Shown piece after piece: positions 1 through 64,000 of a DNA stretch of 64,000 nt (positions within the stretch are counted from its first letter, which is position 1; each line of letters starts with the position of its first letter). The stretch is taken from contig OZ241738.1 of NCBI GenBank assembly GCA_965200925.1, positions 332,052 to 396,051 on the forward strand. The letters are read 5' to 3'. Position numbers and translations under genes: made by a program. Source of the stretch: Alphaproteobacteria bacterium (GTDB lineage: Bacteria; Pseudomonadota; Alphaproteobacteria; UBA828). The notes beneath the pieces were generated by a model that saw only the letters and a list, made by a program, of their open reading frames with translations, was not told the origin of the DNA and ran no database searches.

Positions 1-3000
1 GCCGTTACCGTGGAGACGCCGCCGTTCTCGCCGACGGTCGCGGGCACGAGCACCAGCGCCACCGTCGGCAGCGTCTCGTCGTCCGTCAGCGTCAGGGTCA
101 CGTTCGACGGATTGGCCACCCCGTTGCCGCCCGCCGCGGTGCCCGAGACCGTCACCGACTTGTTCGGCGAATCCACCGCGTTGCCGTTCGCCCTCACCGT
201 CACCAGGCCCGCGCTGGTGGTCGCGTTGGCCGCGATCGTCAAAGTCTTCGCACTCGACAGGGTGAAGTCCGCCGCCACCGCGCCGGTTCCGGCGGCCGCC
301 CCCACAGTCACCGTCACCGCCGCGCTCGACTTGCCCGTAAGCGTCGCCGTCACTGTCGCCACCCCGCCCGTCTCCGAAATCGATGTGGAAGAGAGCGCCA
401 GCGCAACCGTCGGCAGCGTCTCGTCGTCCGTCAGCGTCAGCGTCACGTCCGGCGAGGCCGCGACCCCGTTGCCACCCGCCGCGGTTCCCGAGACCGTCAC
501 AGACTTGTCCGGCGAATCCACCGCGTTGCCGTTCGCCCTCACCGTCACCAGGCCCGTGCTGATGGTCGCGTTGGCCGCGATCGTCAAAGTCTTCGCACTC
601 GACAGGGTGAAGTCCGCCGCCACCGCGCCGGTTCCGGCGGCCGCCCCCACAGTCACCGTCACCGCCGCGCTCGACTTGCCCGTAAGCGTCGCCGTCACCG
701 TCGCCACCCCGCCCGTCTCCGAAATCGATGTGGAAGAGAGCGCCAGCGCAACCGTCGGCAGCGTCTCGTCGTCCGTCAGCGTCAGCGTCACGTTCGACGG
801 ATTGGCGACCCCGTTGCCACCCGCCGCAGTTCCCGAAACCGTCACCGACTTGTCCGGCGAATCCACCGCGTTGCCGTTCGCCCTCACCGTCACCAGGCCC
901 GCGCTCGTCGTCGAACCCGCCGCGATCGTCAAAGTCTTCGCACTCGACAGGGTGAAGTCCGCCGCCACCGCGCCGGTTCCGGCGGCCGCCCCCACAGTCA
1001 CCGTCACCGCCGCGCTCGACTTGCCCGTAAGCGTCGCCGTCACCGTCGCCACCCCGCCCGTCTCCGTAATCGACGAATCGGAGAGCGCCAGCGCAACCGT
1101 CGGCAAGGCGTCATCGTCCTCCAACGTCAGCGTCACGTCCGGCGGGGCCGCGACCCCGTTGCCGCCCGCCGCGGTTCCCGAGACCGTCACCGACTTGTCC
1201 GGCGAATCCACCGCGTTGCCCACCGCCGTCACCGTCACCAGGCCCGTGCTGGTGGTCGCGTTGGCCGCGATCGTCAAGGTCTTCGCCGCGCTCAGGTCGA
1301 AGTCCGCCGCAACCGCCCCGCTCCCCGCCGCCGCAGCCACCGTCACCGTCACCGCTTCGCTCGACGGACCCGTAAGCGTCGCCGTCACAGTGGAGATGCC
1401 GCCGTTCTCGCCGACGGTCGGGGGCGTAAGCACCAGCGCCACCGTCGGCAAGGCGTCGTCGTCCTCCAGCGTCAGCGTCACGTTCGGCGGGGTCGCGACC
1501 CCGTTGCCGCCCGCCGCGGCGCCCGAAACCGTCACCGACTTGTTCGGCGAATCCACCGCGTTGCCCACCGCCGTCACCGTCACCAGGCCCGCGCTCGTCG
1601 TCGCCCCGGCCGAGATCGTTAGAGTCGTCGCGCTCGACAGATCGAAGTCCGCGGCGACCGCGCCGGTCCCGGCGGCCGCCCCCACCGTCACCGTCACCGC
1701 TGCGCTCGACGCGCCCGAAAGTGTCGCCGTCACCGTTGCAACCCCGCTCGTCTCCGAAATCGACGAGGCAGAGAGCGCCAGCGCAACCGTCGGCAGCGTC
1801 TCGTCGTCTTCCAGCGTCAGCGTCACGTTCGGCGGCGTCGCGACGCCGTTGCCGCCCGCTGCGGTTCCCGTGACCGTCACCGACTTGTTCGGCGAATCCA
1901 CCGTGTTGCCGTTCGCCGTCACCGTCACCAAGCCCGCGCTCTCCGTCGAACCCGCCGCGATCGTCAGAGTCGTCGCCGTGCTCAAGGTGAAGTCGCCCGA
2001 GACCGCGCCGGTCCCCGCGGCGGCCGCCACGGTCACCGTCACCGCTGCGCTCGACGCCCCCGTAAGCGTCGCCGTCACCGTCGCAACCCCGCTCGTCTCC
2101 GAAATCGACGAGGCGGAGAGCGCCAGCGCCACCGTCGGCAAGGCGTCGTCGTCCTCCAGCGTCAGCGTCACGTTCGGCGGGTTCGCCACATTGTTGCCCC
2201 CCGCCGCCGCGCCCGAGACCGTCACCGACTTGTTCGGCGAATCCACCGCGTTCCCGTTCGCCCTCACCGTCACCAAGCCCGTGCTCTCCGTCGAACCCGC
2301 CGCGATGGTCAGAGTCGTCGCCGTGCTCAAGGTGAAGTCGCCCGAGACCGCGCCGGTCCCCGCGGCCGCAGCCACCGTCACCGTCACCGCTTCGCTCGAC
2401 GCACCCGAAAGCGTCGCCGTCACCGTCGAGACGCCGCCCGTCTCCGAAATCGACGAGGCGGAGAGCGCCAGCGCCACCGTCGGCAGCGTCTCGTCGTCTT
2501 CCAGGGTCAGGGTCACGTTCGGCGGATTGGCGACGCCGTTGCCGCCCATCGCGGCGCCCGAGACCGTCACCGACTTGTTCGGCGAATCCACCGTGTTGCC
2601 GTTCGCCGTCACCGTCACCAAGCCCGCGCTCGTCGTCTCCCCCGCCGCGATGGTCAATGTCTTCGCCGTGCTCAAGGCGAAGTCCGCCCCGACCGCGCCA
2701 CTCCCGGCGGCCGCTCCCACCGTCACCGTCACCGCTTCGCTCGACGCACCCGAAAGCGTCGCCGTCACCGTCGAAACCCCGCCCGTCTCCGAAATCGACG
2801 AGGCGGAGAGCGCCAGCGCCACCGTCGGCAAGGCGTCGTCGTCCGTCAGCGTCAACGTCACGTTCGGCGGCGCCGCGACGCCGTTACCGCCCACCGCAGT
2901 TCCCGAGACCGTCACCGACTTGTTCGGCGAATCCACCGTGTTGCCGTTCGCCGTCACCGTCACCAGACCCGCGCTCGTCGTCTCCCCCGCCGCGATGGTC

Positions 3001-6000
3001 AGTGTCTTCGCCGTGCTCAAGGCGAAGTCCGCCCCGACCGCGCCACTCCCGGCGGCCGCCCCCACCGTGATCGTCACCGCCTCGCTCGACTTGCCCGTAA
3101 GCGTCGCCGTCACCGTCGAAACCCCGCCCGTCTCCGAAATCGACGGGTCGGAGAGCGCCAGCGCAACCGTCGGCAAGGCGTCATCGTCCTCCAACGTCAG
3201 CGTCACGTCCGGCGGGGCCGCGACACTGTTGCCGCCCGCCGCGGTTCCCGAGACCGTCACCGACTTGTCCGGCGAATCCACCGCGTTGCCCACCGCCGTC
3301 ACCGTCACCAGGCCCGTGCTGGTGGTCGCGCTGGCCGCGATCGTCAAAGTCTTCGCACTCGACAGGGTGAAGTCCGCCGCCACCGCGCCGGTCCCGGCGG
3401 CCGCAGCCACCGTCACCGTCACCGCTTCGCTCGACGGGCCGGAGAGCGTCGCCGTCACCGTCGAGATACCCCCTGTCTCAGAGATCGACGTGTCGGAGAG
3501 CGCCAGCGCAACCGTCGGCAAGGCGTCGTCGTCCTCCAGCGTCAGCGTCACGTTCGGCGGGGCCGCGACGCCGTTGCCGCCCGCCGCGGTCCCCGAGACC
3601 GTCACCGACTTGTTCGGCGAATCCACCGAGTTGCCCACCGCCGTCACCGTCACCAAGCCCGCGCTCGTCGTCGATCCCGCCGCGATGGTCAGCGTCGTTG
3701 CCGTGCTCAAGGTGAAGTCGCCTGACACCGCCCCGCTCCCGGCGGCCGCCCCCACCGTCACCGTCACCGCGGCGCTCGATGGGCCGGAGAGCATCGCCGT
3801 CACCGTCGCAACCCCGCTCGTCTCCGAAATCGACGAATCGGAGAGCGCCAGCGCAACCGTCGGCAGTGCGTCGTCGTCCGTCAGCGTCAACGTCACGTTC
3901 GGCGGGGCCGCGACCCCGTTGCCGCCCGCCGCCGCGCCCGAGACCGTCACCGATTTGTTCGGTGAATCCACATCGTTGCCGTTCGCCGTCACCGTCACCA
4001 AGCCCGCGCTCGTCGTCGAACCCGCCGCGAAGGTCAGAGTCGTCCCCGTGCTCAGGGCGAAGTCCGCCGCGACCGCGCCGGCTCCGGCGGCCGCTCCCAC
4101 CATCACCGTCACCGCAGCACTCGACGGACCCGTAAGCGTCGCCGTCACCGTCGAAACCCCGCCCGTCTCCGAAATCGACGAATCGGAGAGTGCCAGCGCA
4201 ACCGTCGGCAGCGTCTCGTCGTCTTCCAGCGTCAACGTCACGTTCGGCGGATTCACGACGCCGTTGCCGCCCGCCGACGTCCCCGAGACCGTCACCGACT
4301 TGTTCGGCGAATCCACCGCGTTGCCGTTCGCCGTCACCGTCACCAAGCCCGCGCTCGTCGTCTCCCCGGCCGCGATAGTCAAAGTCTTCACGCTCGACAG
4401 GGTGAAGTCCGCCGCGACCGCGTCGGTCCCCGCGGCCGCCGCCACCGTCACCGTCACCGCAGCGCTCGACGGACCCGTAAGCGTCGCCGTCACCGTCGAA
4501 ACCCCGCCCGTCTCCGAAATCGACGAATCGGAGAGCGCCAGCGCGACCGTCGGCAAGGCGTCATCGTCCTCCAGCGTCAACGTCACGTTCGGCGGCGCCG
4601 CGACGCCGTTACCCCCCGCGACCGTACCCGAGACCGTCACCGACTTGTCCGGCGAATCCACCGAGTTGCCGTTCGCCGTCACCGTCACCAAGCCCGTGCT
4701 GGTGGTCGCGTTGGCCGCGATGGTCAGCGTCTTCGCCGTGCTCAAGGCGAAGTCCGCGCCGACCGCGCCGGTTCCGGCGGCCGCCGCCACCGTCACCGTC
4801 ACCGCAGCGCTCGACGGACCCGAAAGCGTCGCTGTCACCGTCGAAACCCCGCTCGTCTCCGAAATCGACGAATCGGAGAGCGCCAGCGCCACCGTCGGCA
4901 AGGCGTCGTCGTCGGCGATGGTCAGCGTCCGGGCGACCGGCTGCTGCACGCCCTGGTCGTTGACCGCCGTTCCCGAAACCGTCGCCTGCCGGTTCGGCGC
5001 GTCGGTGTCGTCGTCCACCGCCGCCACCGTCACCGTGCCGCTGCTGGTCGTCGCCCCGGCCGCGATGGTCAGCGTGGCCGCACTCGACAGGGTGAAGTCC
5101 GCCGCGACCGCGCCCGTCGACGCTACCGGCGCGACCGACACCGTGATCGTCGTCGCCGCACTCGACACCCGGTTCAGCGTCGCCGTCACCGCCGCCGTGC
5201 TCCCCGTCCCGCTCTCGTCGATGGTCGAAGGCGTCAACACCAGCGTCACCGTCGGCGGACCCTCGTCGTCGCGAATGGTCAGCGTCACGCCCGACGGCGC
5301 CGCCGCCCCGTTGCCGCCCGCCGCCGTTGCCGACACGCGCACCTCGATGTCCGGCTCGTCGGCGGCGTTGTCGTTCGCCGTCACCGTCACCGTGCCCGTG
5401 CTGACGGTGGCCCCGGCCGCGATGGTCAGCTTCGTCGTGCTCGACAGGGCGAAGTCCCCCGACACCGCGCCGGTCGACGCCACCGGAGCGGCCGACACCG
5501 TGAGCGTCACCGCCGCGCTCGACTTGCCCGAGAGCGTCGCCGTCACCGTGGAGACGCCGCCGTTCTCGCCGACGGTCGATGGCATGAGCACCAGCGCCAC
5601 CGTCGGCAAGGTATCGTCGTCCGTCAGCGTCAGCGTCACGTCCGGCGGCACCGCCACCCCGTTGCCGCCCGCCGCGGTTCCCGAGACCGTCACCGACTTG
5701 TTCGGCGAATCCACGTCGTTGCCGTTCGCCGTCACCGTCACCAGGCCCGCGCTCGTCGTCGATCCCGCCGCGATGGTCAGAGTCTTCGCCGTGCTCAAGG
5801 TGAAGTCCGCCGCGACCGCCCCGGCCCCCGCGGCCGCAGCCACCGTCACCGTCACCGCCTCGCTCGATTTGCCCGTAAGCGTCGCCGTCACCGTCGAAAC
5901 TCCGCCCGTCTCCGAAATCGACGCGTCGGAGAGCACCAGCGCAGCCATCGGCAGCGTCTCGTCGTCGGTCAGCGTCAACGTCGCGCCGGTCACCGCCCCC

Positions 6001-9000
6001 GTCCCTTGGCCGTTGGCCAGCACCGCCGTCACTGTCGCGCTGCGCCCCGCGCTCCCCTGGTGGATGCTATCGTCCACCGCCGTGACCAACACCGTGTCCG
6101 AGGCCGCCGTGGTTGACCCCGCCGCAATCGTGATCGTCGCGTCCGTTCCCACCGTGTAGGAACCCGAGACCCCCTGCACCGTCACCGTCGAAGGCTCGCT
6201 CGATGGGTGCGACAAGGTGGCCGTCACCGTCGATACCCCGCCGTTCTCCGAGACCGATGTCGGGTTCAGCGACAGCGTCACCCCCGGCGCCGCGTCGTCG
6301 TCCTCCAGCGTCAGCGTCACGTCCGGCGGGGCCGTGACCCCGTTGCCGCCCGCCGCGGTGCCCGAAATCGTCACCGACTTGTTCGGCGAATCCACCGAGT
6401 TGCCGTTCGCCGTCACCGTCACTTCGCCGACGCTCGTCGTCGCCCCGGCCGCGATGGTCAGAGTCGTCCCCGTGCTCAGGGCGAAGTCCGCCGCGACCGC
6501 CCCGCTCCCGGCGGCCGCCCCCACCGTCACCGTCACCGCGGCGCTTGATGGGCCGGAGAGCGTCGCCGTCACCGTCGAAACCCCGCCCGTCTCCGTAATC
6601 GACGAATCGGAGAGCGCCAGCGCGACCGTCGGCAAGGCGTCGTCGTCCTCCAGCGTCAACGTCACGTTCGGCGGCGCCGCGACGCCGTTACCCCCCGCGA
6701 CCGTACCCGAGACCGTCACCGACTTGTCCGGCGAATCCACCGAGTTGCCGTTCGCCGTCACCGTCACCAAGCCCGTGCTGGTGGTCGCGTTGGCCGCGAT
6801 GGTCAGCGTCTTCGCCGTGCTCAAGGCGAAGTCCGCGCCGACCGCGCCGGTTCCGGCGGCCGCCGCCACCGTCACCGTCACCGCAGCGCTCGACGGACCC
6901 GAAAGCGTCGCCGTCACCGTCGCAACCCCGCTCGTCTCCGAAATCGACGAATCGGAGAGCGCCAGCGCCACCGTCGGCAAGGCGTCGTCGTCGGCGATGG
7001 TCAGCGTCCGGGCGACCGGCGGCTGCACGCCCTGGTCGTTGACCGCCGTTCCCGAAACCGTCGCCTGCCGGTTCGGCGCGTCCGTGTCGTTGTCCACCGC
7101 CGCCACCGTCACCGTGCCGCTGCTGGTCGTCGCGCCCGCCGCGATGGTCAACGTGTTCGCGCTCGACAGCGTGTAGTCGCCCGCCGCCGCCCCGGTCGAG
7201 GCCACCGGCGCGACCGACACCGTGATCGTCGTCGCCGCGCTCGACGCCCGGTTCAGCGTCGCCGTCACCGACGCCGTGCTGCCCGTCCCGCTCTCGTCGA
7301 TGGTCGAAGGCGTCAACGCCAGCGTCACCGTCGGCGGACCCTCGTCGTCGCGGATGGTCAGCGTCACCGCCGACGGCGCCGCCGCCCCGTTGCCCCCCGC
7401 CGCCGTCGCCGACACGCGCACCTCGATGTCCGGCTCGTCGGCGGCGTTGTCCTGCGCCGTCACCGTCACCGTGCCCGTGCTGACGGTGGCCCCGGCCGCG
7501 ATGGTGAGCTTCGTCGTGCTCGACAGCGCGAAGTCCCCCGACACCGCGCCCGTCGACGCCACCGGGGCAGCCGACACCGTGAGCGTCACCGCCGCGCTCG
7601 ACTTGCCCGAGAGCGTCGCCGTCACCGTCGAGACACCGCCGTTCTCGCCGACGGTCGCGGGCGTGAGCACCAGCGCCAGCGTCGGCAAGGCGTCGTCGTC
7701 CGTCAGCGTCAGCGTCACGTTCGACGGATTGGCGACGCCGTTGCCGCCCGCCGCGGTTCCCGAGACCGTCACCGACTTGCTGGGCGAATCGACGTCGTTG
7801 CCGTTCGCCGTCACCGTCACCAAGCCCGCGCTCTCCGTCGACCCGGCCGCGATGGTCAGCGTCGTTGCGCCCGACAGGGTGAAGTCCGCGGCGACCGCGC
7901 CGGTCCCCGCGGCCGCAGCCACCGTCACCGTCACAGCAGCGCTCGACGCACCCGACAACCGCGCCGTCACCGTCGCCACCCCGTTCGTCTCCGCAATCGA
8001 CGACGGCGTGAGCGCCAGCGAAACCGTCGGCAGCGTCTCGTCGTCGGTCAGTGTCAACGTCGCGCCGGTCACCGCCCCCGCCCCCTGGCCGTTGGCCAGC
8101 GCCGCCGTCACTGTCGCGCTGCGCCCCGCGCTCCCCTGGTGGATGCTATCGTCCACCGCCGTGACCAACACCGTGTCCGAGGCCGCCGTGGTTGACCCCG
8201 CCGCAATCGTGATCGTCGCGTCCGTTCCCACCGTGTAGGAACCCGAGACCCCCTGCACCGTCACCGTCGAAGGCTCGCTCGATGGGTGCGACAAGGTGGC
8301 CGTCGCCGTCGACACCCCGCCGTTCTCCGAGACCGATGTCGGGTTCAGCGACAGCGTCACCCCCGGCGCCGCGTCGTCGTCCTCCAGCGTCAGCGTCACG
8401 TCCGGCGGGGCCGCGACCCCGTTGCCGCCCGCCGCGGTGCCCGAAATCGTCACCGACTTGTTCGGCGAATCCACCGCGTTACCGTTCGCCCTCACCGTCA
8501 CTTCGCCGACGCTCGTCGTCGCCCCGGCCGCGATCGTCAGCGTCGTCCCCGACTGCGTGAAGTCCGCCGCCACCGCCCCGCTCCCCGCCGCAGCCGCCAC
8601 GGCCACCGTCACCGCCGCGCTCGACTTGCCCGTAAGCGTCGCCGTCACCGTCGAAACCCCGCCCGTCTCCGAAATCGACGAGTCCGAAAGCATCAGCGCA
8701 ACCGTCGGCAGCGTCTCGTCGTCCTCCAGCGTCAACGTCACGTTCGGCGGATTCGCGACGCCATTGCCGCCCGCCGCGGCGCCCGAGACCGTCACCGACT
8801 TGTTCGGCGAATCCACGGCGTTGCCGTTCGCCCTCACCGTCACTTCGCCTGCGCTCGTCGTCGCCCCGGCCGCGATGGTCAGAGTCGTCCCGGATTGCGT
8901 GAAGTCCGCCGCGACCGCCCCGGCCCCCGCAGCCGCAGCCACCGTCACCGTCACCGCTGCGCTCGACGCACCCGACAGCCGCGCTGTCACCGTGGAGATG

Positions 9001-11500
9001 CCGCCCGTCTCCGAAATCGAGGTGGAAGAGAGCGCCAGCGCCACCGTCGGCAAGGCGTCGTCGTCCCCCAGGGTCAGCGTCACGTTCGGCGGCGCCGCCA
9101 CCCCGTTGCCACCCGCCGCGGTTCCCGAGACCGTCACCGACTTGTTCGGCGAATCCACAGCGTTGCCGTTCGCCGTCACCGTCACCAGGCCCGCGCTCGT
9201 CGTCTCCCCGGCCGCGATAGTCAAAGTCTTCGCGCTCGACAGGGTGAAGTCCGCCGCGACCGCCCCGGTCCCGACGGCCGCTCCCACCGTCACCGTCACC
9301 GCCTCGCTCGACTTGCCCGTAAGCGTCGCCGTCACCGTCGAGATGCCCCCCGTCTCCGAAATCGACGAATCGGAGAGCGCCAGCGCCACCGTCGGCAGCG
9401 CCTCGTCGTCCTTCAGCGTCAGCACCGCTCTCGCCGAAGGAGATATAAGGTCAAAGAGGTTGCCGCCCCCGAACGTCCGGGGCCACTCCCTCCTCCCCGG
9501 GTCCCTCGTTAGCCGGAAAGTATAACGCGCGCCCACCATCACCCGACGGTTGCCGCTGTGGACGTCGTTGTCCACCGCGGCGACGGTCACCGCGCCGGCG
9601 CTCACGGTATCCCCCGCCGCGATGGTCAGGGTGTTGGCCGCGCTCCGGCTGTAGTCGCCCGAATGGAAAGCCAACACCCTGATGGTCGTCGGCACGCTCG
9701 ACGGGTGCGAGAGCGCCGCGGTCACCGTCGCCGTGCTGCCCGCGCCGCTTTCGTCGATGGTCGAGGGCGAAAGCGTCAGCTCCACCGTCGGCAAGGCGTC
9801 GTCGTCCTCCAGAATCAGCACCATGAGCCGCGGGTCCGCGACTCCGTTGCCCCCTGCCGCCGCGCCGCGGACCACTATCCGCTTGTGCGACGAATCGACG
9901 TCGTTGCCGTTCGCCGTCACCGTCACTTCGCCAGCGCTCGTCGTCGCCCCGGCCGCTATGGTCAGCGTCGTCCCCGTGCTCAAGGTGAAGTCGCCCGACA
10001 CCGCCCAGGAGCTGCCGGCCGTCACCGTCACCGTCACCGTCACCGCAGCGCTCGACTTGCCCGAAAGCGTCGCCGTCACCGTCGCAATCCCGCCGGTCTC
10101 CGAAATCGACGAATCGGAGAGCGCCAGCGTCGCCGTCGGCAGGGCCTCGTCGTCGGCCAAGGTCAAGGTCGCGTTCGCCGGGTCCGCGACCCCGTTGCCG
10201 CCCGCCGCCGCGCCGGAGACCGTCACCCGCTTGTCCGGCGCGTCCACGTCGTTGTCGCTGGCCGTGATCGTCACCGTCCCGGTGCTCGTCGTGGCGTTCG
10301 CCGCGATGGTCAGCGTCGTGCCCCCGCTCAGGCCGAAGTCGCCCGCCACCGCGCCCGACGCCGCCACCGCCGCCGCCGCGACCGTGACCGTCACCGCCTC
10401 GCTCGACGGGCCGCCCAGCGCCGCGCTCACCGTCGCCACCCCGCCGTTCTCGGCGATCGACGACGACGACAGCACCAGCGAGACCGTGGGCGGGCCGTCG
10501 TCGTCGCGCAGCGTCAGGGTCGCGTCCGGCGGGTCCGCCGCCCCGAGCGTGCCCGACGCCGAACCCTTCACCGTCACCTGCTTGTCCGGCGAATCCATGT
10601 TGTTCGGTTCCGCGGTCACCGTCACCAGGCCCGCACTCGTCGTCTGCCCGGCAGCGACGGTCAGCGTGTTCGCCGTGCTCAGGGTGAAATCGCCGTCCAC
10701 CGCGCCCGTGGACGCCGTCGCCGACACCGCGATCGTCACCGCCTCGGCCGAGGGGTGGCTCAGGGTCGCGGTCACCGTCGCCACGCCGCCCGACTCCGAG
10801 ATCGACGCCGGGGCGAGGGCGAGCGCCGAACTCGGCCGCGAGTCCTCGTCCGCGATGGTCAGGGTCAGGTCCACCGGCGCCGCCACCAGCCCGTAACCGC
10901 CGTCCACCGCCCCGCTCACCGTCACAAACTTGCCCGACGAGTCGATGGCGTCGTCCGTCGCGGTGATCGTCACCGTGCCCGCGCTCGCCTTCCGCCCCGC
11001 GGCGATGGTCAGCGTGTTCGCCGTGCTCAGGCTGAAGTCGCCGTCCACCGCGCCCGTGGACGCCGTCGCCGACACCGTCACCGTGATCGCCTCCCCGGAG
11101 GGAGTGCCGCTCAGGCGCGCCGTCACCGTCGTCGCGTTGCCCGCCCCGCTCTCCCGGATCGTGTACGGGTACGCTATGTACGGGTCCGACAGCATCAGCA
11201 CCAGGATCGGCGTCCCGTCGTCGTCGGTGATCGTCCCCACCCCGGTCGCCGCGCTCCCGAGCACCGCCCCGGAGGGGTTGGACAGCGCGATGCGGATCGT
11301 CTCGTCGGGCTCGTCCAGCGCGTCGCTCGTCACCGTCACCTCGACGGTCTTGCTGGTCTCGGTAGCGGAGAAGGTCAGCGTGCCCCCGGAGAACGCCGTG
11401 TAGTCGGCGCCGGAGGCCGCCGTGCCCGGGTCCGCGGCCGCCGCCCAGTCCACCGTCACCTGCCGGCCCGGCGCCCGGTTCAGGGCCACCACGAAGGGCA
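1..11500 (-). repeat. Tandem Calx-beta-like coding repeats (~345-360 nt units) within adhesin copy A
   Basis: The plus-strand artefact ORFs show the periodicity. Adjacent units are near-identical at the DNA level. Confidence 0.8.
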
Positions 11501-11660
11501 GCTTCGGCACCTCCGTCTGGCCCGGCCCCCCTTCCGCCACGCTCGGCGAGGAGATGGAGAAGACGATGTCGCCGTCGGTCGCCGCCAGCGCGTGGTGCGC
11601 CGACGCCGCGGCGAACGCCGCCAGCACCGCCGCCAGAGAAATCCGCGCGACCGTCTTCAT
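1..11660 (-). CDS. Giant Calx-beta-repeat autotransporter adhesin, copy A, 5' part only (the 3' end runs off the window start)
   Basis: Homologous to the 35485..56550 gene. The start codon ATG at 11660 (plus-strand cat at 11658-11660) precedes the signal peptide MKTVARISLAAVLAAFAAASAHHALA. No minus-strand stop appears in this frame, since no minus ORF is listed across 1-9450. The repeated motif is TLTLxDDDxLPTVALxLSxxSIxETGG...VTVTANGNxVDSPNKSVTVSG. Confidence 0.75.
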   Translation of the reverse strand, partial: MKTVARISLAAVLAAFAAASAHHALAATDGDIVFSISSPSVAEGGPGQTEVPKLPFVVALNRAPGRQVTVDWAAAADPGTAASGADYTAFSGGTLTFSATETSKTVEVTVTSDALDEPDETIRIALSNPSGAVLGSAATGVGTITDDDGTPILVLMLSDPYIAYPYTIRESGAGNATTVTARLSGTPSGEAITVTVSATASTGAVDGDFSLSTANTLTIAAGRKASAGTVTITATDDAIDSSGKFVTVSGAVDGGYGLVAAPVDLTLTIADEDSRPSSALALAPASISESGGVATVTATLSHPSAEAVTIAVSATASTGAVDGDFTLSTANTLTVAAGQTTSAGLVTVTAEPNNMDSPDKQVTVKGSASGTLGAADPPDATLTLRDDDGPPTVSLVLSSSSIAENGGVATVSAALGGPSSEAVTVTVAAAAVAASGAVAGDFGLSGGTTLTIAANATTSTGTVTITASDNDVDAPDKRVTVSGAAAGGNGVADPANATLTLADDEALPTATLALSDSSISETGGIATVTATLSGKSSAAVTVTVTVTAGSSWAVSGDFTLSTGTTLTIAAGATTSAGEVTVTANGNDVDSSHKRIVVRGAAAGGNGVADPRLMVLILEDDDALPTVELTLSPSTIDESGAGSTATVTAALSHPSSVPTTIRVLAFHSGDYSRSAANTLTIAAGDTVSAGAVTVAAVDNDVHSGNRRVMVGARYTFRLTRDPGRREWPRTFGGGNLFDLISPSARAVLTLKDDEALPTVALALSDSSISETGGISTVTATLTGKSSEAVTVTVGAAVGTGAVAADFTLSSAKTLTIAAGETTSAGLVTVTANGNAVDSPNKSVTVSGTAAGGNGVAAPPNVTLTLGDDDALPTVALALSSTSISETGGISTVTARLSGASSAAVTVTVAAAAGAGAVAADFTQSGTTLTIAAGATTSAGEVTVRANGNAVDSPNKSVTVSGAAAGGNGVANPPNVTLTLEDDETLPTVALMLSDSSISETGGVSTVTATLTGKSSAAVTVAVAAAAGSGAVAADFTQSGTTLTIAAGATTSVGEVTVRANGNAVDSPNKSVTISGTAAGGNGVAAPPDVTLTLEDDDAAPGVTLSLNPTSVSENGGVSTATATLSHPSSEPSTVTVQGVSGSYTVGTDATITIAAGSTTAASDTVLVTAVDDSIHQGSAGRSATVTAALANGQGAGAVTGATLTLTDDETLPTVSLALTPSSIAETNGVATVTARLSGASSAAVTVTVAAAAGTGAVAADFTLSGATTLTIAAGSTESAGLVTVTANGNDVDSPSKSVTVSGTAAGGNGVANPSNVTLTLTDDDALPTLALVLTPATVGENGGVSTVTATLSGKSSAAVTLTVSAAPVASTGAVSGDFALSSTTKLTIAAGATVSTGTVTVTAQDNAADEPDIEVRVSATAAGGNGAAAPSAVTLTIRDDEGPPTVTLALTPSTIDESGTGSTASVTATLNRASSAATTITVSVAPVASTGAAAGDYTLSSANTLTIAAGATTSSGTVTVAAVDNDTDAPNRQATVSGTAVNDQGVQPPVARTLTIADDDALPTVALALSDSSISETSGVATVTATLSGPSSAAVTVTVAAAAGTGAVGADFALSTAKTLTIAANATTSTGLVTVTANGNSVDSPDKSVTVSGTVAGGNGVAAPPNVTLTLEDDDALPTVALALSDSSITETGGVSTVTATLSGPSSAAVTVTVGAAAGSGAVAADFALSTGTTLTIAAGATTSVGEVTVTANGNSVDSPNKSVTISGTAAGGNGVTAPPDVTLTLEDDDAAPGVTLSLNPTSVSENGGVSTVTATLSHPSSEPSTVTVQGVSGSYTVGTDATITIAAGSTTAASDTVLVTAVDDSIHQGSAGRSATVTAVLANGQGTGAVTGATLTLTDDETLPMAALVLSDASISETGGVSTVTATLTGKSSEAVTVTVAAAAGAGAVAADFTLSTAKTLTIAAGSTTSAGLVTVTANGNDVDSPNKSVTVSGTAAGGNGVAVPPDVTLTLTDDDTLPTVALVLMPSTVGENGGVSTVTATLSGKSSAAVTLTVSAAPVASTGAVSGDFALSSTTKLTIAAGATVSTGTVTVTANDNAADEPDIEVRVSATAAGGNGAAAPSGVTLTIRDDEGPPTVTLVLTPSTIDESGTGSTAAVTATLNRVSSAATTITVSVAPVASTGAVAADFTLSSAATLTIAAGATTSSGTVTVAAVDDDTDAPNRQATVSGTAVNDQGVQQPVARTLTIADDDALPTVALALSDSSISETSGVSTVTATLSGPSSAAVTVTVAAAAGTGAVGADFALSTAKTLTIAANATTSTGLVTVTANGNSVDSPDKSVTVSGTVAGGNGVAAPPNVTLTLEDDDALPTVALALSDSSISETGGVSTVTATLTGPSSAAVTVTVAAAAGTDAVAADFTLSSVKTLTIAAGETTSAGLVTVTANGNAVDSPNKSVTVSGTSAGGNGVVNPPNVTLTLEDDETLPTVALALSDSSISETGGVSTVTATLTGPSSAAVTVMVGAAAGAGAVAADFALSTGTTLTFAAGSTTSAGLVTVTANGNDVDSPNKSVTVSGAAAGGNGVAAPPNVTLTLTDDDALPTVALALSDSSISETSGVATVTAMLSGPSSAAVTVTVGAAAGSGAVSGDFTLSTATTLTIAAGSTTSAGLVTVTAVGNSVDSPNKSVTVSGTAAGGNGVAAPPNVTLTLEDDDALPTVALALSDTSISETGGISTVTATLSGPSSEAVTVTVAAAAGTGAVAADFTLSSAKTLTIAASATTSTGLVTVTAVGNAVDSPDKSVTVSGTAAGGNSVAAPPDVTLTLEDDDALPTVALALSDPSISETGGVSTVTATLTGKSSEAVTITVGAAAGSGAVGADFALSTAKTLTIAAGETTSAGLVTVTANGNTVDSPNKSVTVSGTAVGGNGVAAPPNVTLTLTDDDALPTVALALSASSISETGGVSTVTATLSGASSEAVTVTVGAAAGSGAVGADFALSTAKTLTIAAGETTSAGLVTVTANGNTVDSPNKSVTVSGAAMGGNGVANPPNVTLTLEDDETLPTVALALSASSISETGGVSTVTATLSGASSEAVTVTVAAAAGTGAVSGDFTLSTATTLTIAAGSTESTGLVTVRANGNAVDSPNKSVTVSGAAAGGNNVANPPNVTLTLEDDDALPTVALALSASSISETSGVATVTATLTGASSAAVTVTVAAAAGTGAVSGDFTLSTATTLTIAAGSTESAGLVTVTANGNTVDSPNKSVTVTGTAAGGNGVATPPNVTLTLEDDETLPTVALALSASSISETSGVATVTATLSGASSAAVTVTVGAAAGTGAVAADFDLSSATTLTISAGATTSAGLVTVTAVGNAVDSPNKSVTVSGAAAGGNGVATPPNVTLTLEDDDALPTVALVLTPPTVGENGGISTVTATLTGPSSEAVTVTVAAAAGSGAVAADFDLSAAKTLTIAANATTSTGLVTVTAVGNAVDSPDKSVTVSGTAAGGNGVAAPPDVTLTLEDDDALPTVALALSDSSITETGGVATVTATLTGKSSAAVTVTVGAAAGTGAVAADFTLSSAKTLTIAAGSTTSAGLVTVRANGNAVDSPDKSVTVSGTAAGGNGVANPSNVTLTLTDDETLPTVALALSSTSISETGGVATVTATLTGKSSAAVTVTVGAAAGTGAVAADFTLSSAKTLTIAANATISTGLVTVRANGNAVDSPDKSVTVSGTAAGGNGVAASPDVTLTLTDDETLPTVALALSSTSISETGGVATVTATLTGKSSAAVTVTVGAAAGTGAVAADFTLSSAKTLTIAANATTSAGLVTVRANGNAVDSPNKSVTVSGTAAGGNGVANPSNVTLTLTDDETLPTVALVLVPATVGENGGVSTVT

Positions 11661-11750
11661 CGCACCGCCGATACCGCCCGACCGCACCCCCAAATCCATC
11701 GATGGCAACCGCCGACAGGGTTTTCAGTGGCCGGTGATCGGTGCTGGCAG

Positions 11751-14700
11751 TCAGAAGCGCACCTTGATGGTCACCCCGCCGCCGTAGTCGCGCGCCCCCG
11801 TCGCCCAGCGCGCCGCCCCTTGCAGCGCGTAGCGGCCGCCGTCCCATTCGACCGCGCCGCCGGCCTCGACGAGCACCCGCGTCGCCTCCGCCTTCGACGA
11901 CAGACCCACGTCCGACACCTTCACCGCAGTCTCCCGCGAGAACGCGCGCTCGACGTCGACCGAGCCGAACAACCGGCTCCCGCCCTCCGACGCCTCCACC
12001 CTCACGCCCGCGCGGCCCGTCGCGGCCCGGCCCTTGTCCAGCGACACGCGGGCTTCCACCGCGTCCGTGAAGTCGTCCATCCCCACCCGCGAATACGAGA
12101 GCCGCGCCCGCGGCGTCGCCGTCAGCGCCCCCAGCGGACCCGAACCCAGCGCCACGCGGCGGCCCGCCTCCACGCCAACCGCATGGCCGAAGGCGCCGAC
12201 GTCCCGCTTCAGCGACCCGCGCTGCCCGGACTCCAGGGCCACGTCGTACCACGTCGCCGATACCCCGCCGTCCACGTACACGCCGTCGGACAACCGCCAC
12301 GACACCGACGCCCCGACGCCGTTCCCCGCAACATCGATCCCGCCGTCGTTCCCCGACACCTCCGCCGAGGCGCGGCGGTGATGCGCCGACAGGCTGGCCA
12401 CGCCTGCCTCCAGCGGAAAGTCCACGCCCGTCTCCACCCTGTAGCGGCGCTGCGTCCACGCCAGACGGCCTCCGGACGTCGACGTCGACCGCTCCGTCTC
12501 GCGCGAACCGCCCGACGTCTCGATCCGCGCCCACACCCCGTTCGGCGAGCGCGGCGCCGCCATCCGGTCATGGAACCCCGACGTCCCGTTCAGACCCAGA
12601 AGCACCGACGGCAGCGCCTCGTACACCCGCACGCGGGGCGCGTACTCTCTCACCAACCTCCCGTCGTGGCCGATTCCCACGTCGAAAGGCCCCAACGGCA
12701 CCGAACGCGCCGAACCGGGCGCCCCGAGGTCGTCGATCCTGCGCCCGTCCGCAAAGACGTACCGCACTTCCGGCGGCGCGCCGTCGGCGTCCCGCATCGT
12801 GCCTTGAATCCGGTTGAGGAGTTGCTCCGCCGTCTCCCCCGGGGCTTGCCGGATCGACACCACCAGTTCGCCGCTGGCGCTGCGGATGGCCTCGCCATCG
12901 ACGCCCGTCACGCGGCCGGCCTCGCCGATCGCCACCGTGCCGCCGCGATCCAGCAGCACGCGACCGGCCGTGCCCGCCACCCGCACCGTGCTCTCGGTCG
13001 CTACCCGAACCGTCCCGGTGACTGCACCACCCGGGGCCACCGACACCGCGTGCTCGCCGCTGCCCAGGGCCAGGATGTCGCCCATGACCACGCCCGCCAC
13101 CGTCACGGTCAGGTCCCCGGTCTCGCTGCGGATGCCGACTCCCTCCACGCCCGTCACGCGACCGGAAGCGTCCACCGTCACCGTGCCGCCCCGGTCCAGA
13201 TGCACCCGGCCGACGACGCCCGCCACCCGCACCGTGCTCGCCGCCAGACGAACCGTTCCCGTCACGCTGCCGCCGCGCGCCACCGTCACCATGTGATCGC
13301 CGTCGCCAAGGCCCAGGACATCGCCCGTCACCATGCCGGCCACGGTCACGTCCAGGTCGCCCGCTTCGCTGCGCAACGCTTCGGCCGCGCCTTCGACGCC
13401 CGTGAGCCTGCCGGTCGCGGTCACCGTTACCGTGGCCCCGCCGCTGTAGAGCAGCCGCCCGATGCGGCCCGCCACCGTCAGCGGGCCGATCGGGTCATAT
13501 GCCGTGCCCGTGACGACGCCGCCTTCCGGAACCGAAAGCGTCAGCGTGCCGCCGCTCGGTGCGCGCAGGTCGCCCGCCACCCGTCCGGCCACGGTCACGT
13601 CCAGATTGCCCGCTTCGCTGCGCAGCGCCTCGGTCCTGCCGTCGACATCGACGCCGGTGAGCGCGCCCGTCGCGGCCACCGTCACCGTGGCGCCGTCGGT
13701 GTAGAGCAGCCGCCCGATGCTGCCTGCCACCGTCAGCGGCCCGGCGGGGTCGCGGACCGTCCCCGTGACGACGCCGCCTTCCGGAACCGAAAGCGTCAGC
13801 GCGCCGCCATCGACGCGGACGTCGCCCCTGACCGTCCCCGAAACGGTGGCCGTCAGATCGCCGCCATCGGCGAGGACGCCCACGCCCGACGTCGCGCCGG
13901 TCTCGCCCGTCGCGCCGACGGTGAGCCGCCCGCCGCCGGCCAAGTGGACGCCCGCGCCGGTTCCGCCCGTTACCGCACCGTTCACGGTCACGCTCTGGGC
14001 GTGGAGGTTCCCCTCCCCGGCGCCCGCGCCGCGGACGTAGAGGCCGTTCGCGCCGCCCGTGACGCGTGCGCCCTCGGCAACCGTCACCGCGATGGCGCCG
14101 TTCCTGTCATGCGGGACGGCGTAGAGCGCCTCCACGCCGTTGCCCTCGGCGGAAATCGAGCCACCGGTCACGTCCACCTGGATATCGCCGGCGTTGTAGC
14201 TCGCCGCGCGCTGCCGCACCCCGTCCTTCCAGTCGTCCGTGTAGGTGGCGCCGGAAAGAGCATCCAGCGCCGCCTCCAGACCGCTGCCCGTCAGGACGGC
14301 TTCCAGCACCGTGCGCTCGGCCGCCGAGAGCTTCTCCTGCTCCGCCAGCGCCGCCTGCTGCCGCTCCGTTCGAGCCGCCGCGGCGATGGCGAGGATCGCC
14401 GGGTCGCGGTCGCCCTGGCGGATGAAGGTCGCCATCCCGGTGTGGGACTGCACCACGGCGCGGATGCCGGCGCGGGAAAGGCCCAGGATCTCCGAGGCCG
14501 CGATCTCCCCCGCCCGGTTCGCCGTCGCCGCCCTGGCGGCGTCGCCGGGCGACTCGGCGATGCGCTTCCTCTGGAGATTCCGCGCCTCCGCCTTCCAGTC
14601 GGCGTCGTAAGCGGCGGGGAGCGCCGCAAGCGCCGTATCCAGCGCGTCCGAATCCCCCGACGTAATCGCCGAGAGGACGGCCTGCTCCACCGCCGACAGC

Positions 14701-16520
14701 GTCTCGTCGGCGCCCGCGATCCGGCCCCGGATGAAGGCCTCCGTCACCGAGGCGCCGACCGTGACCGTTCCGCTCGAGGCGACGTGGATCATCGGCGCGG
14801 TCCGGGCGGCATCGTCCGCCGTCTGCGCACCGTCGCCGAATGTGTGGCCGCTCGACCGCTCGGCCCAGGCGAGAACGCCGGCCTCCCGTGCCTCGACCTT
14901 GCCCCCGGGCGTGACCACGATGCGCCCCGCCGCGCTCGCGTCGTTCGTCGCCCGCGCATCCATTCCGATGGCGAACGGCGCCTCGATCGCCGTCCCCGCG
15001 CCCGTCGTTATCCCGACGGAGCCGAGGCCCGCCTGAAGCCCGAGCATCCCCGCCGTGTTCAGCCCCTCCACGGTGATGGCGCTGTCACCCGCCGCATCGA
15101 TGGCGATCGCCGCCGTACTCGCGGCGTTGCCTATATTGCCGACGACGCCGTAGGTCTCGTCGCCGGCCGTGGAGATGGCGGCGTCGTCCAGATCGACGTC
15201 GAGGCTGCCCGTGCCGGCGTGCCGGGCGTAGATGCCGTAGCTCGCGTAGCCCGTCGTGGTGACGGTGACGCCATCCGCGTAGATCGAGAGCGCCGCCTCG
15301 CTGGCGGCGTTGAGGTCGGCGGCGATGACGCCGTAGGAGTCGTCGCCCGTCGTCACGATGCGGCCGCCCGTCACGTCGATGGCGATCGCCCCCCCGCCGG
15401 TACCGGTATAGCCGAAGACGCCGTAGGAGCCGTCGCCCGTCGTGGAGATGGCGACGCCTTCCAGGTCGATGTCGGTTCCGCCCGCGCCGCGGTTGTCGGC
15501 GAGCACGGCGTGGGCGGAATCGTTCGCCGTAGTGACCGATCCGCCTCGCAGATCGAAGGCGATTCCGCCCGCGCCTTCTTGCCTGGCATAGACGCCGTTG
15601 GCCCGCGCTGTCGTGGAGATGGTGACGGCCGTCGAGTAGATGGAGAGCGACGCGGTGCTCGCGGAGCCCGCGACATGGCCGAAGATGCCTTGTGCGCCGC
15701 GACCCGCCGTCGAGAGGGAGCCGCGCGTCACCGAGACGGTGAGCGCCTCGCCTACGGCGTTGCTGATCAGGCCGTAGACGCCGTGGGAGTTCGAGCCCTC
15801 CGTGGTGACGTCGACGTCCGTCACGTCGATGGAGACCGCCCCCCCGCTGTTTCCTATGATGGCGCCGCCGATGCCGAAGGCGCCGTCGCCCACCGTCGAT
15901 ATGGAGCCGCTTTTCACATCGACGTCGACTCCGGTCCCGCCCGCACCCGTGTGCCGGCCGTAGACGCCATGGCCGCTGCCCTTCGTGGAGACGGCCACGT
16001 TCGCCAAATCGATGTCGATTCCGCCCGTGCCCTGATGCTGGGCCCAGACGCCTGCGCCCCCCGCGGTCGCGTCCGTCGCGGAGACCGTGCCGGCCGTGAC
16101 GGAGACGGTGATCGCTGCCGCGTTCGCGGAGTTCTCGATCAGACCAACAATGCCGTGATTGGCCGACGTGACGTCGACACCCTCTTTCAGAACGATGGAT
16201 ACACCGCCGGCGCCCCTTTGGTAGGCGAAGACGCCGTAGCCGCCCTGGCCCGTTGCGGAGAGGGCGCCGCCCGCCACTTCGACGTCGATTCCGCCCGTGC
16301 CCGTATGATGGGCGTAGACTGCGTATTCGTTGGCGACCGCCGTCGCGATGGCCGGGTTCGTGAGGTCGATGTCGATGACGGTCGCATCACCTTGCTGGCA
16401 GACGACCCGGTCGTTCACCCCCGGCGTGTTGCTGCACACGGCGGCGGCCTGCGCCTCCGCCGCGCCGAGCAGGAAGGCCAGCCCGAAGAGAAGCGCGCCA
16501 ATTCGCGCCCGGGTGTTCAT
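11751..16520 (-). CDS. Type Va autotransporter with glycine-rich beta-helical passenger repeats (1589 aa), copy A
   Basis: The Sec signal peptide is MNTRARIGALLFGLAFLLGAAEAQAAA. Passenger repeats read GGxGVxxxxxGAGG(I/T)D(I/V)DL. The C-terminal ~280 aa alternate hydrophobic residues and end in ...GGVTIKVRF, a classic autotransporter beta-domain terminus. The RBS AGGGAA lies 8 nt upstream of the ATG. Confidence 0.75.
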   Translation of the reverse strand: MNTRARIGALLFGLAFLLGAAEAQAAAVCSNTPGVNDRVVCQQGDATVIDIDLTNPAIATAVANEYAVYAHHTGTGGIDVEVAGGALSATGQGGYGVFAYQRGAGGVSIVLKEGVDVTSANHGIVGLIENSANAAAITVSVTAGTVSATDATAGGAGVWAQHQGTGGIDIDLANVAVSTKGSGHGVYGRHTGAGGTGVDVDVKSGSISTVGDGAFGIGGAIIGNSGGAVSIDVTDVDVTTEGSNSHGVYGLISNAVGEALTVSVTRGSLSTAGRGAQGIFGHVAGSASTASLSIYSTAVTISTTARANGVYARQEGAGGIAFDLRGGSVTTANDSAHAVLADNRGAGGTDIDLEGVAISTTGDGSYGVFGYTGTGGGAIAIDVTGGRIVTTGDDSYGVIAADLNAASEAALSIYADGVTVTTTGYASYGIYARHAGTGSLDVDLDDAAISTAGDETYGVVGNIGNAASTAAIAIDAAGDSAITVEGLNTAGMLGLQAGLGSVGITTGAGTAIEAPFAIGMDARATNDASAAGRIVVTPGGKVEAREAGVLAWAERSSGHTFGDGAQTADDAARTAPMIHVASSGTVTVGASVTEAFIRGRIAGADETLSAVEQAVLSAITSGDSDALDTALAALPAAYDADWKAEARNLQRKRIAESPGDAARAATANRAGEIAASEILGLSRAGIRAVVQSHTGMATFIRQGDRDPAILAIAAAARTERQQAALAEQEKLSAAERTVLEAVLTGSGLEAALDALSGATYTDDWKDGVRQRAASYNAGDIQVDVTGGSISAEGNGVEALYAVPHDRNGAIAVTVAEGARVTGGANGLYVRGAGAGEGNLHAQSVTVNGAVTGGTGAGVHLAGGGRLTVGATGETGATSGVGVLADGGDLTATVSGTVRGDVRVDGGALTLSVPEGGVVTGTVRDPAGPLTVAGSIGRLLYTDGATVTVAATGALTGVDVDGRTEALRSEAGNLDVTVAGRVAGDLRAPSGGTLTLSVPEGGVVTGTAYDPIGPLTVAGRIGRLLYSGGATVTVTATGRLTGVEGAAEALRSEAGDLDVTVAGMVTGDVLGLGDGDHMVTVARGGSVTGTVRLAASTVRVAGVVGRVHLDRGGTVTVDASGRVTGVEGVGIRSETGDLTVTVAGVVMGDILALGSGEHAVSVAPGGAVTGTVRVATESTVRVAGTAGRVLLDRGGTVAIGEAGRVTGVDGEAIRSASGELVVSIRQAPGETAEQLLNRIQGTMRDADGAPPEVRYVFADGRRIDDLGAPGSARSVPLGPFDVGIGHDGRLVREYAPRVRVYEALPSVLLGLNGTSGFHDRMAAPRSPNGVWARIETSGGSRETERSTSTSGGRLAWTQRRYRVETGVDFPLEAGVASLSAHHRRASAEVSGNDGGIDVAGNGVGASVSWRLSDGVYVDGGVSATWYDVALESGQRGSLKRDVGAFGHAVGVEAGRRVALGSGPLGALTATPRARLSYSRVGMDDFTDAVEARVSLDKGRAATGRAGVRVEASEGGSRLFGSVDVERAFSRETAVKVSDVGLSSKAEATRVLVEAGGAVEWDGGRYALQGAARWATGARDYGGGVTIKVRF

Positions 16521-16543
16521 GAGGCGTTCCCTGGCGGCCGTGC

Positions 16544-16565
16544 GGGGGGGGGGGGGGGGGGGGGG
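16544..16565. promoter_or_regulatory. Homopolymeric G tract (22 G; poly-C on the coding strand) 24 nt upstream of the autotransporter-2 start codon, a candidate phase-variation switch
   Basis: Seen directly in the sequence. The equivalent tract in copy B (61437-61461) is about 25 G with an adjacent A-to-G change. This length difference fuses an upstream ORF to the gene in copy B. Confidence 0.7.
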
Positions 16566-16854
16566 AGATTCAAGTGGGTACAGACCGGACAGACGGATGA
16601 CAGGTCATGGGATTTGGTCGGATGTTTCACGGCCTCTGCTCCCGAATGAAGACGCTCGTCGCGGCAGCGGGCGCTCCCGAATGAGATTACAAGGCACAGT
16701 CTACTATTCTCGTCCGAAGATAACAGGCCGGCCGCTCGGCAGTCGCATGACACGTAAGTGCGCGCCCCTACCATAAGGGATGCATCGCCCGCCGCCCGTT
16801 GCCGGAGAGCGTCACGGACGCGATTGATATGACTTTGGTCAGGAAACGACATCA

Positions 16855-17421
16855 TCAGTTACCTGCCGCTTTCAGCACCCGGGCCTGAGCCTTGCGGGCT
16901 TGCTGCACCATGCTGTCCACCTCCGCGTCGCGTCCTTCGCCGATCATTTCATCGCGTTTCAGCGTGGCGAGGAAGTAAGCGTGGAGAAAGGTCCGCTCAA
17001 TCAAGGATGTGAGGCCGGTGGGCATCGTGGGAGCCTGGGCTCCGGATTCGCTCCCGAAGGTCGTGGGCATTCGGTCGCGGATCAATTCGGCAGCATCGGT
17101 CCGGTCGTCGGAACGGCCGTGAATCGGCTTTCCGGCGTGCCCATCGGGCACGACAGCGGAGATGAAGTCGCGGATTTCGGAGACCTCCTGCTCGCGTCCG
17201 GACAAGATCAGGTCGCGCGCGAGGACCTGCGCGGCGAACAGCGAGGCCCTTGCGACCTGGATCTCTGCCTCGGTGCGCGGCCATTCGCGGCGGTCGAGGG
17301 CCTCCATGGCGAGCTCCACGACGAGCCGGTTCGCCGAAACGTCCCGCTCCCTTGCTGCGTTTTCGATGCGATTCCATTGCCCGGGCGTGACCCGGACGTT
17401 CTTTTGCAGCGTCCGTGCCAT
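16855..17421 (-). CDS. Ribbon-helix-helix (CopG/MobC-like) domain protein, ~188 aa
   Basis: The N-terminus MARTLQKNVRVTPGQWNRIENAARERDVSANRLVVELAMEAL fits an RHH beta-alpha-alpha pattern. The internal Met at 17421 was chosen over the ORF-track start at 17481. The C-terminal two-thirds has no recognisable domain. Confidence 0.45.
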   Translation of the reverse strand: MARTLQKNVRVTPGQWNRIENAARERDVSANRLVVELAMEALDRREWPRTEAEIQVARASLFAAQVLARDLILSGREQEVSEIRDFISAVVPDGHAGKPIHGRSDDRTDAAELIRDRMPTTFGSESGAQAPTMPTGLTSLIERTFLHAYFLATLKRDEMIGEGRDAEVDSMVQQARKAQARVLKAAGN

Positions 17422-17728
17422 CGGTTTCGCCAACCTTTTCGTGCGCTTCGGACGCAATCCGGTCCGGGAAACGTTGAACATTCCCGGCGCCGCGCCCGTC
17501 GGAAACCTCGTTCATGGAGCACGGAGCCCCCAAACGAGGCCTTCAACCAAGATACCAGATTGGTAGCCGTCGTCAACGAGCGCAGGCCTGCGCACACCCA
17601 TTCCGGTAGCTCGGCGTGGAAGCAAGCTTGTTCCAACACCCGCCGATACCGTCCCGTGTGACGGGGCAGTGACGCGCAAGGCGTTGAGATCGTTCCATGT
17701 ATGACGTTCGTCACACGCGGCGTATGCT

Positions 17729-17745
17729 GAAAGCATACACTTTTC
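17729..17745. promoter_or_regulatory. Perfect palindrome GTATGC-TGAAA-GCATAC in the RHH upstream region
   Basis: Seen in the sequence. It is conserved in copy B as GTATGCTGAAGGCATAC at 62619-62635. A 9-bp inverted repeat lies nearby, CGTGTGACG at ~17657 paired with CGTCACACG at ~17715. Confidence 0.4.
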
Positions 17746-18026
17746 CCAACAACACCCGGGCGGCATTTGTCGTCGTTTGCGCGGGAAACGGCATGACAAG
17801 CGCGCGCTCGGTTATGAGGGCACCTTGGTGCGTTGGGTGTGAGGGTGGAACGGCTTCCATGCCGTGAGAGTACCACAGGATGCGGAGAAAGGGGATTGGG
17901 GCCCCGGGTCGGCGAGGGGAGCGGGCCGGTGCGGGCGCGACGGTCGGTCGCGCGGTCGGTGGCGAGGTGAGGAAGGGAAGGGCCGATCCCTGTTGCGGGG
18001 ACCGGCCCAGGAGGTTGGGATGGTGT

Positions 18027-18950
18027 TCAGGCTGCGACGCGGTGGACGGGGATGCCGATCTGTCGCGCCTTGTCGATGAGGTTCTCGGTGATGCCGGAGC
18101 CGGGGAAGGCGACGAGGCCCTTGGGCAGGAGGTTGAGGAGGTCGTCGTTGCGTCGGAAGGGAGCGGCGCGTCCGTGTCTGTCCCAGTCGGGCTTGCAGAC
18201 GATCTGGTGGACTTCGTTGCGCTCGGCCCAGGAGGCGGCGATCCTCTCGGCACCGGGTCCGCCGCCGTGGAGGAGGATCATGTCGGCGTGCCGGTCCTTG
18301 ACGCGATCGAGGACGGTCCAGATGGCGTCGGCGTCCTCGGCTTCCTTGCCGCCGGCGACGGCGACGAGGGTTCCGTCGGGGAGGTGTGCGCGTGTCTCGC
18401 GGTCCTTGCGGGCGCGGATGAAGTCGCGTGCGTCGATGGCGGCGGAGGTGAGCCTGCCGGTGTGGCTGGTGTGAGAGCCGTGTCGGGGCCGCCACTGCTT
18501 GCCGGTCTCGGCGGTGTAGGCCTCGGCGGCGAAGTCTCGGAGCTTCTCGAAGGCGTCGCGCCGGTCGCCGAGGTTGTGTGCGCGCTCGGTGAGGCGTTCG
18601 AGCTGCCAGGCCTTGACCTCGGTTCCGTCCTGTGCGCGTCCGAGTTCTCGCATCTCGGGAGCGATGCCGTCGATGGCGCGGTCGAGGCGCTGGACCTGAG
18701 CGTGGAAGGTGTTGACGAAGCCCCAGAGGAGGCACTCGCGCTCGTCGGCGAGCTGGTAGCCGTCGGGTGCGATGTCCTGGGCGAGGATGTGGAAGGCCTG
18801 CTGGGTGCCTGCGATGGCCCCGTCCTTGTCCCAGACGGGCCGGTTGTCGGGTTCGTCGGGATCGGGTGTTGCGCCGTAGAGCCTGGCGGTGTCGCAGGCT
18901 GCGGCGGTGGGGGAGGCGGCGTATCCGGTATCGGTGTCGATGGTGTTCAT
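18027..18950 (-). CDS. SLOG-family (DUF2493/YspA-like) domain protein, ~307 aa
   Basis: The C-terminal region ILLHGGGPGAERIAASWAERNEVHQIVCKPDWDRHGRAAPFRRNDDLL resembles the DUF2493 signature. A strong RBS AGGAGATCGTC precedes the ATG at 18950. The N-terminal 180 aa is unassigned. Confidence 0.55.
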   Translation of the reverse strand: MNTIDTDTGYAASPTAAACDTARLYGATPDPDEPDNRPVWDKDGAIAGTQQAFHILAQDIAPDGYQLADERECLLWGFVNTFHAQVQRLDRAIDGIAPEMRELGRAQDGTEVKAWQLERLTERAHNLGDRRDAFEKLRDFAAEAYTAETGKQWRPRHGSHTSHTGRLTSAAIDARDFIRARKDRETRAHLPDGTLVAVAGGKEAEDADAIWTVLDRVKDRHADMILLHGGGPGAERIAASWAERNEVHQIVCKPDWDRHGRAAPFRRNDDLLNLLPKGLVAFPGSGITENLIDKARQIGIPVHRVAA

Positions 18951-19035
18951 GACGATCTCCTGATGTTGGTGTTGCATCCTTCGGGGCGTTGGTTCCCCGT
19001 CGTGATGTTCGTTTGGGACACGCGCGCGCAACGGA

Positions 19036-19200
19036 GCCACAACGACCGCAATGCCAGCGCCGGGGAGCCGTCCGAGTGGTGCGGGCGTACAAACGACCGG
19101 AAACCCTTGGCGCGCGCGCTTGCGCGCTTAGAGTTTCCGCGGAGTGCGGAGCCACGGTCGGACGGCTTCCCGGCGCTCCCTGGCATTGCGAGTCGTTGCC
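19036..19200. promoter_or_regulatory. Large imperfect inverted repeat (~30-bp arms, ~95-nt loop) upstream of the SLOG gene
   Basis: The left arm CAACGACCGCAATGCCAGCGCCGGGGAGCC (19041-19069) pairs with the reverse complement of the right arm GGCTTCCCGGCGCTCCCTGGCATTGCGAGTCGTTG (19165-19199). Confidence 0.4.
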
Positions 19201-19292
19201 GTAGCGAAGCGGAGGACCCGCGAAGCGGGTTGGCGTAGAGAGCACGTGTGGCACAATCGAACGTCATGACGGGAGGCTGTGTTCTCTCCGCC

Positions 19293-19859
19293 TTACGGCC
19301 TCGTCGCCGGCACGGCGCCGGGGGGTTGGGCGGGATCGGTGCGGAGGGCCTCCAGGCGTTCGCAGATGGCGCGGGGGTGGAGGACGGCCATGTCGAGGAC
19401 CGGGATGCCGTGCGCCTGGGCGATGCGGATGGCCATTCCGGTCCCGCCCTGGGCGCGCCCGCCTTCGGTCCAGCAGATGGCGGCGCGGACGGGGACGGGG
19501 CGGCCGGGATCGGGACCGAGGAGGATCGCGGCGTTGCGGGCGTGGAGCTTGCGCACGGCGGGCGAGCACCGGTCCCATGCGGGATGCAGGGCGGCGGCGA
19601 TGGGGGCGAGCGCGTCCAGCCGGTCGGGGGACAGGAAATGGCACTCGTCCCCGCTCCAGCCGTTGTATCGGGGCCAGGGCAGGAAGATGACGCGGCGGGT
19701 GCGGGGTGCGCCGCTCGTGAAGGCGTCGTCGGCTCCCCGTGCGCCGCCGGTGCGGAGATACCATCCCCGGCGTGCGAGCCAGGTGGCCATGGTGGTCATG
19801 TGTTCGAGAACGGCCCGGGGCGTGGCGCGTGCTCCGATGCCGGCGTAGATGGGGGTCAT
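19293..19859 (-). CDS. DprA/Smf-like SLOG Rossmann-fold protein (188 aa)
   Basis: Motifs occur in DprA/LOG-like order: YAGIGARATP, then TGGARGADDAF, then HARNAAILLGPD, then TEGGRAQGGTGMAIRIA. Confidence 0.5.
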   Translation of the reverse strand: MTPIYAGIGARATPRAVLEHMTTMATWLARRGWYLRTGGARGADDAFTSGAPRTRRVIFLPWPRYNGWSGDECHFLSPDRLDALAPIAAALHPAWDRCSPAVRKLHARNAAILLGPDPGRPVPVRAAICWTEGGRAQGGTGMAIRIAQAHGIPVLDMAVLHPRAICERLEALRTDPAQPPGAVPATRP

Positions 19860-20024
19860 GGGGGTTCCTCCCGTAGACGTGTGATGACGCGCCGTGGAGT
19901 CCGGGTCTCTCTCCCGGTCTCGCGGCGAACGCCCTCTCCCTCGCTCCCCTCTTCCTCCAGCAACGGTTCCGCCGGCTTCGGACCGCGGAACGACGGGCGC
20001 GCCCGCCCGCCGGCGCCGTCGCGG

Positions 20025-20249
20025 TCACCACAGCGGGTGGGTGTCGACGAGGCGTTCGGTGACCTCGCGGATGCGGGCGCGGTCCTGGACGGAGACGGGT
20101 CCGCGCCAGTCCTCGTTGAGATGGACGACGTAGCAATGGGCGCCCGGATCGAGGGCGTCGGGCTCCCGGTAGACGAACCCGACGCAATCGCCGTCGAGAC
20201 GGATGCGCGACTCGCCGGGGTTGATACGCTCGAAGGTGACGTGATCCAT
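20025..20249 (-). CDS. Hypothetical small protein (74 aa)
   Basis: An ORF with balanced, non-GC-artefact composition on the same strand as its neighbours. Confidence 0.3.
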   Translation of the reverse strand: MDHVTFERINPGESRIRLDGDCVGFVYREPDALDPGAHCYVVHLNEDWRGPVSVQDRARIREVTERLVDTHPLW

Positions 20250-20362
20250 GGTGCGGTTCCTCCCGTGGTTGGTGAAGCCCGATCGCCTGCGCGGCGCGCC
20301 GAGGGCCGGCTCTCTCCGTCCCCCGTAGCGGTCGCCCTACCCCCTGTTCTCTCCGCTCCCGT

Positions 20363-21349
20363 TCAATGCGCGCGGTCGCGGTCCGGCGTGTGGAACAGGG
20401 GCGCGATCCTGGCGGCGAGTGCTTGCGCGCCGAATGCGATCAGGTCGTCGTTGAAGTCGCCGCGCTCGGGGACGATGACGTCGGTGGGGATGCTCAGGTT
20501 GCGGCAGCGCCGCCGGAGGCGTTGGGCGGCGCGTGCGCCCTCGGTGTCGTTGTCGTGGGCGATGACGAGGCGGGCGAGGCCGGAAGGGGGCGCGAAGGCA
20601 CCGAGGCTTCCGGCGGACAGCGCGGCGGCGGCGGGGATGGCGGGAACGGCGGTGACCAGGGAGAGCACGGTCTCGATGCCCTCGCCGACGAGCAGGGTGT
20701 CGTGACCGGGCGCGCCGAAGCGGACGGCACGGCCATGGACGTGGCCGAGGGCCTTGCGCGGGCTTGCGACGGCGGCCTTGGCGGGTGCGTTCGGATCGAG
20801 CCAGGTGCGATGAATACCGTCGATGGCGCCGTCGTCGCCGTCGACGGCGGCGACGAGCGCCGGGAGGCGGCGGAAGCCGTTGCGGTCGCGGTAGTTGAGA
20901 GCGGGATGGAAGCGGAGGGCGGGGAAGCGGCAGCGGCGGATGGCGCGGGTCCGGAGGTAGGCCTCGGCATGGCTGCCGTCGATGGCGCGGCAGGAGCGCC
21001 AGAGGCGGCGTGCGGCCTGCACCCGGTCGTAGGCGTCGCTGCCATGACCGTCGGGGACCGCCGGCATGGCGAGGAAGGCGCGCGCTTCGTCGAGGGCGGG
21101 CTTGAGGGAGGCGGCACCGATGGCGGTGCGGATGAGGTCGAGCAGGTCGCCATGCTCACCGGTGGCGGCGTCGGTCCACTTGCCGGGGACACCGGGAGGG
21201 GCAAGACGGACGAAGAGGGATCGGCCCCTGGCGCCGAGGGCGTCGCCGCAGGTCCAGTAGCGTCCCTGCTTGCGACCGTTGGGAAGGTAGCGCCGGCAGA
21301 CCTGCTCGGCGCGCCCGGCGAGGGCGGCGGCGATGTCGGTGGCGTTCAT
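20363..21349 (-). CDS. Toprim-domain primase-like protein (P4-alpha/TraC-like N-terminal Zn-binding region plus toprim), ~328 aa
   Basis: The start is MNATDIAAALAGRAEQVCRRYLPNGRKQGRYWTCGD, with RBS GGAGGG 7 nt upstream. The toprim glutamate sits in LLVGEGIETVLS and the DxD motif in AHDNDTEGARAA. The upstream 257 aa of the listed 591-aa ORF are Pro/Arg-rich GC artefact. Confidence 0.65.
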   Translation of the reverse strand: MNATDIAAALAGRAEQVCRRYLPNGRKQGRYWTCGDALGARGRSLFVRLAPPGVPGKWTDAATGEHGDLLDLIRTAIGAASLKPALDEARAFLAMPAVPDGHGSDAYDRVQAARRLWRSCRAIDGSHAEAYLRTRAIRRCRFPALRFHPALNYRDRNGFRRLPALVAAVDGDDGAIDGIHRTWLDPNAPAKAAVASPRKALGHVHGRAVRFGAPGHDTLLVGEGIETVLSLVTAVPAIPAAAALSAGSLGAFAPPSGLARLVIAHDNDTEGARAAQRLRRRCRNLSIPTDVIVPERGDFNDDLIAFGAQALAARIAPLFHTPDRDRAH

Positions 21350-21480
21350 GGCGGCTCCCTCCGGGCAGTGCGGGACGCACCGTCCCGGCCCGCCTCGCGC
21401 CTCTCGCCGGTGCGCGGCGGGCGGGCGAGGCGCGAAGCGCAAGCGCCCCTCCTCGGGCGGAGCGGAGCCCGTGGAGCGGA

Positions 21481-22041
21481 CTATCCGGCGAGCGTCCGGA
21501 AGGTCGCGGAGACGCGCGTGGTCCGCCGTCGGGCATTGGCCGCACGGTCGATGCCGTGCATCCAGTCCCGGCGTGCGGCGCCGCGCAGGACCAGCGCGGA
21601 GCGGCGGGGAAGCACGGCGAACTCGTCGCAGGGCAGGCCGTCGCGGCGATAGGGCCGGACGCTGCGGCGCCGGAACTGCATCCGCCATTCGTCGCCGAGC
21701 GAGAGCGAGACGATCACCGGGCCGAACGCCGCGTGATCGGCGTGCATGCCGATCCCCTGTCCGGGGCGGTACTCGTTCACGATGCACTGCTGGGGCGGCA
21801 CGCCGTCGAACAGGGGCAGGAGGCGCCGGGCCATGGCCTCGGCCCAGCGCGGGAACGCCGCTGCGGGAGCGCGCCGGTTCGGATCGTGGTTCCGGTAGTC
21901 GTAGCGGAAGCCGTACTGCTGCACCCTGCGTCCGAGCTCGCCGGACCAGGGCGCCTCGCCGATGCGGTAGAGGATGCGGCGCTCCTCGGCCTCGGTGATG
22001 AAGTCGGGGACGATCGCCGCCCCCTGCCCGAAGATGCTCAT
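21481..22041 (-). CDS. alkB: AlkB-family 2OG-Fe(II) dioxygenase (186 aa)
   Basis: The sequence QQCIVNEYRPGQGIGMHADHAAFGPVIVSLSLGDEWRMQF carries the HxD...H iron-binding motif of AlkB. RBS GGGAGGG precedes the ATG at 22041. The rest of the listed 420-aa ORF is GC artefact. Confidence 0.75.
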   Translation of the reverse strand: MSIFGQGAAIVPDFITEAEERRILYRIGEAPWSGELGRRVQQYGFRYDYRNHDPNRRAPAAAFPRWAEAMARRLLPLFDGVPPQQCIVNEYRPGQGIGMHADHAAFGPVIVSLSLGDEWRMQFRRRSVRPYRRDGLPCDEFAVLPRRSALVLRGAARRDWMHGIDRAANARRRTTRVSATFRTLAG

Positions 22042-22116
22042 GATGCCCTCCCATGCGAACTCGTCGCACTCGACGCACCGCTTCGCTCTGCCTCTCGCCC
22101 GCCGTCGTTGGAGGCG

Positions 22117-22165
22117 GTGGCCTCCGGTCGGGGGGCAAAAAAGGGGCCGACGCCGCGAGGCGCCG
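22117..22165 (-). terminator. Rho-independent terminator downstream of ssb
   Basis: On the minus strand the sequence reads GGGCCGGCGCCTCGCGGCGTCGGCCCC followed by TTTTTTTG. Confidence 0.45.
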
Positions 22166-22196
22166 GCCCGAGTGGGAGGGAGGAGAGGAAGGCCCG

Positions 22197-22664
22197 CTAG
22201 AACGGGATCTCGTTGCCGGTGTCGTCCGCCACCGTGGCCTTGTCGGCGACCGGCGCGGCCTCGCCGCCGGCGGGCGCCGTCGCCGTCTCCGCCGCCGGGG
22301 CGGGGGCGCCGTTGGGCTTGTCGAGGAACTGCACGCGCCCGCCCGGGACCAGCATGATCTCGGTCGAGTAGCGGTCGCTGCCCTCGCCCTCCTTGCGCCA
22401 CTTGCGGGTCTGCAGCTTGCCCTCGACGTAGACCAGCCGGCCCTTGCGGGCGTGCTTCTCCAGCATCCCGATCAGCCCGTCCTGGAAGGTGACGACCCGG
22501 TGCCACTCGGTGCGCTCGCGGCGCTCGCCGGTGGCCTTGTCGACGTAGCCCTCGTCGGTGGCGATGGACAGGTTGGCGACCCTGCCGCCGTTGGCGAGGG
22601 GGTTGACGATGGCGTCGGCGCCGAGGCGGCCGATCACCTGCGCGCGGTTCAATCCGAAGGACAT
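22197..22664 (-). CDS. ssb: Single-stranded DNA-binding protein
   Basis: An OB-fold SSB N-terminus (MSFGLNRAQVIGRLGADAIVN...WHRVVTF) is followed by a Gly/Pro/Ala-rich linker and an acidic tail ending DDTGNEIPF. RBS GGAGATCGTC precedes the start. Confidence 0.9.
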   Translation of the reverse strand: MSFGLNRAQVIGRLGADAIVNPLANGGRVANLSIATDEGYVDKATGERRERTEWHRVVTFQDGLIGMLEKHARKGRLVYVEGKLQTRKWRKEGEGSDRYSTEIMLVPGGRVQFLDKPNGAPAPAAETATAPAGGEAAPVADKATVADDTGNEIPF

Positions 22665-22770
22665 GACGATCTCCTCGTGGTCCTGGTTGCAGACGTTGGC
22701 TTGGCGAACGGGCCGGGTCTCTCTCGATCCCCTTCCCGTTCACCCTCTCGAACCTTCCCCTTCCCTCCTG

Positions 22771-22953
22771 TCATCCGTCCGCGCCGGTGCCGGGAGGGAA
22801 GCCCCTGAGTTCGCGGACGGCACGGACCGACAGTCCGATCTCGGCCAGCAGCCGGTCGCTGGCGAAGGGGGGCGGGAAGCAGTCGTCGTCGTTGCCGTCG
22901 GCGAGGCCGGTGACGATCCCGGCGGTCGGCGTCTCGAAGAGGTCGTCGAACAT
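22771..22953 (-). CDS. Hypothetical acidic small protein (60 aa)
   Basis: MFDDLFETPTAGIVTGLADGNDDDCF..., with RBS GGAG upstream. It lies at the 3' end of a longer artefact ORF. Confidence 0.3.
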   Translation of the reverse strand: MFDDLFETPTAGIVTGLADGNDDDCFPPPFASDRLLAEIGLSVRAVRELRGFPPGTGADG

Positions 22954-23228
22954 GGAAAGCTCCTGCGATAGAGGGGTCGAGAACGCCGCCGGGTGGGAGT
23001 CTCCCTCCCGCCCCCGGGGCGCTCGCCCCCTTCCGGGCTTCCCCTTCCTCGCCTTTCCGGCCCGGGGACCGCGCCGACCGGACGCGTCGAGCGATCGGCG
23101 GCCCTTCCAGCCTCCCCAAACAAGGCGGGCAACCCGCGTGGCTCTCCATGGGACTGCCATGCAAGCCGTAGCCGGGTTGGGGCCAGCCCCGGCCCATGGA
23201 CCGCCCTCTCGTGACGGGAGTGGAACGG

Positions 23229-24240
23229 TTATGACCAAGCCGTGGATCGCTGCATGGGCGAGACGTCGCCGAGCACCTCGACCTGGTCGAAGGACAACTT
23301 GGCGAAGGCGAGGCAGGCGGCGACCTCGGCCTCGCTGTCGTAGGTGCCGTGGTCCTCGCCGGTGGCGAGTTCGATGACGGTGTACCGGGCCGGCCAGGTG
23401 GGGATGCCGAGGAAGTGGCCCGAGCGTTCGTGGGACCGGCGGGCGCAGGGTTCGCACCTTACCGCCCCCCCGCGAGGGCTGTCCGCAGTCGGTGCAGAGC
23501 CCCCGCGCCCGCCGTCGGGCGTAGCGCTTGCGGCTGGCGGCGTTCTTCCGCCGATGGCGCCCGGCTTCCAGCGCGGCGCATCGGCCGCAGCGCGCGGTGC
23601 CGTCGAACGTGGCCTCCCCGCATCGGCCGCACAGGCCGCCCGCCCGCCGCCCGGCATACCGTTCCCGTTCGCCCGCGCGCCGCGTCCCTCGGCACGGCTC
23701 GCAGGCCGTGTGGCCCTCGACCGGCGGGTGCAGGCCGCACCGGGTGCACAGGCCGGCCTCGCGGCGGGCGTCGTAGCGCCGCTTGGTCCTGCTGCGCGCG
23801 TTGCGGCGACGCTCCTCCGGGTCGCGCCCGCCGTAGAGTTTGCCGGCGGCCTTGGCCTTCGCGTAGCGGGCACGCTCGGCCGCCTGCCGTTTCCCGGCGC
23901 AACGTCGGCACAAGGTGCGATCGGGCGTGGGCGGCGCCTTGCCGCAATTGGCGCACAGGCCCTGAGCGACGCGCTCGGCGGTGCGTTGCCTCTCGCGCGC
24001 GCGTTCCTTCTCGGAGTTCCTGTAGTGGGGCTTGCCGGCGGCCCTGCGCTTCGCGTCCCGGACGCGCTCGGCTTCGCGCCGCTTCCCGGCGCAGGGCGCG
24101 CACAGCCGGCGCTCAGGTTCGGGCGGCGCCTTGCCGCAATTCACGCACAGGCCCTGGGCGATGCGCTCGGCGGTGCGCCGCCGGAACCGGTCCCGGTCGC
24201 GCGCACGGCCCTCCTCGGGGTTCTTGTAAGCCATGTCCAT
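23229..24240 (-). pseudogene. Basic protein with five tandem zinc-ribbon-like repeats (GLCxxCGxxP...CxxCxxKR), split by a frameshift at a G7/C7 run
   Basis: Frame A (24240 to ~23465) carries repeats 1-4 and the start of repeat 5 (GLCTDCGQPS). Frame B (23873..23229) continues with RCEPCARRSHERSGHFLGIP..., which matches the second half of the repeat. The frames meet at CCCCCCC at 23465-23471, and six rather than seven C would restore a ~335-aa ORF. Confidence 0.55.
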
Positions 24241-24321
24241 GTCCTCCCTGCCGGGGTTGAAGTCCAGGCGAAGGACGCCCGGCCGGCGCGGGGCCGGCGG
24301 GGCGTCCCCGGAGAACGCCGC

Positions 24322-24642
24322 TCAGCCCCGCTTGCGCTCCGCGAACAGGCCGGTGGCGAGATCGCCCCAGTACTGCACGCCGCCCTTGAGGCGCATTCCG
24401 GTGCAGACGATGATCTCGTCGCGCGCGGGCCGCATCCGCTGGACCGCCCGCAGGGACACGATCTCCCCCTTCGCCTTGCGCCGGCCCTTCGCCGTCGGCT
24501 CGTCACCGGTCCGGCGGCGTATCTCGCCGTCGGCCATGGACCGGAAGCGCTCGACCAGGTAGCGGTCGTCGTCGAGGCCGGGGCCGAAGATGTGGGTGAG
24601 GAAAGTCTGCGTGTCGCGATGGGGGATCGTTGCCGTCCGCAT
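24322..24642 (-). CDS. Hypothetical protein (106 aa)
   Basis: MRTATIPHRDTQTFLTHIFGPGLDDDRYLVERF..., with GGAGACAGGACC upstream. It is divergent from the XRE gene. Confidence 0.4.
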   Translation of the reverse strand: MRTATIPHRDTQTFLTHIFGPGLDDDRYLVERFRSMADGEIRRRTGDEPTAKGRRKAKGEIVSLRAVQRMRPARDEIIVCTGMRLKGGVQYWGDLATGLFAERKRG

Positions 24643-24892
24643 GGTCCTGTCTCCGCCCGGTCCGTGGTTGGGGCGGCGGGGACGCCCTCGCGGACGCCCG
24701 ACCGCCGCCCCGCTCACGGCACAACCCGGACTCCCGGCGGCGCGTCGGCACCAGGTCGGAGAACGCCGGCCCCGGGGCGAGGCTCTCGTGCACCGGAGGC
24801 GGACGGCCGCCGGTAGGACGGCCATACGGATGCCGAACGGGCGGGCCTTGATGCGGCGCTGGCGAATGGAACGATCATGGAGGTGAGCTGCG

Positions 24893-25210
24893 ATGGCCAA
24901 GCAGTACAAGAGCGATGCCTTGGCGGCGGCGCATGAGACCACACTCGGCCTGACGGAGGCGGGCGTCATGGCGAAGCGCACGATGAGGGTCTTCGACGAC
25001 CTGTGTCTTACGCCGGTCGAAGACATGACGCCGGAGGAGATCCGGGAAATCCGGATGCGGGAGAACGCGAGTCAGGCGGTCTTCGCCCGATATCTCAACG
25101 TGACCACGAGCTTGGTGAGTCAGTGGGAGCGGGGCGAGAAGCGGCCGCGGGGCGCTTCGCTGAAGCTCTTGACGCTGGTCGCGAAGAATAGCCTCGATAC
25201 GGTCGCGTGA
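24893..25210 (+). CDS. XRE-family helix-turn-helix transcriptional regulator (HigA-like)
   Basis: The HTH is AVFARYLNVTTSLVSQWERGEKRPRGASLKLL. No convincing toxin partner is adjacent. Confidence 0.8.
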   Translation: MAKQYKSDALAAAHETTLGLTEAGVMAKRTMRVFDDLCLTPVEDMTPEEIREIRMRENASQAVFARYLNVTTSLVSQWERGEKRPRGASLKLLTLVAKNSLDTVA

Positions 25211-25362
25211 CGGAGGCAGCTGCCCCTGGCGGCGCGCCTGCGGAATACGACAACCGGGCGTGTGCGCGTGCGGCGGCGCGAATCCGATAATGACGGCTTC
25301 GAAGTGATGGCAGGATCGGCCGTCCGGGACGCGCGCGAGTTGGAAGGCGCCCGACGCCGCGG

Positions 25363-25551
25363 CTACTTTCCGATAAAGCCGATGTAGACGTAGAGCGCGG
25401 CCAGGGCCACGGTGACCGCGATGCCGATGTTGCCGTAGATGGGGGCGACCTGGAGACCCAGGAACAAGGCGAACGAGAACACGAGGTAGAGGCTGGCGAG
25501 GGCGGCGACGTGAGCGAGGACTTTCAGCACCTTCCGGGTCGTCGGGGTCAT
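25363..25551 (-). CDS. Small hydrophobic two-helix membrane protein (62 aa)
   Basis: MTPTTRKVLKVLAHVAALASLYLVFSFALFLGLQVAPIYGNIGIAVTVALAALYVYIGFIGK. Confidence 0.35.
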   Translation of the reverse strand: MTPTTRKVLKVLAHVAALASLYLVFSFALFLGLQVAPIYGNIGIAVTVALAALYVYIGFIGK

Positions 25552-25799
25552 GGGCCGCCCGGCTCCCCGACCGGCGCGGCGGGTTCGACGACGCCGTTCG
25601 GATCCGGCGACCATGCAGGCTGGCGCAGATGGTGGGGGCGTCGTGACTGCGGCGCGAGGCGCCTGCGATCACGAAGGTTCCGCCATCGGTAGAAGGTGGC
25701 GCGGGAGACGCCGACGGCGTTGGCTGCGGCTTGTGCGGTCAAGCCGTCGGACTTGACCTGTTGCCATCGGTCGAGAGCGTCGCGTCTGTCTCGAACCAA
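25548..25799 (-). mobile_element. N-terminal HTH fragment of an IS481/IS3-like transposase (truncated remnant)
   Basis: LTAQAAANAVGVSRATFYRWRNLRDRRRLAPQSRRPHHL resembles the transposase HTH plus the DRSRRPH motif. There is no catalytic domain downstream. Confidence 0.45.
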
Positions 25800-26068
25800 C
25801 AGCTTCGGAGATCCCTACACTCCTTCAACAACCGCGTCTCATATCTGTCTGAATTTGTTCATGGATCCCGCCATCGAACGCCACCACCGCGCGGCGGCCT
25901 CCCGCCCTGGAAAAGTCAAACGAAGATGTAGTATACTGCCGTCGGCATCGGGGAACTCCTCTGAGGCGAGATAACTCTTTGGCAACAAAAGAATTATCCC
26001 ACATCCAGAGTCCCGATGTACCGCCCCTTGTGAGAAATGCGGGCTAACAGGAATACAGGTATCCAATC

Positions 26069-26350
26069 ATGCCGCCCACTACATACAAGGTCACGGAAGC
26101 CCGAGCTCACTTCTCGGAGCTTCTGGCGCGGGCCCGAGCCGGCGAGGAGATCGTCATCACCAAGGGCCACGAGCCCCATGCCCGGCTCCTGCCGCCGGCC
26201 GGGCGCGGGGAGCGGGAGAGTGTGCCGCTAGGACATCTCCACCTGCCGGACGACCTCTTCGACGGCGACGATCCGGAACAGGCCGTGATCGATGCCGGCG
26301 ACCGCAACGATGCCCTCGGCATTTGGCGCGGCCGCGCGGCCGCTTCGTGA
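26069..26350 (+). CDS. vapB: Phd/YefM-family antitoxin
   Basis: YKVTEARAHFSELLARARAGEEIVITKGHEPHARLLP. The gene overlaps the downstream PIN gene. Confidence 0.8.
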   Translation: MPPTTYKVTEARAHFSELLARARAGEEIVITKGHEPHARLLPPAGRGERESVPLGHLHLPDDLFDGDDPEQAVIDAGDRNDALGIWRGRAAAS

Positions 26351-26724
26351 GACTGCTCCTTGACAGCCATGCCGTCTATTGGTGGATGACGGGTAACATC
26401 CGGCTGTCCGCGGTCGCCCGGGAACTGATCCTCGACGGCGCGAACGCCGTTCTGGTCAGCGCGGTTTCGATCTACGAAATCGAGCTCAAGGCCGGGCGCA
26501 GGCGCGTGAACCTGCCGCCCCAGGAACTGCGGGCGGCGCTCCGGCGCAACGCTGTCGAGGAGCTGGCCGTCACCCACGACCACGCGGAGTATGCCGCCCA
26601 TCTCACATGGGAGCATCGCGATCCGTGGGACCGTCTGCTGGCTGCCCAGGCCCTTCTGGAGAACTGCGTCCTCGTGTCGGTCGACAAGGTCTTCGACGGC
26701 ATCCCCATCGACCGGCGTTGGTGA
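26323..26724 (+). CDS. vapC: PIN-domain toxin VapC
   Basis: LLLDSHAVYWWMTGN...SAVSIYEIELK...DPWDRLLAAQALLENCVLVSVDKVF carries the PIN acidic residues. The start is TTG at 26323 or GTG at 26347. Confidence 0.85.
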   Translation: MARPRGRFVRLLLDSHAVYWWMTGNIRLSAVARELILDGANAVLVSAVSIYEIELKAGRRRVNLPPQELRAALRRNAVEELAVTHDHAEYAAHLTWEHRDPWDRLLAAQALLENCVLVSVDKVFDGIPIDRRW

Positions 26725-26988
26725 ACCCGGTTGCAATCGCCTGCCCAGCCTGTGCATGAGTCTGCGACGACGAGACACCGTCGAGGTAATGGCGCTCGGC
26801 ATGACAGCGCTTAGCGAACTGGAAACAGTCCTGCGCTCGCGAACGGTAACATGGCGTGATGCTGCACATCGACAGCGCATGGCCTTGCTCTTCTGTTCTA
26901 AATCATGCGATGAAGTGAGATCGAATTTGGGTGGCATGCCAAGGCTTGTTTCAAGATTTCAAGAGATTTACAGACACCAATCCTCGCA

Positions 26989-28245
26989 TTACGATCGGCC
27001 AAGCTCCTCGGGACGTACATCCATCAGCGTATCGATCCGGTCAGCGATTCGTTGCGCGGGCTCCCGGAGTTGCTCTGCGGTCCAGTCGGCAGCGTAGCCC
27101 TCGGTCACGTCATTGGGCCGGGCATGGTTGACCAGACGCTTGGTCAGGCTCTGCGGCAGCATCAGCTCGCGCTCGGCCACTGTGATGAAACAGTTGCGGA
27201 AGCCGTGGAACCAGAATTTGGCGCCGCCAGCCTTGGTGATCCGGCCGTAGAGATGGTGCGGATCCTCGACATGGCCCGACGCGCTGGTGAGAGAGGGAAA
27301 CACCCAGGCGCGGATGTTGTCCGGCAGGCCCTCGCTTTCCGCCCGGCGGCGCTCGAGGATAGCGCTCAGTTGTCGGGTGACAGGAAGCTCCAGCGGCACA
27401 CCGGTCTTGGTCTCTTCAACTCGAAAGGTCATCGCCGCCATGTCCACCTGCTGCCATCGCAGGGTCAGCACTTCGTCGCGACGCATGCCGGTGTAAAGCC
27501 CGAACCACAGCGCGTCCCGGATCGCCGGGTTGTTCACCTCGGCTTCGATGCCGGCGCGCCAGCATGGCAGGACCTCGGCCGGAGTGGATATCTTGCGCCG
27601 TACCTTGCGGTGAAACTTGCCGCCGCCGGCGAGCCACAGGTCGACCGGGTTGCGCAGGCCGTCGAGATCGACACAGGGCCGACGATAGACCGAGCGCAGC
27701 AAAGAGATCGCTCGGTTGGCCGGCGACCACCCGTGATCCTCGGTGATGCGGTTGAAGCGGCCCTCCACGTCCCGGCGGGCGATGGCATCGAGGGGGCGGG
27801 AGAGCCAATCACCGAGATAGCGCTTGGCCTCGTAGCGGTAGAGCTCGTTCGTGCGTCTGGACCGGTTGGGATTGACCGCCATGTAATCCTCAAAGGCGTC
27901 CCCAAGCGTCGGCATGGTGCGCGCCTCCGCCCGGTCCTCGGCCGGGTCGTCGCCGTCGGCGACCTTGCCGAGGGCCTTCTGCGCCAGCCGCCGTGCCTGA
28001 TCGGGGGCGACCTTGCCGTAGCGGCCGAGGACGACACGCTTGTTGGGGGCCTTTCTGCCGCCATCCCCGGCGCGGTAGTTGACGATGAAGGATTTGACGC
28101 CGGAGGGCTGGATGCGGACGCCGAAGCCGGTGAGCTTGTCGTCCCATGCGATCCAGGGCGTGCTGGCGGGCTCGAGGGCATCGACGGCGCGCTTGGTGAG
28201 CGTCAGCTTGGTTTTCGCGATGCGTTTGGCGGTCTGGGCATCCAT
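26989..28245 (-). CDS. int: Tyrosine-type site-specific integrase (P4-like, with N-terminal arm-binding domain)
   Basis: The N-terminus is LTGFGVRIQPSGVKSFIVNYR. The catalytic motifs are RDALWFGLYTGMRRDEV, HGFRNCF and LVNHARPNDVTEGYA. Confidence 0.9.
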   Translation of the reverse strand: MDAQTAKRIAKTKLTLTKRAVDALEPASTPWIAWDDKLTGFGVRIQPSGVKSFIVNYRAGDGGRKAPNKRVVLGRYGKVAPDQARRLAQKALGKVADGDDPAEDRAEARTMPTLGDAFEDYMAVNPNRSRRTNELYRYEAKRYLGDWLSRPLDAIARRDVEGRFNRITEDHGWSPANRAISLLRSVYRRPCVDLDGLRNPVDLWLAGGGKFHRKVRRKISTPAEVLPCWRAGIEAEVNNPAIRDALWFGLYTGMRRDEVLTLRWQQVDMAAMTFRVEETKTGVPLELPVTRQLSAILERRRAESEGLPDNIRAWVFPSLTSASGHVEDPHHLYGRITKAGGAKFWFHGFRNCFITVAERELMLPQSLTKRLVNHARPNDVTEGYAADWTAEQLREPAQRIADRIDTLMDVRPEELGRS

Positions 28246-28435
28246 TCAGAAAATGTGGCCCGCCTGGTGATCCATGTCAACACCTGTATCAACACGGTAA
28301 ATCGATATGGGACGCTCTACAGCGCAGGTGTGACGGGTTTGTATGCGGGAAAATACACTCAATACATTGATATTACGATATGTATGGCGCTTCCGGCGCA
28401 TCCGGTCGCAACACGGCGTAAATTAGCTGGCGAGA

Positions 28436-28480
28436 CTCATAACCTGAAGGTCGCAGGTTCGAATCCTGCCCCCGCAACCA
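28436..28480 (+). other. Partial tRNA, 3' 45 nt only (CAU anticodon loop through T-arm, acceptor and CCA), the probable att core of the integrative element
   Basis: The anticodon loop CTCATAA is followed by stem CCTGA, variable region AGGTC, T-arm GCAGG-TTCGAAT-CCTGC, acceptor CCCCGCA, discriminator A and CCA. Upstream there is no complementary acceptor 5' strand (TGCGGGG) and no anticodon-stem partner, so the gene is not intact. It lies 190 nt from the integrase start. Confidence 0.65.
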
Positions 28481-28483
28481 CTC

Positions 28484-28520
28484 CAAACCCCTGGAAACAT
28501 TGATGTTTCCGGGGGTTTTC
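28484..28520 (+). terminator. Rho-independent terminator immediately after the tRNA fragment
   Basis: The palindrome CCCCTGGAAACAT-TG-ATGTTTCCGGGGG is followed by TTTTCTCGTTTC. Confidence 0.6.
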
Positions 28521-28649
28521 TCGTTTCTGGTATAGCGCTTCTTCCGGTCTGGCAAACGATTGGCAAACATCGGGAATCGAAGTCTGGCGCACCCGGGCGA
28601 ACGACCGGCGTCGTCAGTGGCCAGTTGCTCCCAAGCCATCCCCGACGGC

Positions 28650-28900
28650 ATTTTACCCGCCATCGGGCGATCCGCCGCGCCGATGAACGGTTCGTCGACA
28701 TCCGCGCCCAGGGGCGACGCACTCGTGGGCGCTCCGGTCGGGCTTGCAGACGATCTGAGGGGATGTCCTTGTGTTCGATGCTTCGCAGAGTGCCGCGCCG
28801 TCCGGGAGGCCGGCGAGAGCCTGCCGCGCGGCGTCGGAGATCGCGGCCTCCGGATCGCCCTCGGAGCGCCGGAAACCCAACCCGCCCGGGCCCGGCGCAT
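28650..28900 (-). pseudogene. Degenerate remnant of the DUF2493/SLOG gene
   Basis: The minus-frame sequence GDPEAAISDAARQALAGLPDGAALCEASNTRTSPQIVCKPD parallels GGPGAERIAASWAERNEVHQIVCKPDWD of the intact gene at 18027-18950. The nucleotide string GTCGGGCTTGCAGACGATCTG is shared. Confidence 0.4.
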
Positions 28901-28974
28901 GAGGCCGACCGCTGCGTCGCCGCACCCGGCTTCGTAGAGGGTGTCGAGGACCGCCGCCTCGTCCCCGCCCGCCC

Positions 28975-29622
28975 TCATCCCGCCGAGAGCAAGTCGCGGA
29001 GAAAGGCGGAGAGGTCCGCGAAGGCGTCTGAGTCGAAATCCCATACGCCCTGCAGGGCGCCTTCGCCCACCCGCGCCACGGGGTCGTCCGTGGCAGCGAG
29101 ATAGGCATGGGCGAATGTCTTGTCGCGGTTCCCGGAGCGCGTAACCCCGCGCCCGTCGAGACAGCTCAAGTAGTCTTCGACGCATCCGCTCACGGCGTCC
29201 CCTTCTCGGGAGCGCTTGCACAGGGTTTCGATGGCGCCGGGCGTGCTACCGTCCGGAACGATGAACACGCCGACGGTCGGCTTGGCGTCTGAAAACCCGC
29301 CGTGGGCCGTCGGCGGCTCGTATCCGGCGTCGCAAAGATGGTCGCAGAGGCTCTGGAACGCGCCGCCCGCATTGTCGTCGGCGTCCCGGACTGCGCCGAT
29401 GGCCCGGACACTCCGGGCTTCGGCCGTGATCGCACGCAGATTGTTCGGAAACCTGTCCCTACCTCCCGCGTCGATGACTTGTATCTCCGACCGTCTTTCC
29501 CTGCCAAAGCGACGTCTTATAAGTACATCGAACAGGTTGACTTCGTCGCGGCCTTCCACCAGCAACAGACGATCCTTCTCGATCTTCAGCTTTTGCCTGT
29601 CGCTCCCCACGTCGGCTGTCAT
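28975..29622 (-). CDS. Small TOPRIM/OLD-like protein (DUF4276- or RloB/AriB-like), 215 aa, partner of the upstream ATPase
   Basis: The N-terminus reads KDRLLLVEGRDEVNLFDVLIRR, a toprim-like glutamate motif. An acidic DxD-like cluster follows at AIGAVRDADDNAGGAF. The start ATG overlaps the ATPase stop (TGATGA), indicating translational coupling. GC content is lower than the surroundings. Confidence 0.5.
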   Translation of the reverse strand: MTADVGSDRQKLKIEKDRLLLVEGRDEVNLFDVLIRRRFGRERRSEIQVIDAGGRDRFPNNLRAITAEARSVRAIGAVRDADDNAGGAFQSLCDHLCDAGYEPPTAHGGFSDAKPTVGVFIVPDGSTPGAIETLCKRSREGDAVSGCVEDYLSCLDGRGVTRSGNRDKTFAHAYLAATDDPVARVGEGALQGVWDFDSDAFADLSAFLRDLLSAG

Positions 29623-30677
29623 CACCGGGTCTCCAGGTCGAGATCGCGTACGCCCTCGAGCGTCTCGCCAGTGAAGGTCGTCGCTTCCACCTTCCCCGTC
29701 TTCTCGTTCCTGAACAGCTTGTGGATCGCCAGATCGTTCGGTGCGTCTTCGAACGCGGCCATCGCCGCGTCGATACATTCGGCGCTGTGGGTCGTCGCCA
29801 CCAGTTGCGCATTCCACTGACGCATCCACGTGCGTCCATGCGCCCAAACATCCTTCAGCACGGAATGGTGAAGGCCGTTTTCCACCTCATCCGAAAAAAG
29901 AACTCCGCCGCGTGAAGTAAAAAATCCAAGAAATAACTGACACAATCGAACGACTCCACCTCCGAGATCGTGAAGTGGTAACTGCACGCCATCGTTCGTG
30001 ACGGCCGACAGGTACGGTCCTCCTGTTTCGTCAGTCAAAATCCCCACATCCGCAACTTTAGGAAAGATAAAGTTGATCGCATTTCTGAAATCGTCTTTAT
30101 GGTTTTTCCTTACCATATCCGAATATTTCTGAAGATAGTTTTCGGGTGTTTCGTGTTGAAATTTTGTGCTCAAAATAGTACTGCTTGGTCTCTTCGAATG
30201 AGGCTCGGGCGTGTGAAGCGCCACCGTCCCCCAAGGAGTCGGAAGCATTCCTGTAGCCTTTTGTCCCGCGGGGATTCCATCCAATTCCGTGTGGACCTGT
30301 CCTACCGTGGGTAGCTCAACAAAGCTGTTTTCCGCTGAATTCTCAATCGGTGCCGTCCTGACGTCCGAAACGTCACCGACTTTCTTGAAAGTGGCTTTCA
30401 AATTGTGAAGAGATTCGTTCTCCACTCCCTCCAGTTCCAACACACCGTTCGTCAATTTGGCGATGGGATCCAGTATTGGCCTATTGGAACGCTGCACATT
30501 GGCATTCCATAACAACGAGGTGTTGTATCGTCCGGTGAACAGCCACATCGCCTCAATCACCGCCGTCTTGCCAATCCCGTTGACGCCGGTCACAAGATTG
30601 GCGTTCGCCAGATGGCGGAAGGAAAGTCCATCTATCCCTCGATAGTGGACGGCCTTGAAACTGGTGAAAAAAGTCAT
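29622..30677 (-). CDS. AAA_21/AAA_15-type ABC ATPase (~351 aa)
   Basis: Walker A is LVTGVNGIGKTAVIEAM. The signature-like segment is DLGGGVVRLCQLFL, Walker B with D-loop is VLFSDEVENGLH, and the H-loop is LVATTHS. The start was chosen at MTFFTSFKAVHYRGIDG (30677, with a GGGGA RBS), and an alternative ATG lies at 30710. The region is about 50% GC against about 70% around it. Confidence 0.75.
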   Translation of the reverse strand: MTFFTSFKAVHYRGIDGLSFRHLANANLVTGVNGIGKTAVIEAMWLFTGRYNTSLLWNANVQRSNRPILDPIAKLTNGVLELEGVENESLHNLKATFKKVGDVSDVRTAPIENSAENSFVELPTVGQVHTELDGIPAGQKATGMLPTPWGTVALHTPEPHSKRPSSTILSTKFQHETPENYLQKYSDMVRKNHKDDFRNAINFIFPKVADVGILTDETGGPYLSAVTNDGVQLPLHDLGGGVVRLCQLFLGFFTSRGGVLFSDEVENGLHHSVLKDVWAHGRTWMRQWNAQLVATTHSAECIDAAMAAFEDAPNDLAIHKLFRNEKTGKVEATTFTGETLEGVRDLDLETR

Positions 30678-31498
30678 CTCATGTCCCCACTTCCGGAGTC
30701 GCGTTGCCAAGGGCGTCGAAACCGCGACTCCGTTCCGCGCTGGAGAGTGCCGAGGCTTCGGTTGCGCTCCAGCAACTCCCGCAGTGCCTCTTCATCGGAA
30801 ATGCTCACACCCCAACCGTAGGCGGCGGCGACAGCGGCGTCAAGATTCGTGTGGGCGTCGGTGAGCCATTGGGGGCGGGTGTTGTAGAGGGCAGTCAGGG
30901 TGCGCTTCTTGAGCTCCCTTGCCACCGCTTCGTCGCGAGGGGCGGGGCGTCTGGGGTAGCCGGGGATCGGTTCCTCCAGCCACTCCACCCATTCGGGCGG
31001 GTTGAGCCAGCGGTCGCGGAGGGCGACCAAGCGGCGGGCAGCCTCGGCGCTGGCGCTGGTGCGCGGGTCGTCGGCGTAGGCGGCCGCGGGGATGTCGGGG
31101 GAGAGGCCTTGGGGGAAGGGGAAGGTTTCGAAGGTTGTGGTGGGGGTGTAGCGGGGGCGGTCCTCAAGGCTGGTGCCCAACCGCAATGACCATGCTTCGT
31201 GAAACCGGCTGTGCAGGATGCCGAAGGTCGTGTCGTCGTCGCGGGCGATCACGATCAGCGGGTGATCGGGGCAGACGCGCGAATCGAGCCAGACGAACAG
31301 CCGGTGCTTGGCGACGGTGGGCGTGGCGATGTAGCGGGATGCCACGCCAATCCGCTGGAACATCGTTTGTCCCGAGCGATCGTGCCGCCACCAGTTCCGT
31401 CGCAGATCGTCACGGCGATTGCGATCTCGCACCGGTTTCACATGCTCCAGGACATGAGCGAACGGCGCTTCGTAGAGCGCGGCGTCGGCTTCGCTCAT
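30674..31498 (-). pseudogene. C-terminal fragment (~274 aa) of an MmeI/PglX-type (type IIG RM or BREX) methyltransferase
   Basis: TPTVAKHRLFVWLDSRVCPDHPLIVIARDDDTTFGILHSRFHEAWSLRLGTSLEDRPRYTPTTTFETFPFP matches the conserved C-terminal domain of MmeI/PglX-like enzymes. No methyltransferase or N-terminal domain is upstream, where an integrase fragment sits instead. Confidence 0.55.
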
Positions 31499-31557
31499 CG
31501 TGTGTCCAAAATCAATGATCCACTTGCCGGACGGGCGCCGCGTCACGTCCATGCCGT

Positions 31558-31795
31558 TTATCATCCCTGGCGGCGCATCCGGGCGCGCGCAGGCCTCGAC
31601 GACGTGCGCATCCACGACCTCCGTCACAGCTTTGCCTCCCGCGCCTTGGCGCTCGGCGAGGGCCTGCCCATGATCGGGAAGCTGCTCGGCCACACCCAGT
31701 CCAGACCACCGCCCGCTACGCTCACCTCGCCCGCGATACCGTCAAGACCTCCGCCGCCCGTATCGGCGACAGCATCGAGCACGATATGACAGAGG
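31558..31795 (+). pseudogene. Tyrosine integrase C-terminal fragment (frameshifted)
   Basis: WRRIRARAGLDDVRIHDLRHSFASRALALGEGLPMIGKLLGHTQ is about 90% identical in DNA to 33100-33342. A 1-nt deletion lies before the catalytic Tyr region. Confidence 0.6.
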
Positions 31796-31922
31796 TAGAA
31801 TAACGGGCTCGCGGGATCCGATGAGTCCGTGCGAAACAGGATGTCGCCTGTCAGGACTGTCTCCGCATCACTTGACGTATCTCAATTGAGATTCATATGG
31901 TTGGCAAATGGAGGAATGCCCA

Positions 31923-32216
31923 ATGCCCGCTCAGACATCGATGCTCCATGTCCGCGTGGACAATCAACTCAAGACCAAAGCGGCCGACACGCTGGCTGGC
32001 GTCGGCCTGACGCTCTCGGATGCCGTGCGCATCCTCCTGACCCGTATTGCCGCGGAGGGTGGGTTGCCGACCGGCCTGACCACCGACCCCGAAACCCATG
32101 ACGCGTGGTTCCGCGCCAAGGTACGGGAAGCCCTGGACGATCCGCATCCCACTGCTTCACACGAACAGGTCATGAGCGACGCGCAGGCGCTGATCGACGG
32201 AAAGCGCCGTGCGTGA
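31923..32216 (+). CDS. relB: RelB/DinJ-family antitoxin
   Basis: MLHVRVDNQLKTKAADTLAGVGLTLSDAVRILLTRIAAEG. RBS GGAGGA precedes the start by 7 nt. There is an 8-nt overlap with the toxin gene. Confidence 0.75.
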   Translation: MPAQTSMLHVRVDNQLKTKAADTLAGVGLTLSDAVRILLTRIAAEGGLPTGLTTDPETHDAWFRAKVREALDDPHPTASHEQVMSDAQALIDGKRRA

Positions 32217-32490
32217 TCTTGAATGGAAGACCTTGGCGGTCTCCGATCTGATGGCGATCATCGATTATATTTCGGACGACAATCCCAAGGCCGCCCAAGC
32301 CTTGAAGGAAGATATCGAGAACAAGGTGTCGCGTTTACGGGACAACCCACGACTTTACAGGGTCGGTCGCGTGGACGGCACCCGCGAGATGATCGTGCGT
32401 TCGAACTACCTCGTCGTCTATGCCGAGGTCCCCCACACTGTCACGATACTTCGGGTGCTGCATGCGGCCCAGCAGTGGCCCGAAACATGA
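32209..32490 (+). CDS. relE: RelE/ParE-family toxin
   Basis: WKTLAVSDLMAIIDYISDDNPKAAQALKEDIENKVSRLRDNPRLYRVGRVDGTREMIVRSNYLVVY. Confidence 0.8.
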   Translation: MRDLEWKTLAVSDLMAIIDYISDDNPKAAQALKEDIENKVSRLRDNPRLYRVGRVDGTREMIVRSNYLVVYAEVPHTVTILRVLHAAQQWPET

Positions 32491-32748
32491 CGACGGTCGG
32501 TCGGCCATCTTGACAAATGAACCGAGACCTCTGCAGGCGGCGGGCTTGAACGAGGGACCGATCGCCGGTGGGACGGCGTAGGCCTCTCGTGGACCGCGAC
32601 GGGGACTGTGGCAGCAGCGTTGGCGCTCGCTCCCTATCTCGAGACTATTGCAACCGGCGGGGTCTTTATCGATAGGGAGACAATCGCCGGGCTCGAATCC
32701 GCGGCCATGAACGGCCGGCCTGCAACCGCTTGAAGACGGCGGCTCGCC

Positions 32749-33342
32749 TTGCGTCCGTTTCCTTCCCGACAGCCAAGCCGTCGAGCTCAATCGGCTCGGG
32801 CAGGTCCTCGACGAGATGACGTCGGACGGCTCGGAAACCCGTTCGGCGGTGGTGGCGATCCGACTCCTGGTGCTTACCGGCTGTCGGCTGTCCGAGATCC
32901 AGAAGCTGCGCTGGGAGCGTGTCGACTTCGATGCCGGCGAGTTGCGGCTTCCCGACAGCAAGACCGGAGGACGTGCGGTGCCGCTGGCGCCCTCCGCCGT
33001 GCGGCTCTGGCGGCTCTGCCTCGCGACCCGGATAACCCGTGGGTGATCGCCGGAAGGAAGCCGGGGACCCACCTGACCGACCTGCAACATCCCTGGCGGT
33101 GCATCCGGGCGCGCGCAGGCCTCGACGACATGCGCATCCATGACCTGCGGCACTCCTTCGCCTCCCGCGCCTTGGCGCTCGGCGAGAACCTGCCGATGAT
33201 CGGGAAGCTCCTCGGTCATATCCAGGTCCAGACCCCCGCTCGCTACGCTCACCTCGCCCGCGATACCGTCAAGGCTTCCGCCGCCCGCATCGGCGACAGC
33301 ATTGAGCGCGATCTGGGGGCGGAGGAAACAAGCGCGGTTTGA
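32749..33342 (+). pseudogene. Tyrosine integrase fragment (catalytic domain, frameshifted, N-terminus missing)
   Basis: One frame gives VAIRLLVLTGCRLSEIQKLRWERVDFDAGELRLPDSKTGGRAVPL (32816..33046). A second frame gives PWVIAGRKPGTHL...RIHDLRHSFAS...LLGHIQVQTPARYAHLA (to 33342). Confidence 0.7.
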
Positions 33343-33348
33343 GCGCGC

Positions 33349-33618
33349 TTAACGGTTTCCGGCGTCGAGAACCCGCTGAAGCCGGTCGAGTGCAGCCGCA
33401 TGTTTCCGCCCGCTCATTCGACCGAGATTGACGAGTTTCCATCTGACGGCCGGCAGCCCGGCAACATCGGAGAGATCGATGAGCGACCAGTCCGGATGCC
33501 GGCCCTTTACCGACAACAGGAACGCGCGATCCCCGTCGGTGAGTGCGCCATGAATGTCCGCGATAAGCCGCTCGCGCGCCTCGGTCAGCGCGATCAACGG
33601 AACCGGCTCGCGGGTCAT
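33349..33618 (-). CDS. Hypothetical protein (89 aa), possibly the C-terminal part of the AbiEii-like gene
   Basis: The start overlaps the upstream stop by 4 nt (ATGA). Confidence 0.3.
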   Translation of the reverse strand: MTREPVPLIALTEARERLIADIHGALTDGDRAFLLSVKGRHPDWSLIDLSDVAGLPAVRWKLVNLGRMSGRKHAAALDRLQRVLDAGNR

Positions 33619-34255
33619 ATGCTTGAACTCGCCTTCGTAGAATGCGCGGACGGGCTTGCGCCTCGGGGCCAGTTATGGCCGATCAGATAGACCAGAAAAG
33701 TCATGAACAGGCCCCTGTCGATGCCCTCGTTGTTCAGCAGCTGCGTGATGTCGAACAGATCGCGCGGGTGCTGCCGGTCGAGCGCCGCGCACATCTTGCC
33801 CGCGTAGAGATCGTTGAACGACAGGATCCGGTTCTCGGTGTAGCCCAAGCTTTCTTCGACTTCCGCGACGACGGCCCGCGTTTCCGAAGGCCAGACCGCG
33901 CCGCGCGCGACCGGGGAGACCTCGATCTTGATACGACAGTCGTGCAACTCTAACGTAAGCCGCAACGCATCCGTCGCGGATGGATCCGTGGTCTGCACCC
34001 CGATGCCGGGAATGGCGCCCCTCAAGTCTTTCGCGAGCGTGTCGAGACCCCGGCGTATCGCCGGCAAGGCCTCTGTTGGCGAGGCGAGCGCGGCAAGTAG
34101 GCGAGATCGATGTCCACCGACAGACGGGGCAGATTGCGCAGAAAGAGACTGATCGCGGTGCCGCCCTTCAAGGCGAACTCGTCCCGCCTCGCGACATAGG
34201 GCAGGACCCGGACCACGAGCTCCACTTGGCGGTGGAACGGATTGCGCCTATCCAT
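33615..34255 (-). pseudogene. AbiEii-family nucleotidyltransferase toxin (type IV TA), split by a frameshift near 34022-34067
   Basis: The N-terminus is FALKGGTAISLFLRNLPRLSVDIDLAYLP (NTase GS...DxD). The second ORF carries ...HPRDLFDITQLLNNEGIDRGLF. Confidence 0.55.
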
Positions 34256-35048
34256 GCATCGCTTCCGGCACGGTGATCCCGTACCGGCTCACCAGCCGAC
34301 CGCCCTTGGCTAGAACTCGCTTGCCGCGACCGAGATCGAAGTCGCCCGGTTCCAGACGCTTCGCCCAGGAATGCCCCTGCCGCTCGGCCAACCAGAAAAA
34401 CAGGCGCTTGACCTTGATGCTGCGCGTCCGGCGCAGGAGTGCGTCGAGCCGGCGCGGCGAAAGGTCGGCAAGACTTTCCATCAGTCGCTCCGCGTACTCG
34501 AACGACACTCCCGCCGGCACGTCCTTCAATATCTCGAACAACGCCCGCTCGGCCGTCGAGGTCTGCACCGCCCAGAAGCCGTCGCCCCAAGGAACGTCGA
34601 CCGTCAGGGACGGCGTGAGGCGCCGCGCCTCGTCCCCCGCCGGCCCGTCCGGCCCCGACAGCCATGCCGTGCCATGCCGGTGGAACGTCTCGGCGGTGCC
34701 GAGCCCGTTGATCCACGGCGGCAACGGCCGGGGGCCGTACAGGTGTATCGCGCGTCGCCCAGTCAGAGGCAGATAGTGCGCCCGCCCATGCAACTCCAGC
34801 GCGGTCGTTCCACCGACGACGAGACCACTGCCCATCCGTTGGAGGGAGCAGACGATTCCCTGCCAGACGAGCCGACTCCCCGGGCGTATGTATACGCCGG
34901 CCCGGAGCGGCATGAGCTGGCCGCTCTTGACCAGGTTGTCGACGGCGTGCCGGGCGATGCCGCGCTCCATGAGCCACGGCCGGGTGGCGAGGAGGCCGTA
35001 GGGAACCAACTCCAGCAGTTCGGTGCGTAAGGCGACATTGAGAGGCAT
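34248..35048 (-). CDS. AbiEi-family antitoxin/transcriptional regulator (266 aa)
   Basis: A winged-helix N-terminus (LVKSGQLMPLRAGVYI) precedes a C-terminal domain. The position, orientation and 8-nt overlap with the downstream NTase gene fit AbiEi/AbiEii operons. Confidence 0.6.
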   Translation of the reverse strand: MPLNVALRTELLELVPYGLLATRPWLMERGIARHAVDNLVKSGQLMPLRAGVYIRPGSRLVWQGIVCSLQRMGSGLVVGGTTALELHGRAHYLPLTGRRAIHLYGPRPLPPWINGLGTAETFHRHGTAWLSGPDGPAGDEARRLTPSLTVDVPWGDGFWAVQTSTAERALFEILKDVPAGVSFEYAERLMESLADLSPRRLDALLRRTRSIKVKRLFFWLAERQGHSWAKRLEPGDFDLGRGKRVLAKGGRLVSRYGITVPEAMHG

Positions 35049-35174
35049 GGTTCGAGTTCGATCGATTCCGCAGCGATTATCGCCGCAAATACTAATACAA
35101 GGAAACCGTGTGCCGAGCCACCTGGAAGTTTGGTCAATATCGATTTTGCGGCGTTGACCGCCGCTGAAACGGGG

Positions 35175-35465
35175 TCACGCAGGCACGGCCGCATGGCCGT
35201 CGCGGGCGAGGCCCGCCTCCACCGTGGGCAGGGCCTGCTCACAGACCCACGCGGCGAGCCGGTTGCGGATCGCTTTCGTCCGGCGCTGCTCCTGGCCGCG
35301 GGTGGGCGGCAGCGCCTCGTCGCCGACGGCGCCCGCGAGATCGGGTGCGGAGGCGCGGATGTCGTAGGTGATGTCGATGTCCTCGGAGAATCGCCGGACG
35401 GTGCGCCACGCTTTCGCCGGCGATGTCCCGCCGATGAGTTCGGAATGCCGCATCGCCGCCCGCAC
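35175..35465 (-). pseudogene. N-terminal fragment of a second AbiEii-like nucleotidyltransferase
   Basis: ELIGGTSPAKAWRTVRRFSEDIDITYD carries the GGT...RFSEDIDI NTase motif. The ORF is only 96 aa. Confidence 0.35.
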
Positions 35466-35484
35466 GGTCGCGGCCGGCGCGCTG

Positions 35485-38400
35485 CTACCACCTCAGCCGC
35501 AGGTCGATGCGGGCGCCGTGCTCGGGGGCGGCGGCGCCTTCCTTGCGTTCGGCTTCGAGACCGACGGCGAGGTCCGGCCCGAACGCGGAGCGCGTCCCGA
35601 GGCGCCAGCGCCGCGCCCCGCCCTCTTCGTAGCCGAACCCGACATGGGGCGTCATCACCCCGGCCCCGTTCCACACCCCGAACCCGTAGCCCAGCTCCGC
35701 CTCCAGGCGCGCCGTGTTGGCGTCGGTGGTGGCGTCACCCGACGAAACGCGGCCCGTCATCCCTTTGTCCCATAGCCGCGCGAGGCCGCTCTCCGATGCC
35801 CCCCAACGCGGCGACAGCGTGAACGACAGGCCCCGGCCGCCGGGACCGGGCGACAGCTGCGCCGACCCCGACGCGCCCCATTCCTCCACGTCGCCCTCAT
35901 GCGCCACCAGCGTCCGGCCCCGCGCCTCCACCGACAGGCCGCCCGACACCCATTCGAGACCGCCGCCCAGTTCCACGCCCGCGCCGGTCTCCCCGTCGCC
36001 GCCGTCCCAGCGCGCGCCCACCTCCAGCGACGGCGTGAACGCGCCCCCGCCCGCCAGCGCGTATGTCCGGCTTCCTTCCGCCGCGAGCCGCACGCGCCGC
36101 GTGTCCACGGACACCTTCTCGAGCGCCGATCCGTTGTCCTCCACCGAATAGCGCGTCGCCTCCCCCGATCCCTTCACCGCCAGCGCCAACCCGCCCACCG
36201 ACGCCACCGGAACCGAGCCGCCCACCGCGACGCCCACGAACGCACTGTCGCCCTTCTGGACCCCGAAACGCTCCCCGACCTCCTCGTCCGCGATCTCGAT
36301 CTCGCCCTCGCCGTAGCCCAGCGCGCCCCACAGGCGCGAGCCGTTCGAACCCGTCCACCCTGCATACGGATGCACCGCCGCAAGACGGCTCTCGTGAGCG
36401 CCCGTGACCGCTGCCACATCCCCGCTCCGGTCCGTGTAATCGATCTCGCTCTCGAACCACGACATCGCCAGACCGCCCCGGAGACCCTCTCCCAGCGGCG
36501 CATCAACGCCCACGTGCGCCGAGAACAGCTCGCCCGACCAGTCCAGAACATCCTTGTCCAGCGACAGCGAACGCCGGCTCCCGCCGCCCCACATCACCGC
36601 CGGGGAGCCGGAGCCGCCGCCGCCAACACCCGCGCCATCACCGGCCCCACCGCCGCTGCCGGCACCGGCGACGCCAATGCTACCGCCGCCCAGCGCCACC
36701 GCGAACGTCCGGCCCTCCAGAACCTTGCGCCACGACAGGCCTTCCCCATCCTGCGCGTCTTCCTGCGCCTTCAGCGCCGAAGCCAGCGTGTCCGCCGTCC
36801 CGCCGCCCGTACCCGAGGACTCCAGGCGACCCGTCACCGCCTCAACCACGCTCCCCCATTGCGCACGCGACAACTCCGGCAGGATCGACTCGTTGATCGC
36901 CTTCAGACGCTCCCGCGCCGCGCCCAGGTCCGACACCACCTCGATCTTGACGGTCGTCTGGCCCTCGTCGCCGTCGACGTCCCGCGCGATCCAGCTATAG
37001 TCCCTCGCCTTCATCGGCTCGGTCGGCGTACCCGACAGGGTGCCCGTGTTCGGGTCCACTACCAAGCCGGGCGGAGCGTCCGGCTCCAGGCGGTAGGTCA
37101 CCTCGACGTCTCCCTCCGCCCTCGGCAGCGTCTCCGACTGCGCCTCGTCCACCGTGAAGGTGTAGGTCTTCCGGGACGCGACGTCGAAGCTCGGCTTCGT
37201 GTCCACGTATCCCACCGCGAACGGCGAGAACGACCTCATGCCAGGCGCACAGACACGCATCCGATCTGCATCGAACGACGAATCCGCAACCTCCGCCCAA
37301 ACGTTGCCGTCATAGTGCAGCAGCAACCCCTCCCGACCGGCCGCCGCCTGCCGCAGGCCGTCGCTCACAGGCAAGCACACCTTCAGGCCCGACGACGGAA
37401 CCGTACCCGTCACGCTGATGTCCACCACCCGCCGCGCGGTCCCCAACGCCTCCGCCAAGCCGCCGAAGCCGTCGCCCGCCGCCTTCGCCAGCGTCGCCGC
37501 AGAGACCTCCGGCGAGAACGTCAGCGCCAGCGGCGGACCCGCTCCCACACCCGCCAGATCGACCTCGATCCCCGCCGGCACTCCGGACTCCACCGTCACC
37601 GTCACCCGGCGGCCCCCGATGTCGTAGGTCGTCCTTCCCGCCGCGCCATCCGTCACGATCCTGGTGTCGCCGGGATCGGAGACCGCCACGGCCAGCGTTC
37701 CCGTCACGCCGCCGTAAGCGCCGCCCGACGCCGCGTGCGTCAGGGACGCCACGTCGGCAAGGTCGTCGTCGTCCGGCTGCGCGGTCACCATCACCGTCTG
37801 CGCCGCGCTCCAGTCCGACGGGGTGAAGGTCAGGCGGAATGGAGAAACCGTCAGGTCGGCGTCGTCCGGCGAGATCGAGATCAAGACCGTCACGGTCCCG
37901 GCGGGCCTGCTGGTCAGCGCCGCCGTGTACGCCGCGGCCTCGCCCCCCACCGCCGCAACCACCGCCGCCGGATCAAGCACGAACCCCTTCGTGTCGTCGT
38001 CCTCGATGGTCAGTTCCGCGTCCGTCACCGCCATCGTCGTCGAGTCCGCCGTGGCGCGGGAGTTCGCCACCGTCGCCGAGACCGTCACCGTCTTGGCGTC
38101 CGCGTCGATGTAGTTGTTCTTCGCCGTGATCGTCACCACACCGGTGCTCTCGGTCGCGCTCGCCGCGATGGTCAGCATCTTGTCCATGCTCAGCGTGTAG
38201 TCGCCTTCCACCGCCGGGGACACCGGCGTCACCGTCACCGTCGTCGCCGCGGACGACGGATGCGACAGCGTCGCCGTCACCGTCGAGACGCCGCCGTTCT
38301 CCACCACCGACGACGGGTTCAGCGCCAGCGTCACCCCCGGCGGGCCGTCGTCGTCGGTCGTCGTCACGGACACGTCCTCCTCGACCGACGACGTGTCGTA

Positions 38401-41400
38401 GTCGGCATCCCCGCTCGACGGGTCGAGGCGCACCTGCCAGGTCACCGTCCCGTCGTCGATGCTGTCGTTCGCCCCGGTCACCGTCACCGTCTGCGCCGTG
38501 CTCCAGCTTGTCGTTGCGAACGTCAGCGACGGCGGCGATACCGTCCCCTCGCTCCCATCCCGGCTCGCCACCGACACCGTCACCGCCGCCGAAGGCTGCG
38601 TCCGCAGCGCCACCGTGAACGTCGATTGTCCGCCCGCCTCCGTCGCCTGGCCCGTGACCGCACTCACGTTCAGCCCGAACTCGTTGTCGCGGTTCCTCGC
38701 ATACACGGTGACCGCCGAGAGCGCGTCGTAGTTGGCGTCCGCCGTGTTCGTCTGGTCCACCGTCAGCGTGACCGTGTAGTCCCGGTTGCCGTCGGCGACG
38801 GAATCGTCCACCCCGGTCAGGGTCACCGTCTGCGCCGTGCTCCAGTCGCTCGCCGTGAAGGTCAGCGTCGACGGCCCCACCGTGCCCTCGCCGGTGTCCG
38901 AACTCACCACGCCGATCGCCACGTCCCCCGTCGGCTCCGTCGCCAGCTTCACCGTGAACGTGGCCGTCCCGGCCGATTCCGTCGTCTCCAGCCGCGAGCC
39001 GGTCGACGTCGCCGGAGACACCGCGATCCCCGCCGTATCGTCGTCGGTCAAGGTCAGCGAAACCCCGCCCCCGGACACCGTGCCCGCGCCGTGGCCGTTG
39101 GCCAGCACCGCCGTCACCGTCACCTGCCGGTCCGCCGCGTCCACGTCGTTGTCCACCGCCGTGAGCACCGCCCCGCCCGCACTCGACGTAGCCCCGGCCG
39201 CGATCGCGATCCGAGACGCCGACCCCGAACCCACCGTGAACGCCCCCGCCACCGCCTGCACCGTCACCGTCGTCGCCTGCGCCGAACGCCGGTTCAAGGT
39301 CGCCGTCACCGTCGTCATGCCGCCGTTCTCCGAGATCGACGAGGCCGACAGCGCCAGCGTCGCGTCCGGCGCCGCGTCGTCGTCGGTGATGGTCAGCGTC
39401 CGGGCGATCGGCTGCTGCACGCTCTGGTCGTTGACCGCCGTTCCCGAAACCGTCACCTGCTTGTTCGGCGCGTCCGTGTCGTTGTCCACCGCCGCCACCG
39501 TCACCGTGCCGCTGCTGGTCGTCGCCCCGGCCGCTATGGTCAGCGTGGCCGCGCTCGACAGCGTGTAGTCGCCCGCCGCCGCCCCGGTCGAGGCCACCGG
39601 CGCGACCGATACCGTGATCGTCGTCGCCGCGCTCGACGCCCGGTTCAGCGTCGCCGTCACCGACGCCGTGCTGCCCGTCCCGCTCTCGTCGATGGTCGAA
39701 GGCGTCAACGCCAGCGTCACCGTCGGCGGACCCTCGTCGTCGCGGATGGTCAGCGTCGCCGCCGCCGGCGCCGCCGCCCCGTTGCCGCCCGCCGCCGTCG
39801 CCGACACGCGCACCTCGATGTCCGGCTCGTCGGCGGCGTTGTCCTGCGCCGTCACCGTCACCGTGCCCGCGCTGACGGTGGCCCCGGCCGCGATGGTGAG
39901 CTTCGTCGTGCTCGACAGCGCGAAGTCCCCCGACACCGCGCCCGTCGACGCCACCGCGGCGGCCGACACGGTGAGCGTCACCGCCGCGCTCGACTTGCCC
40001 GAGAGCGTCGCCGTCACCGTCGAGACGCCGCCGTTCTCGCCGACGGTCGCCGGCGTGAGCACCAGCGCCAGCGTCGGCAAGGTATCGTCGTCCGTCAGCG
40101 TCAGCGTCACGTCCGGCGGCACCGCCACCCCGTTGCCCCCCGCCGCGGTTCCCGAGACCGTCACCGACTTGTTCGGCGAATCCACGTCGTTGCCGTTCGC
40201 CGTCACCGTCACCAGGCCCGCGCTCTCCGTCGACCCGGCCGCGATGGTCAGCGTCGTTGCGCCCGACAGGGTGAAGTCCGCGGCGACCGTCCCGGTCCCT
40301 GCGGCTGCGGCCACTGTCACCGTCACAGCAGCGCTCGATGGGCCGGAGAGCGTCGCCGTCACCGTGGAGATACCGTCCGTCTCCGCAATCGACGACGGCG
40401 TGAGCGCCAGCGAAACCGTCGGCAGCGTCTCATCGTCCGTCAGCGTCAGCGTCACGTTGGACGGATTGGCGACCCCGTTGCCGCCCGCCGCGGTTCCCGA
40501 AACCGTCACCGATTTGTTCGGCGAATCCACCGCGTTGCCGTTCGCCCTCACCGTCACTTCGCCCGCGCTCGTCGTCGCCCCCGCGGCGATGGTCAGAGTC
40601 TTCGCCGTGCTCAAGGTGAAGTCACCCGCGACCGCGCCGGCCCCCGCGGCCGCAGCCACCGTCACCGTCACCGCAGCGCTCGACTTGCCCGTAAGCGTCG
40701 CCGTAACCGTGGAGATGCCGCCCGTCTCCGTAATCGACGTGTCGGAGAGCGCCAGCGCCAGCGTCGGCAAGGCGTCGTCGTCCGTCAGCGTCAGCGTCAC
40801 GTTCGGCGGGTTCGAGACCCCGTTGCCGCCCGCCGCGGCGCCCGAAACCGTCACCGACTTGTTCGGAGAATCCATGTCGTTGCCGTTCGCCGTCACCGTC
40901 ACCAGCCCCCCGCTCGTCGTTGCCCCGGCCGCGATGGTCAGCGTCGTCGCGCTCGACAGGTCGAAGTCCGCCGCCACCGCCCCGGCCCCTACCGCCGCGG
41001 CCACCGTCACCGTCACCGCAGCGCTGGACTCGCCGGAGAGCGTCGCCGTCACCGTGGAGACCCCGCCCGTCTCCGAAATCGAAGTAGAAGAGAGCGCCAG
41101 CGCAACCGTCGGCAAGGCATCGTCGTCGGTGATCGTCAGGGTCACGTTCGACGGGTTCGCCACCCCGTTGCCGCCCGCCGTGGTTCCCGAGACCGTCACA
41201 GACTTGTTCGGAGAATCCACGTCGTTGCCGTTCGCCGTCACCGTCACCACGCCCGCGCTCGTCGTCGCCCCCGCCGCGAAGGTCAGCGTCGCCGCCGTGC
41301 TCAGGGTGAAGTCCGCCGCGACCGCCCCGGCCCCCGCAGCAGCAGCCACCGTCACCGTCACCGCTTCGCTCGACGCACCCGAAAGCGTCGCCGTCACCGT

Positions 41401-44400
41401 CGCAATCCCGCCCGTCTCCGTAATCGAAGTGGAAGAAAGCGCCAGCGCCACCGTCGGCAAGGCGTCGTCGTCGGTGATCGTCAGGGTCACGTTCGACGGG
41501 TTCGCCACGTTGTTGCCGCCCGCCGCGGTTCCCGAGACCGTCACCGGCTTGTTCGGCGAATCCACCGCGTTGCCGTTCGCCGTCACCGTCACCACGCCCG
41601 TGCTGGTGGTCGCCCCGGCCGCAATGGTCAGAGTCGTCGCCGTGCTCAGGGTGAAGTCGTCCACGACCGCCCCGGTCCCCGCCGCCGCAGCCACCGTCAA
41701 CGTCACCGCGGCGCTCGATGGGCCGGAGAGCGTCGCCGTCACCGTCGAGATGCCGCCCGTCTCCGAAATCGACGAGGCCGAGAGCGCCAGCGCCGCCGTC
41801 GGCAGCGTCTCGTCGTCGGTCAGCGTCAGCGTCCGGGCGATCGGCTGCTGTACGCCCTGGTCGTTGATCGCCGTTCCCGAAACCGTCGCCTGCTTGTTCG
41901 GCGCGTCGGTGTCGTCGTCCACCGCAGCGACCGTCACCGTGCCGCTGCTGGTCGTCGCCCCGGCCGCTATGGTCAGCGTGTTCGCGCTCGACAGCGTGTA
42001 GTCGCCCGCCGCCGCCCCGGTCGAGGCCACCGGCGCGACCGACACCGTGATCGTCGTCGCCGCGCTCGACGCCCGGTTCAGCGTCGCCGTCACCGCCGCC
42101 GTGCTCCCCGTCCCGCTCTCGTCGATGGTGGCGGGCGTCAATACCAGGGTCACCGTCGGCGGGCCTTCGTCGTCGCGGATGGTCAGCGTCGCCGCCAGCG
42201 GCGCCGCCGCCCCGTTGCCGCCCGCCGCCGTCGCCGACACGCGCACCTCGATGTCCGGCTCGTCGGCGGCGTTGTCGTTCGCCGTCACCGTCACCGTGCC
42301 CGTGCTGACGGTGGCCCCGGCCGCGATGGTGAGCTTCGTCGTGCTCGACAGCGCGAAGTCCCCTGCGACCGCGCCCGTCGACGCCACCGGGGCAGCCGAC
42401 ACGGTGAGCGTCACCGCCGCGCTCGACTTGCCCGAGAGCGTCGCCGTCACCGTCGAGACGCCGCCGTTCTCGCCGACGGTCGCCGGCGTGAGCACCAGCG
42501 CCAGCGTCGGCAGGGCGTCGTCGTCGGCCAGCGTCAGGGTCGCGTTCGGCGGGTTCGCGACGCCGTTGCCCCCTGCCACCGTGCCCGAGACCGTCACCGG
42601 CTTGTTCGGCGAATCCACGTCGTTGTCGTTCGCCGTCACCGTCACCAGGCCCGCGCTCTCCGTGTCCCCGGCCGCGATGGTCAGCGTCGCCGCCGTGCTC
42701 AAGGTGAAGTCGCCCGAGACCGCGCCGGCCCCCGCGGCCGCGGCCACCGTCACCGTCACCGCGGCGCTCGACGCCCCCGACAACCGCGCCGTCACCGTCG
42801 CCACCCCGTTCGTCTCCGTAATCGACGATGGCGTGAGCGCCAAGGCAACCGTCGGCAAGGCGTCGTCGTCCGTCAGCGTCAGCATCACGTTCGGCGGATT
42901 GGCCACCCCGTTGCCCCCCGCCGCGGTTCCCGAGACCGTCACCGACTTGTTCGGCGAATCCACCGCGTTACCGTTCGCCGTCACCGTCACTTCGCCCGCG
43001 CTCGTGGTCGCTCCGGCCGCGATGGTCAGGGTCGTCCCGGACTGCGTGAAATCCCCCGCGACCGCCCCGGTCCCCGCCGCCGCGGCCACCGTCACCGTCA
43101 CCGCCGCGCTCGATGGGCCGGAGAGCGTCGCCGTCACCGTCGAGATGCCGCCCGTCTCCGTAATCGACGAATCGGAGAGTGCCAGCGCCACCGTCGGCAA
43201 GGCGTCGTCGTCTTCCAGCGTCAGGGTCACGTTCGGCGGGGCCGTGACCCCGTTGCCGCCCACCGCGGCGCCCGAGACCGTCACCGACTTGTCCGGCGAA
43301 TCCACCGCGTTGCCGTTCGCCGTCACCGTCACCAGGCCCGCGCTCGTCGTCGACCCCGCCGCAATCGTCAGCGTCGTTCCCGTCTGCGTGAAGTCGCCCA
43401 AGACCGCGCCCGTCCCCGCGGCGGCCGCCACCGTCACCGTCACCGCTGCGCTCGACTTGCCCGAAAGCGTCGCCGTCACCGTCGAAACCCCGCCCGTCTC
43501 CGAAACCGACGAATCGGAGAGCGCCAGCGCAACCGTCGGCAGCGTCTCGTCGTCCTCCAAGGTCAGCGTCACGTTCGGCGGATTGGCAACGCCGTTGCCG
43601 CCCGCCGCCGTGCCCGAGACCGTCACCGACTTGTCCGGCGAATCCACCGCGTTGCCGTTCGCCGTCACCGTCACCAAGCCCGCGCTCGTCGTCGACCCCG
43701 CCGCGAAGGTCAGCGTCGTCGCCGTGCTCAAGGTGAAGTCCGCCGCGACCGCCCCGGTCCCCGCGGCCGCCCCCACCGTCACCGTCACCGCTTCACTCGA
43801 TGGACCGGAGAGCGTCGCCATCACCGTCGAGACCCCGCCCGTCTCCGAAATCGAAGTGGAAGAGAGCGCCAGCGCGACCATCGGCAGCGTCTCGTCGTCT
43901 TCCAGCGTCAGCGTCACGTTCGGCGGATTGACGACACCGTTGCCGCCCGCCGCGGTTCCCGAGACCGTCACCGACTTGTCCGGCGAATCCACCGTGTTGC
44001 CGTTCGCCGTCACCGTCACCGTCCCGGCGCTCGTCGTCGAACCCGCCGCAATCGTCAGCGTCGTCGCGCTCGACAGGGTGAAGTCCGCCGCGACCGCCCC
44101 GGTCCCGACGGCCGCTCCCACCGTCACCGTCACCGCCTCGCTCGACTTGCCCGTAAGCGTCGCCGTCACCGTCGAGATGCCGCCCGTCTCCGAAATCGAC
44201 GAATCGGAGAGTGCCAGCGCCACCGTCGGCAAGGCGTCGTCGTCGGCGATGGTCAGCGTCCGGGCGATCGGCTGCTGTACGCCCTGGTCGTTGACCGCCG
44301 TTCCCGAAACCGTCGCTTGCCGGTTCGGCGCGTCCGTGTCGTTGTCCACCGCCGCCACCGTCACCGTGCCGCTGCTGGTCGTCGCGCCGGCCGCGATGGT

Positions 44401-47400
44401 CAGCGTCGCCGCGCTCGACAGCGTGTAGTCGCCCGCCGCCGCCCCGGTCGAGGCCACCGGCGCGACCGACACCGTGACCGTCGTCGCCGCGCTCGACACC
44501 CGGTTCAGCGTCGCCGTCACCGCCGCCGTGCTCCCCGTCCCGCTCTCGTCGATGGTCGAAGGCGTCAACGCCAGCGTCACCGTCGGCGGACCCTCGTCGT
44601 CGCGGACGGTCAGCGTCGCGTCCGCTGGCGCCGTCACCCCGTTGCCACCCGCCGCCGTTGCCGACACGCGCACCTCGACGTCCGGCTCGTCGGCGGTGTT
44701 GTCCTGGGCCGTCACCGTCACCGTGCCCGTGCTGACGGTGGCCCCGGCCGCGATGGTGAGCTTGGTCGCGCTCGACAGGGCGAAGTCTCCCGCCACCGCG
44801 CCCGTCGACGCCACCGGGGCGGCCGACACCGTGAGCGTCACCGCCGCGCTCGACTTGCCCGAGAGCGTCGCCGTTACCGTGGAGACGCCGCCGTTCTCGC
44901 CGACGGTCGCGGGCACGAGCACCAGCGCCACCGTCGGCAGCGTCTCGTCGTCCGTCAGCGTCAGGGTCACGTTCGACGGATTGGCCACCCCGTTGCCGCC
45001 CGCCGCGGTGCCCGAGACCGTCACCGACTTGTTCGGCGAATCCACCGCGTTGCCGTTCGCCCTCACCGTCACCAGGCCCGCGCTGGTGGTCGCGTTGGCC
45101 GCGATCGTCAAAGTCTTCGCACTCGACAGGGTGAAGTCCGCCGCCACCGCGCCGGTTCCGGCGGCCGCCCCCACAGTCACCGTCACCGCCGCGCTCGACT
45201 TGCCCGTAAGCGTCGCCGTCACCGTCGCCACCCCGCCCGTCTCCGAAATCGATGTGGAAGAGAGCGCCAGCGCAACCGTCGGCAGCGTCTCGTCGTCCGT
45301 CAGCGTCAGCGTCACGTTCGACGGATTGGCGACCCCGTTGCCACCCGCCGCAGTTCCCGAAACCGTCACCGACTTGTCCGGCGAATCCACCGCGTTGCCG
45401 TTCGCCCTCACCGTCACCAGGCCCGTGCTGATGGTCGCGTTGGCCGCGATCGTCAAAGTCTTCGCACTCGACAGGGTGAAGTCCGCCGCCACCGCGCCGG
45501 TTCCGGCGGCCGCCCCCACGGTCACCGTGACCGCCGCGCTCGACTTGCCCGTAAGCGTCGCCGTCACCGTCGCCACCCCGCCCGTCTCCGAAATCGATGT
45601 GGAAGAGAGCGCCAGCGCAACCGTCGGCAGCGTCTCGTCGTCCGTCAGCGTCAGCGTCACGTTCGACGGATTGGCGACCCCGTTGCCACCCGCCGCAGTT
45701 CCCGAAACCGTCACCGACTTGTCCGGCGAATCCACCGCGTTGCCGTTCGCCCTCACCGTCACCAGGCCCGCGCTCGTCGTCGAACCCGCCGCGATCGTCA
45801 AAGTCTTCGCACTCGACAGGGTGAAGTCCGCCGCCACCGCGCCGGTTCCGGCGGCCGCCCCCACGGTCACCGTGACCGCCGCGCTCGACTTGCCCGTAAG
45901 CGTCGCCGTCACCGTGGAGACGCCGCCCGTCTCCGAAATCGATGTGGAAGAGAGCACCAGCGCAACCGTCGGCAGCGTCTCGTCGTCCGTCAGCGTCAGG
46001 GTCACGTTCGACGGATTGGCCACCCCGTTGCCGCCCGCCGCGGTTCCCGAGACCGTCACGGACTTGTTCGGCGAATCCACGTCGTTGCCGTTCGCCCTCA
46101 CCGTCACCAGGCCCGCGCTCGTCGTCGAACCCGCCGCGATCGTCAAAGTCTTCGCACTCGACAAGGTGAAGTCCGCCGCCACCGCGCCGGTTCCGGCGGC
46201 CGCCCCCACGGTCACCGTCACCGCCGCGCTCGACTTGCCCGTAAGCGTCGCCGTCACCGTCGCCACCCCGCCCGTCTCCGAAATCGATGTGGAAGAGAGC
46301 GCCAGCGCAACCGTCGGCAGCGTCTCGTCGTCCGTCAGCGTCAGCGTCACGTTCGACGGATTGGCGACCCCGTTGCCACCCGCCGCAGTTCCCGAAACCG
46401 TCACCGACTTGTCCGGCGAATCCACCGCGTTGCCGTTCGCCCTCACCGTCACCAGGCCCGCGCTCGTCGTCGAACCCGCCGCGATCGTCAAAGTCTTCGC
46501 ACTCGACAGGGCGAAGTCCGCCGCCACCGCGCCGGTTCCGGCGGCCGCCCCCACAGTCACCGTGACCGCTTCACTCGACTTGCCCGTAATCGTCGCCGTC
46601 ACCGTCGCCACCCCGCCCGTCTCCGTAATCGACGAATCGGAGAGCGCCAGCGCAACCGTCGGCAAGGCGTCATCGTCCTCCAACGTCAGCGTCACGTCCG
46701 GCGGGGCCGCGACCCCGTTGCCGCCCGCCGCGGTTCCCGAGACCGTCACCGACTTGTCCGGCGAATCCACCGCGTTGCCGTTCGCCCTCACCGTCACCAG
46801 GCCCGTGCTGGTGGTCGCGTTGGCCGCGATCGTCAAGGTCTTCGCCGCGCTCAGGTCGAAGTCCGCCGCAACCGCCCCGCTCCCCGCCGCCGCAGCCACC
46901 GTCACCGTCACCGCTTCGCTCGACGGACCCGTAAGCGTCGCCGTCACAGTGGAGATGCCGCCGTTCTCGCCGACGGTCGGGGGCGTAAGCACCAGCGCCA
47001 CCGTCGGCAAGGCGTCGTCGTCCTCCAGCGTCAGCGTCACGTTCGGCGGGGTCGCGACCCCGTTGCCGCCCGCCGCGGCGCCCGAAACCGTCACCGACTT
47101 GTTCGGCGAATCCATCGCGTTGCCGTTCGCCGTCACCGTCACCAGGCCCGCGCTCGTCGTCGCCCCGGCCGAGATCGTTAGAGTCGTCGCGCTCGACAGA
47201 TCGAAGTCCGCGGCGACCGCGCCGGTCCCGGCGGCCGCCCCCACCGTCACCGTCACCGCTGCGCTCGACGCGCCCGAAAGTGTCGCCGTCACCGTTGCAA
47301 CCCCGCTCGTCTCCGAAATCGACGAGGCAGAGAGCGCCAGCGCAACCGTCGGCAGCGTCTCGTCGTCTTCCAGCGTCAGCGTCACGTTCGGCGGCGTCGC

Positions 47401-50400
47401 GACGCCGTTGCCGCCCGCTGCGGTTCCCGTGACCGTCACCGACTTGTTCGGCGAATCCACCGTGTTGCCGTTCGCCGTCACCGTCACCAAGCCCGCGCTC
47501 TCCGTCGAACCCGCCGCGATCGTCAGAGTCGTCGCCGTGCTCAAGGTGAAGTCGCCCGAGACCGCGCCGGTCCCCGCGGCGGCCGCCACGGTCACCGTCA
47601 CCGCTGCGCTCGACGCCCCCGTAAGCGTCGCCGTCACCGTCGCAACCCCGCTCGTCTCCGAAATCGACGAGGCGGAGAGCGCCAGCGCCACCGTCGGCAG
47701 CGTCTCGTCGTCTTCCAGGGTCAGGGTCACGTTCGGCGGATTGGCGACGCCGTTGCCGCCCACCGCGGCGCCCGAGACCGTCACCGACTTGTTCGGCGAA
47801 TCCACCGTGTTGCCGTTCGCCGTCACCGTCACCAAGCCCGCGCTCGTCGTCTCCCCCGCCGCGATGGTCAATGTCTTCGCCGTGCTCAAGGCGAAGTCCG
47901 CCCCGACCGCGCCACTCCCGGCGGCCGCTCCCACCGTCACCGTCACCGCTTCGCTCGACGCACCCGAAAGCGTCGCCGTCACCGTCGAAACCCCGCCCGT
48001 CTCCGAAATCGACGAGGCGGAGAGCGCCAGCGCCACCGTCGGCAAGGCGTCGTCGTCCGTCAGCGTCAACGTCACGTTCGGCGGCGCCGCGACGCCGTTA
48101 CCGCCCACCGCAGTTCCCGAGACCGTCACCGACTTGTTCGGCGAATCCACCGTGTTGCCGTTCGCCGTCACCGTCACCAAGCCCGCGCTCGTCGTCTCCC
48201 CCGCCGCGATGGTCAATGTCTTCGCCGTGCTCAAGGCGAAGTCCGCCCCGACCGCGCCACTCCCGGCGGCCGCTCCCACCGTCACCGTCACCGCTTCGCT
48301 CGACGCACCCGAAAGCGTCGCCGTCACCGTCGAAACCCCGCCCGTCTCCGAAATCGACGAGGCGGAGAGCGCCAGCGCCACCGTCGGCAAGGCGTCGTCG
48401 TCCGTCAGCGTCAACGTCACGTTCGGCGGCGCCGCGACGCCGTTACCGCCCACCGCAGTTCCCGAGACCGTCACCGACTTGTTCGGCGAATCCACCGTGT
48501 TGCCGTTCGCCGTCACCGTCACCAAGCCCGCGCTCGTCGTCTCCCCCGCCGCGATGGTCAATGTCTTCGCCGTGCTCAAGGCGAAGTCCGCCCCGACCGC
48601 GCCACTCCCGGCGGCCGCTCCCACCGTCACCGTCACCGCTTCGCTCGACGCACCCGAAAGCGTCGCCGTCACCGTCGAAACCCCGCCCGTCTCCGAAATC
48701 GACGAGGCGGAGAGCGCCAGCGCCACCGTCGGCAAGGCGTCGTCGTCCGTCAGCGTCAACGTCACGTTCGGCGGCGCCGCGACGCCGTTACCGCCCACCG
48801 CAGTTCCCGAGACCGTCACCGACTTGTTCGGCGAATCCACCGTGTTGCCGTTCGCCGTCACCGTCACCAGACCCGCGCTCGTCGTCTCCCCCGCCGCGAT
48901 GGTCAGTGTCTTCGCCGTGCTCAAGGCGAAGTCCGCCCCGACCGCGCCACTCCCGGCGGCCGCCCCCACCGTGATCGTCACCGCCTCGCTCGACTTGCCC
49001 GTAAGCGTCGCCGTCACCGTCGAAACCCCGCCCGTCTCCGAAATCGACGGGTCGGAGAGCGCCAGCGCAACCGTCGGCAAGGCGTCATCGTCCTCCAACG
49101 TCAGCGTCACGTCCGGCGGGGCCGCGACACTGTTGCCGCCCGCCGCCGCGCCCGAGACCGTCACCGACTTGTTCGGCGAGTCCACGTCGTTGCCGTTCGC
49201 CGTCACCGTCACCAGGCCCGTGCTGGTGGTCGCGCTGGCCGCGATCGTCAAAGTCTTCGCACTCGACAGGGTGAAGTCCGCCGCCACCGCGCCGGTCCCG
49301 GCGGCCGCAGCCACCGTCACCGTCACCGCCGCGCTCGACGGGCCGGAGAGCGTCGCCGTCACCGTCGAGATACCCCCTGTCTCAGAGATCGACGTGTCGG
49401 AGAGCGCCAGCGCAACCGTCGGTAAGACATCGTCGTCCTCCAGCGTCAGCGTCACGTTCGGCGGGGCCGTGACCCCGTTGCCACCCGCCGCGGTTCCCGA
49501 AACCGTCACCGACTTGTTCGGCGAATCCACCGTGTTGCCGCTCGCCGTCACCGTCACCAGGCCCGCGCTCGTCGTCGATCCCGCCGCGATGGTCAGCGTC
49601 GTTGCCGTGCTCAAGGTGAAGTCGCCTGACACCGCCCCGCTCCCGGCGGCCGCCCCCACCGTCACCGTCACCGCGGCGCTCGATGGGCCGGAGAGCGTCG
49701 CCGTCACCGTCGCAACCCCGCTCGTCTCCGCAATCGACGAATCGGAGAGCGCCAGCGCCACCGTCGGCAGTGCGTCGTCGTCCGTCAGCGTCAACGTCAC
49801 GTTCGGCGGGGCCGCGACCCCGTTGCCGCCCGCCGCCGCGCCCGAGACCGTCACCGATTTGTTCGGTGAATCCACATCGTTGCCGTTCGCCGTCACCGTC
49901 ACCAAGCCCGCGCTCGTCGTCGAACCCGCCGCGATGGTCAGAGTCGTCCCCGTGCTCAGGGCGAAGTCCGCCGCGACCGCGCCGGTTCCGGCGGCCGCTC
50001 CCACCATCACCGTCACCGCAGCACTCGACGGACCCGTAAGCGTCGCCGTCACCGTCGAAACCCCGCCCGTCTCCGTAATCGACGAATCGGAGAGCGCCAG
50101 CGCAACCGTCGGCAGCGTCTCGTCGTCTTCCAGCGTCAACGTCACGTTCGGCGGATTCACGACGCCGTTGCCGCCCGCCGACGTCCCCGAGACCGTCACC
50201 GACTTGTTCGGCGAATCCACCGCGTTGCCGTTCGCCGTCACCGTCACCAAGCCCGCGCTCGTCGTCTCCCCGGCCGCGATAGTCAAAGTCTTCACGCTCG
50301 ACAGGGTGAAGTCCGCCGCGACCGCGTCGGTCCCCGCGGCCGCCGCCACCGTCACCGTCACCGCAGCGCTCGACGGACCCGAAAGCGTCGCCGTCACCGT

Positions 50401-53400
50401 CGCAACCCCGCCCGTCTCCGTAATCGACGAATCGGAGAGCGCCAGCGCGACCGTCGGCAAGGCGTCGTCGTCCTCCAGCGTCAACGTCACGTTCGGCGGC
50501 GCCGCGACGCCGTTACCCCCCGCGACCGTACCCGAGACCGTCACCGACTTGTCCGGCGAATCCACCGAGTTGCCGTTCGCCGTCACCGTCACCAAGCCCG
50601 TGCTGGTGGTCGCGTTGGCCGCGATGGTCAGCGTCTTCGCCGTGCTCAAGGCGAAGTCCGCGCCGACCGCGCCGGTTCCGGCGGCCGCCGCCACCGTCAC
50701 CGTCACCGCAGCGCTCGACGGACCCGAAAGCGTCGCCGTCACCGTCGCAACCCCGCTCGTCTCCGAAATCGACGAATCGGAGAGCGCCAGCGCCACCGTC
50801 GGCAAGGCGTCGTCGTCGGCGATGGTCAGCGTCCGGGCGACCGGCTGCTGCACGCCCTGGTCGTTGACCGCCGTTCCCGAAACCGTCGCCTGCTTGTTCG
50901 GCGCGTCGGTGTCGTCGTCCACCGCCGCCACCGTCACCGTGCCGCTGCTGGTCGTCGCCCCGGCCGCGACGGTCAGCGTGGCCGCACTCGACAGGGTGAA
51001 GTCCGCCGCGACCGCGCCCGTCGACGCTACCGGCGCGACCGACACCGTGATCGTCGTCGCCGCACTCGACACCCGGTTCAGCGTCGCCGTCACCGCCGCC
51101 GTGCTCCCCGTCCCGCTCTCGTCGATGGTCGAAGGCGTCAACGCCAGCGTCACCGTCGGCGGACCCTCGTCGTCGCGGATGGTCAGCGTCACCGCCGACG
51201 GCGCCGCCGCCCCGTTGCCGCCCGCCGCCATCGCCGACACGCGCACCTCGATGTCCGGCTCGTCGGCGGCGTTGTCGTTCGCCGTCGCCGTCACCGTGCC
51301 CGTGCTGACGGTGGCCCCGGCCGCGATGGTCAGCTTCGTCGTGCTCGACAGGGCGAAGTCCGCCGCCACCGCGCCGGTCGACGCCACCGGAGCGGCCGAC
51401 ACGGTGAGCGTCACCGCCGCGCTCGACTTGCCCGAGAGCGTCGCCGTCACCGTGGAGACGCCGCCGTTCTCGCCGACGGTCGATGGCATGAGCACCAGCG
51501 CCACCGTCGGCAAGGTATCGTCGTCCGTCAGCGTCAGCGTCACGTCCGGCGGCACCGCCACCCCGTTGCCGCCCGCCGCGGTTCCCGAGACCGTCACCGA
51601 CTTGTTCGGCGAATCCACGTCGTTGCCGTTCGCCGTCACCGTCACCAGGCCCGCGCTCGTCGTCGATCCCGCCGCGATGGTCAGAGTCTTCGCCGTGCTC
51701 AAGGTGAAGTCCGCCGCGACCGCCCCGGCCCCCGCGGCCGCAGCCACCGTCACCGTGACCGCCTCGCTCGATTTGCCCGTAAGCGTCGCCGTCACCGTCG
51801 AAACTCCGCCCGTCTCCGAAATCGACGCGTCGGAGAGCACCAGCGCAGCCATCGGCAGCGTCTCGTCGTCGGTCAGCGTCAACGTCGCGCCGGTCACCGC
51901 CCCCGCCCCCTGGCCGTTGGCCAGCGCCGCTGTCACTGTCGCGCTGCGCCCCGCGCTCCCCTGGTGGATGCTATCGTCCACCGCCGTGATCAACACCGTG
52001 TCCGAGGCCGCCGTGGTTGACCCCGCCGCGATCGTGATCGTCGCGTCCGTTCCCACCGTGTAGGAACCCGAGACCCCCTGCACCGTCACCGTCGAAGGCT
52101 CGCTCGATGGGTGCGACAAGGTCGCCGTCACCGTCGAAACCCCGCCGTTCTCCGACACCGATGTCGGGTTCAGCGACAGCGTCACCCCCGGCGCCGCGTC
52201 GTCGTCCTCCAGCGTCAGCGTCACGTCCGGCGGGGCCGCGACCCCGTTGCCGCCCGCCGCGGTGCCCGAAATCGTCACCGACTTGTTCGGCGAATCCACC
52301 GCGTTGCCGTTCGCCCTCACCGTCACCAGGCCCGTGCTGGTGGTCGCGTTGGCCGCGAAGGTCAGCGTCGCCGCCGTGCTCAAGGTGAAGTCGCCCGAGA
52401 CCGCGCCGGCCCCCGCGGCCGCCGCCACCGCCACCGTCACCGCTTCGCTCGACGGGCCGGAGAGAGTCGCCGTCACCGTCGAGATGCCGCCCGTCTCCGA
52501 AATCGACGAGTCCGAAAGCATCAGCGCAACCGTCGGCAGCGTCTCGTCGTCTTCCAGCGTCAACGTCACGTTCGGCGGATTCGCGACGCCATTGCCGCCC
52601 GCCGCGGCGCCCGAGACCGTCACCGACTTGTTCGGAGAATCCACGTCGTTGCCGTTCGCCGTCACCGTCACCAAGCCCGCGCTCGTCGTCTCCCCGGCCG
52701 CGATAGTCAAAGTCTTCACGCTCGACAGGGTGAAGTCCGCCGCGACCGCCCCGGCCCCCGCAGCCGCAGCCACCGTCACCGTCACCGCTGCGCTCGACGC
52801 ACCCGACAGCCGCGCCGTCACCGTGGAGATGCCGCCCGTCTCCGAAATCGACGAGGCGGAGAGCGCCAGCGCAACCGTCGGCAGCGTCTCGTCGTCTTCC
52901 AGCGTCAACGTCACGTTCGGCGGATTCACGACGCCGTTGCCGCCCGCCGACGTCCCCGAGACCGTCACCGACTTGTTCGGCGAATCCACCGAGTTGCCGT
53001 TCGCCGTCACCGTCACCAAGCCCGCGCTCTCCGTCGAACCCGCCGCGATAGTCAAAGTCTTCACGCTCGACAGGGTGAAGTCCGCCGCGACCGCCCCGCT
53101 CCCGGCGGCCGCTCCCACCGTCACCGTGACCGCCGCGCTCGACTTGCCCGTAAGCGTCGCCGTCACCGTCGAAACCCCGCTCGTCTCCGATATCGACGAA
53201 TCGGAGAGCGCCAGCGCAACCGTCGGCAGCGTCTCGTCGTCGGTCAGCGTCAGCGTCCGGGCGATCGGCGGCTGCACGCCTTGGTCGTTGACCGCCGTTC
53301 CCGAAACCGTCACCTGCTTGTTCGGCGCGTCGGTGTCGTCGTCCACCGCCGCCACCGTCACCGTGCCGCTGCTGGTCGTCGCGCCCGCCGCGATGGTCAA

Positions 53401-56400
53401 CGTGTTCGCGCTCGACAGCGTGTAGTCGCCCGCCGCCGCCCCGGTCGAGGCCACCGGCGCGACCGACACCGTGATCGTCGTCGCCGCGCTCGACGCCCGG
53501 TTCAGCGTCGCCGTCACCGACGCCGTGCTGCCCGTCCCGCTCTCGTCGATGGTCGAAGGCGTCAACGCCAGGGTCACCGTCGGCGGGCCTTCGTCGTCGC
53601 GGATGGTCAGCGTCACGGCCGGCGGCGGCGCCGCCCCGTTGCCGCCCGCCGCCGTCGCCGACACGCGCACCTCGATGTCCGGCTCGTCGTCGGTGTTGTC
53701 GTTCGCCGTCACCGTCACCGCGCCCGCGCTGACGGTGGCCCCGGCCGCGATGGTGAGTGTCGTCGTGCTCGACAGTGCGAAGTCCCCCGCCACCGCGCCC
53801 GTCGACGCCACCGGGGCGGCCGACACCGTGAGCGTCACCGCCGCGCTCGACTTGCCCGAGAGCGTCGCCGTCACCGTCGAGACGCCGCCGTTCTCGCCGA
53901 CGGTCGCCGGCGTGAGCACCAGCGCCAGCGTCGGCAAGGCGTCGTCGTCCGTCAGCGTCAGCGTCGCGTTCGACGGATTCGAGACCCCGTTGCCGCCCGC
54001 CGCGGTTCCCGAGACCGTCACCGACTTGTTCGGCGAATCCACGTCGTTGCCGTTCGCCGTCACCGTCACCAAGCCCGCGCTCTCCGTCGATCCCGCCGCG
54101 ATGGTCAGGGTCGCCGCGCTCGACAGGGTGAAGTCCGCGGCGACCGCCCCGGCCCCCGCGGCCGCAGCCACCGTCACCGTGACCGCCTCGCTCGATTTGC
54201 CCGTAAGCGTCGCCGTCACCGTCGCAATCCCGCCCGTCTCCGTAATCGACGAATCGGAGAGCACCAGCGCAGCCGTCGGCAGCGTCTCGTCGTCCGTCAG
54301 CGTCAACGCCGCTCTCGCCGAAGGAGATATAAGGCTAAAGAGGTTGCCGCCCCCGAACGTCCAGGGCCACTTCCTCCTCCCCGGGTCCCTCGTTAGCCGG
54401 AAAGCATAACGCGCGCCCACCATCACCCGACGGTTGCCGCTGTGGACGTCGTTGTCCACCGCGGCGACGGTCACCGCGCCGGCGCTCACGGTATCCCCCG
54501 CCGCGATGGTCAGGGTGTTGGCCGCGCTCCGGCTGTAGTCGCCCGAATGGGAAGCCAACACCCTGATGGTCGTCGGCACGCTCGACGGGTGCGAGAGCGC
54601 CGCGGTCACCGTCGCCGTGCTGCCCGCGCCGCTTTCGTCGATGGTCGAGGGCGAAAGCGTCAGCTCCACCGTCGGCAAGGCGTCGTCGTCCTCCAGAATC
54701 AGCACCATGAGCCGCGGGTCCGCGACTCCGTTGCCCCCTGCCGCCGCGCCGCGGACCACTATCCGCTTGTGCGACGAATCGACGTCGTTGCCGTTCGCCG
54801 TCACCGTCACTTCGCCAGCGCTCGTCGTCGCCCCGGCCGCTATGGTCAGCGTCGTCCCCGTGCTCAAGGTGAAGTCGCCCGACACCGCCCAGGAGCTGCC
54901 GGCCGTCACCGTCACCGTCACCGTCACCGCAGCGCTCGACTTGCCCGAAAGCGTCGCCGTCACCGTCGCAATCCCGCCGGTCTCCGAAATCGACGAATCG
55001 GAGAGCGCCAGCGTCGCCGTCGGCAGGGCCTCGTCGTCGGCCAAGGTCAAGGTCGCGTTCGCCGGGTCCGCGACCCCGTTGCCGCCCGCCGCCGCGCCGG
55101 AGACCGTCACCCGCTTGTCCGGCGCGTCCACGTCGTTGTCGCTGGCCGTGATCGTCACCGTCCCGGTGCTCGTCGTGGCGTTCGCCGCGATGGTCAGCGT
55201 CGTGCCCCCGCTCAGGCCGAAGTCGCCTGCCACCGCGCCCGACGCCGCCACCGCCGCCGCCGCGACCGTGACCGTCACCGCCTCGCTCGACGGGCCGCCC
55301 AGCGCCGCGCTCACCGTCGCCACCCCGCCGTTCTCGGCGATCGACGACGACGACAGCACCAGCGAGACCGTGGGCGGGCCGTCGTCGTCGCGCAGCGTCA
55401 GGGTCGCGTCCGGCGGGTCCGCCGCCCCGAGCGTGCCCGACGCCGAACCCTTCACCGTCACCTGCTTGTCCGGCGAATCCATGTTGTTCGGTTCCGCGGT
55501 CACCGTCACCAGGCCCGCACTCGTCGTCTGCCCGGCAGCGACGGTCAGCGTGTTCGCCGTGCTCAGGGTGAAATCGCCGTCCACCGCGCCCGTGGACGCC
55601 GTCGCCGACACCGCGATCGTCACCGCCCCCGCCGAGGGGTGGCTCAGGGTCGCGGTCACCGTCGCCACGCCGCCCGACTCCGAGATCGACGCCGGGGCAA
55701 GGGCGAGCGCCGAACTCGGCCGCGAGTCCTCGTCCGCGATGGTCAGGGTCAGGTCCACCGGCGCCGCCACCAGCCCGTAACCGCCGTCCACCGCCCCGCT
55801 CACCGTCACAAACTTGCCCGACGAGTCGATGGCGTCGTCCGTCGCGGTGATCGTCACCGTGCCCGCGCTCGCCGCCTGCCCGGCAGCGATGGTCAGCGTC
55901 CGCGCCGCGCTCAGGGCGAAGCCGCCGTCGGCGGCCAGCGCCGCGTAGGTCAAGGCCGCCGACACCGTCACCGTGATCGCCTCGCCGGAGGGAGGGCCGC
56001 TCAGGCGCGCCGTCACCGTCGTCGCGTTGCCCGCCCCGCTCTCCCGGATCGTGTACGGGTACGCTATGTACGGGTCCGACAGCATCAGCACCAGGGTCGG
56101 CGTCGAGTCGTCGTCGGTGATCGTCCCCACCCCGGTCGCCGCGCTCCCGAGCACCGCCCCGGAGGGGTTGGAGAGGGCGATGCGGACCGTCTCGTCGGGC
56201 TCGTCCAGGCTGTCGACGGTCACCGTCACCTCGACGGTCTTGCTGGTCTCGGTAGCGGAGAAGGTCAGCGTGCCCCCGGAGAACGCCGTGTAGTCGGCGC
56301 CGGAGGCCGCCGTGCCCGGGTCCGCGGCCGCCGCCCAGTCCACCGTCACCTGCCGGCCCGGCGCCCGGTTCAGGGCCACCACGAAGGGCAGCTTCGGCAC

Positions 56401-56550
56401 CTCCGTCTGGCCCGGCCCCCCTTCCGCCACGCTCGGCGAGGAGATGGAGAAGACGATGTCGCCGTCGGTCGCCGCCAGCGCGTGGTGCGCCGACGCCGCA
56501 GCGAACGCCGCCAGTACCGCCGCCAGAGAAATCCGCGCGACCGTCTTCAT
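35485..56550 (-). CDS. Giant Calx-beta-repeat type Va autotransporter adhesin (~7,021 aa), copy B, complete
   Basis: The open frame runs 35485..56598. The start was chosen at the ATG at 56550, where the signal peptide MKTVARISLAAVLAAFAAASAHHALA-ATDGD begins. Residues 45-150 form a canonical Calx-beta domain (DYTAFSGGTLTF...ETSKTVEVTVTVDSLDEPDETVRIALSNPSGAVLG). About 50 more repeats carrying DDD motifs follow. The C-terminal ~300 aa has a beta-barrel pattern and ends RIDLRLRW. Confidence 0.85.
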   Translation of the reverse strand: MKTVARISLAAVLAAFAAASAHHALAATDGDIVFSISSPSVAEGGPGQTEVPKLPFVVALNRAPGRQVTVDWAAAADPGTAASGADYTAFSGGTLTFSATETSKTVEVTVTVDSLDEPDETVRIALSNPSGAVLGSAATGVGTITDDDSTPTLVLMLSDPYIAYPYTIRESGAGNATTVTARLSGPPSGEAITVTVSAALTYAALAADGGFALSAARTLTIAAGQAASAGTVTITATDDAIDSSGKFVTVSGAVDGGYGLVAAPVDLTLTIADEDSRPSSALALAPASISESGGVATVTATLSHPSAGAVTIAVSATASTGAVDGDFTLSTANTLTVAAGQTTSAGLVTVTAEPNNMDSPDKQVTVKGSASGTLGAADPPDATLTLRDDDGPPTVSLVLSSSSIAENGGVATVSAALGGPSSEAVTVTVAAAAVAASGAVAGDFGLSGGTTLTIAANATTSTGTVTITASDNDVDAPDKRVTVSGAAAGGNGVADPANATLTLADDEALPTATLALSDSSISETGGIATVTATLSGKSSAAVTVTVTVTAGSSWAVSGDFTLSTGTTLTIAAGATTSAGEVTVTANGNDVDSSHKRIVVRGAAAGGNGVADPRLMVLILEDDDALPTVELTLSPSTIDESGAGSTATVTAALSHPSSVPTTIRVLASHSGDYSRSAANTLTIAAGDTVSAGAVTVAAVDNDVHSGNRRVMVGARYAFRLTRDPGRRKWPWTFGGGNLFSLISPSARAALTLTDDETLPTAALVLSDSSITETGGIATVTATLTGKSSEAVTVTVAAAAGAGAVAADFTLSSAATLTIAAGSTESAGLVTVTANGNDVDSPNKSVTVSGTAAGGNGVSNPSNATLTLTDDDALPTLALVLTPATVGENGGVSTVTATLSGKSSAAVTLTVSAAPVASTGAVAGDFALSSTTTLTIAAGATVSAGAVTVTANDNTDDEPDIEVRVSATAAGGNGAAPPPAVTLTIRDDEGPPTVTLALTPSTIDESGTGSTASVTATLNRASSAATTITVSVAPVASTGAAAGDYTLSSANTLTIAAGATTSSGTVTVAAVDDDTDAPNKQVTVSGTAVNDQGVQPPIARTLTLTDDETLPTVALALSDSSISETSGVSTVTATLTGKSSAAVTVTVGAAAGSGAVAADFTLSSVKTLTIAAGSTESAGLVTVTANGNSVDSPNKSVTVSGTSAGGNGVVNPPNVTLTLEDDETLPTVALALSASSISETGGISTVTARLSGASSAAVTVTVAAAAGAGAVAADFTLSSVKTLTIAAGETTSAGLVTVTANGNDVDSPNKSVTVSGAAAGGNGVANPPNVTLTLEDDETLPTVALMLSDSSISETGGISTVTATLSGPSSEAVTVAVAAAAGAGAVSGDFTLSTAATLTFAANATTSTGLVTVRANGNAVDSPNKSVTISGTAAGGNGVAAPPDVTLTLEDDDAAPGVTLSLNPTSVSENGGVSTVTATLSHPSSEPSTVTVQGVSGSYTVGTDATITIAAGSTTAASDTVLITAVDDSIHQGSAGRSATVTAALANGQGAGAVTGATLTLTDDETLPMAALVLSDASISETGGVSTVTATLTGKSSEAVTVTVAAAAGAGAVAADFTLSTAKTLTIAAGSTTSAGLVTVTANGNDVDSPNKSVTVSGTAAGGNGVAVPPDVTLTLTDDDTLPTVALVLMPSTVGENGGVSTVTATLSGKSSAAVTLTVSAAPVASTGAVAADFALSSTTKLTIAAGATVSTGTVTATANDNAADEPDIEVRVSAMAAGGNGAAAPSAVTLTIRDDEGPPTVTLALTPSTIDESGTGSTAAVTATLNRVSSAATTITVSVAPVASTGAVAADFTLSSAATLTVAAGATTSSGTVTVAAVDDDTDAPNKQATVSGTAVNDQGVQQPVARTLTIADDDALPTVALALSDSSISETSGVATVTATLSGPSSAAVTVTVAAAAGTGAVGADFALSTAKTLTIAANATTSTGLVTVTANGNSVDSPDKSVTVSGTVAGGNGVAAPPNVTLTLEDDDALPTVALALSDSSITETGGVATVTATLSGPSSAAVTVTVAAAAGTDAVAADFTLSSVKTLTIAAGETTSAGLVTVTANGNAVDSPNKSVTVSGTSAGGNGVVNPPNVTLTLEDDETLPTVALALSDSSITETGGVSTVTATLTGPSSAAVTVMVGAAAGTGAVAADFALSTGTTLTIAAGSTTSAGLVTVTANGNDVDSPNKSVTVSGAAAGGNGVAAPPNVTLTLTDDDALPTVALALSDSSIAETSGVATVTATLSGPSSAAVTVTVGAAAGSGAVSGDFTLSTATTLTIAAGSTTSAGLVTVTASGNTVDSPNKSVTVSGTAAGGNGVTAPPNVTLTLEDDDVLPTVALALSDTSISETGGISTVTATLSGPSSAAVTVTVAAAAGTGAVAADFTLSSAKTLTIAASATTSTGLVTVTANGNDVDSPNKSVTVSGAAAGGNSVAAPPDVTLTLEDDDALPTVALALSDPSISETGGVSTVTATLTGKSSEAVTITVGAAAGSGAVGADFALSTAKTLTIAAGETTSAGLVTVTANGNTVDSPNKSVTVSGTAVGGNGVAAPPNVTLTLTDDDALPTVALALSASSISETGGVSTVTATLSGASSEAVTVTVGAAAGSGAVGADFALSTAKTLTIAAGETTSAGLVTVTANGNTVDSPNKSVTVSGTAVGGNGVAAPPNVTLTLTDDDALPTVALALSASSISETGGVSTVTATLSGASSEAVTVTVGAAAGSGAVGADFALSTAKTLTIAAGETTSAGLVTVTANGNTVDSPNKSVTVSGTAVGGNGVAAPPNVTLTLTDDDALPTVALALSASSISETGGVSTVTATLSGASSEAVTVTVGAAAGSGAVGADFALSTAKTLTIAAGETTSAGLVTVTANGNTVDSPNKSVTVSGAAVGGNGVANPPNVTLTLEDDETLPTVALALSASSISETSGVATVTATLTGASSAAVTVTVAAAAGTGAVSGDFTLSTATTLTIAAGSTESAGLVTVTANGNTVDSPNKSVTVTGTAAGGNGVATPPNVTLTLEDDETLPTVALALSASSISETSGVATVTATLSGASSAAVTVTVGAAAGTGAVAADFDLSSATTLTISAGATTSAGLVTVTANGNAMDSPNKSVTVSGAAAGGNGVATPPNVTLTLEDDDALPTVALVLTPPTVGENGGISTVTATLTGPSSEAVTVTVAAAAGSGAVAADFDLSAAKTLTIAANATTSTGLVTVRANGNAVDSPDKSVTVSGTAAGGNGVAAPPDVTLTLEDDDALPTVALALSDSSITETGGVATVTATITGKSSEAVTVTVGAAAGTGAVAADFALSSAKTLTIAAGSTTSAGLVTVRANGNAVDSPDKSVTVSGTAAGGNGVANPSNVTLTLTDDETLPTVALALSSTSISETGGVATVTATLTGKSSAAVTVTVGAAAGTGAVAADFTLSSAKTLTIAAGSTTSAGLVTVRANGNDVDSPNKSVTVSGTAAGGNGVANPSNVTLTLTDDETLPTVALVLSSTSISETGGVSTVTATLTGKSSAAVTVTVGAAAGTGAVAADFTLSSAKTLTIAAGSTTSAGLVTVRANGNAVDSPDKSVTVSGTAAGGNGVANPSNVTLTLTDDETLPTVALALSSTSISETGGVATVTATLTGKSSAAVTVTVGAAAGTGAVAADFTLSSAKTLTIAANATISTGLVTVRANGNAVDSPDKSVTVSGTAAGGNGVANPSNVTLTLTDDETLPTVALALSSTSISETGGVATVTATLTGKSSAAVTVTVGAAAGTGAVAADFTLSSAKTLTIAANATTSAGLVTVRANGNAVDSPNKSVTVSGTAAGGNGVANPSNVTLTLTDDETLPTVALVLVPATVGENGGVSTVTATLSGKSSAAVTLTVSAAPVASTGAVAGDFALSSATKLTIAAGATVSTGTVTVTAQDNTADEPDVEVRVSATAAGGNGVTAPADATLTVRDDEGPPTVTLALTPSTIDESGTGSTAAVTATLNRVSSAATTVTVSVAPVASTGAAAGDYTLSSAATLTIAAGATTSSGTVTVAAVDNDTDAPNRQATVSGTAVNDQGVQQPIARTLTIADDDALPTVALALSDSSISETGGISTVTATLTGKSSEAVTVTVGAAVGTGAVAADFTLSSATTLTIAAGSTTSAGTVTVTANGNTVDSPDKSVTVSGTAAGGNGVVNPPNVTLTLEDDETLPMVALALSSTSISETGGVSTVMATLSGPSSEAVTVTVGAAAGTGAVAADFTLSTATTLTFAAGSTTSAGLVTVTANGNAVDSPDKSVTVSGTAAGGNGVANPPNVTLTLEDDETLPTVALALSDSSVSETGGVSTVTATLSGKSSAAVTVTVAAAAGTGAVLGDFTQTGTTLTIAAGSTTSAGLVTVTANGNAVDSPDKSVTVSGAAVGGNGVTAPPNVTLTLEDDDALPTVALALSDSSITETGGISTVTATLSGPSSAAVTVTVAAAAGTGAVAGDFTQSGTTLTIAAGATTSAGEVTVTANGNAVDSPNKSVTVSGTAAGGNGVANPPNVMLTLTDDDALPTVALALTPSSITETNGVATVTARLSGASSAAVTVTVAAAAGAGAVSGDFTLSTAATLTIAAGDTESAGLVTVTANDNDVDSPNKPVTVSGTVAGGNGVANPPNATLTLADDDALPTLALVLTPATVGENGGVSTVTATLSGKSSAAVTLTVSAAPVASTGAVAGDFALSSTTKLTIAAGATVSTGTVTVTANDNAADEPDIEVRVSATAAGGNGAAAPLAATLTIRDDEGPPTVTLVLTPATIDESGTGSTAAVTATLNRASSAATTITVSVAPVASTGAAAGDYTLSSANTLTIAAGATTSSGTVTVAAVDDDTDAPNKQATVSGTAINDQGVQQPIARTLTLTDDETLPTAALALSASSISETGGISTVTATLSGPSSAAVTLTVAAAAGTGAVVDDFTLSTATTLTIAAGATTSTGVVTVTANGNAVDSPNKPVTVSGTAAGGNNVANPSNVTLTITDDDALPTVALALSSTSITETGGIATVTATLSGASSEAVTVTVAAAAGAGAVAADFTLSTAATLTFAAGATTSAGVVTVTANGNDVDSPNKSVTVSGTTAGGNGVANPSNVTLTITDDDALPTVALALSSTSISETGGVSTVTATLSGESSAAVTVTVAAAVGAGAVAADFDLSSATTLTIAAGATTSGGLVTVTANGNDMDSPNKSVTVSGAAAGGNGVSNPPNVTLTLTDDDALPTLALALSDTSITETGGISTVTATLTGKSSAAVTVTVAAAAGAGAVAGDFTLSTAKTLTIAAGATTSAGEVTVRANGNAVDSPNKSVTVSGTAAGGNGVANPSNVTLTLTDDETLPTVSLALTPSSIAETDGISTVTATLSGPSSAAVTVTVAAAAGTGTVAADFTLSGATTLTIAAGSTESAGLVTVTANGNDVDSPNKSVTVSGTAAGGNGVAVPPDVTLTLTDDDTLPTLALVLTPATVGENGGVSTVTATLSGKSSAAVTLTVSAAAVASTGAVSGDFALSSTTKLTIAAGATVSAGTVTVTAQDNAADEPDIEVRVSATAAGGNGAAAPAAATLTIRDDEGPPTVTLALTPSTIDESGTGSTASVTATLNRASSAATTITVSVAPVASTGAAAGDYTLSSAATLTIAAGATTSSGTVTVAAVDNDTDAPNKQVTVSGTAVNDQSVQQPIARTLTITDDDAAPDATLALSASSISENGGMTTVTATLNRRSAQATTVTVQAVAGAFTVGSGSASRIAIAAGATSSAGGAVLTAVDNDVDAADRQVTVTAVLANGHGAGTVSGGGVSLTLTDDDTAGIAVSPATSTGSRLETTESAGTATFTVKLATEPTGDVAIGVVSSDTGEGTVGPSTLTFTASDWSTAQTVTLTGVDDSVADGNRDYTVTLTVDQTNTADANYDALSAVTVYARNRDNEFGLNVSAVTGQATEAGGQSTFTVALRTQPSAAVTVSVASRDGSEGTVSPPSLTFATTSWSTAQTVTVTGANDSIDDGTVTWQVRLDPSSGDADYDTSSVEEDVSVTTTDDDGPPGVTLALNPSSVVENGGVSTVTATLSHPSSAATTVTVTPVSPAVEGDYTLSMDKMLTIAASATESTGVVTITAKNNYIDADAKTVTVSATVANSRATADSTTMAVTDAELTIEDDDTKGFVLDPAAVVAAVGGEAAAYTAALTSRPAGTVTVLISISPDDADLTVSPFRLTFTPSDWSAAQTVMVTAQPDDDDLADVASLTHAASGGAYGGVTGTLAVAVSDPGDTRIVTDGAAGRTTYDIGGRRVTVTVESGVPAGIEVDLAGVGAGPPLALTFSPEVSAATLAKAAGDGFGGLAEALGTARRVVDISVTGTVPSSGLKVCLPVSDGLRQAAAGREGLLLHYDGNVWAEVADSSFDADRMRVCAPGMRSFSPFAVGYVDTKPSFDVASRKTYTFTVDEAQSETLPRAEGDVEVTYRLEPDAPPGLVVDPNTGTLSGTPTEPMKARDYSWIARDVDGDEGQTTVKIEVVSDLGAARERLKAINESILPELSRAQWGSVVEAVTGRLESSGTGGGTADTLASALKAQEDAQDGEGLSWRKVLEGRTFAVALGGGSIGVAGAGSGGGAGDGAGVGGGGSGSPAVMWGGGSRRSLSLDKDVLDWSGELFSAHVGVDAPLGEGLRGGLAMSWFESEIDYTDRSGDVAAVTGAHESRLAAVHPYAGWTGSNGSRLWGALGYGEGEIEIADEEVGERFGVQKGDSAFVGVAVGGSVPVASVGGLALAVKGSGEATRYSVEDNGSALEKVSVDTRRVRLAAEGSRTYALAGGGAFTPSLEVGARWDGGDGETGAGVELGGGLEWVSGGLSVEARGRTLVAHEGDVEEWGASGSAQLSPGPGGRGLSFTLSPRWGASESGLARLWDKGMTGRVSSGDATTDANTARLEAELGYGFGVWNGAGVMTPHVGFGYEEGGARRWRLGTRSAFGPDLAVGLEAERKEGAAAPEHGARIDLRLRW
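38850..56400 (-). repeat. Tandem Calx-beta-like coding repeat array (115-120-aa units) within adhesin copy B
   Basis: The protein shows about 50 units of TLTLxDDDxLPTVAL...VTVSGxAAGGNGV. The plus-strand artefact ORFs at 45597, 45942 and 46287 repeat at exactly 345 nt. Units at 47.9-48.9 kb are near-perfect 360-nt copies. Confidence 0.8.
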
Positions 56551-56640
56551 CGCACCGCCGATACCGCCCGACCGCACCCCCAAATCCATCGATGGCAACC
56601 GCCGACAGGGTTTTCAGTGGCCGGTGATCGGTGCTGGCAA

Positions 56641-59600
56641 TCAGAAGCGCACCTTGATGGTCACCCCGCCGCCGTAGTCGCGCGCCCCCGTCGCCCAGCG
56701 CGCCGCCCCTTGCAGCGCGTAGCGGCCGCCGTCCCATTCGACCGCGCCGCCGGCCTCGACGAGCACCCGCGTCGCCTCCACCTTCGACGACAGACCCACG
56801 TCCGACACCTTCACCGCAGTCTCCCGCGAGAACGCGCGCTCGACGTCGACCGAGCCGAACAACCGGCTCCCGCCCTCCGACGCTTCCACCCTCACACCCG
56901 CGCGGCCCGTCGCGGCCCGGCCCTTGTCCAGCGACACGCGGGCTTCCACCGCGTCCGTGAAGTCGTCCATCCCCACCCGCGAATACGAGAGCCGCGCCCG
57001 CGGCGTCGCCGTCAGCGCCCCCAGCGGACCCGAACCCAGCGCCACGCGGCGGCCCGCCTCCACGCCAACCGCATGGCCGAAGGCGCCGACGTCCCGCTTC
57101 AGCGACCCGCGCTGCCCGGACTCCAGGGCCACGTCGTACCACGTCGCCGATACCCCGCCGTCCACGTACACGCCGTCGGACAACCGCCACGACACCGACG
57201 CCCCGACGCCGTTCCCCGCAACATCGATCCCGCCGTCGTTCCCCGACACCTCCGCCGAGGCGCGGCGGTGATGCGCCGACAGGCTGGCCACGCCTGCCTC
57301 CAGCGGAAAGTCCACGCCCGTCTCCACCCCGTAGCGGCGCTGCGTCCACGCCAGACGGCCTCCGGACGTCGACGTCGACCGCTCCGTCTCGCGCGAACCG
57401 CCCGACGTCTCGATCCGCGCCCACACCCCGTTCGGCGAGCGCGGCGCCGCCATCCGGTCATGGAACCCCGACGTCCCGTTCAGACCCAGAAGCACCGACG
57501 GCAGCGCCTCGTACACCCGCACGCGGGGCGCGTACTCTCTCACCAACCTCCCGTCGTGGCCGATTCCCACGTCGAAAGGCCCCAACGGCACCGAGCGCGC
57601 CGAACCGGGCGCCCCGAGGTCGTCGATCCTGCGCCCGTCCGCAAAGACGTACCGCACTTCCGGCGGCGCGCCGTCGGCGTCCCGCATCGTGCCTTGAATC
57701 CGGTTGAGGAGCTGCTCCGCCGTCTCCCCCGGGGCTTGCCGGATCGACACCACCAGTTCGCCGCTGGCGCTGCGGATGGCCTCGCCATCGACGCCCGTCA
57801 CGCGGCCGGCCTCGCCGATCGCCACCGTGCCGCCGCGATCCAGCAGCACGCGACCGGCCGTGCCCGCCACCCGCACCGTGCTCTCGGTCGCTACCCGAAC
57901 CGTCCCGGTGACTGCACCACCCGGGGCCACCGACACCGCGTGCTCGCCGCTGCCCAGGGCCAGGATGTCGCCCATGACCACGCCCGCCACCGTCACGGTC
58001 AGGTCCCCGGTCTCGCTGCGGATGCCGACTCCCTCCACGCCCGTCACGCGACCGGAAGCGTCCACCGTCACCGTGCCGCCCCGGTCCAGATGCACCCGGC
58101 CGACGACGCCCGCCACCCGCACCGTGCTCGCCGCCAGACGAACCGTTCCCGTCACGCTGCCGCCGCGCGCCACCGTCACCATGTGATCGCCGTCGCCAAG
58201 GCCCAGGACGTCGCCCGTCACCATGCCGGCCACGGTCACGTCCAGGTCGCCCGCTTCGCTGCGCAACGCTTCGGCCGCGCCTTCGACGCCCGTGAGCCTG
58301 CCGGTCGCGGTCACCGTTACCGTGGCCCCGCCGCTGTAGAGCAGCCGCCCGATGCGGCCCGCCACCGTCAGCGGGCCGATCGGGTCATATGCCGTGCCCG
58401 TGACGACGCCGCCTTCCGGAACCGAAAGCGTCAGCGTGCCGCCGCTCGGTGCGCGCAGGTCGCCCGCCACCCGTCCGGCCACGGTCACGTCCAGATTGCC
58501 CGCTTCGCTGCGCAGCGCCTCGGTCCTGCCGTCGACATCGACGCCGGTGAGCGCGCCCGTCGCGGCCACCGTCACCGTGGCGCCGTCGGTGTAGAGCAGC
58601 CGCCCGATGCTGCCTGCCACCGTCAGCGGCCCGGCGGGGTCGCGGACCGTCCCCGTGACGACGCCGCCTTCCGGAACCGAAAGCGTCAGCGCGCCGCCAT
58701 CGACGCGGACATCGCCCCTGACCGTCCCCGAAACGGTGGCCGTCAGGTCGCCGCCGCCGTCGGCGAGGACGCCCATGCCCGACGTCGCGCCGATCTCGCC
58801 CGTCGCGCCGACGGTGAGCCGCCCGCCGCCGGCCAGATGGACGCCCGCGCCGGTTCCGCCCGTCACCGCACCGTTCACGGTCACGCTCTGGGCGTGGAGG
58901 TTCCCCTCCCCGGCGCCCGCGCCGCGGACGTAGATGCCGTTCGCGCCGCCCGTGACGCGCGCGCCCTCGGCAACCGTCACCGTGATGGCGCCGTTGCCGT
59001 CATGCGGAACGGCGTAGAGCGCCTCCACGCCGTTGCCCTCGGTGGTGATGGCGCCTGCGGTCACGTCCACCTGGATATCGCCGGCGTTGTAGCTCGCCGC
59101 GCGCTGCCGGACCCCGTCCTTCCAGTCGTCCGTGTAGGTGGCGCCGGAAAGGGCGGCCAGCGCCGCCTCCAGTCCGCTGCCCGTCAGGACGGCTTCCAGC
59201 ACCGTGCGCTCGGCCGCCGAGAGCTTCTCCTGCTCCGCCAGCGCCGCCTGCTGCTGCTCCGTTCGAGCCGCCGCGGCGATGGCGAGGATCGCCGGGTCGC
59301 GGTCGCCCTGGCGGATGAAGGTCGCCATCCCGGTGTGGGACTGCACCACGGCGCGGATGCCGGCGCGGGAAAGGCCCAGGATCTCCGAGGCCGCGATCTC
59401 CCCCGCCCGGTTCGCCGTCGCCGCCCTGGCGGCGTCGCCGGGCGACTCGGCGATGCGCTTCCTCTGGAGATTCCGCGCCTCCGCCTTCCAGTCGGCGTCG
59501 TAAGCGGCGGGGAGCGCCGCAAGCGCCGTATCCAGCGCGTCCGAATCCCCCGACGTAATCGCCGAGAGGACGGCCTGCTCCACCGCCGACAGCGTCTCGT

Positions 59601-61413
59601 CGGCGCCCGCGATCCGGCCCCGGATGAAGGCCTCCGTCACCGAGGCGCCGACCGTGACCGTTCCGCTCGAGGCGACGTGGATCATCGGCTCGGCCCGGGC
59701 GGCATCGTCCGCCGTCTGCGCACCGTCGCCGAAGGTGTGGCCGCTCGACCGCTCGGCCCAGGCGAGAACGCCGGCCTCCCGTGCCTCGACCTTGCCCCCG
59801 GGCGTGACCACGATGCGCCCCGCCGCGCTCGCGTCGTTCGTCGCCCGCGCATCCATTCCGATGGCGAACGGCGCCGCGATCGCCGTCCCCGCGCCCGTCG
59901 TTATCCCGACGGAGCCGAGGCCCGCCTGAAGCCCGAGTATCCCCGCCGTGTTCAGCCCCTCCACGGTGATGGCGCGGTCGCCCGCCGCATCGATGGCGAT
60001 CGCCGCCGTACTCGCGGCGTTGCCTATATTGCCGACGACGCCGTAGGTCTCGTCGCCGGCCGTGGAGATGGCGGCGTCGTCCAGATCGACGTCGAGGCTG
60101 CCCGTGCCGGCGTGCCGGGCGTAGATGCCGTAGCTCGCGTAGCCCGTCGTGGTGACGGTGACGCCACCCGCGTAGATCGAGAGCGCCGCCTCGCTGGCGG
60201 CGTTGAGGTCGGCGGCGATGACGCCGTAGGAGTCGTCGCCCGTCGTCACGATGCGGCCGCCCGTCACGTCGATGGCGATCGCCCCCCCGCCGGTACCGGT
60301 ATAGCCGAAGACGCCGTAGGAGCCGTCGCCCGTCGTGGAGATGGCGACGCCTTCCAGGTCGATGTCGGTTCCGCCCGCGCCGCGGTTGTCGGCGAGCACG
60401 GCGTGGGCGGAATCGTTCGCCGTAGTGACCGATCCGCCTCGCAGATCAAAGGCGATTCCGCCCGCGCCTTCTTGCCTGGCATAGACGCCGTTGGCCCGCG
60501 CTGTCGTGGAGATGGTGACGGCCGTCGAGTAGATGGAGAGCGACGCGGTGCTCGCGGAGCCCGCGACATGGCCGAAGATGCCTTGTGCGCCGCGACCCGC
60601 TGTCGAGAGGGAGCCGCGCGTCACCGAGACGGTGAGCGCCTCGCCTACGGCGTTGCTGATCAGGCCGTAGACGCCGTGGGAGTTCGAGCCCTCCGTGGTG
60701 ACGTCGACGTCCGTCACGTCGATGGAGACCGCCCCCCCGCTGTTTCCTATGATGGCGCCGCCGATGCCGAAGGCGCCGTCGCCCACCGTCGATATGGAGC
60801 CGCTTTTCACATCGACGTCGACTCCGGTCCCGCCCGCACCCGTGTGCCGGCCGTAGACGCCATGGCCGCTGCCCTTCGTGGAGACGGCCACGTTCGCCAA
60901 ATCGATGTCGATTCCGCCCGTGCCCTGATGCTGGGCCCAGACGCCTGCGCCCCCCGCGGTCGCGTCCGTCGCGGAGACCGTGCCGGCCGTGACGGAGACG
61001 GTGATCGCTGCCGCGTTCGCGGAGTTCTCGATCAGACCAACAATGCCGTGATTGGCCGACGTGACGTCGACACCCTCTTTCAGAACGATGGATACACCGC
61101 CGGCGCCCCTTTGGTAGGCGAAGACGCCGTAGCCGCCCTGGCCCGTTGCGGAGAGGGCGCCGCCCGCCACTTCGACGTCGATTCCGCCCGTGCCCGTATG
61201 ATGGGCGTAGACTGCGTATTCGTTGGCGACCGCCGTCGCGATGGCCGGGTTCGTGAGGTCGATGTCGATGACGGTCGCATCACCTTGCTGGCAGACGACC
61301 CGGTCGTTCACCCCCGGCGTGTTGCTGCACACGGCGGCGGCCTGCGCCTCCGCCGCGCCGAGCAGGAAGGCCAGCCCGAAGAGAAGCGCGCCAATTCGCG
61401 CCCGGGTGTTCAT
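56641..61413 (-). CDS. Type Va autotransporter with glycine-rich beta-helical passenger (1590 aa), copy B
   Basis: Homologous to 11751..16520, with MNTRARIGALLF at the ATG at 61413. The listed 1702-aa ORF is an N-terminal fusion artefact caused by the different poly-G length. Confidence 0.75.
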   Translation of the reverse strand: MNTRARIGALLFGLAFLLGAAEAQAAAVCSNTPGVNDRVVCQQGDATVIDIDLTNPAIATAVANEYAVYAHHTGTGGIDVEVAGGALSATGQGGYGVFAYQRGAGGVSIVLKEGVDVTSANHGIVGLIENSANAAAITVSVTAGTVSATDATAGGAGVWAQHQGTGGIDIDLANVAVSTKGSGHGVYGRHTGAGGTGVDVDVKSGSISTVGDGAFGIGGAIIGNSGGAVSIDVTDVDVTTEGSNSHGVYGLISNAVGEALTVSVTRGSLSTAGRGAQGIFGHVAGSASTASLSIYSTAVTISTTARANGVYARQEGAGGIAFDLRGGSVTTANDSAHAVLADNRGAGGTDIDLEGVAISTTGDGSYGVFGYTGTGGGAIAIDVTGGRIVTTGDDSYGVIAADLNAASEAALSIYAGGVTVTTTGYASYGIYARHAGTGSLDVDLDDAAISTAGDETYGVVGNIGNAASTAAIAIDAAGDRAITVEGLNTAGILGLQAGLGSVGITTGAGTAIAAPFAIGMDARATNDASAAGRIVVTPGGKVEAREAGVLAWAERSSGHTFGDGAQTADDAARAEPMIHVASSGTVTVGASVTEAFIRGRIAGADETLSAVEQAVLSAITSGDSDALDTALAALPAAYDADWKAEARNLQRKRIAESPGDAARAATANRAGEIAASEILGLSRAGIRAVVQSHTGMATFIRQGDRDPAILAIAAAARTEQQQAALAEQEKLSAAERTVLEAVLTGSGLEAALAALSGATYTDDWKDGVRQRAASYNAGDIQVDVTAGAITTEGNGVEALYAVPHDGNGAITVTVAEGARVTGGANGIYVRGAGAGEGNLHAQSVTVNGAVTGGTGAGVHLAGGGRLTVGATGEIGATSGMGVLADGGGDLTATVSGTVRGDVRVDGGALTLSVPEGGVVTGTVRDPAGPLTVAGSIGRLLYTDGATVTVAATGALTGVDVDGRTEALRSEAGNLDVTVAGRVAGDLRAPSGGTLTLSVPEGGVVTGTAYDPIGPLTVAGRIGRLLYSGGATVTVTATGRLTGVEGAAEALRSEAGDLDVTVAGMVTGDVLGLGDGDHMVTVARGGSVTGTVRLAASTVRVAGVVGRVHLDRGGTVTVDASGRVTGVEGVGIRSETGDLTVTVAGVVMGDILALGSGEHAVSVAPGGAVTGTVRVATESTVRVAGTAGRVLLDRGGTVAIGEAGRVTGVDGEAIRSASGELVVSIRQAPGETAEQLLNRIQGTMRDADGAPPEVRYVFADGRRIDDLGAPGSARSVPLGPFDVGIGHDGRLVREYAPRVRVYEALPSVLLGLNGTSGFHDRMAAPRSPNGVWARIETSGGSRETERSTSTSGGRLAWTQRRYGVETGVDFPLEAGVASLSAHHRRASAEVSGNDGGIDVAGNGVGASVSWRLSDGVYVDGGVSATWYDVALESGQRGSLKRDVGAFGHAVGVEAGRRVALGSGPLGALTATPRARLSYSRVGMDDFTDAVEARVSLDKGRAATGRAGVRVEASEGGSRLFGSVDVERAFSRETAVKVSDVGLSSKVEATRVLVEAGGAVEWDGGRYALQGAARWATGARDYGGGVTIKVRF

Positions 61414-61436
61414 GAGGCGTTCCCTGGCGGCCGTGC

Positions 61437-61461
61437 GGGGGGGGGGGGGGGGGGGGGGGAG
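61437..61461. promoter_or_regulatory. Homopolymeric G tract (~25 G) upstream of autotransporter-2 copy B
   Basis: Seen in the sequence. It is longer than the 22-G tract in copy A. Confidence 0.7.
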
Positions 61462-61748
61462 ATTCAAGTGGGTACAGACCGGACAGACGGATGACAGGTC
61501 ATGGGATTTGGTCGGATGTTTCACGGCCTCTGCTCCCGAATGAAGACGCTCGTCGCGGCAGCGGGCGCTCCCGAATGAGATTACAAGGCACAGTCTACTA
61601 TTCTCGTCCGAAGATAACAGGCCGGCCGCTCGGCAGTCGCATGACACGTAAGTGCGCGCCCCTACCATAAGGGATGCATCGCCCGCCGCCCGTTGCCGGA
61701 GAGCGTCACGGACGCGATTGATATGACTTTGGTCAGGAAACGACATCA

Positions 61749-62315
61749 TCAGTTACCTGCCGCTTTCAGCACCCGGGCCTGAGCCTTGCGGGCTTGCTGC
61801 ACCATGCTGTCCACCTCCGCGTCGCGTCCTTCGCCGATCATTTCATCGCGTTTCAGCGTGGCGAGGAAGTAAGCGTGGAGAAAGGTCCGCTCAATCAAGG
61901 ATGTGAGGCCGGTGGGCATCGTGGGAGCCTGGGCTCCGGATTCGCTCCCGAAGGTCGCGGGCATTCGGTCGCGGATCAATTCGGCAGCACCGGTCCGGTC
62001 GTCGGAACGGCCGTGAATCGGCTTTCCGGTGTGCCCATCGGGCACGACAGCGGAGATGAAGTCGCGGATTTCGGAGACCTCCTGCTCGCGTCCGGACAAG
62101 ATCAGGTCGCGCGCGAGGACCTGCGCGGCGAACAGCGAGGCCCTTGCGACCTGGATCTCTGCCTCGGTGCGAGGCCATTCCCGTCGGTCGAGGGCCTCCA
62201 TGGCGAGCTCGACGACGAGCCGGTTCGCCGAAACGTCCCGCTCCTTTGCTGCGTTTTCGATGCGGTTCCATTGCCCGGGCGTGACCCGGATGTTCTTTTG
62301 CAGCGTCCGTGCCAT
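61749..62315 (-). CDS. Ribbon-helix-helix domain protein, copy B
   Basis: Homologous to 16855..17421 (MARTLQKNIRVTPGQWNRIENAAKERDVSANRLVVELAMEAL). Confidence 0.45.
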   Translation of the reverse strand: MARTLQKNIRVTPGQWNRIENAAKERDVSANRLVVELAMEALDRREWPRTEAEIQVARASLFAAQVLARDLILSGREQEVSEIRDFISAVVPDGHTGKPIHGRSDDRTGAAELIRDRMPATFGSESGAQAPTMPTGLTSLIERTFLHAYFLATLKRDEMIGEGRDAEVDSMVQQARKAQARVLKAAGN

Positions 62316-63048
62316 CGGTTTCGCCAACCTTTTCGTGCGCTTCGGACACAATCCGGTTCGGGAAACGTTGAACATTCCCGGTGCCGCGCCCGTCGGAAGC
62401 CTCGTTTGTGGACCGCAGAGCCCCCAAACGAGGCCTTCGGCCAAGATACCAGATTGGTAGCCGTCGTCAACGAGCGCTTCTCTGCGCACACCCATTCCGG
62501 TAGCTCGGCGTGGAAGCAAGCTTGTTCCAACACCCACCGATACCGTCCCGTGTGACGGGGCAGTGACGCGCAAGAGATTGAAATCATTCCGTGTATGACG
62601 TTCGTCACACGCGGCGTATGCTGAAGGCATACACTTTTCCCGGCAACACCCAGGCGGCATTCGTCGTCGTTTGCGCGGGAAACGGCATGACAAGCGCGCG
62701 CTCGGTTATGAGGGCACCCTAGGTGCGTAGGGTGTGAGGGTGGAACGGCTTCCATGCCGTGAGAGTATCACAGGATGCAGAGAAAGGGGATTGGGGCCCC
62801 GGGTCGGCGAGGGGAGCGGGCCGGTGCGGGCGCGACGGTCGGTCGCGCGGTCGGTGGCGGCGATGCGGGCGGGCGTCGTGCGGCGGGAGAGCCGCTTCCC
62901 GTGAGGGGGACCGGCTCTCTCGGGGCGAACCCCGCAGGGGGAGCCGTTGCCGTGCCGTCTCGGCGGCGGCGCGGCCTCCGATGGCGAGGTGAGGAAGGGA
63001 AGGGCCGATCCCTGTTGCGGGGACCGGCCCAGGAGGTTGGGATGGTGT

Positions 63049-63972
63049 TCAGGCTGCGACGCGGTGGACGGGGATGCCGATCTGTCGCGCCTTGTCGATG
63101 AGGTTCTCGGTGATGCCGGAGCCGGGGAAGGCGACGAGGCCCTTGGGCAGGAGGTTGAGGAGGTCGTCGTTGCGTCGGAAGGGTGCGGCGCGTCCGTGTC
63201 TGTCCCAGTCGGGCTTGCAGACGATCTGGTGGACTTCGTTGCGCTCGGCCCAGGAGGCGGCGATCCTCTCGGCACCGGGTCCGCCGCCGTGGAGGAGGAT
63301 CATGTCGGCGTGCCGGTCCTTGACGCGATCGAGGACGGCCCAGATGGCGTCGGCGTCCTCGGCTTCCTTGCCGCCGGCGACGGCGACGAGGGTTCCGTCG
63401 GGGAGGTGTGCGCGTGTCTCGCGGTCCTTGCGGGCGCGGATGAAGTCGCGTGCGTCGATGGCGGCGGATGTGAGCCTGCCGGTGTGGCTGGTGTGAGAGC
63501 CGTGTCGGGGCCGCCACTGCTTGCCGGTCTCGGCGGTGTAGGCCTCGGCGGCGAAGTCGCGGAGCTTCTCGAAGGCGTCGCGCCGGTCGCCGAGGTTGTG
63601 TGCGCGCTCGGTGAGGCGTTCGAGCTGCCAGGCCTTGACCTCGGTTCCGTCCTGTGCGCGTCCGAGTTCTCGCATCTCGGGAGCGATGCCGTCGATGGCG
63701 CGGTCGAGGCGCTGGACCTGAGCGTGGAAGGTGTTGACGAAGCCCCAGAGGAGGCACTCGCGCTCGTCGGCGAGCTGGTAGCCGTCGGGTGCGATGTCCT
63801 GGGCGAGGACGTGGAAGGCCTGCTGGGTGCCTGCGATGGCCCCGTCCTTGTCCCAGACGGGCCGGTTGTCGGGTTCGTCGGGATCGGGTGTTGCGCCGTA
63901 GAGCCTGGCGGCGTCGCAGGCTGCGGCGGTGGGGGAGGCGGCGTATCCGGTATCGGTGCCGATGGTGTTCAT
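63049..63972 (-). CDS. SLOG-family (DUF2493-like) protein, copy B
   Basis: Homologous to 18027..18950, with the same AGGAGATCGTC-ATG start context. Confidence 0.55.
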   Translation of the reverse strand: MNTIGTDTGYAASPTAAACDAARLYGATPDPDEPDNRPVWDKDGAIAGTQQAFHVLAQDIAPDGYQLADERECLLWGFVNTFHAQVQRLDRAIDGIAPEMRELGRAQDGTEVKAWQLERLTERAHNLGDRRDAFEKLRDFAAEAYTAETGKQWRPRHGSHTSHTGRLTSAAIDARDFIRARKDRETRAHLPDGTLVAVAGGKEAEDADAIWAVLDRVKDRHADMILLHGGGPGAERIAASWAERNEVHQIVCKPDWDRHGRAAPFRRNDDLLNLLPKGLVAFPGSGITENLIDKARQIGIPVHRVAA

Positions 63973-64000
63973 GACGATCTCCTGATGTTGGTGTTGCATC

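Follow-up and report, generated by a model that had tools for sequence, protein, structure and literature searches.

An intact DUF3226/PDC-M38 ATPase and TOPRIM gene pair, a candidate two-gene conflict module, orphaned in a decayed integrative islet of an alphaproteobacterial genome

The combination of an ATPase with a TOPRIM protein, as in PARIS, AbiL, OLD, Gabija and HEC-01, is a major recurrent design in bacterial immunity, and to our knowledge its mechanism is understood for PARIS and Gabija only. PARIS consists of the ABC ATPase AriA and the DUF4435 TOPRIM protein AriB; AriA retains AriB and lets it go in response to the phage protein Ocr, upon which tRNA-Lys is cleaved. AbiL (AbiLi/AbiLii, from Lactococcus) and RloAB have been grouped with PARIS in this class, and AbiLii is predicted to be an OLD-like TOPRIM. 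Among the candidates is PDC-M38, proposed by Payne et al. (2024; bioRxiv 10.1101/2024.01.29.577857) on the basis of its embedding in BREX, DISARM or type I restriction-modification (RM) loci. HEC-01, a related ATPase plus TOPRIM candidate, was not protective when assayed by Payne et al. and did protect in a later study. Our literature search found PDC-M38 in one supplementary list only, and no paper on the Pfam family DUF3226, whose founder, PH0156 of Pyrococcus horikoshii (PDB 2P62), is a structural-genomics entry.

The window analyzed here, a stretch of 64,000 nucleotides from an alphaproteobacterial contig, contains a compact two-gene cassette that the first-pass annotation had taken for an AbiL/PARIS-like defence system and possibly an undescribed variant. 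Judged by its profile matches, the pair belongs to PADLOC PDC-M38, an already catalogued phage-defence candidate, and its novelty is modest; since the family already exists as Pfam DUF3226 and PADLOC PDC-M38, the notion of an undescribed variant has to be dropped. A PDC-M38A match, a PDC-M38B match and adjacency on the same strand are all present, the best PADLOC matches are full-length, and nothing substantive separates the pair from PDC-M38. Just as PDC-M38 occurs in RM/BREX-type loci, the window pair adjoins a gene of the MmeI family. The features of the locus are listed in Table 1.

Table 1. Positions in the window of the gene pair, its motifs and the adjoining gene remnants
Feature	Position	Strand	Remarks
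DUF3226 / PDC-M38B small TOPRIM protein gene	28975..29622	(-)	215 aa plus stop
Small protein, coding part	29622..28978	(-)	stop at 28977-28975
TOPRIM Glu23 of small protein	29554-29556	(-)	within LLLVEGRDE, aa 19-27
Asp80 of small protein	29383-29385	(-)	within VRDADDN, aa 78-84
Asp82 of small protein	29377-29379	(-)	within VRDADDN, aa 78-84
Stop/start overlap TGATG	29620..29624	(-)	ATPase stop TGA and small-gene start ATG, one base common
ABC-type ATPase gene, PDC-M38A / AAA_21	29622..30677	(-)	351 aa plus stop
ATPase, coding part	30677..29625	(-)	stop at 29624-29622
Walker A of ATPase	30564-30587	(-)	GVNGIGKT, aa 31-38
Walker B D263-E264 of ATPase	29886-29891	(-)	within FSDEVENGLH, aa 261-270
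H-loop His297 of ATPase	29787-29789	(-)	within ATTHS, aa 294-298
MmeI-family type IIG RM gene, 3' remnant (TRD and C-terminal domain)	30674..31561	(-)	last ~295 codons
Tyrosine-integrase gene, 3' fragment	31562..31788	(+)	in place of the 5' two-thirds of the MmeI-family gene
Second copy of integrase 3' fragment	33088-33315		direct repeats D2 and D3, 89-91% identical

The motifs from which an AAA_21 ABC ATPase had been proposed are all where they had been read and, together with a signature-like LGGG at residues 238-241, are invariant across the homologues compared. Pfam AAA_21 (E 9e-15) and AAA_15 both score above their cut-offs, and the fold is that of a Rad50/SMC/PtuA/AriA-type ABC head without a coiled coil. 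The best PADLOC model is a PDC-M38A profile (PDLC04611, E 4.6e-38), and four other PDC-M38A models also match (1e-27 to 1e-16). The AbiLi model comes second at 4.4e-29, with good alignment in the C-terminal half only, so that among experimentally validated systems AbiL is the nearest in its ATPase profile; AriA, at 1.5e-19, lies clearly below both, and the GajA and PtuA profiles match weakly and partially. A sequence search of all PDB chains gave no match to the ATPase, the solved AriA included. An insert at about residues 95-175 is evolving at 2-4 times the rate of the core. A role in transport or as an SMC protein was rejected, since a membrane partner and a coiled coil are both lacking and the ATPase scores far higher with defence-type profiles; the grouping with AAA_21/AAA_15 rather than with transport or SMC-like families stands.

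The small protein is matched by Pfam DUF3226 (PF11536) with 101.8 bits (E 6e-29, gathering cut-off 27 bits) over profile positions 2-207 of 208, and by PADLOC PDC-M38B (PDLC04624, E 7.3e-10), its residues 8-211 aligning to positions 5-217 of 220. The second match is modest because the protein comes from an alphaproteobacterial, sponge-type clade far from the RefSeq sequences behind the models. OLD-like_TOPRIM (PF20469), at 21.2 bits (E 4e-4), falls just under its 23.2-bit cut-off, and 47 of 81 homologues match it at E<=0.01. The segments LLLVEGRDE and VRDADDN are invariant or nearly so, the DxD motif D80/D82 is conserved, and E23, D26, R79, D80, E132 and K168 are kept in homologues that are 30-58% identical; E23 and D80/D82 are the residues that we infer, from the motifs, to form a metal site. 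Three cysteines (C135, C147 and C154) are also near-invariant and lie with K168 in a helical domain. The predicted fold is nearest to PH0156 (16% identity), whose structure is the sole match of the DUF3226 profile among all PDB chains, and to the part of class 2 OLD enzymes that carries the catalytic TOPRIM. In structure comparison class 2 OLD enzymes and GajA, in their catalytic regions, are the closest solved functional relatives, and AriB is not among the best 50-60 matches. The TOPRIM-like partner with acidic residues that had been proposed from the letters is thus borne out, with an OLD-type fold predicted. On this model the small protein is in effect a stand-alone nuclease like the C-terminal catalytic region of OLD, a TOPRIM core with a helical extension, so that with the ATPase it would make up a "split OLD".

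How the pair relates to described systems follows largely from the small protein. The likeness to PARIS and AbiL holds for the ATPase-TOPRIM architecture, which is of the same class, and not for membership: the AbiLii, AriB, DUF4435, DUF4276 and RloB models, several of which had been suggested as checks, gave nothing at E<=1, and because neither AriB nor AbiLii matches, we excluded both PARIS and AbiL. Gabija and Septu were excluded because their partners are missing: there is no GajB helicase, PtuB HNH protein or fused ATPase-TOPRIM of GajA type, and the window has no HNH or helicase gene (GajB or UvrD-like) beside the pair, as had been noted. The class 2 OLD proteins (Bp and Xcc OLD; PDB 6NK8, 6NJV-X) carry ATPase and TOPRIM in one polypeptide, whereas the window pair is two genes, and sequence likeness is seen at the profile level only. 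PrrC, RloAB and mad3/mad4 of MADS are, like the pair, ABC-type ATPase modules physically linked to RM operons, although the nuclease of PrrC is a different one. MADS itself was ruled out: no NCBIfam family reached its cut-off on the pair, the mad3 equivalog (NF047739) scoring 22.7 bits on the ATPase against a cut-off of 420; mad3/mad4 are weak profile relatives, all scores lying below the curated cut-offs, and MADS requires at least six further genes, including the mad6-8 core, that are absent from the window.

Each protein has hundreds of homologues, with best non-identical matches at E 1e-127 and 1e-207, and dN/dS of the pair is 0.19-0.43, indicating purifying selection; on this comparison the two ORFs are genuine genes rather than chance ORFs. 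The one-base overlap of stop and start implies the translational coupling that had been proposed. The low GC claimed for the cassette, about 50% in a background of about 70%, applies to the ATPase gene (52.4%, against 70.1% for the whole window) but not to the small gene (64.3%).

To see how general the arrangement is, we examined the family, which falls into about 2,400 clusters when grouped at 50% identity. DUF3226 matched all 81 of a set of diverse members and PDC-M38B matched 80; other profiles were AriB (14/81), AbiLii (6/81, weakly) and Old (4/81). More than 10 phyla are represented among 80 genome loci, and in 79 of these the ATPase gene lies directly upstream of the small gene, end to start. 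In 64 loci the pair is lower in GC than its flanks, as would suit horizontal transfer. No match to the subfamily was found in plasmid databases or GenBank phages, and IMG/VR held two contigs only. In about 65 of the 80 loci the pair is solitary and has metabolic or housekeeping genes on both sides, which makes guilt by association a weak argument for defence. A neighbour survey, in which 208 ORFs were scanned with Pfam and 308 clustered, showed no enrichment of defence genes near the pair, the RM-linked subset excepted, and no recurrent third gene or partner, GajB helicase and PtuB HNH included, was found in 78 loci.

The RM-linked loci form a consistent minority. In about one locus of eight to ten the pair is at the 3' end of an RM operon, sometimes overlapping it. 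In about 80% of loci the two nearest genes on each side include no RM gene, so in most genomes the pair is autonomous. Four loci (L017, L031, L034 and L040) have the pair downstream of a complete hsdR-hsdM-hsdS operon, and in L031 hsdS and the ATPase gene overlap by 4 nt. HsdR and HsdM of such R-M-S-A-B blocks are 77-85% identical between different phyla, so the block travels as a unit. An MmeI-family gene is upstream in the window and in L001/L006, L003, L005 and L007, and in the clade of the window pair it is always directly upstream with stop and start overlapping. In the window this gene survives as a remnant with matches to MmeI_TRD (6e-8) and MmeI_C (5e-6). L001 has a full-length enzyme upstream of the pair, and the remnant aligns to its residues 555-850; the stop of the remnant overlaps the ATPase start (ATGA). 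The similarity of the remnant to relatives ends exactly at 31562. The ORF containing the second integrase copy (32749-33339) has a Phage_integrase match. The islet, which had been described as cargo with defence and toxin-antitoxin (TA) remnants, does contain an integrase, Phd/PIN, RelB/ParE, AbiEi, an AbiEii fragment, the MmeI-family fragment and two integrase fragments. ARAGORN and Rfam, used to define an island border, called no tRNA; only a degraded tRNA-Met lies at 28412-28480. With the upstream MmeI-family gene destroyed, the pair is therefore left as an orphan, and the integrative islet that holds it is decayed. A promoter and terminator scan around it gave nothing informative, and no promoter was identified for the orphaned pair in the window.

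We consider it somewhat more probable than otherwise that the window pair is an intact DUF3226/PDC-M38 member acting as a self-contained two-gene conflict module, with an ATP-controlled sensor and a nuclease effector. We infer a defence role for it, and the mechanism that we propose is modelled on PARIS, AbiL, OLD and Gabija. Translational coupling would supply the ATPase and the TOPRIM protein in fixed proportion, allowing them to form a complex, and the variable insert of the ATPase would detect a cue of infection. Binding or hydrolysis of ATP would then release or activate the TOPRIM nuclease, which would cleave nucleic acid (DNA or tRNA) through the E23 and D80/D82 metal site and so halt phage replication, possibly at a cost to the cell. 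The repeated position at the 3' ends of RM operons suggests that the pair can serve as a second line behind restriction, and it may be triggered once restriction is bypassed or inhibited. Counting against this explanation are the negative result for HEC-01 in Payne et al., the mostly solitary setting among housekeeping genes, the lack of matches in plasmid databases and GenBank phages, and the OLD-like_TOPRIM score under its cut-off.

We considered other readings as well. The pair might be an ATP-regulated DNA nuclease in the style of OLD or Gabija, whose complex itself attaches to invading DNA and nicks or degrades it, with neither release of the nuclease nor host suicide, and which may sense nucleotide depletion. 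That the small protein is structurally nearest to the DNA-cleaving regions of class 2 OLD and GajA, with AriB outside the best 50-60, and that the ATPase head is similar to the DNA-binding heads of Rad50, SMC and RecF, speak for this. OLD and GajA are single polypeptides, however, while the domains are always separate genes in the DUF3226 family, there is no helicase partner, and the profile contacts of the family are more often to AriB than to Old; we regard this explanation as unlikely, though worth serious attention. A further proposal is that DUF3226/PDC-M38 is a "split OLD" of distinct mechanism, acting as a guard of restriction enzymes. The pair, transcribed from type I or MmeI-type RM operons at their 3' end, would fire once restriction had been disabled or evaded by a phage, with the fast-evolving insert as sensor and with the C135/C147/C154 and K168 site providing chemistry or regulation absent from OLD, AriB and GajA. 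This appears to us decidedly unlikely as a whole.

Slightly less probable again is a selfish, self-spreading, TA-like addiction module with little or no net anti-phage benefit. Its mostly solo insertion amid housekeeping genes, GC under that of the flanks and patchy occurrence across phyla would fit, as would the setting of the window pair among other TA modules and decayed elements, and PARIS too shows the behaviour of a type II TA. TA behaviour is nevertheless compatible with defence, the pair has repeatedly been placed for co-transcription with two different types of RM operon, and the fast-evolving ATPase insert fits an arms race better. The pair could instead consist of accessory subunits of the upstream RM enzyme, much as mad3 (the ATPase) and mad4 are each needed for MADS defence and are distant profile relatives of the pair, which would make it a non-functional relic in the window. 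The constant MmeI-family neighbour in the window clade and the conserved type I blocks point in this direction, yet most loci are free of RM genes, and both window genes are full-length and free of frameshifts despite the loss of the MmeI-family gene. We hold this to be the most improbable of the explanations considered.

For the annotation of this genome the result is an ordinary one, another defence-type cassette orphaned within the decayed remains of an integrative islet. For the family it is of wider interest, since DUF3226/PDC-M38 is a large and phylogenetically broad branch of the ATPase plus TOPRIM design, and the window locus offers a compact, intact 1.7-kb construct. The pair alone, the pair behind a type I RM operon and the pair behind an MmeI-type enzyme are natural comparisons, which could reveal whether it acts as a backup of restriction.

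Both open reading frames lie on the minus strand exactly where the first-pass annotation had placed them, and the ATPase stop and the start of the small gene have one base of a TGATG junction in common. Longer TTG-started versions of 362 and 290 amino acids in a mechanical ORF list were rejected, since the homologues begin at the ATGs instead. Both proteins have full-length homologues in the hundreds, with the small protein forming 2,446 clusters at 50% identity. Compared pairwise with four relatives, the genes have a dN/dS of 0.19-0.43 and contain no stops or frameshifts. Both are genuine genes, and the pair is intact, co-evolving and translationally coupled. A GC content of about 50% had been claimed for the cassette, which holds for the ATPase gene (52.4%) but not for the small gene (64.3%), in a window of 70.1%.

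The reading of the pair as an ABC ATPase with a small TOPRIM partner was correct, as judged from Pfam matches, ATPase motifs and the TOPRIM signature, and every motif quoted was present. The ATPase matched AAA_21 (55.9 bits, cut-off 27) and AAA_15 (40.6 bits, cut-off 32.1), and its motifs, compared over 41 homologues of 58-87% identity, are those of a competent-looking ABC type. No solved structure was detectable by sequence search and no coiled coil was found in the protein. Structural matches included Septu PtuA (17.5), the retron Eco7 and Ec83 ATPases (~17), PARIS AriA (15.5), retron Eco8 OLD (15.0), GajA (14.4) and RecF (14.2); transporter nucleotide-binding domains scored 13.7 or less. 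Between the halves of the head sits a small β-rich insert, whose residues 105-119 are predicted to be disordered. This variable insert (aa 95-175) evolves 2-4x faster than the catalytic core: among the closer relatives (L003 to L007, loci of other genomes where dS is unsaturated) omega is 0.27-0.63 versus 0.1-0.29, and at depth identity is 35-38% versus 68-78%. It may determine specificity or act as a sensor.

The small protein is a clear member of the Pfam family DUF3226 (101.8 bits), with a sub-threshold match to OLD-like_TOPRIM over residues 17-63. The TOPRIM signature consists of a conserved glutamate followed by DxD, found here as VEGxDE and RDAD, with additional conserved residues in a helical extension. 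Among the 81 homologues compared (30-58% identity), G24, D80, G129, C147 and C154 never vary, and V22, E23, D26, G54, R79, A81, E132, C135 and K168 are at least 90% conserved. Structural matches included the TOPRIM of T7 primase (8.3), a small TOPRIM protein (8.2), GajA (7.7) and retron Ec67 (7.5). An independent Foldseek search placed the C-terminal regions of Xanthomonas and Burkholderia class 2 OLD proteins at the top (probability 0.97-1.0, TM ~0.5), ahead of GajA and retron Eco2; AriB was in neither list. The protein is thus an OLD-type TOPRIM with conserved metal-binding residues, and these matches together with the conserved residues suggest that the most fitting description is a stand-alone counterpart of the catalytic region of OLD, a predicted "split OLD". 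The three cysteines C135, C147 and C154, in the helical extension past the TOPRIM core, and K168 may form a metal or redox site. No comparable site occurred among the matches examined, and none is known to us from OLD, AriB or GajA.

In PADLOC-DB the best ATPase match was PDC-M38A (4.6e-38), followed by AbiLi (4.4e-29) and AriA (1.5e-19), and the sole match of the small protein was PDC-M38B (7.3e-10, full length). PDC-M38B was also matched by 80 of the 81 small-protein homologues, with scattered weak matches to mad4 (18), GajA (16), AriB (14), AbiLii (6) and Old (4); in Pfam, all 81 matched DUF3226, 47 OLD-like_TOPRIM and six DUF4435. By these profiles the cassette is a member of PDC-M38, a catalogued, uncharacterised candidate system, and we are highly confident of the family and fold assignment. 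The cassette has its architectural class in common with PARIS, AbiL, RloAB and HEC-01. It is not itself a member of AbiL or PARIS, the systems it had been likened to, because the small protein matches neither partner profile. Nor is this an undescribed variant, as had been suggested: the family is already in Pfam and PADLOC, and the cassette is therefore new only as a further member. PDC-M38 belongs to a set of 145 "phage defence candidates" put into PADLOC without testing (Payne et al. 2024, bioRxiv 10.1101/2024.01.29.577857). None of the papers searched mentions DUF3226, or PDC-M38 in its main text.

With each GTDB species represented by one genome, a survey found 80 loci, and in 79 a same-strand ATPase homologue ends at the start of the DUF3226 gene, the single exception being a truncated copy. 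Hosts include Alpha- and Gammaproteobacteria, Latescibacterota, Binatia, Acidobacteriota, Chloroflexota, Planctomycetota, Cyanobacteria, Bdellovibrionota, Cloacimonadota, Spirochaetota and Bacillota, many of them MAGs of sponge-associated lineages (e.g. Entotheonella, Poribacteria and Aphanocapsa feldmannii). Mean GC over 64 loci is below that of the flanks by 9 points for the ATPase and 5 for the small gene, which fits horizontal acquisition. Searches of PLSDB plasmids and GenBank phages gave no member of the subfamily, which occurred on only two IMG/VR contigs. Neighbor analysis was sobering and weakens the defence-island argument: the 208 flanking ORFs scanned with Pfam were mostly metabolic or housekeeping, and 308 flanking ORFs in 256 clusters yielded no recurrent third gene. 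Payne et al. 2024 likewise noted a weaker association with other defence systems for their embedded candidates than for those derived from enrichment.

The pair is horizontally mobile and, in a distinct subset of loci, recurrently attached to RM operons. In the window's clade (L001/L006, L003, L005 and L007) the gene just upstream codes for an MmeI-family type IIG enzyme; L005 has an additional 338-aa ORF (7931-8947) between this gene and the ATPase, with a weak, sub-threshold Nuc_deoxyrib_tr match. Four other loci (L017, L031, L034 and L040), in MAGs of Gammaproteobacteria, Binatia, Paracoccaceae and Ca. Versatilivorator, carry a complete same-strand hsdR-hsdM-hsdS operon upstream. The pair follows it immediately in L017, and also in L031, where hsdS and the ATPase start overlap by 4 nt; in L034 a second AAA_15/AAA_21 ATPase gene after hsdS separates the two. 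Since HsdR and HsdM are 77-85% identical across hosts of different phyla, the five-gene block appears to move horizontally as one unit.

Features of the window, motifs of the ATPase and the RM-linked block
Feature	Position	Strand	Details
ATPase gene, 351 aa	ATG at 30677 to 29625, stop 29624-29622	minus	ORF list and sequence
Small TOPRIM gene, 215 aa	ATG at 29622 to 28978, stop 28977-28975	minus	ORF list and sequence
Walker A GxNGxGKT	ATPase aa 31-38		Invariant or nearly so, 41 homologues
Q-loop-like VQR	ATPase aa 61-63		Invariant or nearly so, 41 homologues
Signature-like LGGG	ATPase aa 238-241		Invariant or nearly so, 41 homologues
Walker B/D-loop DExENG	ATPase aa 263-268		Invariant or nearly so, 41 homologues
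H-loop TTHS	ATPase aa 295-298		Invariant or nearly so, 41 homologues
ORF upstream of ATPase	30674-31693		MmeI-like only from 31561 downwards
Integrase 3' fragment, copy 1	31562-31788	+	227 nt; starts at exact MmeI truncation point
Integrase 3' fragment, copy 2	33088-33315	+	89-91% identical to copy 1
Integrase gene	26989-28245	minus
Degraded tRNA-Met (CAT) and terminator hairpin	28412-28518	+	Hairpin strong, 28485-28518
HTH gene	Within 24893-26724 / 31908-35048		Module cluster
Phd/PIN	26069-26724
RelB/ParE	31908-32490
AbiEi	34248-35048
AbiEii fragment	33615-34067		Truncated
hsdR-hsdM-hsdS-ATPase-DUF3226	~3.6-10.6 kb in each of L017, L031, L034, L040		Five-gene block

The MmeI remnant in the window retains MmeI_TRD and MmeI_C domains, corresponds in alignment to residues 555-850 of the enzyme in L001, and ends in a stop codon that runs into the ATPase start (ATGA). 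Nucleotide homology to relatives ends exactly at 31562 and 28975 (reaching 28748 for L003, the closest relative), and the ~230-nt integrase fragment begins at the former point, which indicates that the nuclease, helicase-spacer and methyltransferase parts of the RM gene are gone, with both genes of the pair left whole. The locus is surrounded by a patchwork of TA modules and the remains of integrative elements. The degraded tRNA-Met (Rfam tRNA 17.6 bits versus a threshold of 29, 3' half intact, no ARAGORN call) adjoins an integrase gene and is therefore probably an old attachment site. Small addiction and defence modules cluster at 24893-26724 and 31908-35048. A giant minus-strand ORF of 7,037 aa (35485-56598) is built of ~115-aa tandem repeats; a related array occupies the window start (~1-11570), and L007 has a similar repeat gene near its cassette. 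Positions 22771-24816 are very GC-rich (74-78%), with a 192-nt tandem duplication (23810-24182) and a 489-aa ORF of repeated Cys-rich, Arg-rich motifs (CxxCGKAPP...CxxCAGKRR).

In PARIS, the AriA scaffold binds the anti-restriction protein Ocr, AriB is released and tRNA-Lys is cleaved. By analogy with PARIS, OLD and Gabija, the ATPase of the pair would sense an infection cue and, using ATP, would activate or release the nuclease, which would cut DNA or tRNA and block phage growth. Overall, we lean towards this defence model of sensor plus effector, and regard a specific release-type mechanism as tentative. That the pair is instead a direct OLD/Gabija-like DNA nuclease complex is unlikely. A mainly selfish addiction module seems distinctly improbable. 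Slightly less probable again is an RM accessory that in the window is by now a dead relic. A scan for sigma-70-like promoters found none for the orphaned pair, though such a scan says little at 70% GC in an alphaproteobacterium. What this analysis adds is the strict two-gene conservation, the predicted "split OLD" structural assignment, and the repeated 3' attachment of the pair to two different RM types.

Follow-up and report, generated by a model that had tools for sequence, protein, structure and literature searches.

A 21-kb gene probably encoding a type Va-like autotransporter adhesin with about 50 Calx-beta repeats, located in likely tandem integrative elements

The window analysed here (64,000 nt of contig OZ241738.1, assembly GCA_965200925.1, Alphaproteobacteria bacterium) carries a giant gene whose product is probably a fibrillar adhesin secreted as a type Va-like (classical-orientation) autotransporter, and the gene lies in what are likely tandem integrative elements. 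The evidence was drawn from the reading frame and its repeat array, the duplicated neighbourhood, the C-terminal barrel and the relatives of that barrel.

The giant gene and its Calx-beta array

An open reading frame on the minus strand (35485..56598, 7,037 codons) was uninterrupted from a TTG at 56598. The start codon is likely the ATG at 56550, giving a protein of 7,021 aa, and the original prediction of a 21-kb gene coding for about 7,000 aa was borne out with coordinates that match this start. The strand, which is minus, had not been given in it. The gene was considered to be coding because its GC3 was 0.91 (GC1/GC2 0.61/0.62), domain hits were obtained and a second intact paralogue exists. 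The N-terminus read MKTVARISLAAVLAAFAAASAHHALA, followed by A, in which a basic n-region, a hydrophobic core and an A-L-A cleavage motif could be recognized by eye, in line with the single Sec signal peptide that had been proposed. The composition was strongly acidic (631 D+E vs 223 K+R), only two Cys were present among the 7,021 aa (aa 6392 and 6434, both in one membrane-proximal domain), and the C-terminus was ...IDLRLRW. The parts of the gene were as follows:

35485..56550, minus: giant adhesin gene, copy b, 7,021 aa from the ATG at 56550 (domain hits and GC3)
56473..56550, minus: Sec-type signal peptide, aa 1-26, MKTVARISLAAVLAAFAAASAHHALA (read from the sequence)
39037..56460, minus: 50 contiguous Calx-beta repeats, aa 31-5838 (own-repeat HMM, Pfam, AF2/Foldseek)
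36928..39036, minus: membrane-proximal non-array region, aa 5839-6541 (HMM, Pfam, AF2, Foldseek, profile match)
37993-38346, minus: Calx-beta unit 51 (own-repeat HMM)
36937-37179, minus: He_PIG / SraP-like cadherin-like module (profile match to SraP 4m03, E 2.7e-13)
36601..36927, minus: linker, aa 6542-6650 (AF2: 36-residue alpha-helix, shorter helices, Gly-rich disordered stretch)
35851..36600, minus: autotransporter-type beta-barrel, aa 6651-6900 (PF03797, Foldseek, 12 confident strands)
35488..35850, minus: family-specific C-terminal tail, aa 6901-7021 (low-confidence model, kept across relatives)

When the protein was searched with an HMM of its own repeats, 50 contiguous units were delimited, together with a 51st (aa 6069-6186) and three beta-sandwich units that matched weakly. 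The repeat units were 112-119 aa long (typically ~115 aa), except for one of 132 aa, and all 51 ended in DD[D/E], which agrees with the DDD motifs noted earlier. About 50 near-identical modules had been predicted; the count stood, but near-identity did not, since the median pairwise amino acid identity was 70% (range 41-100%) and values of 95-100% were confined to some neighbouring repeats. A compensated frameshift in repeat 6 was considered and rejected, as the odd insert was present in both paralogues and no other frame restored the repeat.

The Calx-beta assignment was upheld by profile search and by structure prediction. For PF03160 (Calx-beta), with its gathering cut-off of 27 bits, the score was 79.7 bits over the N-terminal 1,017 aa and 37.4 bits over a segment of five repeats, while PF20579 (Pfam LapA) gave 74.4 and 61.2 bits on the repeats. 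The AlphaFold (AF2) model of two repeats had a pLDDT of 93.8, and its top Foldseek matches were the tandem Calx-beta structures of NCX1/CALX CBD12 (E 1e-8 to 5e-5). Pfam and AlphaFold/Foldseek were thus concordant, and on this sequence and model evidence the repeats are Calx-beta domains. Residues E16, D51, N80, D83, D113 and D114 were invariant or nearly so, and the acidic Ca-site motifs were present in 48-51 of the 51 units; given these kept Ca2+-site residues, the repeats are predicted to bind Ca2+.

Duplicated module and mobile-element context

The giant gene belongs to a module, composed of an RHH gene, a conventional autotransporter of 1,590 aa (AT2) and the giant gene itself, which was present twice in the window. 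Region 8256-17964 was 95.7% identical to 53116-62859, and 1-8064 was 90% identical to 45905-53968. The original prediction did not mention this duplication. The genes of the two modules and of the adjoining backbone were:

3..11660, minus: giant adhesin gene, copy a, first 3,886 aa (3' part past the left window edge)
11751..16520, minus: AT2a, 1,589 aa, 98% identical to AT2b
16855..17481, minus: Y-a, paralogue of Y-b (sequence comparison)
56551..56640, minus: intergenic gap between AT2b and the giant gene, 90 nt (coordinates)
56641..61413, minus: AT2b, conventional autotransporter, 1,590 aa, with its own signal peptide MNTRARIGALLFGLAFLLGAAEAQA (PF03797, TIGR01414)
61749..62375, minus: Y-b, 208-aa ORF with RHH/MobC-like N-terminus (mobile-backbone homology ends within it)
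17335..28480, minus: integrative-element backbone, 11.1 kb, 97-99% identical to an unrelated metagenome contig (L001)
18027-18950: YAcAr/SLOG, backbone gene
22197-22664: SSB, backbone gene
26989-28245: tyrosine integrase (PF13356 66.8 bits, PF00589 45.1 bits)
28424..28480, plus: 3' 57 nt of tRNA-fMet(CAT), candidate att site (ends exactly where the L001 homology ends)

AT2b is classed, by its scores of 78.6 bits for PF03797 and 101.3 bits for TIGR01414, as a bona fide autotransporter, co-oriented with the giant gene and upstream of it, and the AT2 start MNTRARIG was kept in both copies. A second large, co-oriented autotransporter at a distance of 90 bp had been predicted, and the gap was found to be exactly 90 nt. 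Promoter and terminator scans of this gap and of the sequence after the giant stop codon gave nothing above chance.

Each copy of the module adjoins an 11-kb integrative backbone, and the integrase and the tRNA-fMet 3' fragment, which we take to be from the initiator tRNA by visual comparison with the known consensus, lie between the copies. Further backbone genes were recognized from the annotation of L001, namely a PIN/Phd pair, an HTH protein, a 2OG oxygenase and a Toprim protein. A second backbone copy begins at 62229 and leaves the window at its right edge. No complete tRNA or other RNA gene was found in the window by ARAGORN and Rfam. The window contained only one copy of the 57-nt fragment. 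Relaxase and T4SS transfer genes were likewise not found in the window, only a MobC/RHH-like ORF, SSB, Toprim and YAcAr. Look-ups with YAcAr-b, Y-b and AT2b yielded no sequence that prolongs the locus, and the one with the integrase yielded the unrelated metagenome contig alone. The most likely arrangement is that of two related integrative elements in tandem, in which each module copy is fused to an integrase-bearing backbone at a tRNA-fMet att site. The adhesin genes had been regarded as cargo of an integrase/att-bounded element; one integrase and one tRNA-fMet fragment support this, but the second boundary and transfer genes are not in the window, and carriage of the adhesin genes by a mobile element is no more than plausible.

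A competing possibility, to which we give appreciable though lesser weight, is that the adhesin genes are ordinary chromosomal genes beside a self-contained 11-kb element, and that the second copy goes back either to a segmental duplication, which would have included the element and its neighbours, or to two strains having been misassembled into one sequence. The homology to L001 is indeed limited to 28480-17335 and stops within the Y gene, L001 carries neither AT2 nor the giant gene, no AT2 relatives were found near the other 80 related loci, and neither a relaxase/T4SS nor more than a single tRNA fragment was seen in the window. However, the breakpoint at 17335 shows no att-like repeat or tRNA and falls inside an ORF, which suggests replacement of cargo and not the end of an element. 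Furthermore, backbone and adhesin genes are joined twice in the same order at 90-97% identity, not 100%, an island of decayed defence, TA and integrase-fragment genes follows directly 3' of giant copy b, and a tyrosine integrase was located within 10 kb in ~9 of the 80 related loci. The tandem-element arrangement is preferred.

The C-terminal barrel and its relatives

Between the array and the barrel, a ~1,000-aa non-repetitive stalk had been predicted. A non-array region of ~700 aa followed by the linker was indeed present, but it was built of Ig/cadherin-like modules, holding two cadherin/Ig-like modules, an Ig-like module and a domain with two Cys. In the AF2 model of the C-terminal part, a helix of 36 residues (H452-487) was followed by low pLDDT at 491-558, and ~70 mostly disordered, Gly-rich residues separate this helix from barrel strand 1.

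The predicted C-terminal beta-barrel ending in W was supported, at a marginal Pfam score. PF03797 matched the last 399 aa at 26.9 bits, just above the cut-off of 26 (second score 24.5 bits; HMM positions 8-211), and in relatives the match was clear, being found in 12 of 19 members with a best E of 1.2e-16 and always over HMM positions 1-~210. The barrel strands were modelled at pLDDT 73-95, and Foldseek aligned the modelled barrel to BrkA, EspP, Hbp and NalP with TM 0.57-0.68. TIGR01414 and NCBIfam gave no match on the C-terminus of the giant protein, a profile of 19 family barrels matched no solved autotransporter among PDB sequences, and hhalign of the family barrel profile against the AT2 barrel returned an insignificant 27-column match only. 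Pfam and AlphaFold/Foldseek nevertheless agree in assigning the barrel to the autotransporter-type (type Va) 12-strand domain, of which it would be a divergent member.

The 12 modelled strands are followed by the tail, which consists of six amphipathic strand segments modelled at pLDDT 31-68 and ends in ...LRLRW; the barrel may therefore not be of the canonical 12-strand type. The membrane domain is ~370 aa long, compared with 255 positions in the Pfam model and ~100 aa above canonical barrel domains, and the 121-aa tail alone had no match in a Pfam search. It is conceivable, but in our judgement unlikely, that the protein has an enlarged barrel of 16-18 strands and represents a separate type V-like secretion or anchoring subclass, perhaps adapted to Ig-like passengers. 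In favour of such a barrel, PF03797 spans just the first ~210 of the ~370 aa, both here and in five distant relatives, DSSP assigned 18 strand segments in the C-terminal model, and the family-wide amphipathic alternation of the last six segments, where the terminal aromatic is located, is as strong as that of strands 1-12. The tail is also kept in the best 150 representatives listed and in 80 genome loci. On the other hand, the model fits 12-strand autotransporters (TM 0.57-0.68) and fits the 18-strand OccK porins poorly (TM ~0.18), and the confidence of the tail is low. Coevolution was analysed in an alignment of 274 barrel sequences (Neff 160) by mean-field DCA. Neighbouring strands had a mean pairing score of ~0.67 vs 0.36 for non-neighbours, and the scores of successive strands stayed above background through the tail, which favours the larger barrel; neither S1-S12 nor S1-S18 closure gave a signal in this alignment, so that closure does not decide either way. 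The divergent 12-strand domain is retained as the preferred reading.

At E<=1e-3 the barrel family contained 7,061 representative clusters, and at the stricter E<=1e-30 it still contained 2,197. Within it the barrel was always at the extreme C-terminus, nearly all relatives ended in W or F, and protein lengths reached 7,796 aa, so the earlier statement that the protein is far larger than typical type Va autotransporters holds for the studied examples, but within its own family it is not exceptional. Several relatives in genomes were ORFs of at least 4,500 aa carrying 18-31 Calx-beta-type repeats. The giant gene is, judging from these sequences, not unique but one variant within a large barrel family. 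Exact-sequence look-ups of the giant protein and of AT2 gave no match in a protein collection whose listed entries did not exceed ~1,600 aa, so that a length cap may account for this. The hosts were Alpha- and Gammaproteobacteria, Nitrospirales, Binatia, Thermodesulfobacteriota and Acidobacteriota; where the record of a relative had an informative name, this pointed mostly to sponge-associated bacteria of several phyla, and several records bore sponge-specific Candidatus names.

It has been reported that Calx-beta domains are enriched in sponge symbionts (PMC9531527, PMC11706023), and that sponge aggregation factors contain 2-15 Calx-beta domains and require Ca2+ for adhesiveness (PMC5400394). 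Literature combining Calx-beta, autotransporter and sponge was not found in our searches, nor was a description of a Calx-beta autotransporter-like adhesin architecture. Three papers mentioned Calx-beta together with autotransporter, and the two of them that were listed dealt with other subjects. Since the informatively named relatives are linked to sponges, and since sponge cells are glued by Ca2+-dependent, Calx-beta-rich aggregation factors, a function of the giant adhesin in binding to the host matrix or in host mimicry appears most likely.

Proposed secretion route and comparison with known systems

In the proposed mechanism, the precursor would cross the inner membrane via Sec and be held unfolded in the periplasm, for which the presence of only two Cys in 7,021 aa would be suitable. 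The barrel would be inserted by BAM, and the passenger would be exported C-terminus first, toward the N-terminus. Outside the cell, each Calx-beta domain would fold and bind Ca2+, which is plentiful in seawater; folding would act as a ratchet and stiffen the chain into a rod with a length of the order of 0.2 micrometre, as estimated from typical Ig-like domain lengths. The acidic, Ca2+-loaded rod may then mediate adhesion to the host matrix or to other cells. Some points speak against parts of this scheme. The periplasm in seawater is not Ca2+-poor, which is awkward for an unfolded 6,600-aa passenger of Ca2+-binding domains; and the marginal PF03797 score, together with a helix that is set apart from strand 1, unlike the canonical pore helix, argues against a canonical type Va protein.

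A more far-reaching and rather improbable extension would be that the barrel family, with its kept six-strand tail, is an undescribed type V branch that has an enlarged or two-part barrel for long Ig/Calx-beta arrays and was spread horizontally, partly by integrative elements, across unrelated phyla of sponge-associated bacteria. The Ca2+-loaded rods would then mimic or dock onto the Calx-beta aggregation factor of the host, and the bacteria would be taken as 'self' matrix.

It is very unlikely that the 21-kb ORF results from faulty assembly or from the decay of a former gene, with an array mis-collapsed or mis-expanded and a frame that is open fortuitously. Repeat arrays are prone to assembly error, stop-poor GC-rich repeats produced antisense ORFs of up to 3,760 aa here, and dN/dS between the giant paralogues was fairly high (0.68 for the N-terminus). 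However, both paralogues were intact (for copy a, the part inside the window), which, together with the dN/dS of 0.68 and that of 0.31 for AT2, was taken as evidence of selection. The two paralogues, assembled independently, agree in frame and largely in the order of their repeats over 3,886 aa and differ by whole-repeat indels. Domain matches extend all along the protein, which begins with a proper signal peptide and finishes with a C-terminal barrel that is likewise proper, and relatives of 3,000-7,800 aa occur in many assemblies.

Secretion by a type I system as a LapA/MpIBP-type RTX adhesin, with an incidental resemblance to a barrel, was rejected as scarcely credible: Pfam LapA (PF20579; 61-74 bits) gives the repeats a better score than Calx-beta does, and the size and architecture resemble those of giant T1SS adhesins, but RTX nonapeptide (GGxGxDxUx) motifs numbered zero, the protein starts with a Sec signal peptide, its C-terminus is a membrane barrel with W as the last residue, and the window genes include no ABC/MFP/TolC or LapG/LapD. 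The inverse autotransporter (type Ve) was also rejected, as the barrel is C-terminal and the N-terminus consists of signal peptide and Calx-beta repeats.

In the models of classical autotransporter secretion, the passengers considered are beta-helical, measure one to a few thousand residues and are exported by the drive of their own folding. A Sec-dependent, C-terminally anchored passenger of ~6,600 aa with ~54 beta-sandwich domains would be a test of these models, and it raises the questions of what prevents the chain from folding while it is in a Ca2+-replete periplasm and what role extra barrel strands play. The reported enrichment of Calx-beta domains in sponge symbionts would also gain a concrete protein architecture, a route of surface display and a route of spread, and the testable hypothesis arises that symbiont adhesins are linked to the Ca2+-dependent, Calx-beta-based sponge aggregation factor.

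Among known systems, the type Va autotransporters (BrkA, EspP, Hbp, NalP, EstA) share the Sec signal peptide, the passenger, the C-terminal barrel and the terminal aromatic, with PF03797 homology over ~10 strands and, for the first four, the fold similarity given above. Studied type Va autotransporters are several-fold smaller than 7,021 aa. The giant passenger differs from theirs in being composed of beta-sandwich domains and not of a beta-helix with an autochaperone, the membrane domain is longer by ~100 aa with a kept 120-aa tail, and a disordered, Gly-rich stretch lies between the helix and strand 1. In type Ve proteins (intimin, invasin, YeeJ), a 12-strand-type barrel likewise displays tandem Ig-like domains that fold sequentially outside the cell, but the barrel of the giant protein is C-terminal and of the PF03797 family, so that the topology is reversed, and its domains are Calx-beta, not BIg, and roughly ten times more numerous.

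The T1SS RTX adhesins (LapA of Pseudomonas fluorescens, MpIBP, SiiE) resemble the giant protein in their very long stalk of ~100-aa Ig-like repeats, in the PF20579 match of its repeats and in the expected Ca2+-dependent rigidity; for LapA, a Calx-beta domain has been described in addition to 37 repeats of ~100 aa (PMC7616799). The giant protein, in contrast, has a Sec signal peptide and a barrel in place of RTX repeats and T1SS genes, and would be anchored at its C-terminus and not via an N-terminal retention module. The sponge aggregation factors (MAFp4, AqAFs) are also extracellular with multiple Calx-beta domains, and would share the ecological setting if the host inference is right, but they are encoded by eukaryotic intron-containing genes and contain Wreath/VWA/VWD domains; they are likened here by description, and mimicry or binding is a hypothesis. 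Finally, the repeats are only 13-17% identical to CBD1-CBD2 of NCX1/CALX and occur in an extracellular, bacterial context, but these domains were the best structural matches of the repeat model, and their Ca2+-site acidic residues (E near strand A, D[F/Y], the [D/N]xxD loop and the terminal DDx) are kept in the giant protein.

Reading frame and Calx-beta repeat array of the giant gene

The G+C content of the window is about 71%, and the giant adhesin gene, copy b (giant-b), is one open frame on the minus strand from a TTG at 56598 to the stop at 35485. Read from the ATG at 56550, the start already chosen in the original prediction ahead of the signal peptide, it gives a product of 7,021 aa whose N-terminus, MKTVARISLAAVLAAFAAASAHHALA followed by ATDG, is a textbook Sec signal peptide. 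The G+C of the three codon positions was 0.61/0.62/0.91. The protein is strongly acidic (D+E 631 vs K+R 223) and has two cysteines in all. On the plus strand, antisense to the array, run ORFs as long as 3,760 aa (35899-47181 and others), with a GC3 near 0.9. They have third codon positions in common with the real gene and were rejected as genes: stop-poor, GC-rich repeats leave such broken antisense frames as artefacts, which could mislead gene callers.

A search of the protein with an HMM of its own units found 50 contiguous repeats at aa 31-5838 and a 51st at aa 6069-6186, as well as three weak beta-sandwich units (aa 5840-5949, 5959-6068 and 6187-6292). The units are 112-119 aa long and all 51 end in DD[D/E]. 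The count of about 50 modules was borne out, as was their Calx-beta type by Pfam, but the description of the repeats as near-identical was not: pairwise amino acid identity ranges from 41 to 100% with a median of 70%, and neighbours of 95-100% identity occur as runs in mid-array. By Pfam the repeats belong to both Calx-beta (PF03160, 79.7 bits for the N-terminal 1,017 aa and 37.4 bits for a five-repeat piece) and LapA (PF20579, 74.4 and 61.2 bits for the same pieces). A two-repeat AlphaFold model, made with an alignment of 45 overlapping repeat pairs, reached pLDDT 93.8, and its top PDB matches by Foldseek were the CBD12 structures of NCX1 and CALX, which are tandem Calx-beta domains, in line with the predicted repeat type. 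Invariant or near-invariant columns include E16, D51, N80, D83, D113 and D114, which we take to correspond to Ca2+-site positions of CBD1. In repeat 6 (about 54286-54396, minus strand; aa ~719-755), the usual strand-G region is replaced by a basic, aromatic insert of 37 aa, ARYAFRLTRDPGRRKWPWTFGGGNLFSLISPS. A frameshift origin was rejected, because the insert is common to both copies of the gene and no other frame restores the repeat.

Membrane-proximal region and C-terminal barrel

The array is followed by cadherin/Ig-like modules, a small domain with a conserved Cys pair, and a He_PIG module (26.1 bits), the family profile of which matched SraP in its cadherin-like module (4m03, E 2.7e-13). 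The last 931 aa were modelled with 38 homologues in the alignment (mean pLDDT 77). In this model a 36-residue helix and a disordered Gly-rich stretch lead to 12 confident beta-strands (model residues 561-809, pLDDT 73-95), after which come six low-confidence strand segments (residues 811-931, pLDDT 31-68). In the last 399 aa the autotransporter beta-domain PF03797 scored 26.9 bits, barely above the cut-off of 26; among 19 diverse relatives 12 matched it (best E 1.2e-16), every time over HMM positions 1 to about 210 of 255. The barrel model superposed on BrkA, EspP, Hbp and NalP with target-normalised TM scores of 0.57-0.68, and on the full-length EstA chain, by its beta-domain, with 0.29; superposition on the 18-strand OccK porins was poor (about 0.18). 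From the PF03797 matches across the family and the model superpositions, we accept the barrel as a predicted homologue of type Va barrels with a similar fold. Together with the terminal ...LRLRW, this agrees with the C-terminal barrel ending in W that had been proposed.

The membrane domain measures about 370 aa, of which the final ~120 (the tail; 35488-35850, minus strand; aa 6901-7021) had no Pfam match. The tail, which bears the ...LRLRW terminus, was kept in every relative examined. Its six segments are amphipathic beta-strand segments placed after the 12-strand autotransporter-like barrel, and their alternation is as strong family-wide as that of the first 12 strands. A low-powered coevolution analysis supported successive-strand pairing through the tail but showed no sign of the barrel closing at 12 or at 18 strands. 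Going by the model, the barrel may have 12 or up to 18 strands.

Duplicated module and integrative context

The co-oriented second large autotransporter placed 90 bp away was recovered as a conventional autotransporter (AT2b) 90 nt upstream of giant-b on the same strand. This gap shows no conspicuous terminator or promoter, so co-transcription of the two genes is possible, judging from sequence. Absent from the original prediction was the finding that the whole module (Y gene, autotransporter of 1,590 aa and giant gene) occurs twice in the window, in the same orientation.

Features of the duplicated module, in addition to giant-b
61749-62375, minus: Y-b, paralogue of Y-a
56641-61413, minus: AT2b, 1,590 aa, own signal peptide, PF03797 78.6 bits, TIGR01414 101 bits
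16855-17481, minus: Y-a, paralogue of Y-b
11751-16520, minus: AT2a, protein 98% identical to AT2b
3-11660, minus: giant-a, first 3,886 aa, cut at the left window edge

DNA identity is 95.7% between 8256-17964 and 53116-62859, and 90% between 1-8064 and 45905-53968. The frame and broad repeat order are kept between giant-a and giant-b, which differ by whole-repeat indels (about three extra units in giant-b) and elsewhere by 0-24% per unit; AT2 shows a dN/dS of 0.31 between the copies, the giant N-terminus one of 0.68. Taken together, this speaks against the gene being a pseudogene or the assembly having collapsed, and shows that the array is evolving quickly.

Between the module copies there are a YAcAr/SLOG gene, an SSB gene and a tyrosine integrase (26989-28245, minus strand). 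Adjoining the integrase, a 57-nt stretch (28424-28480, plus strand) was identified by eye as the 3' end of an initiator tRNA-Met gene; this fragment is likely an att site, and neither a further copy nor a complete tRNA was found in the 64-kb window. Over 11.1 kb, between 28480 and 17335, the sequence is matched at 97-99% identity by a section of an unrelated metagenome contig of 160 kb (L001, ENA ERZ25070167), where the flanks differ on both sides. At one end this homology stops precisely at the tRNA fragment, and at the other it breaks off within the Y ORF. The Y ORFs (208 aa) have a ribbon-helix-helix/MobC-like N-terminus with a weak NikA-like Pfam match, no relaxase follows them, and the breakpoint between backbone and adhesin cargo lies near their codon 50-60. 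A second backbone copy starts at 62229 and continues past the window edge. In L001 (1-9600), the integrase/SSB/Toprim/YAcAr backbone adjoins a type III Cmr CRISPR effector module, HsdR (type I restriction) and an AAA ATPase. These different neighbours imply that the defence or surface cargo gathered by the site or element differs between hosts. Directly 3' of giant-b (28481-35484) there is a decayed defence/toxin-antitoxin island with a G+C of 60-64%.

Features of the island 3' of giant-b
35178-35465: AbiEii fragment
34251-35048: AbiEi
33618-34255: split AbiEii
31199-31786 and 32749-33339, plus: two integrase C-terminal fragments
31908-32487: RelB/ParE pair
30677-31741: MmeI TRD/C fragment
29625-30710: AAA_21 ATPase
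28978-29847: DUF3226/OLD-TOPRIM partner of the AAA_21 ATPase

Carriage on a mobile element, as originally claimed, was thus upheld as far as an integrase, a tRNA fragment and a backbone beside the adhesin module are concerned; the status of the adhesins as cargo is plausible, not shown. The simplest reading is that two related integrative elements stand in tandem at tRNA-fMet, with the adhesin pair as the variable cargo of each, and it is only plausible because the far ends and any transfer genes lie beyond the window. A small element inserted beside chromosomal adhesin genes, followed by segmental duplication, has a lesser though appreciable chance of being the true history.

Relatives, proposed function and comparison with known systems

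A word-indexed protein search with the last 931 aa of giant-b gave 348 relatives, many of them annotated Calx-beta, LapA, He_PIG or PF03797, and no listed protein exceeded about 1,600 aa. When the last 381 aa were searched exhaustively with HMMER, 7,061, 5,685 and 2,197 representative clusters matched at E<=1e-3, 1e-10 and 1e-30, respectively. Of the 150 best matches listed, virtually all lie at the extreme C-terminus of their protein, and these proteins are from about 400 to 7,796 aa long; giant-b is therefore large without being unique. A collection with one genome per species had 380 stretches that encode relatives. The best 80 were nearly all from uncultured MAGs and covered Alpha- and Gammaproteobacteria, Nitrospirales, Binatia, Thermodesulfobacteriota and Acidobacteriota. 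In eight relatives the ORF is 4,200 aa or longer and still open where the 10-kb flank ends, and up to 31 giant-b-type units occur per relative, in different classes and phyla. Passengers vary across the 80 loci: some carry 18-31 giant-b-type Calx-beta units, and the own-repeat HMM found none in other relatives of 2,000-3,700 aa. A tyrosine integrase lies within 10 kb in about nine of these loci, and no AT2 relative was found near any of the 80. The giant-b barrel is 73% identical to that of a gammaproteobacterial MAG vs 58% to that of an alphaproteobacterial MAG, and this departure from taxonomy suggests horizontal spread of the family. Some of the best 80 relatives bear sponge-specific names (Poriferihabitaceae, Porisulfidus, Spongiihabitans), and notes on sponge genomes and metagenomes report taxa of these types; we infer a sponge host for the window organism.

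Starting from the demonstrated domain composition, fold and family membership, the precursor would be exported via Sec, the barrel inserted with the help of BAM, and the unfolded passenger threaded C-to-N, each domain folding outside the cell, assisted by Ca2+, as a ratchet. The result would be an acidic rod, stiff and, as estimated from typical domain lengths, about 0.2 micrometre long, that could mediate adhesion. Calx-beta domains are reported to be enriched in sponge symbionts (PMC9531527, PMC11706023), and the aggregation factors of sponges are proteins with multiple Calx-beta domains that depend on Ca2+ (PMC5400394). By this analogy, binding or mimicry of host matrix is the leading candidate function, put forward tentatively. 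Confirmation of an enlarged barrel or of host mimicry would add to the interest of the system.

A literature search found no published description of Calx-beta autotransporters, so that giant-b is in a large family for which no description was found. Two known designs were rejected: a T1SS RTX adhesin, as RTX repeats are missing and a signal peptide is present, and an inverse autotransporter, as the barrel is C-terminal. Giant-b has a stalk like that of LapA/MpIBP, and it displays tandem Ig-like domains as intimin/invasin do. Its topology is that of a classical autotransporter, and its barrel, though it bears a non-canonical extension, agrees with type Va barrels in sequence and fold.
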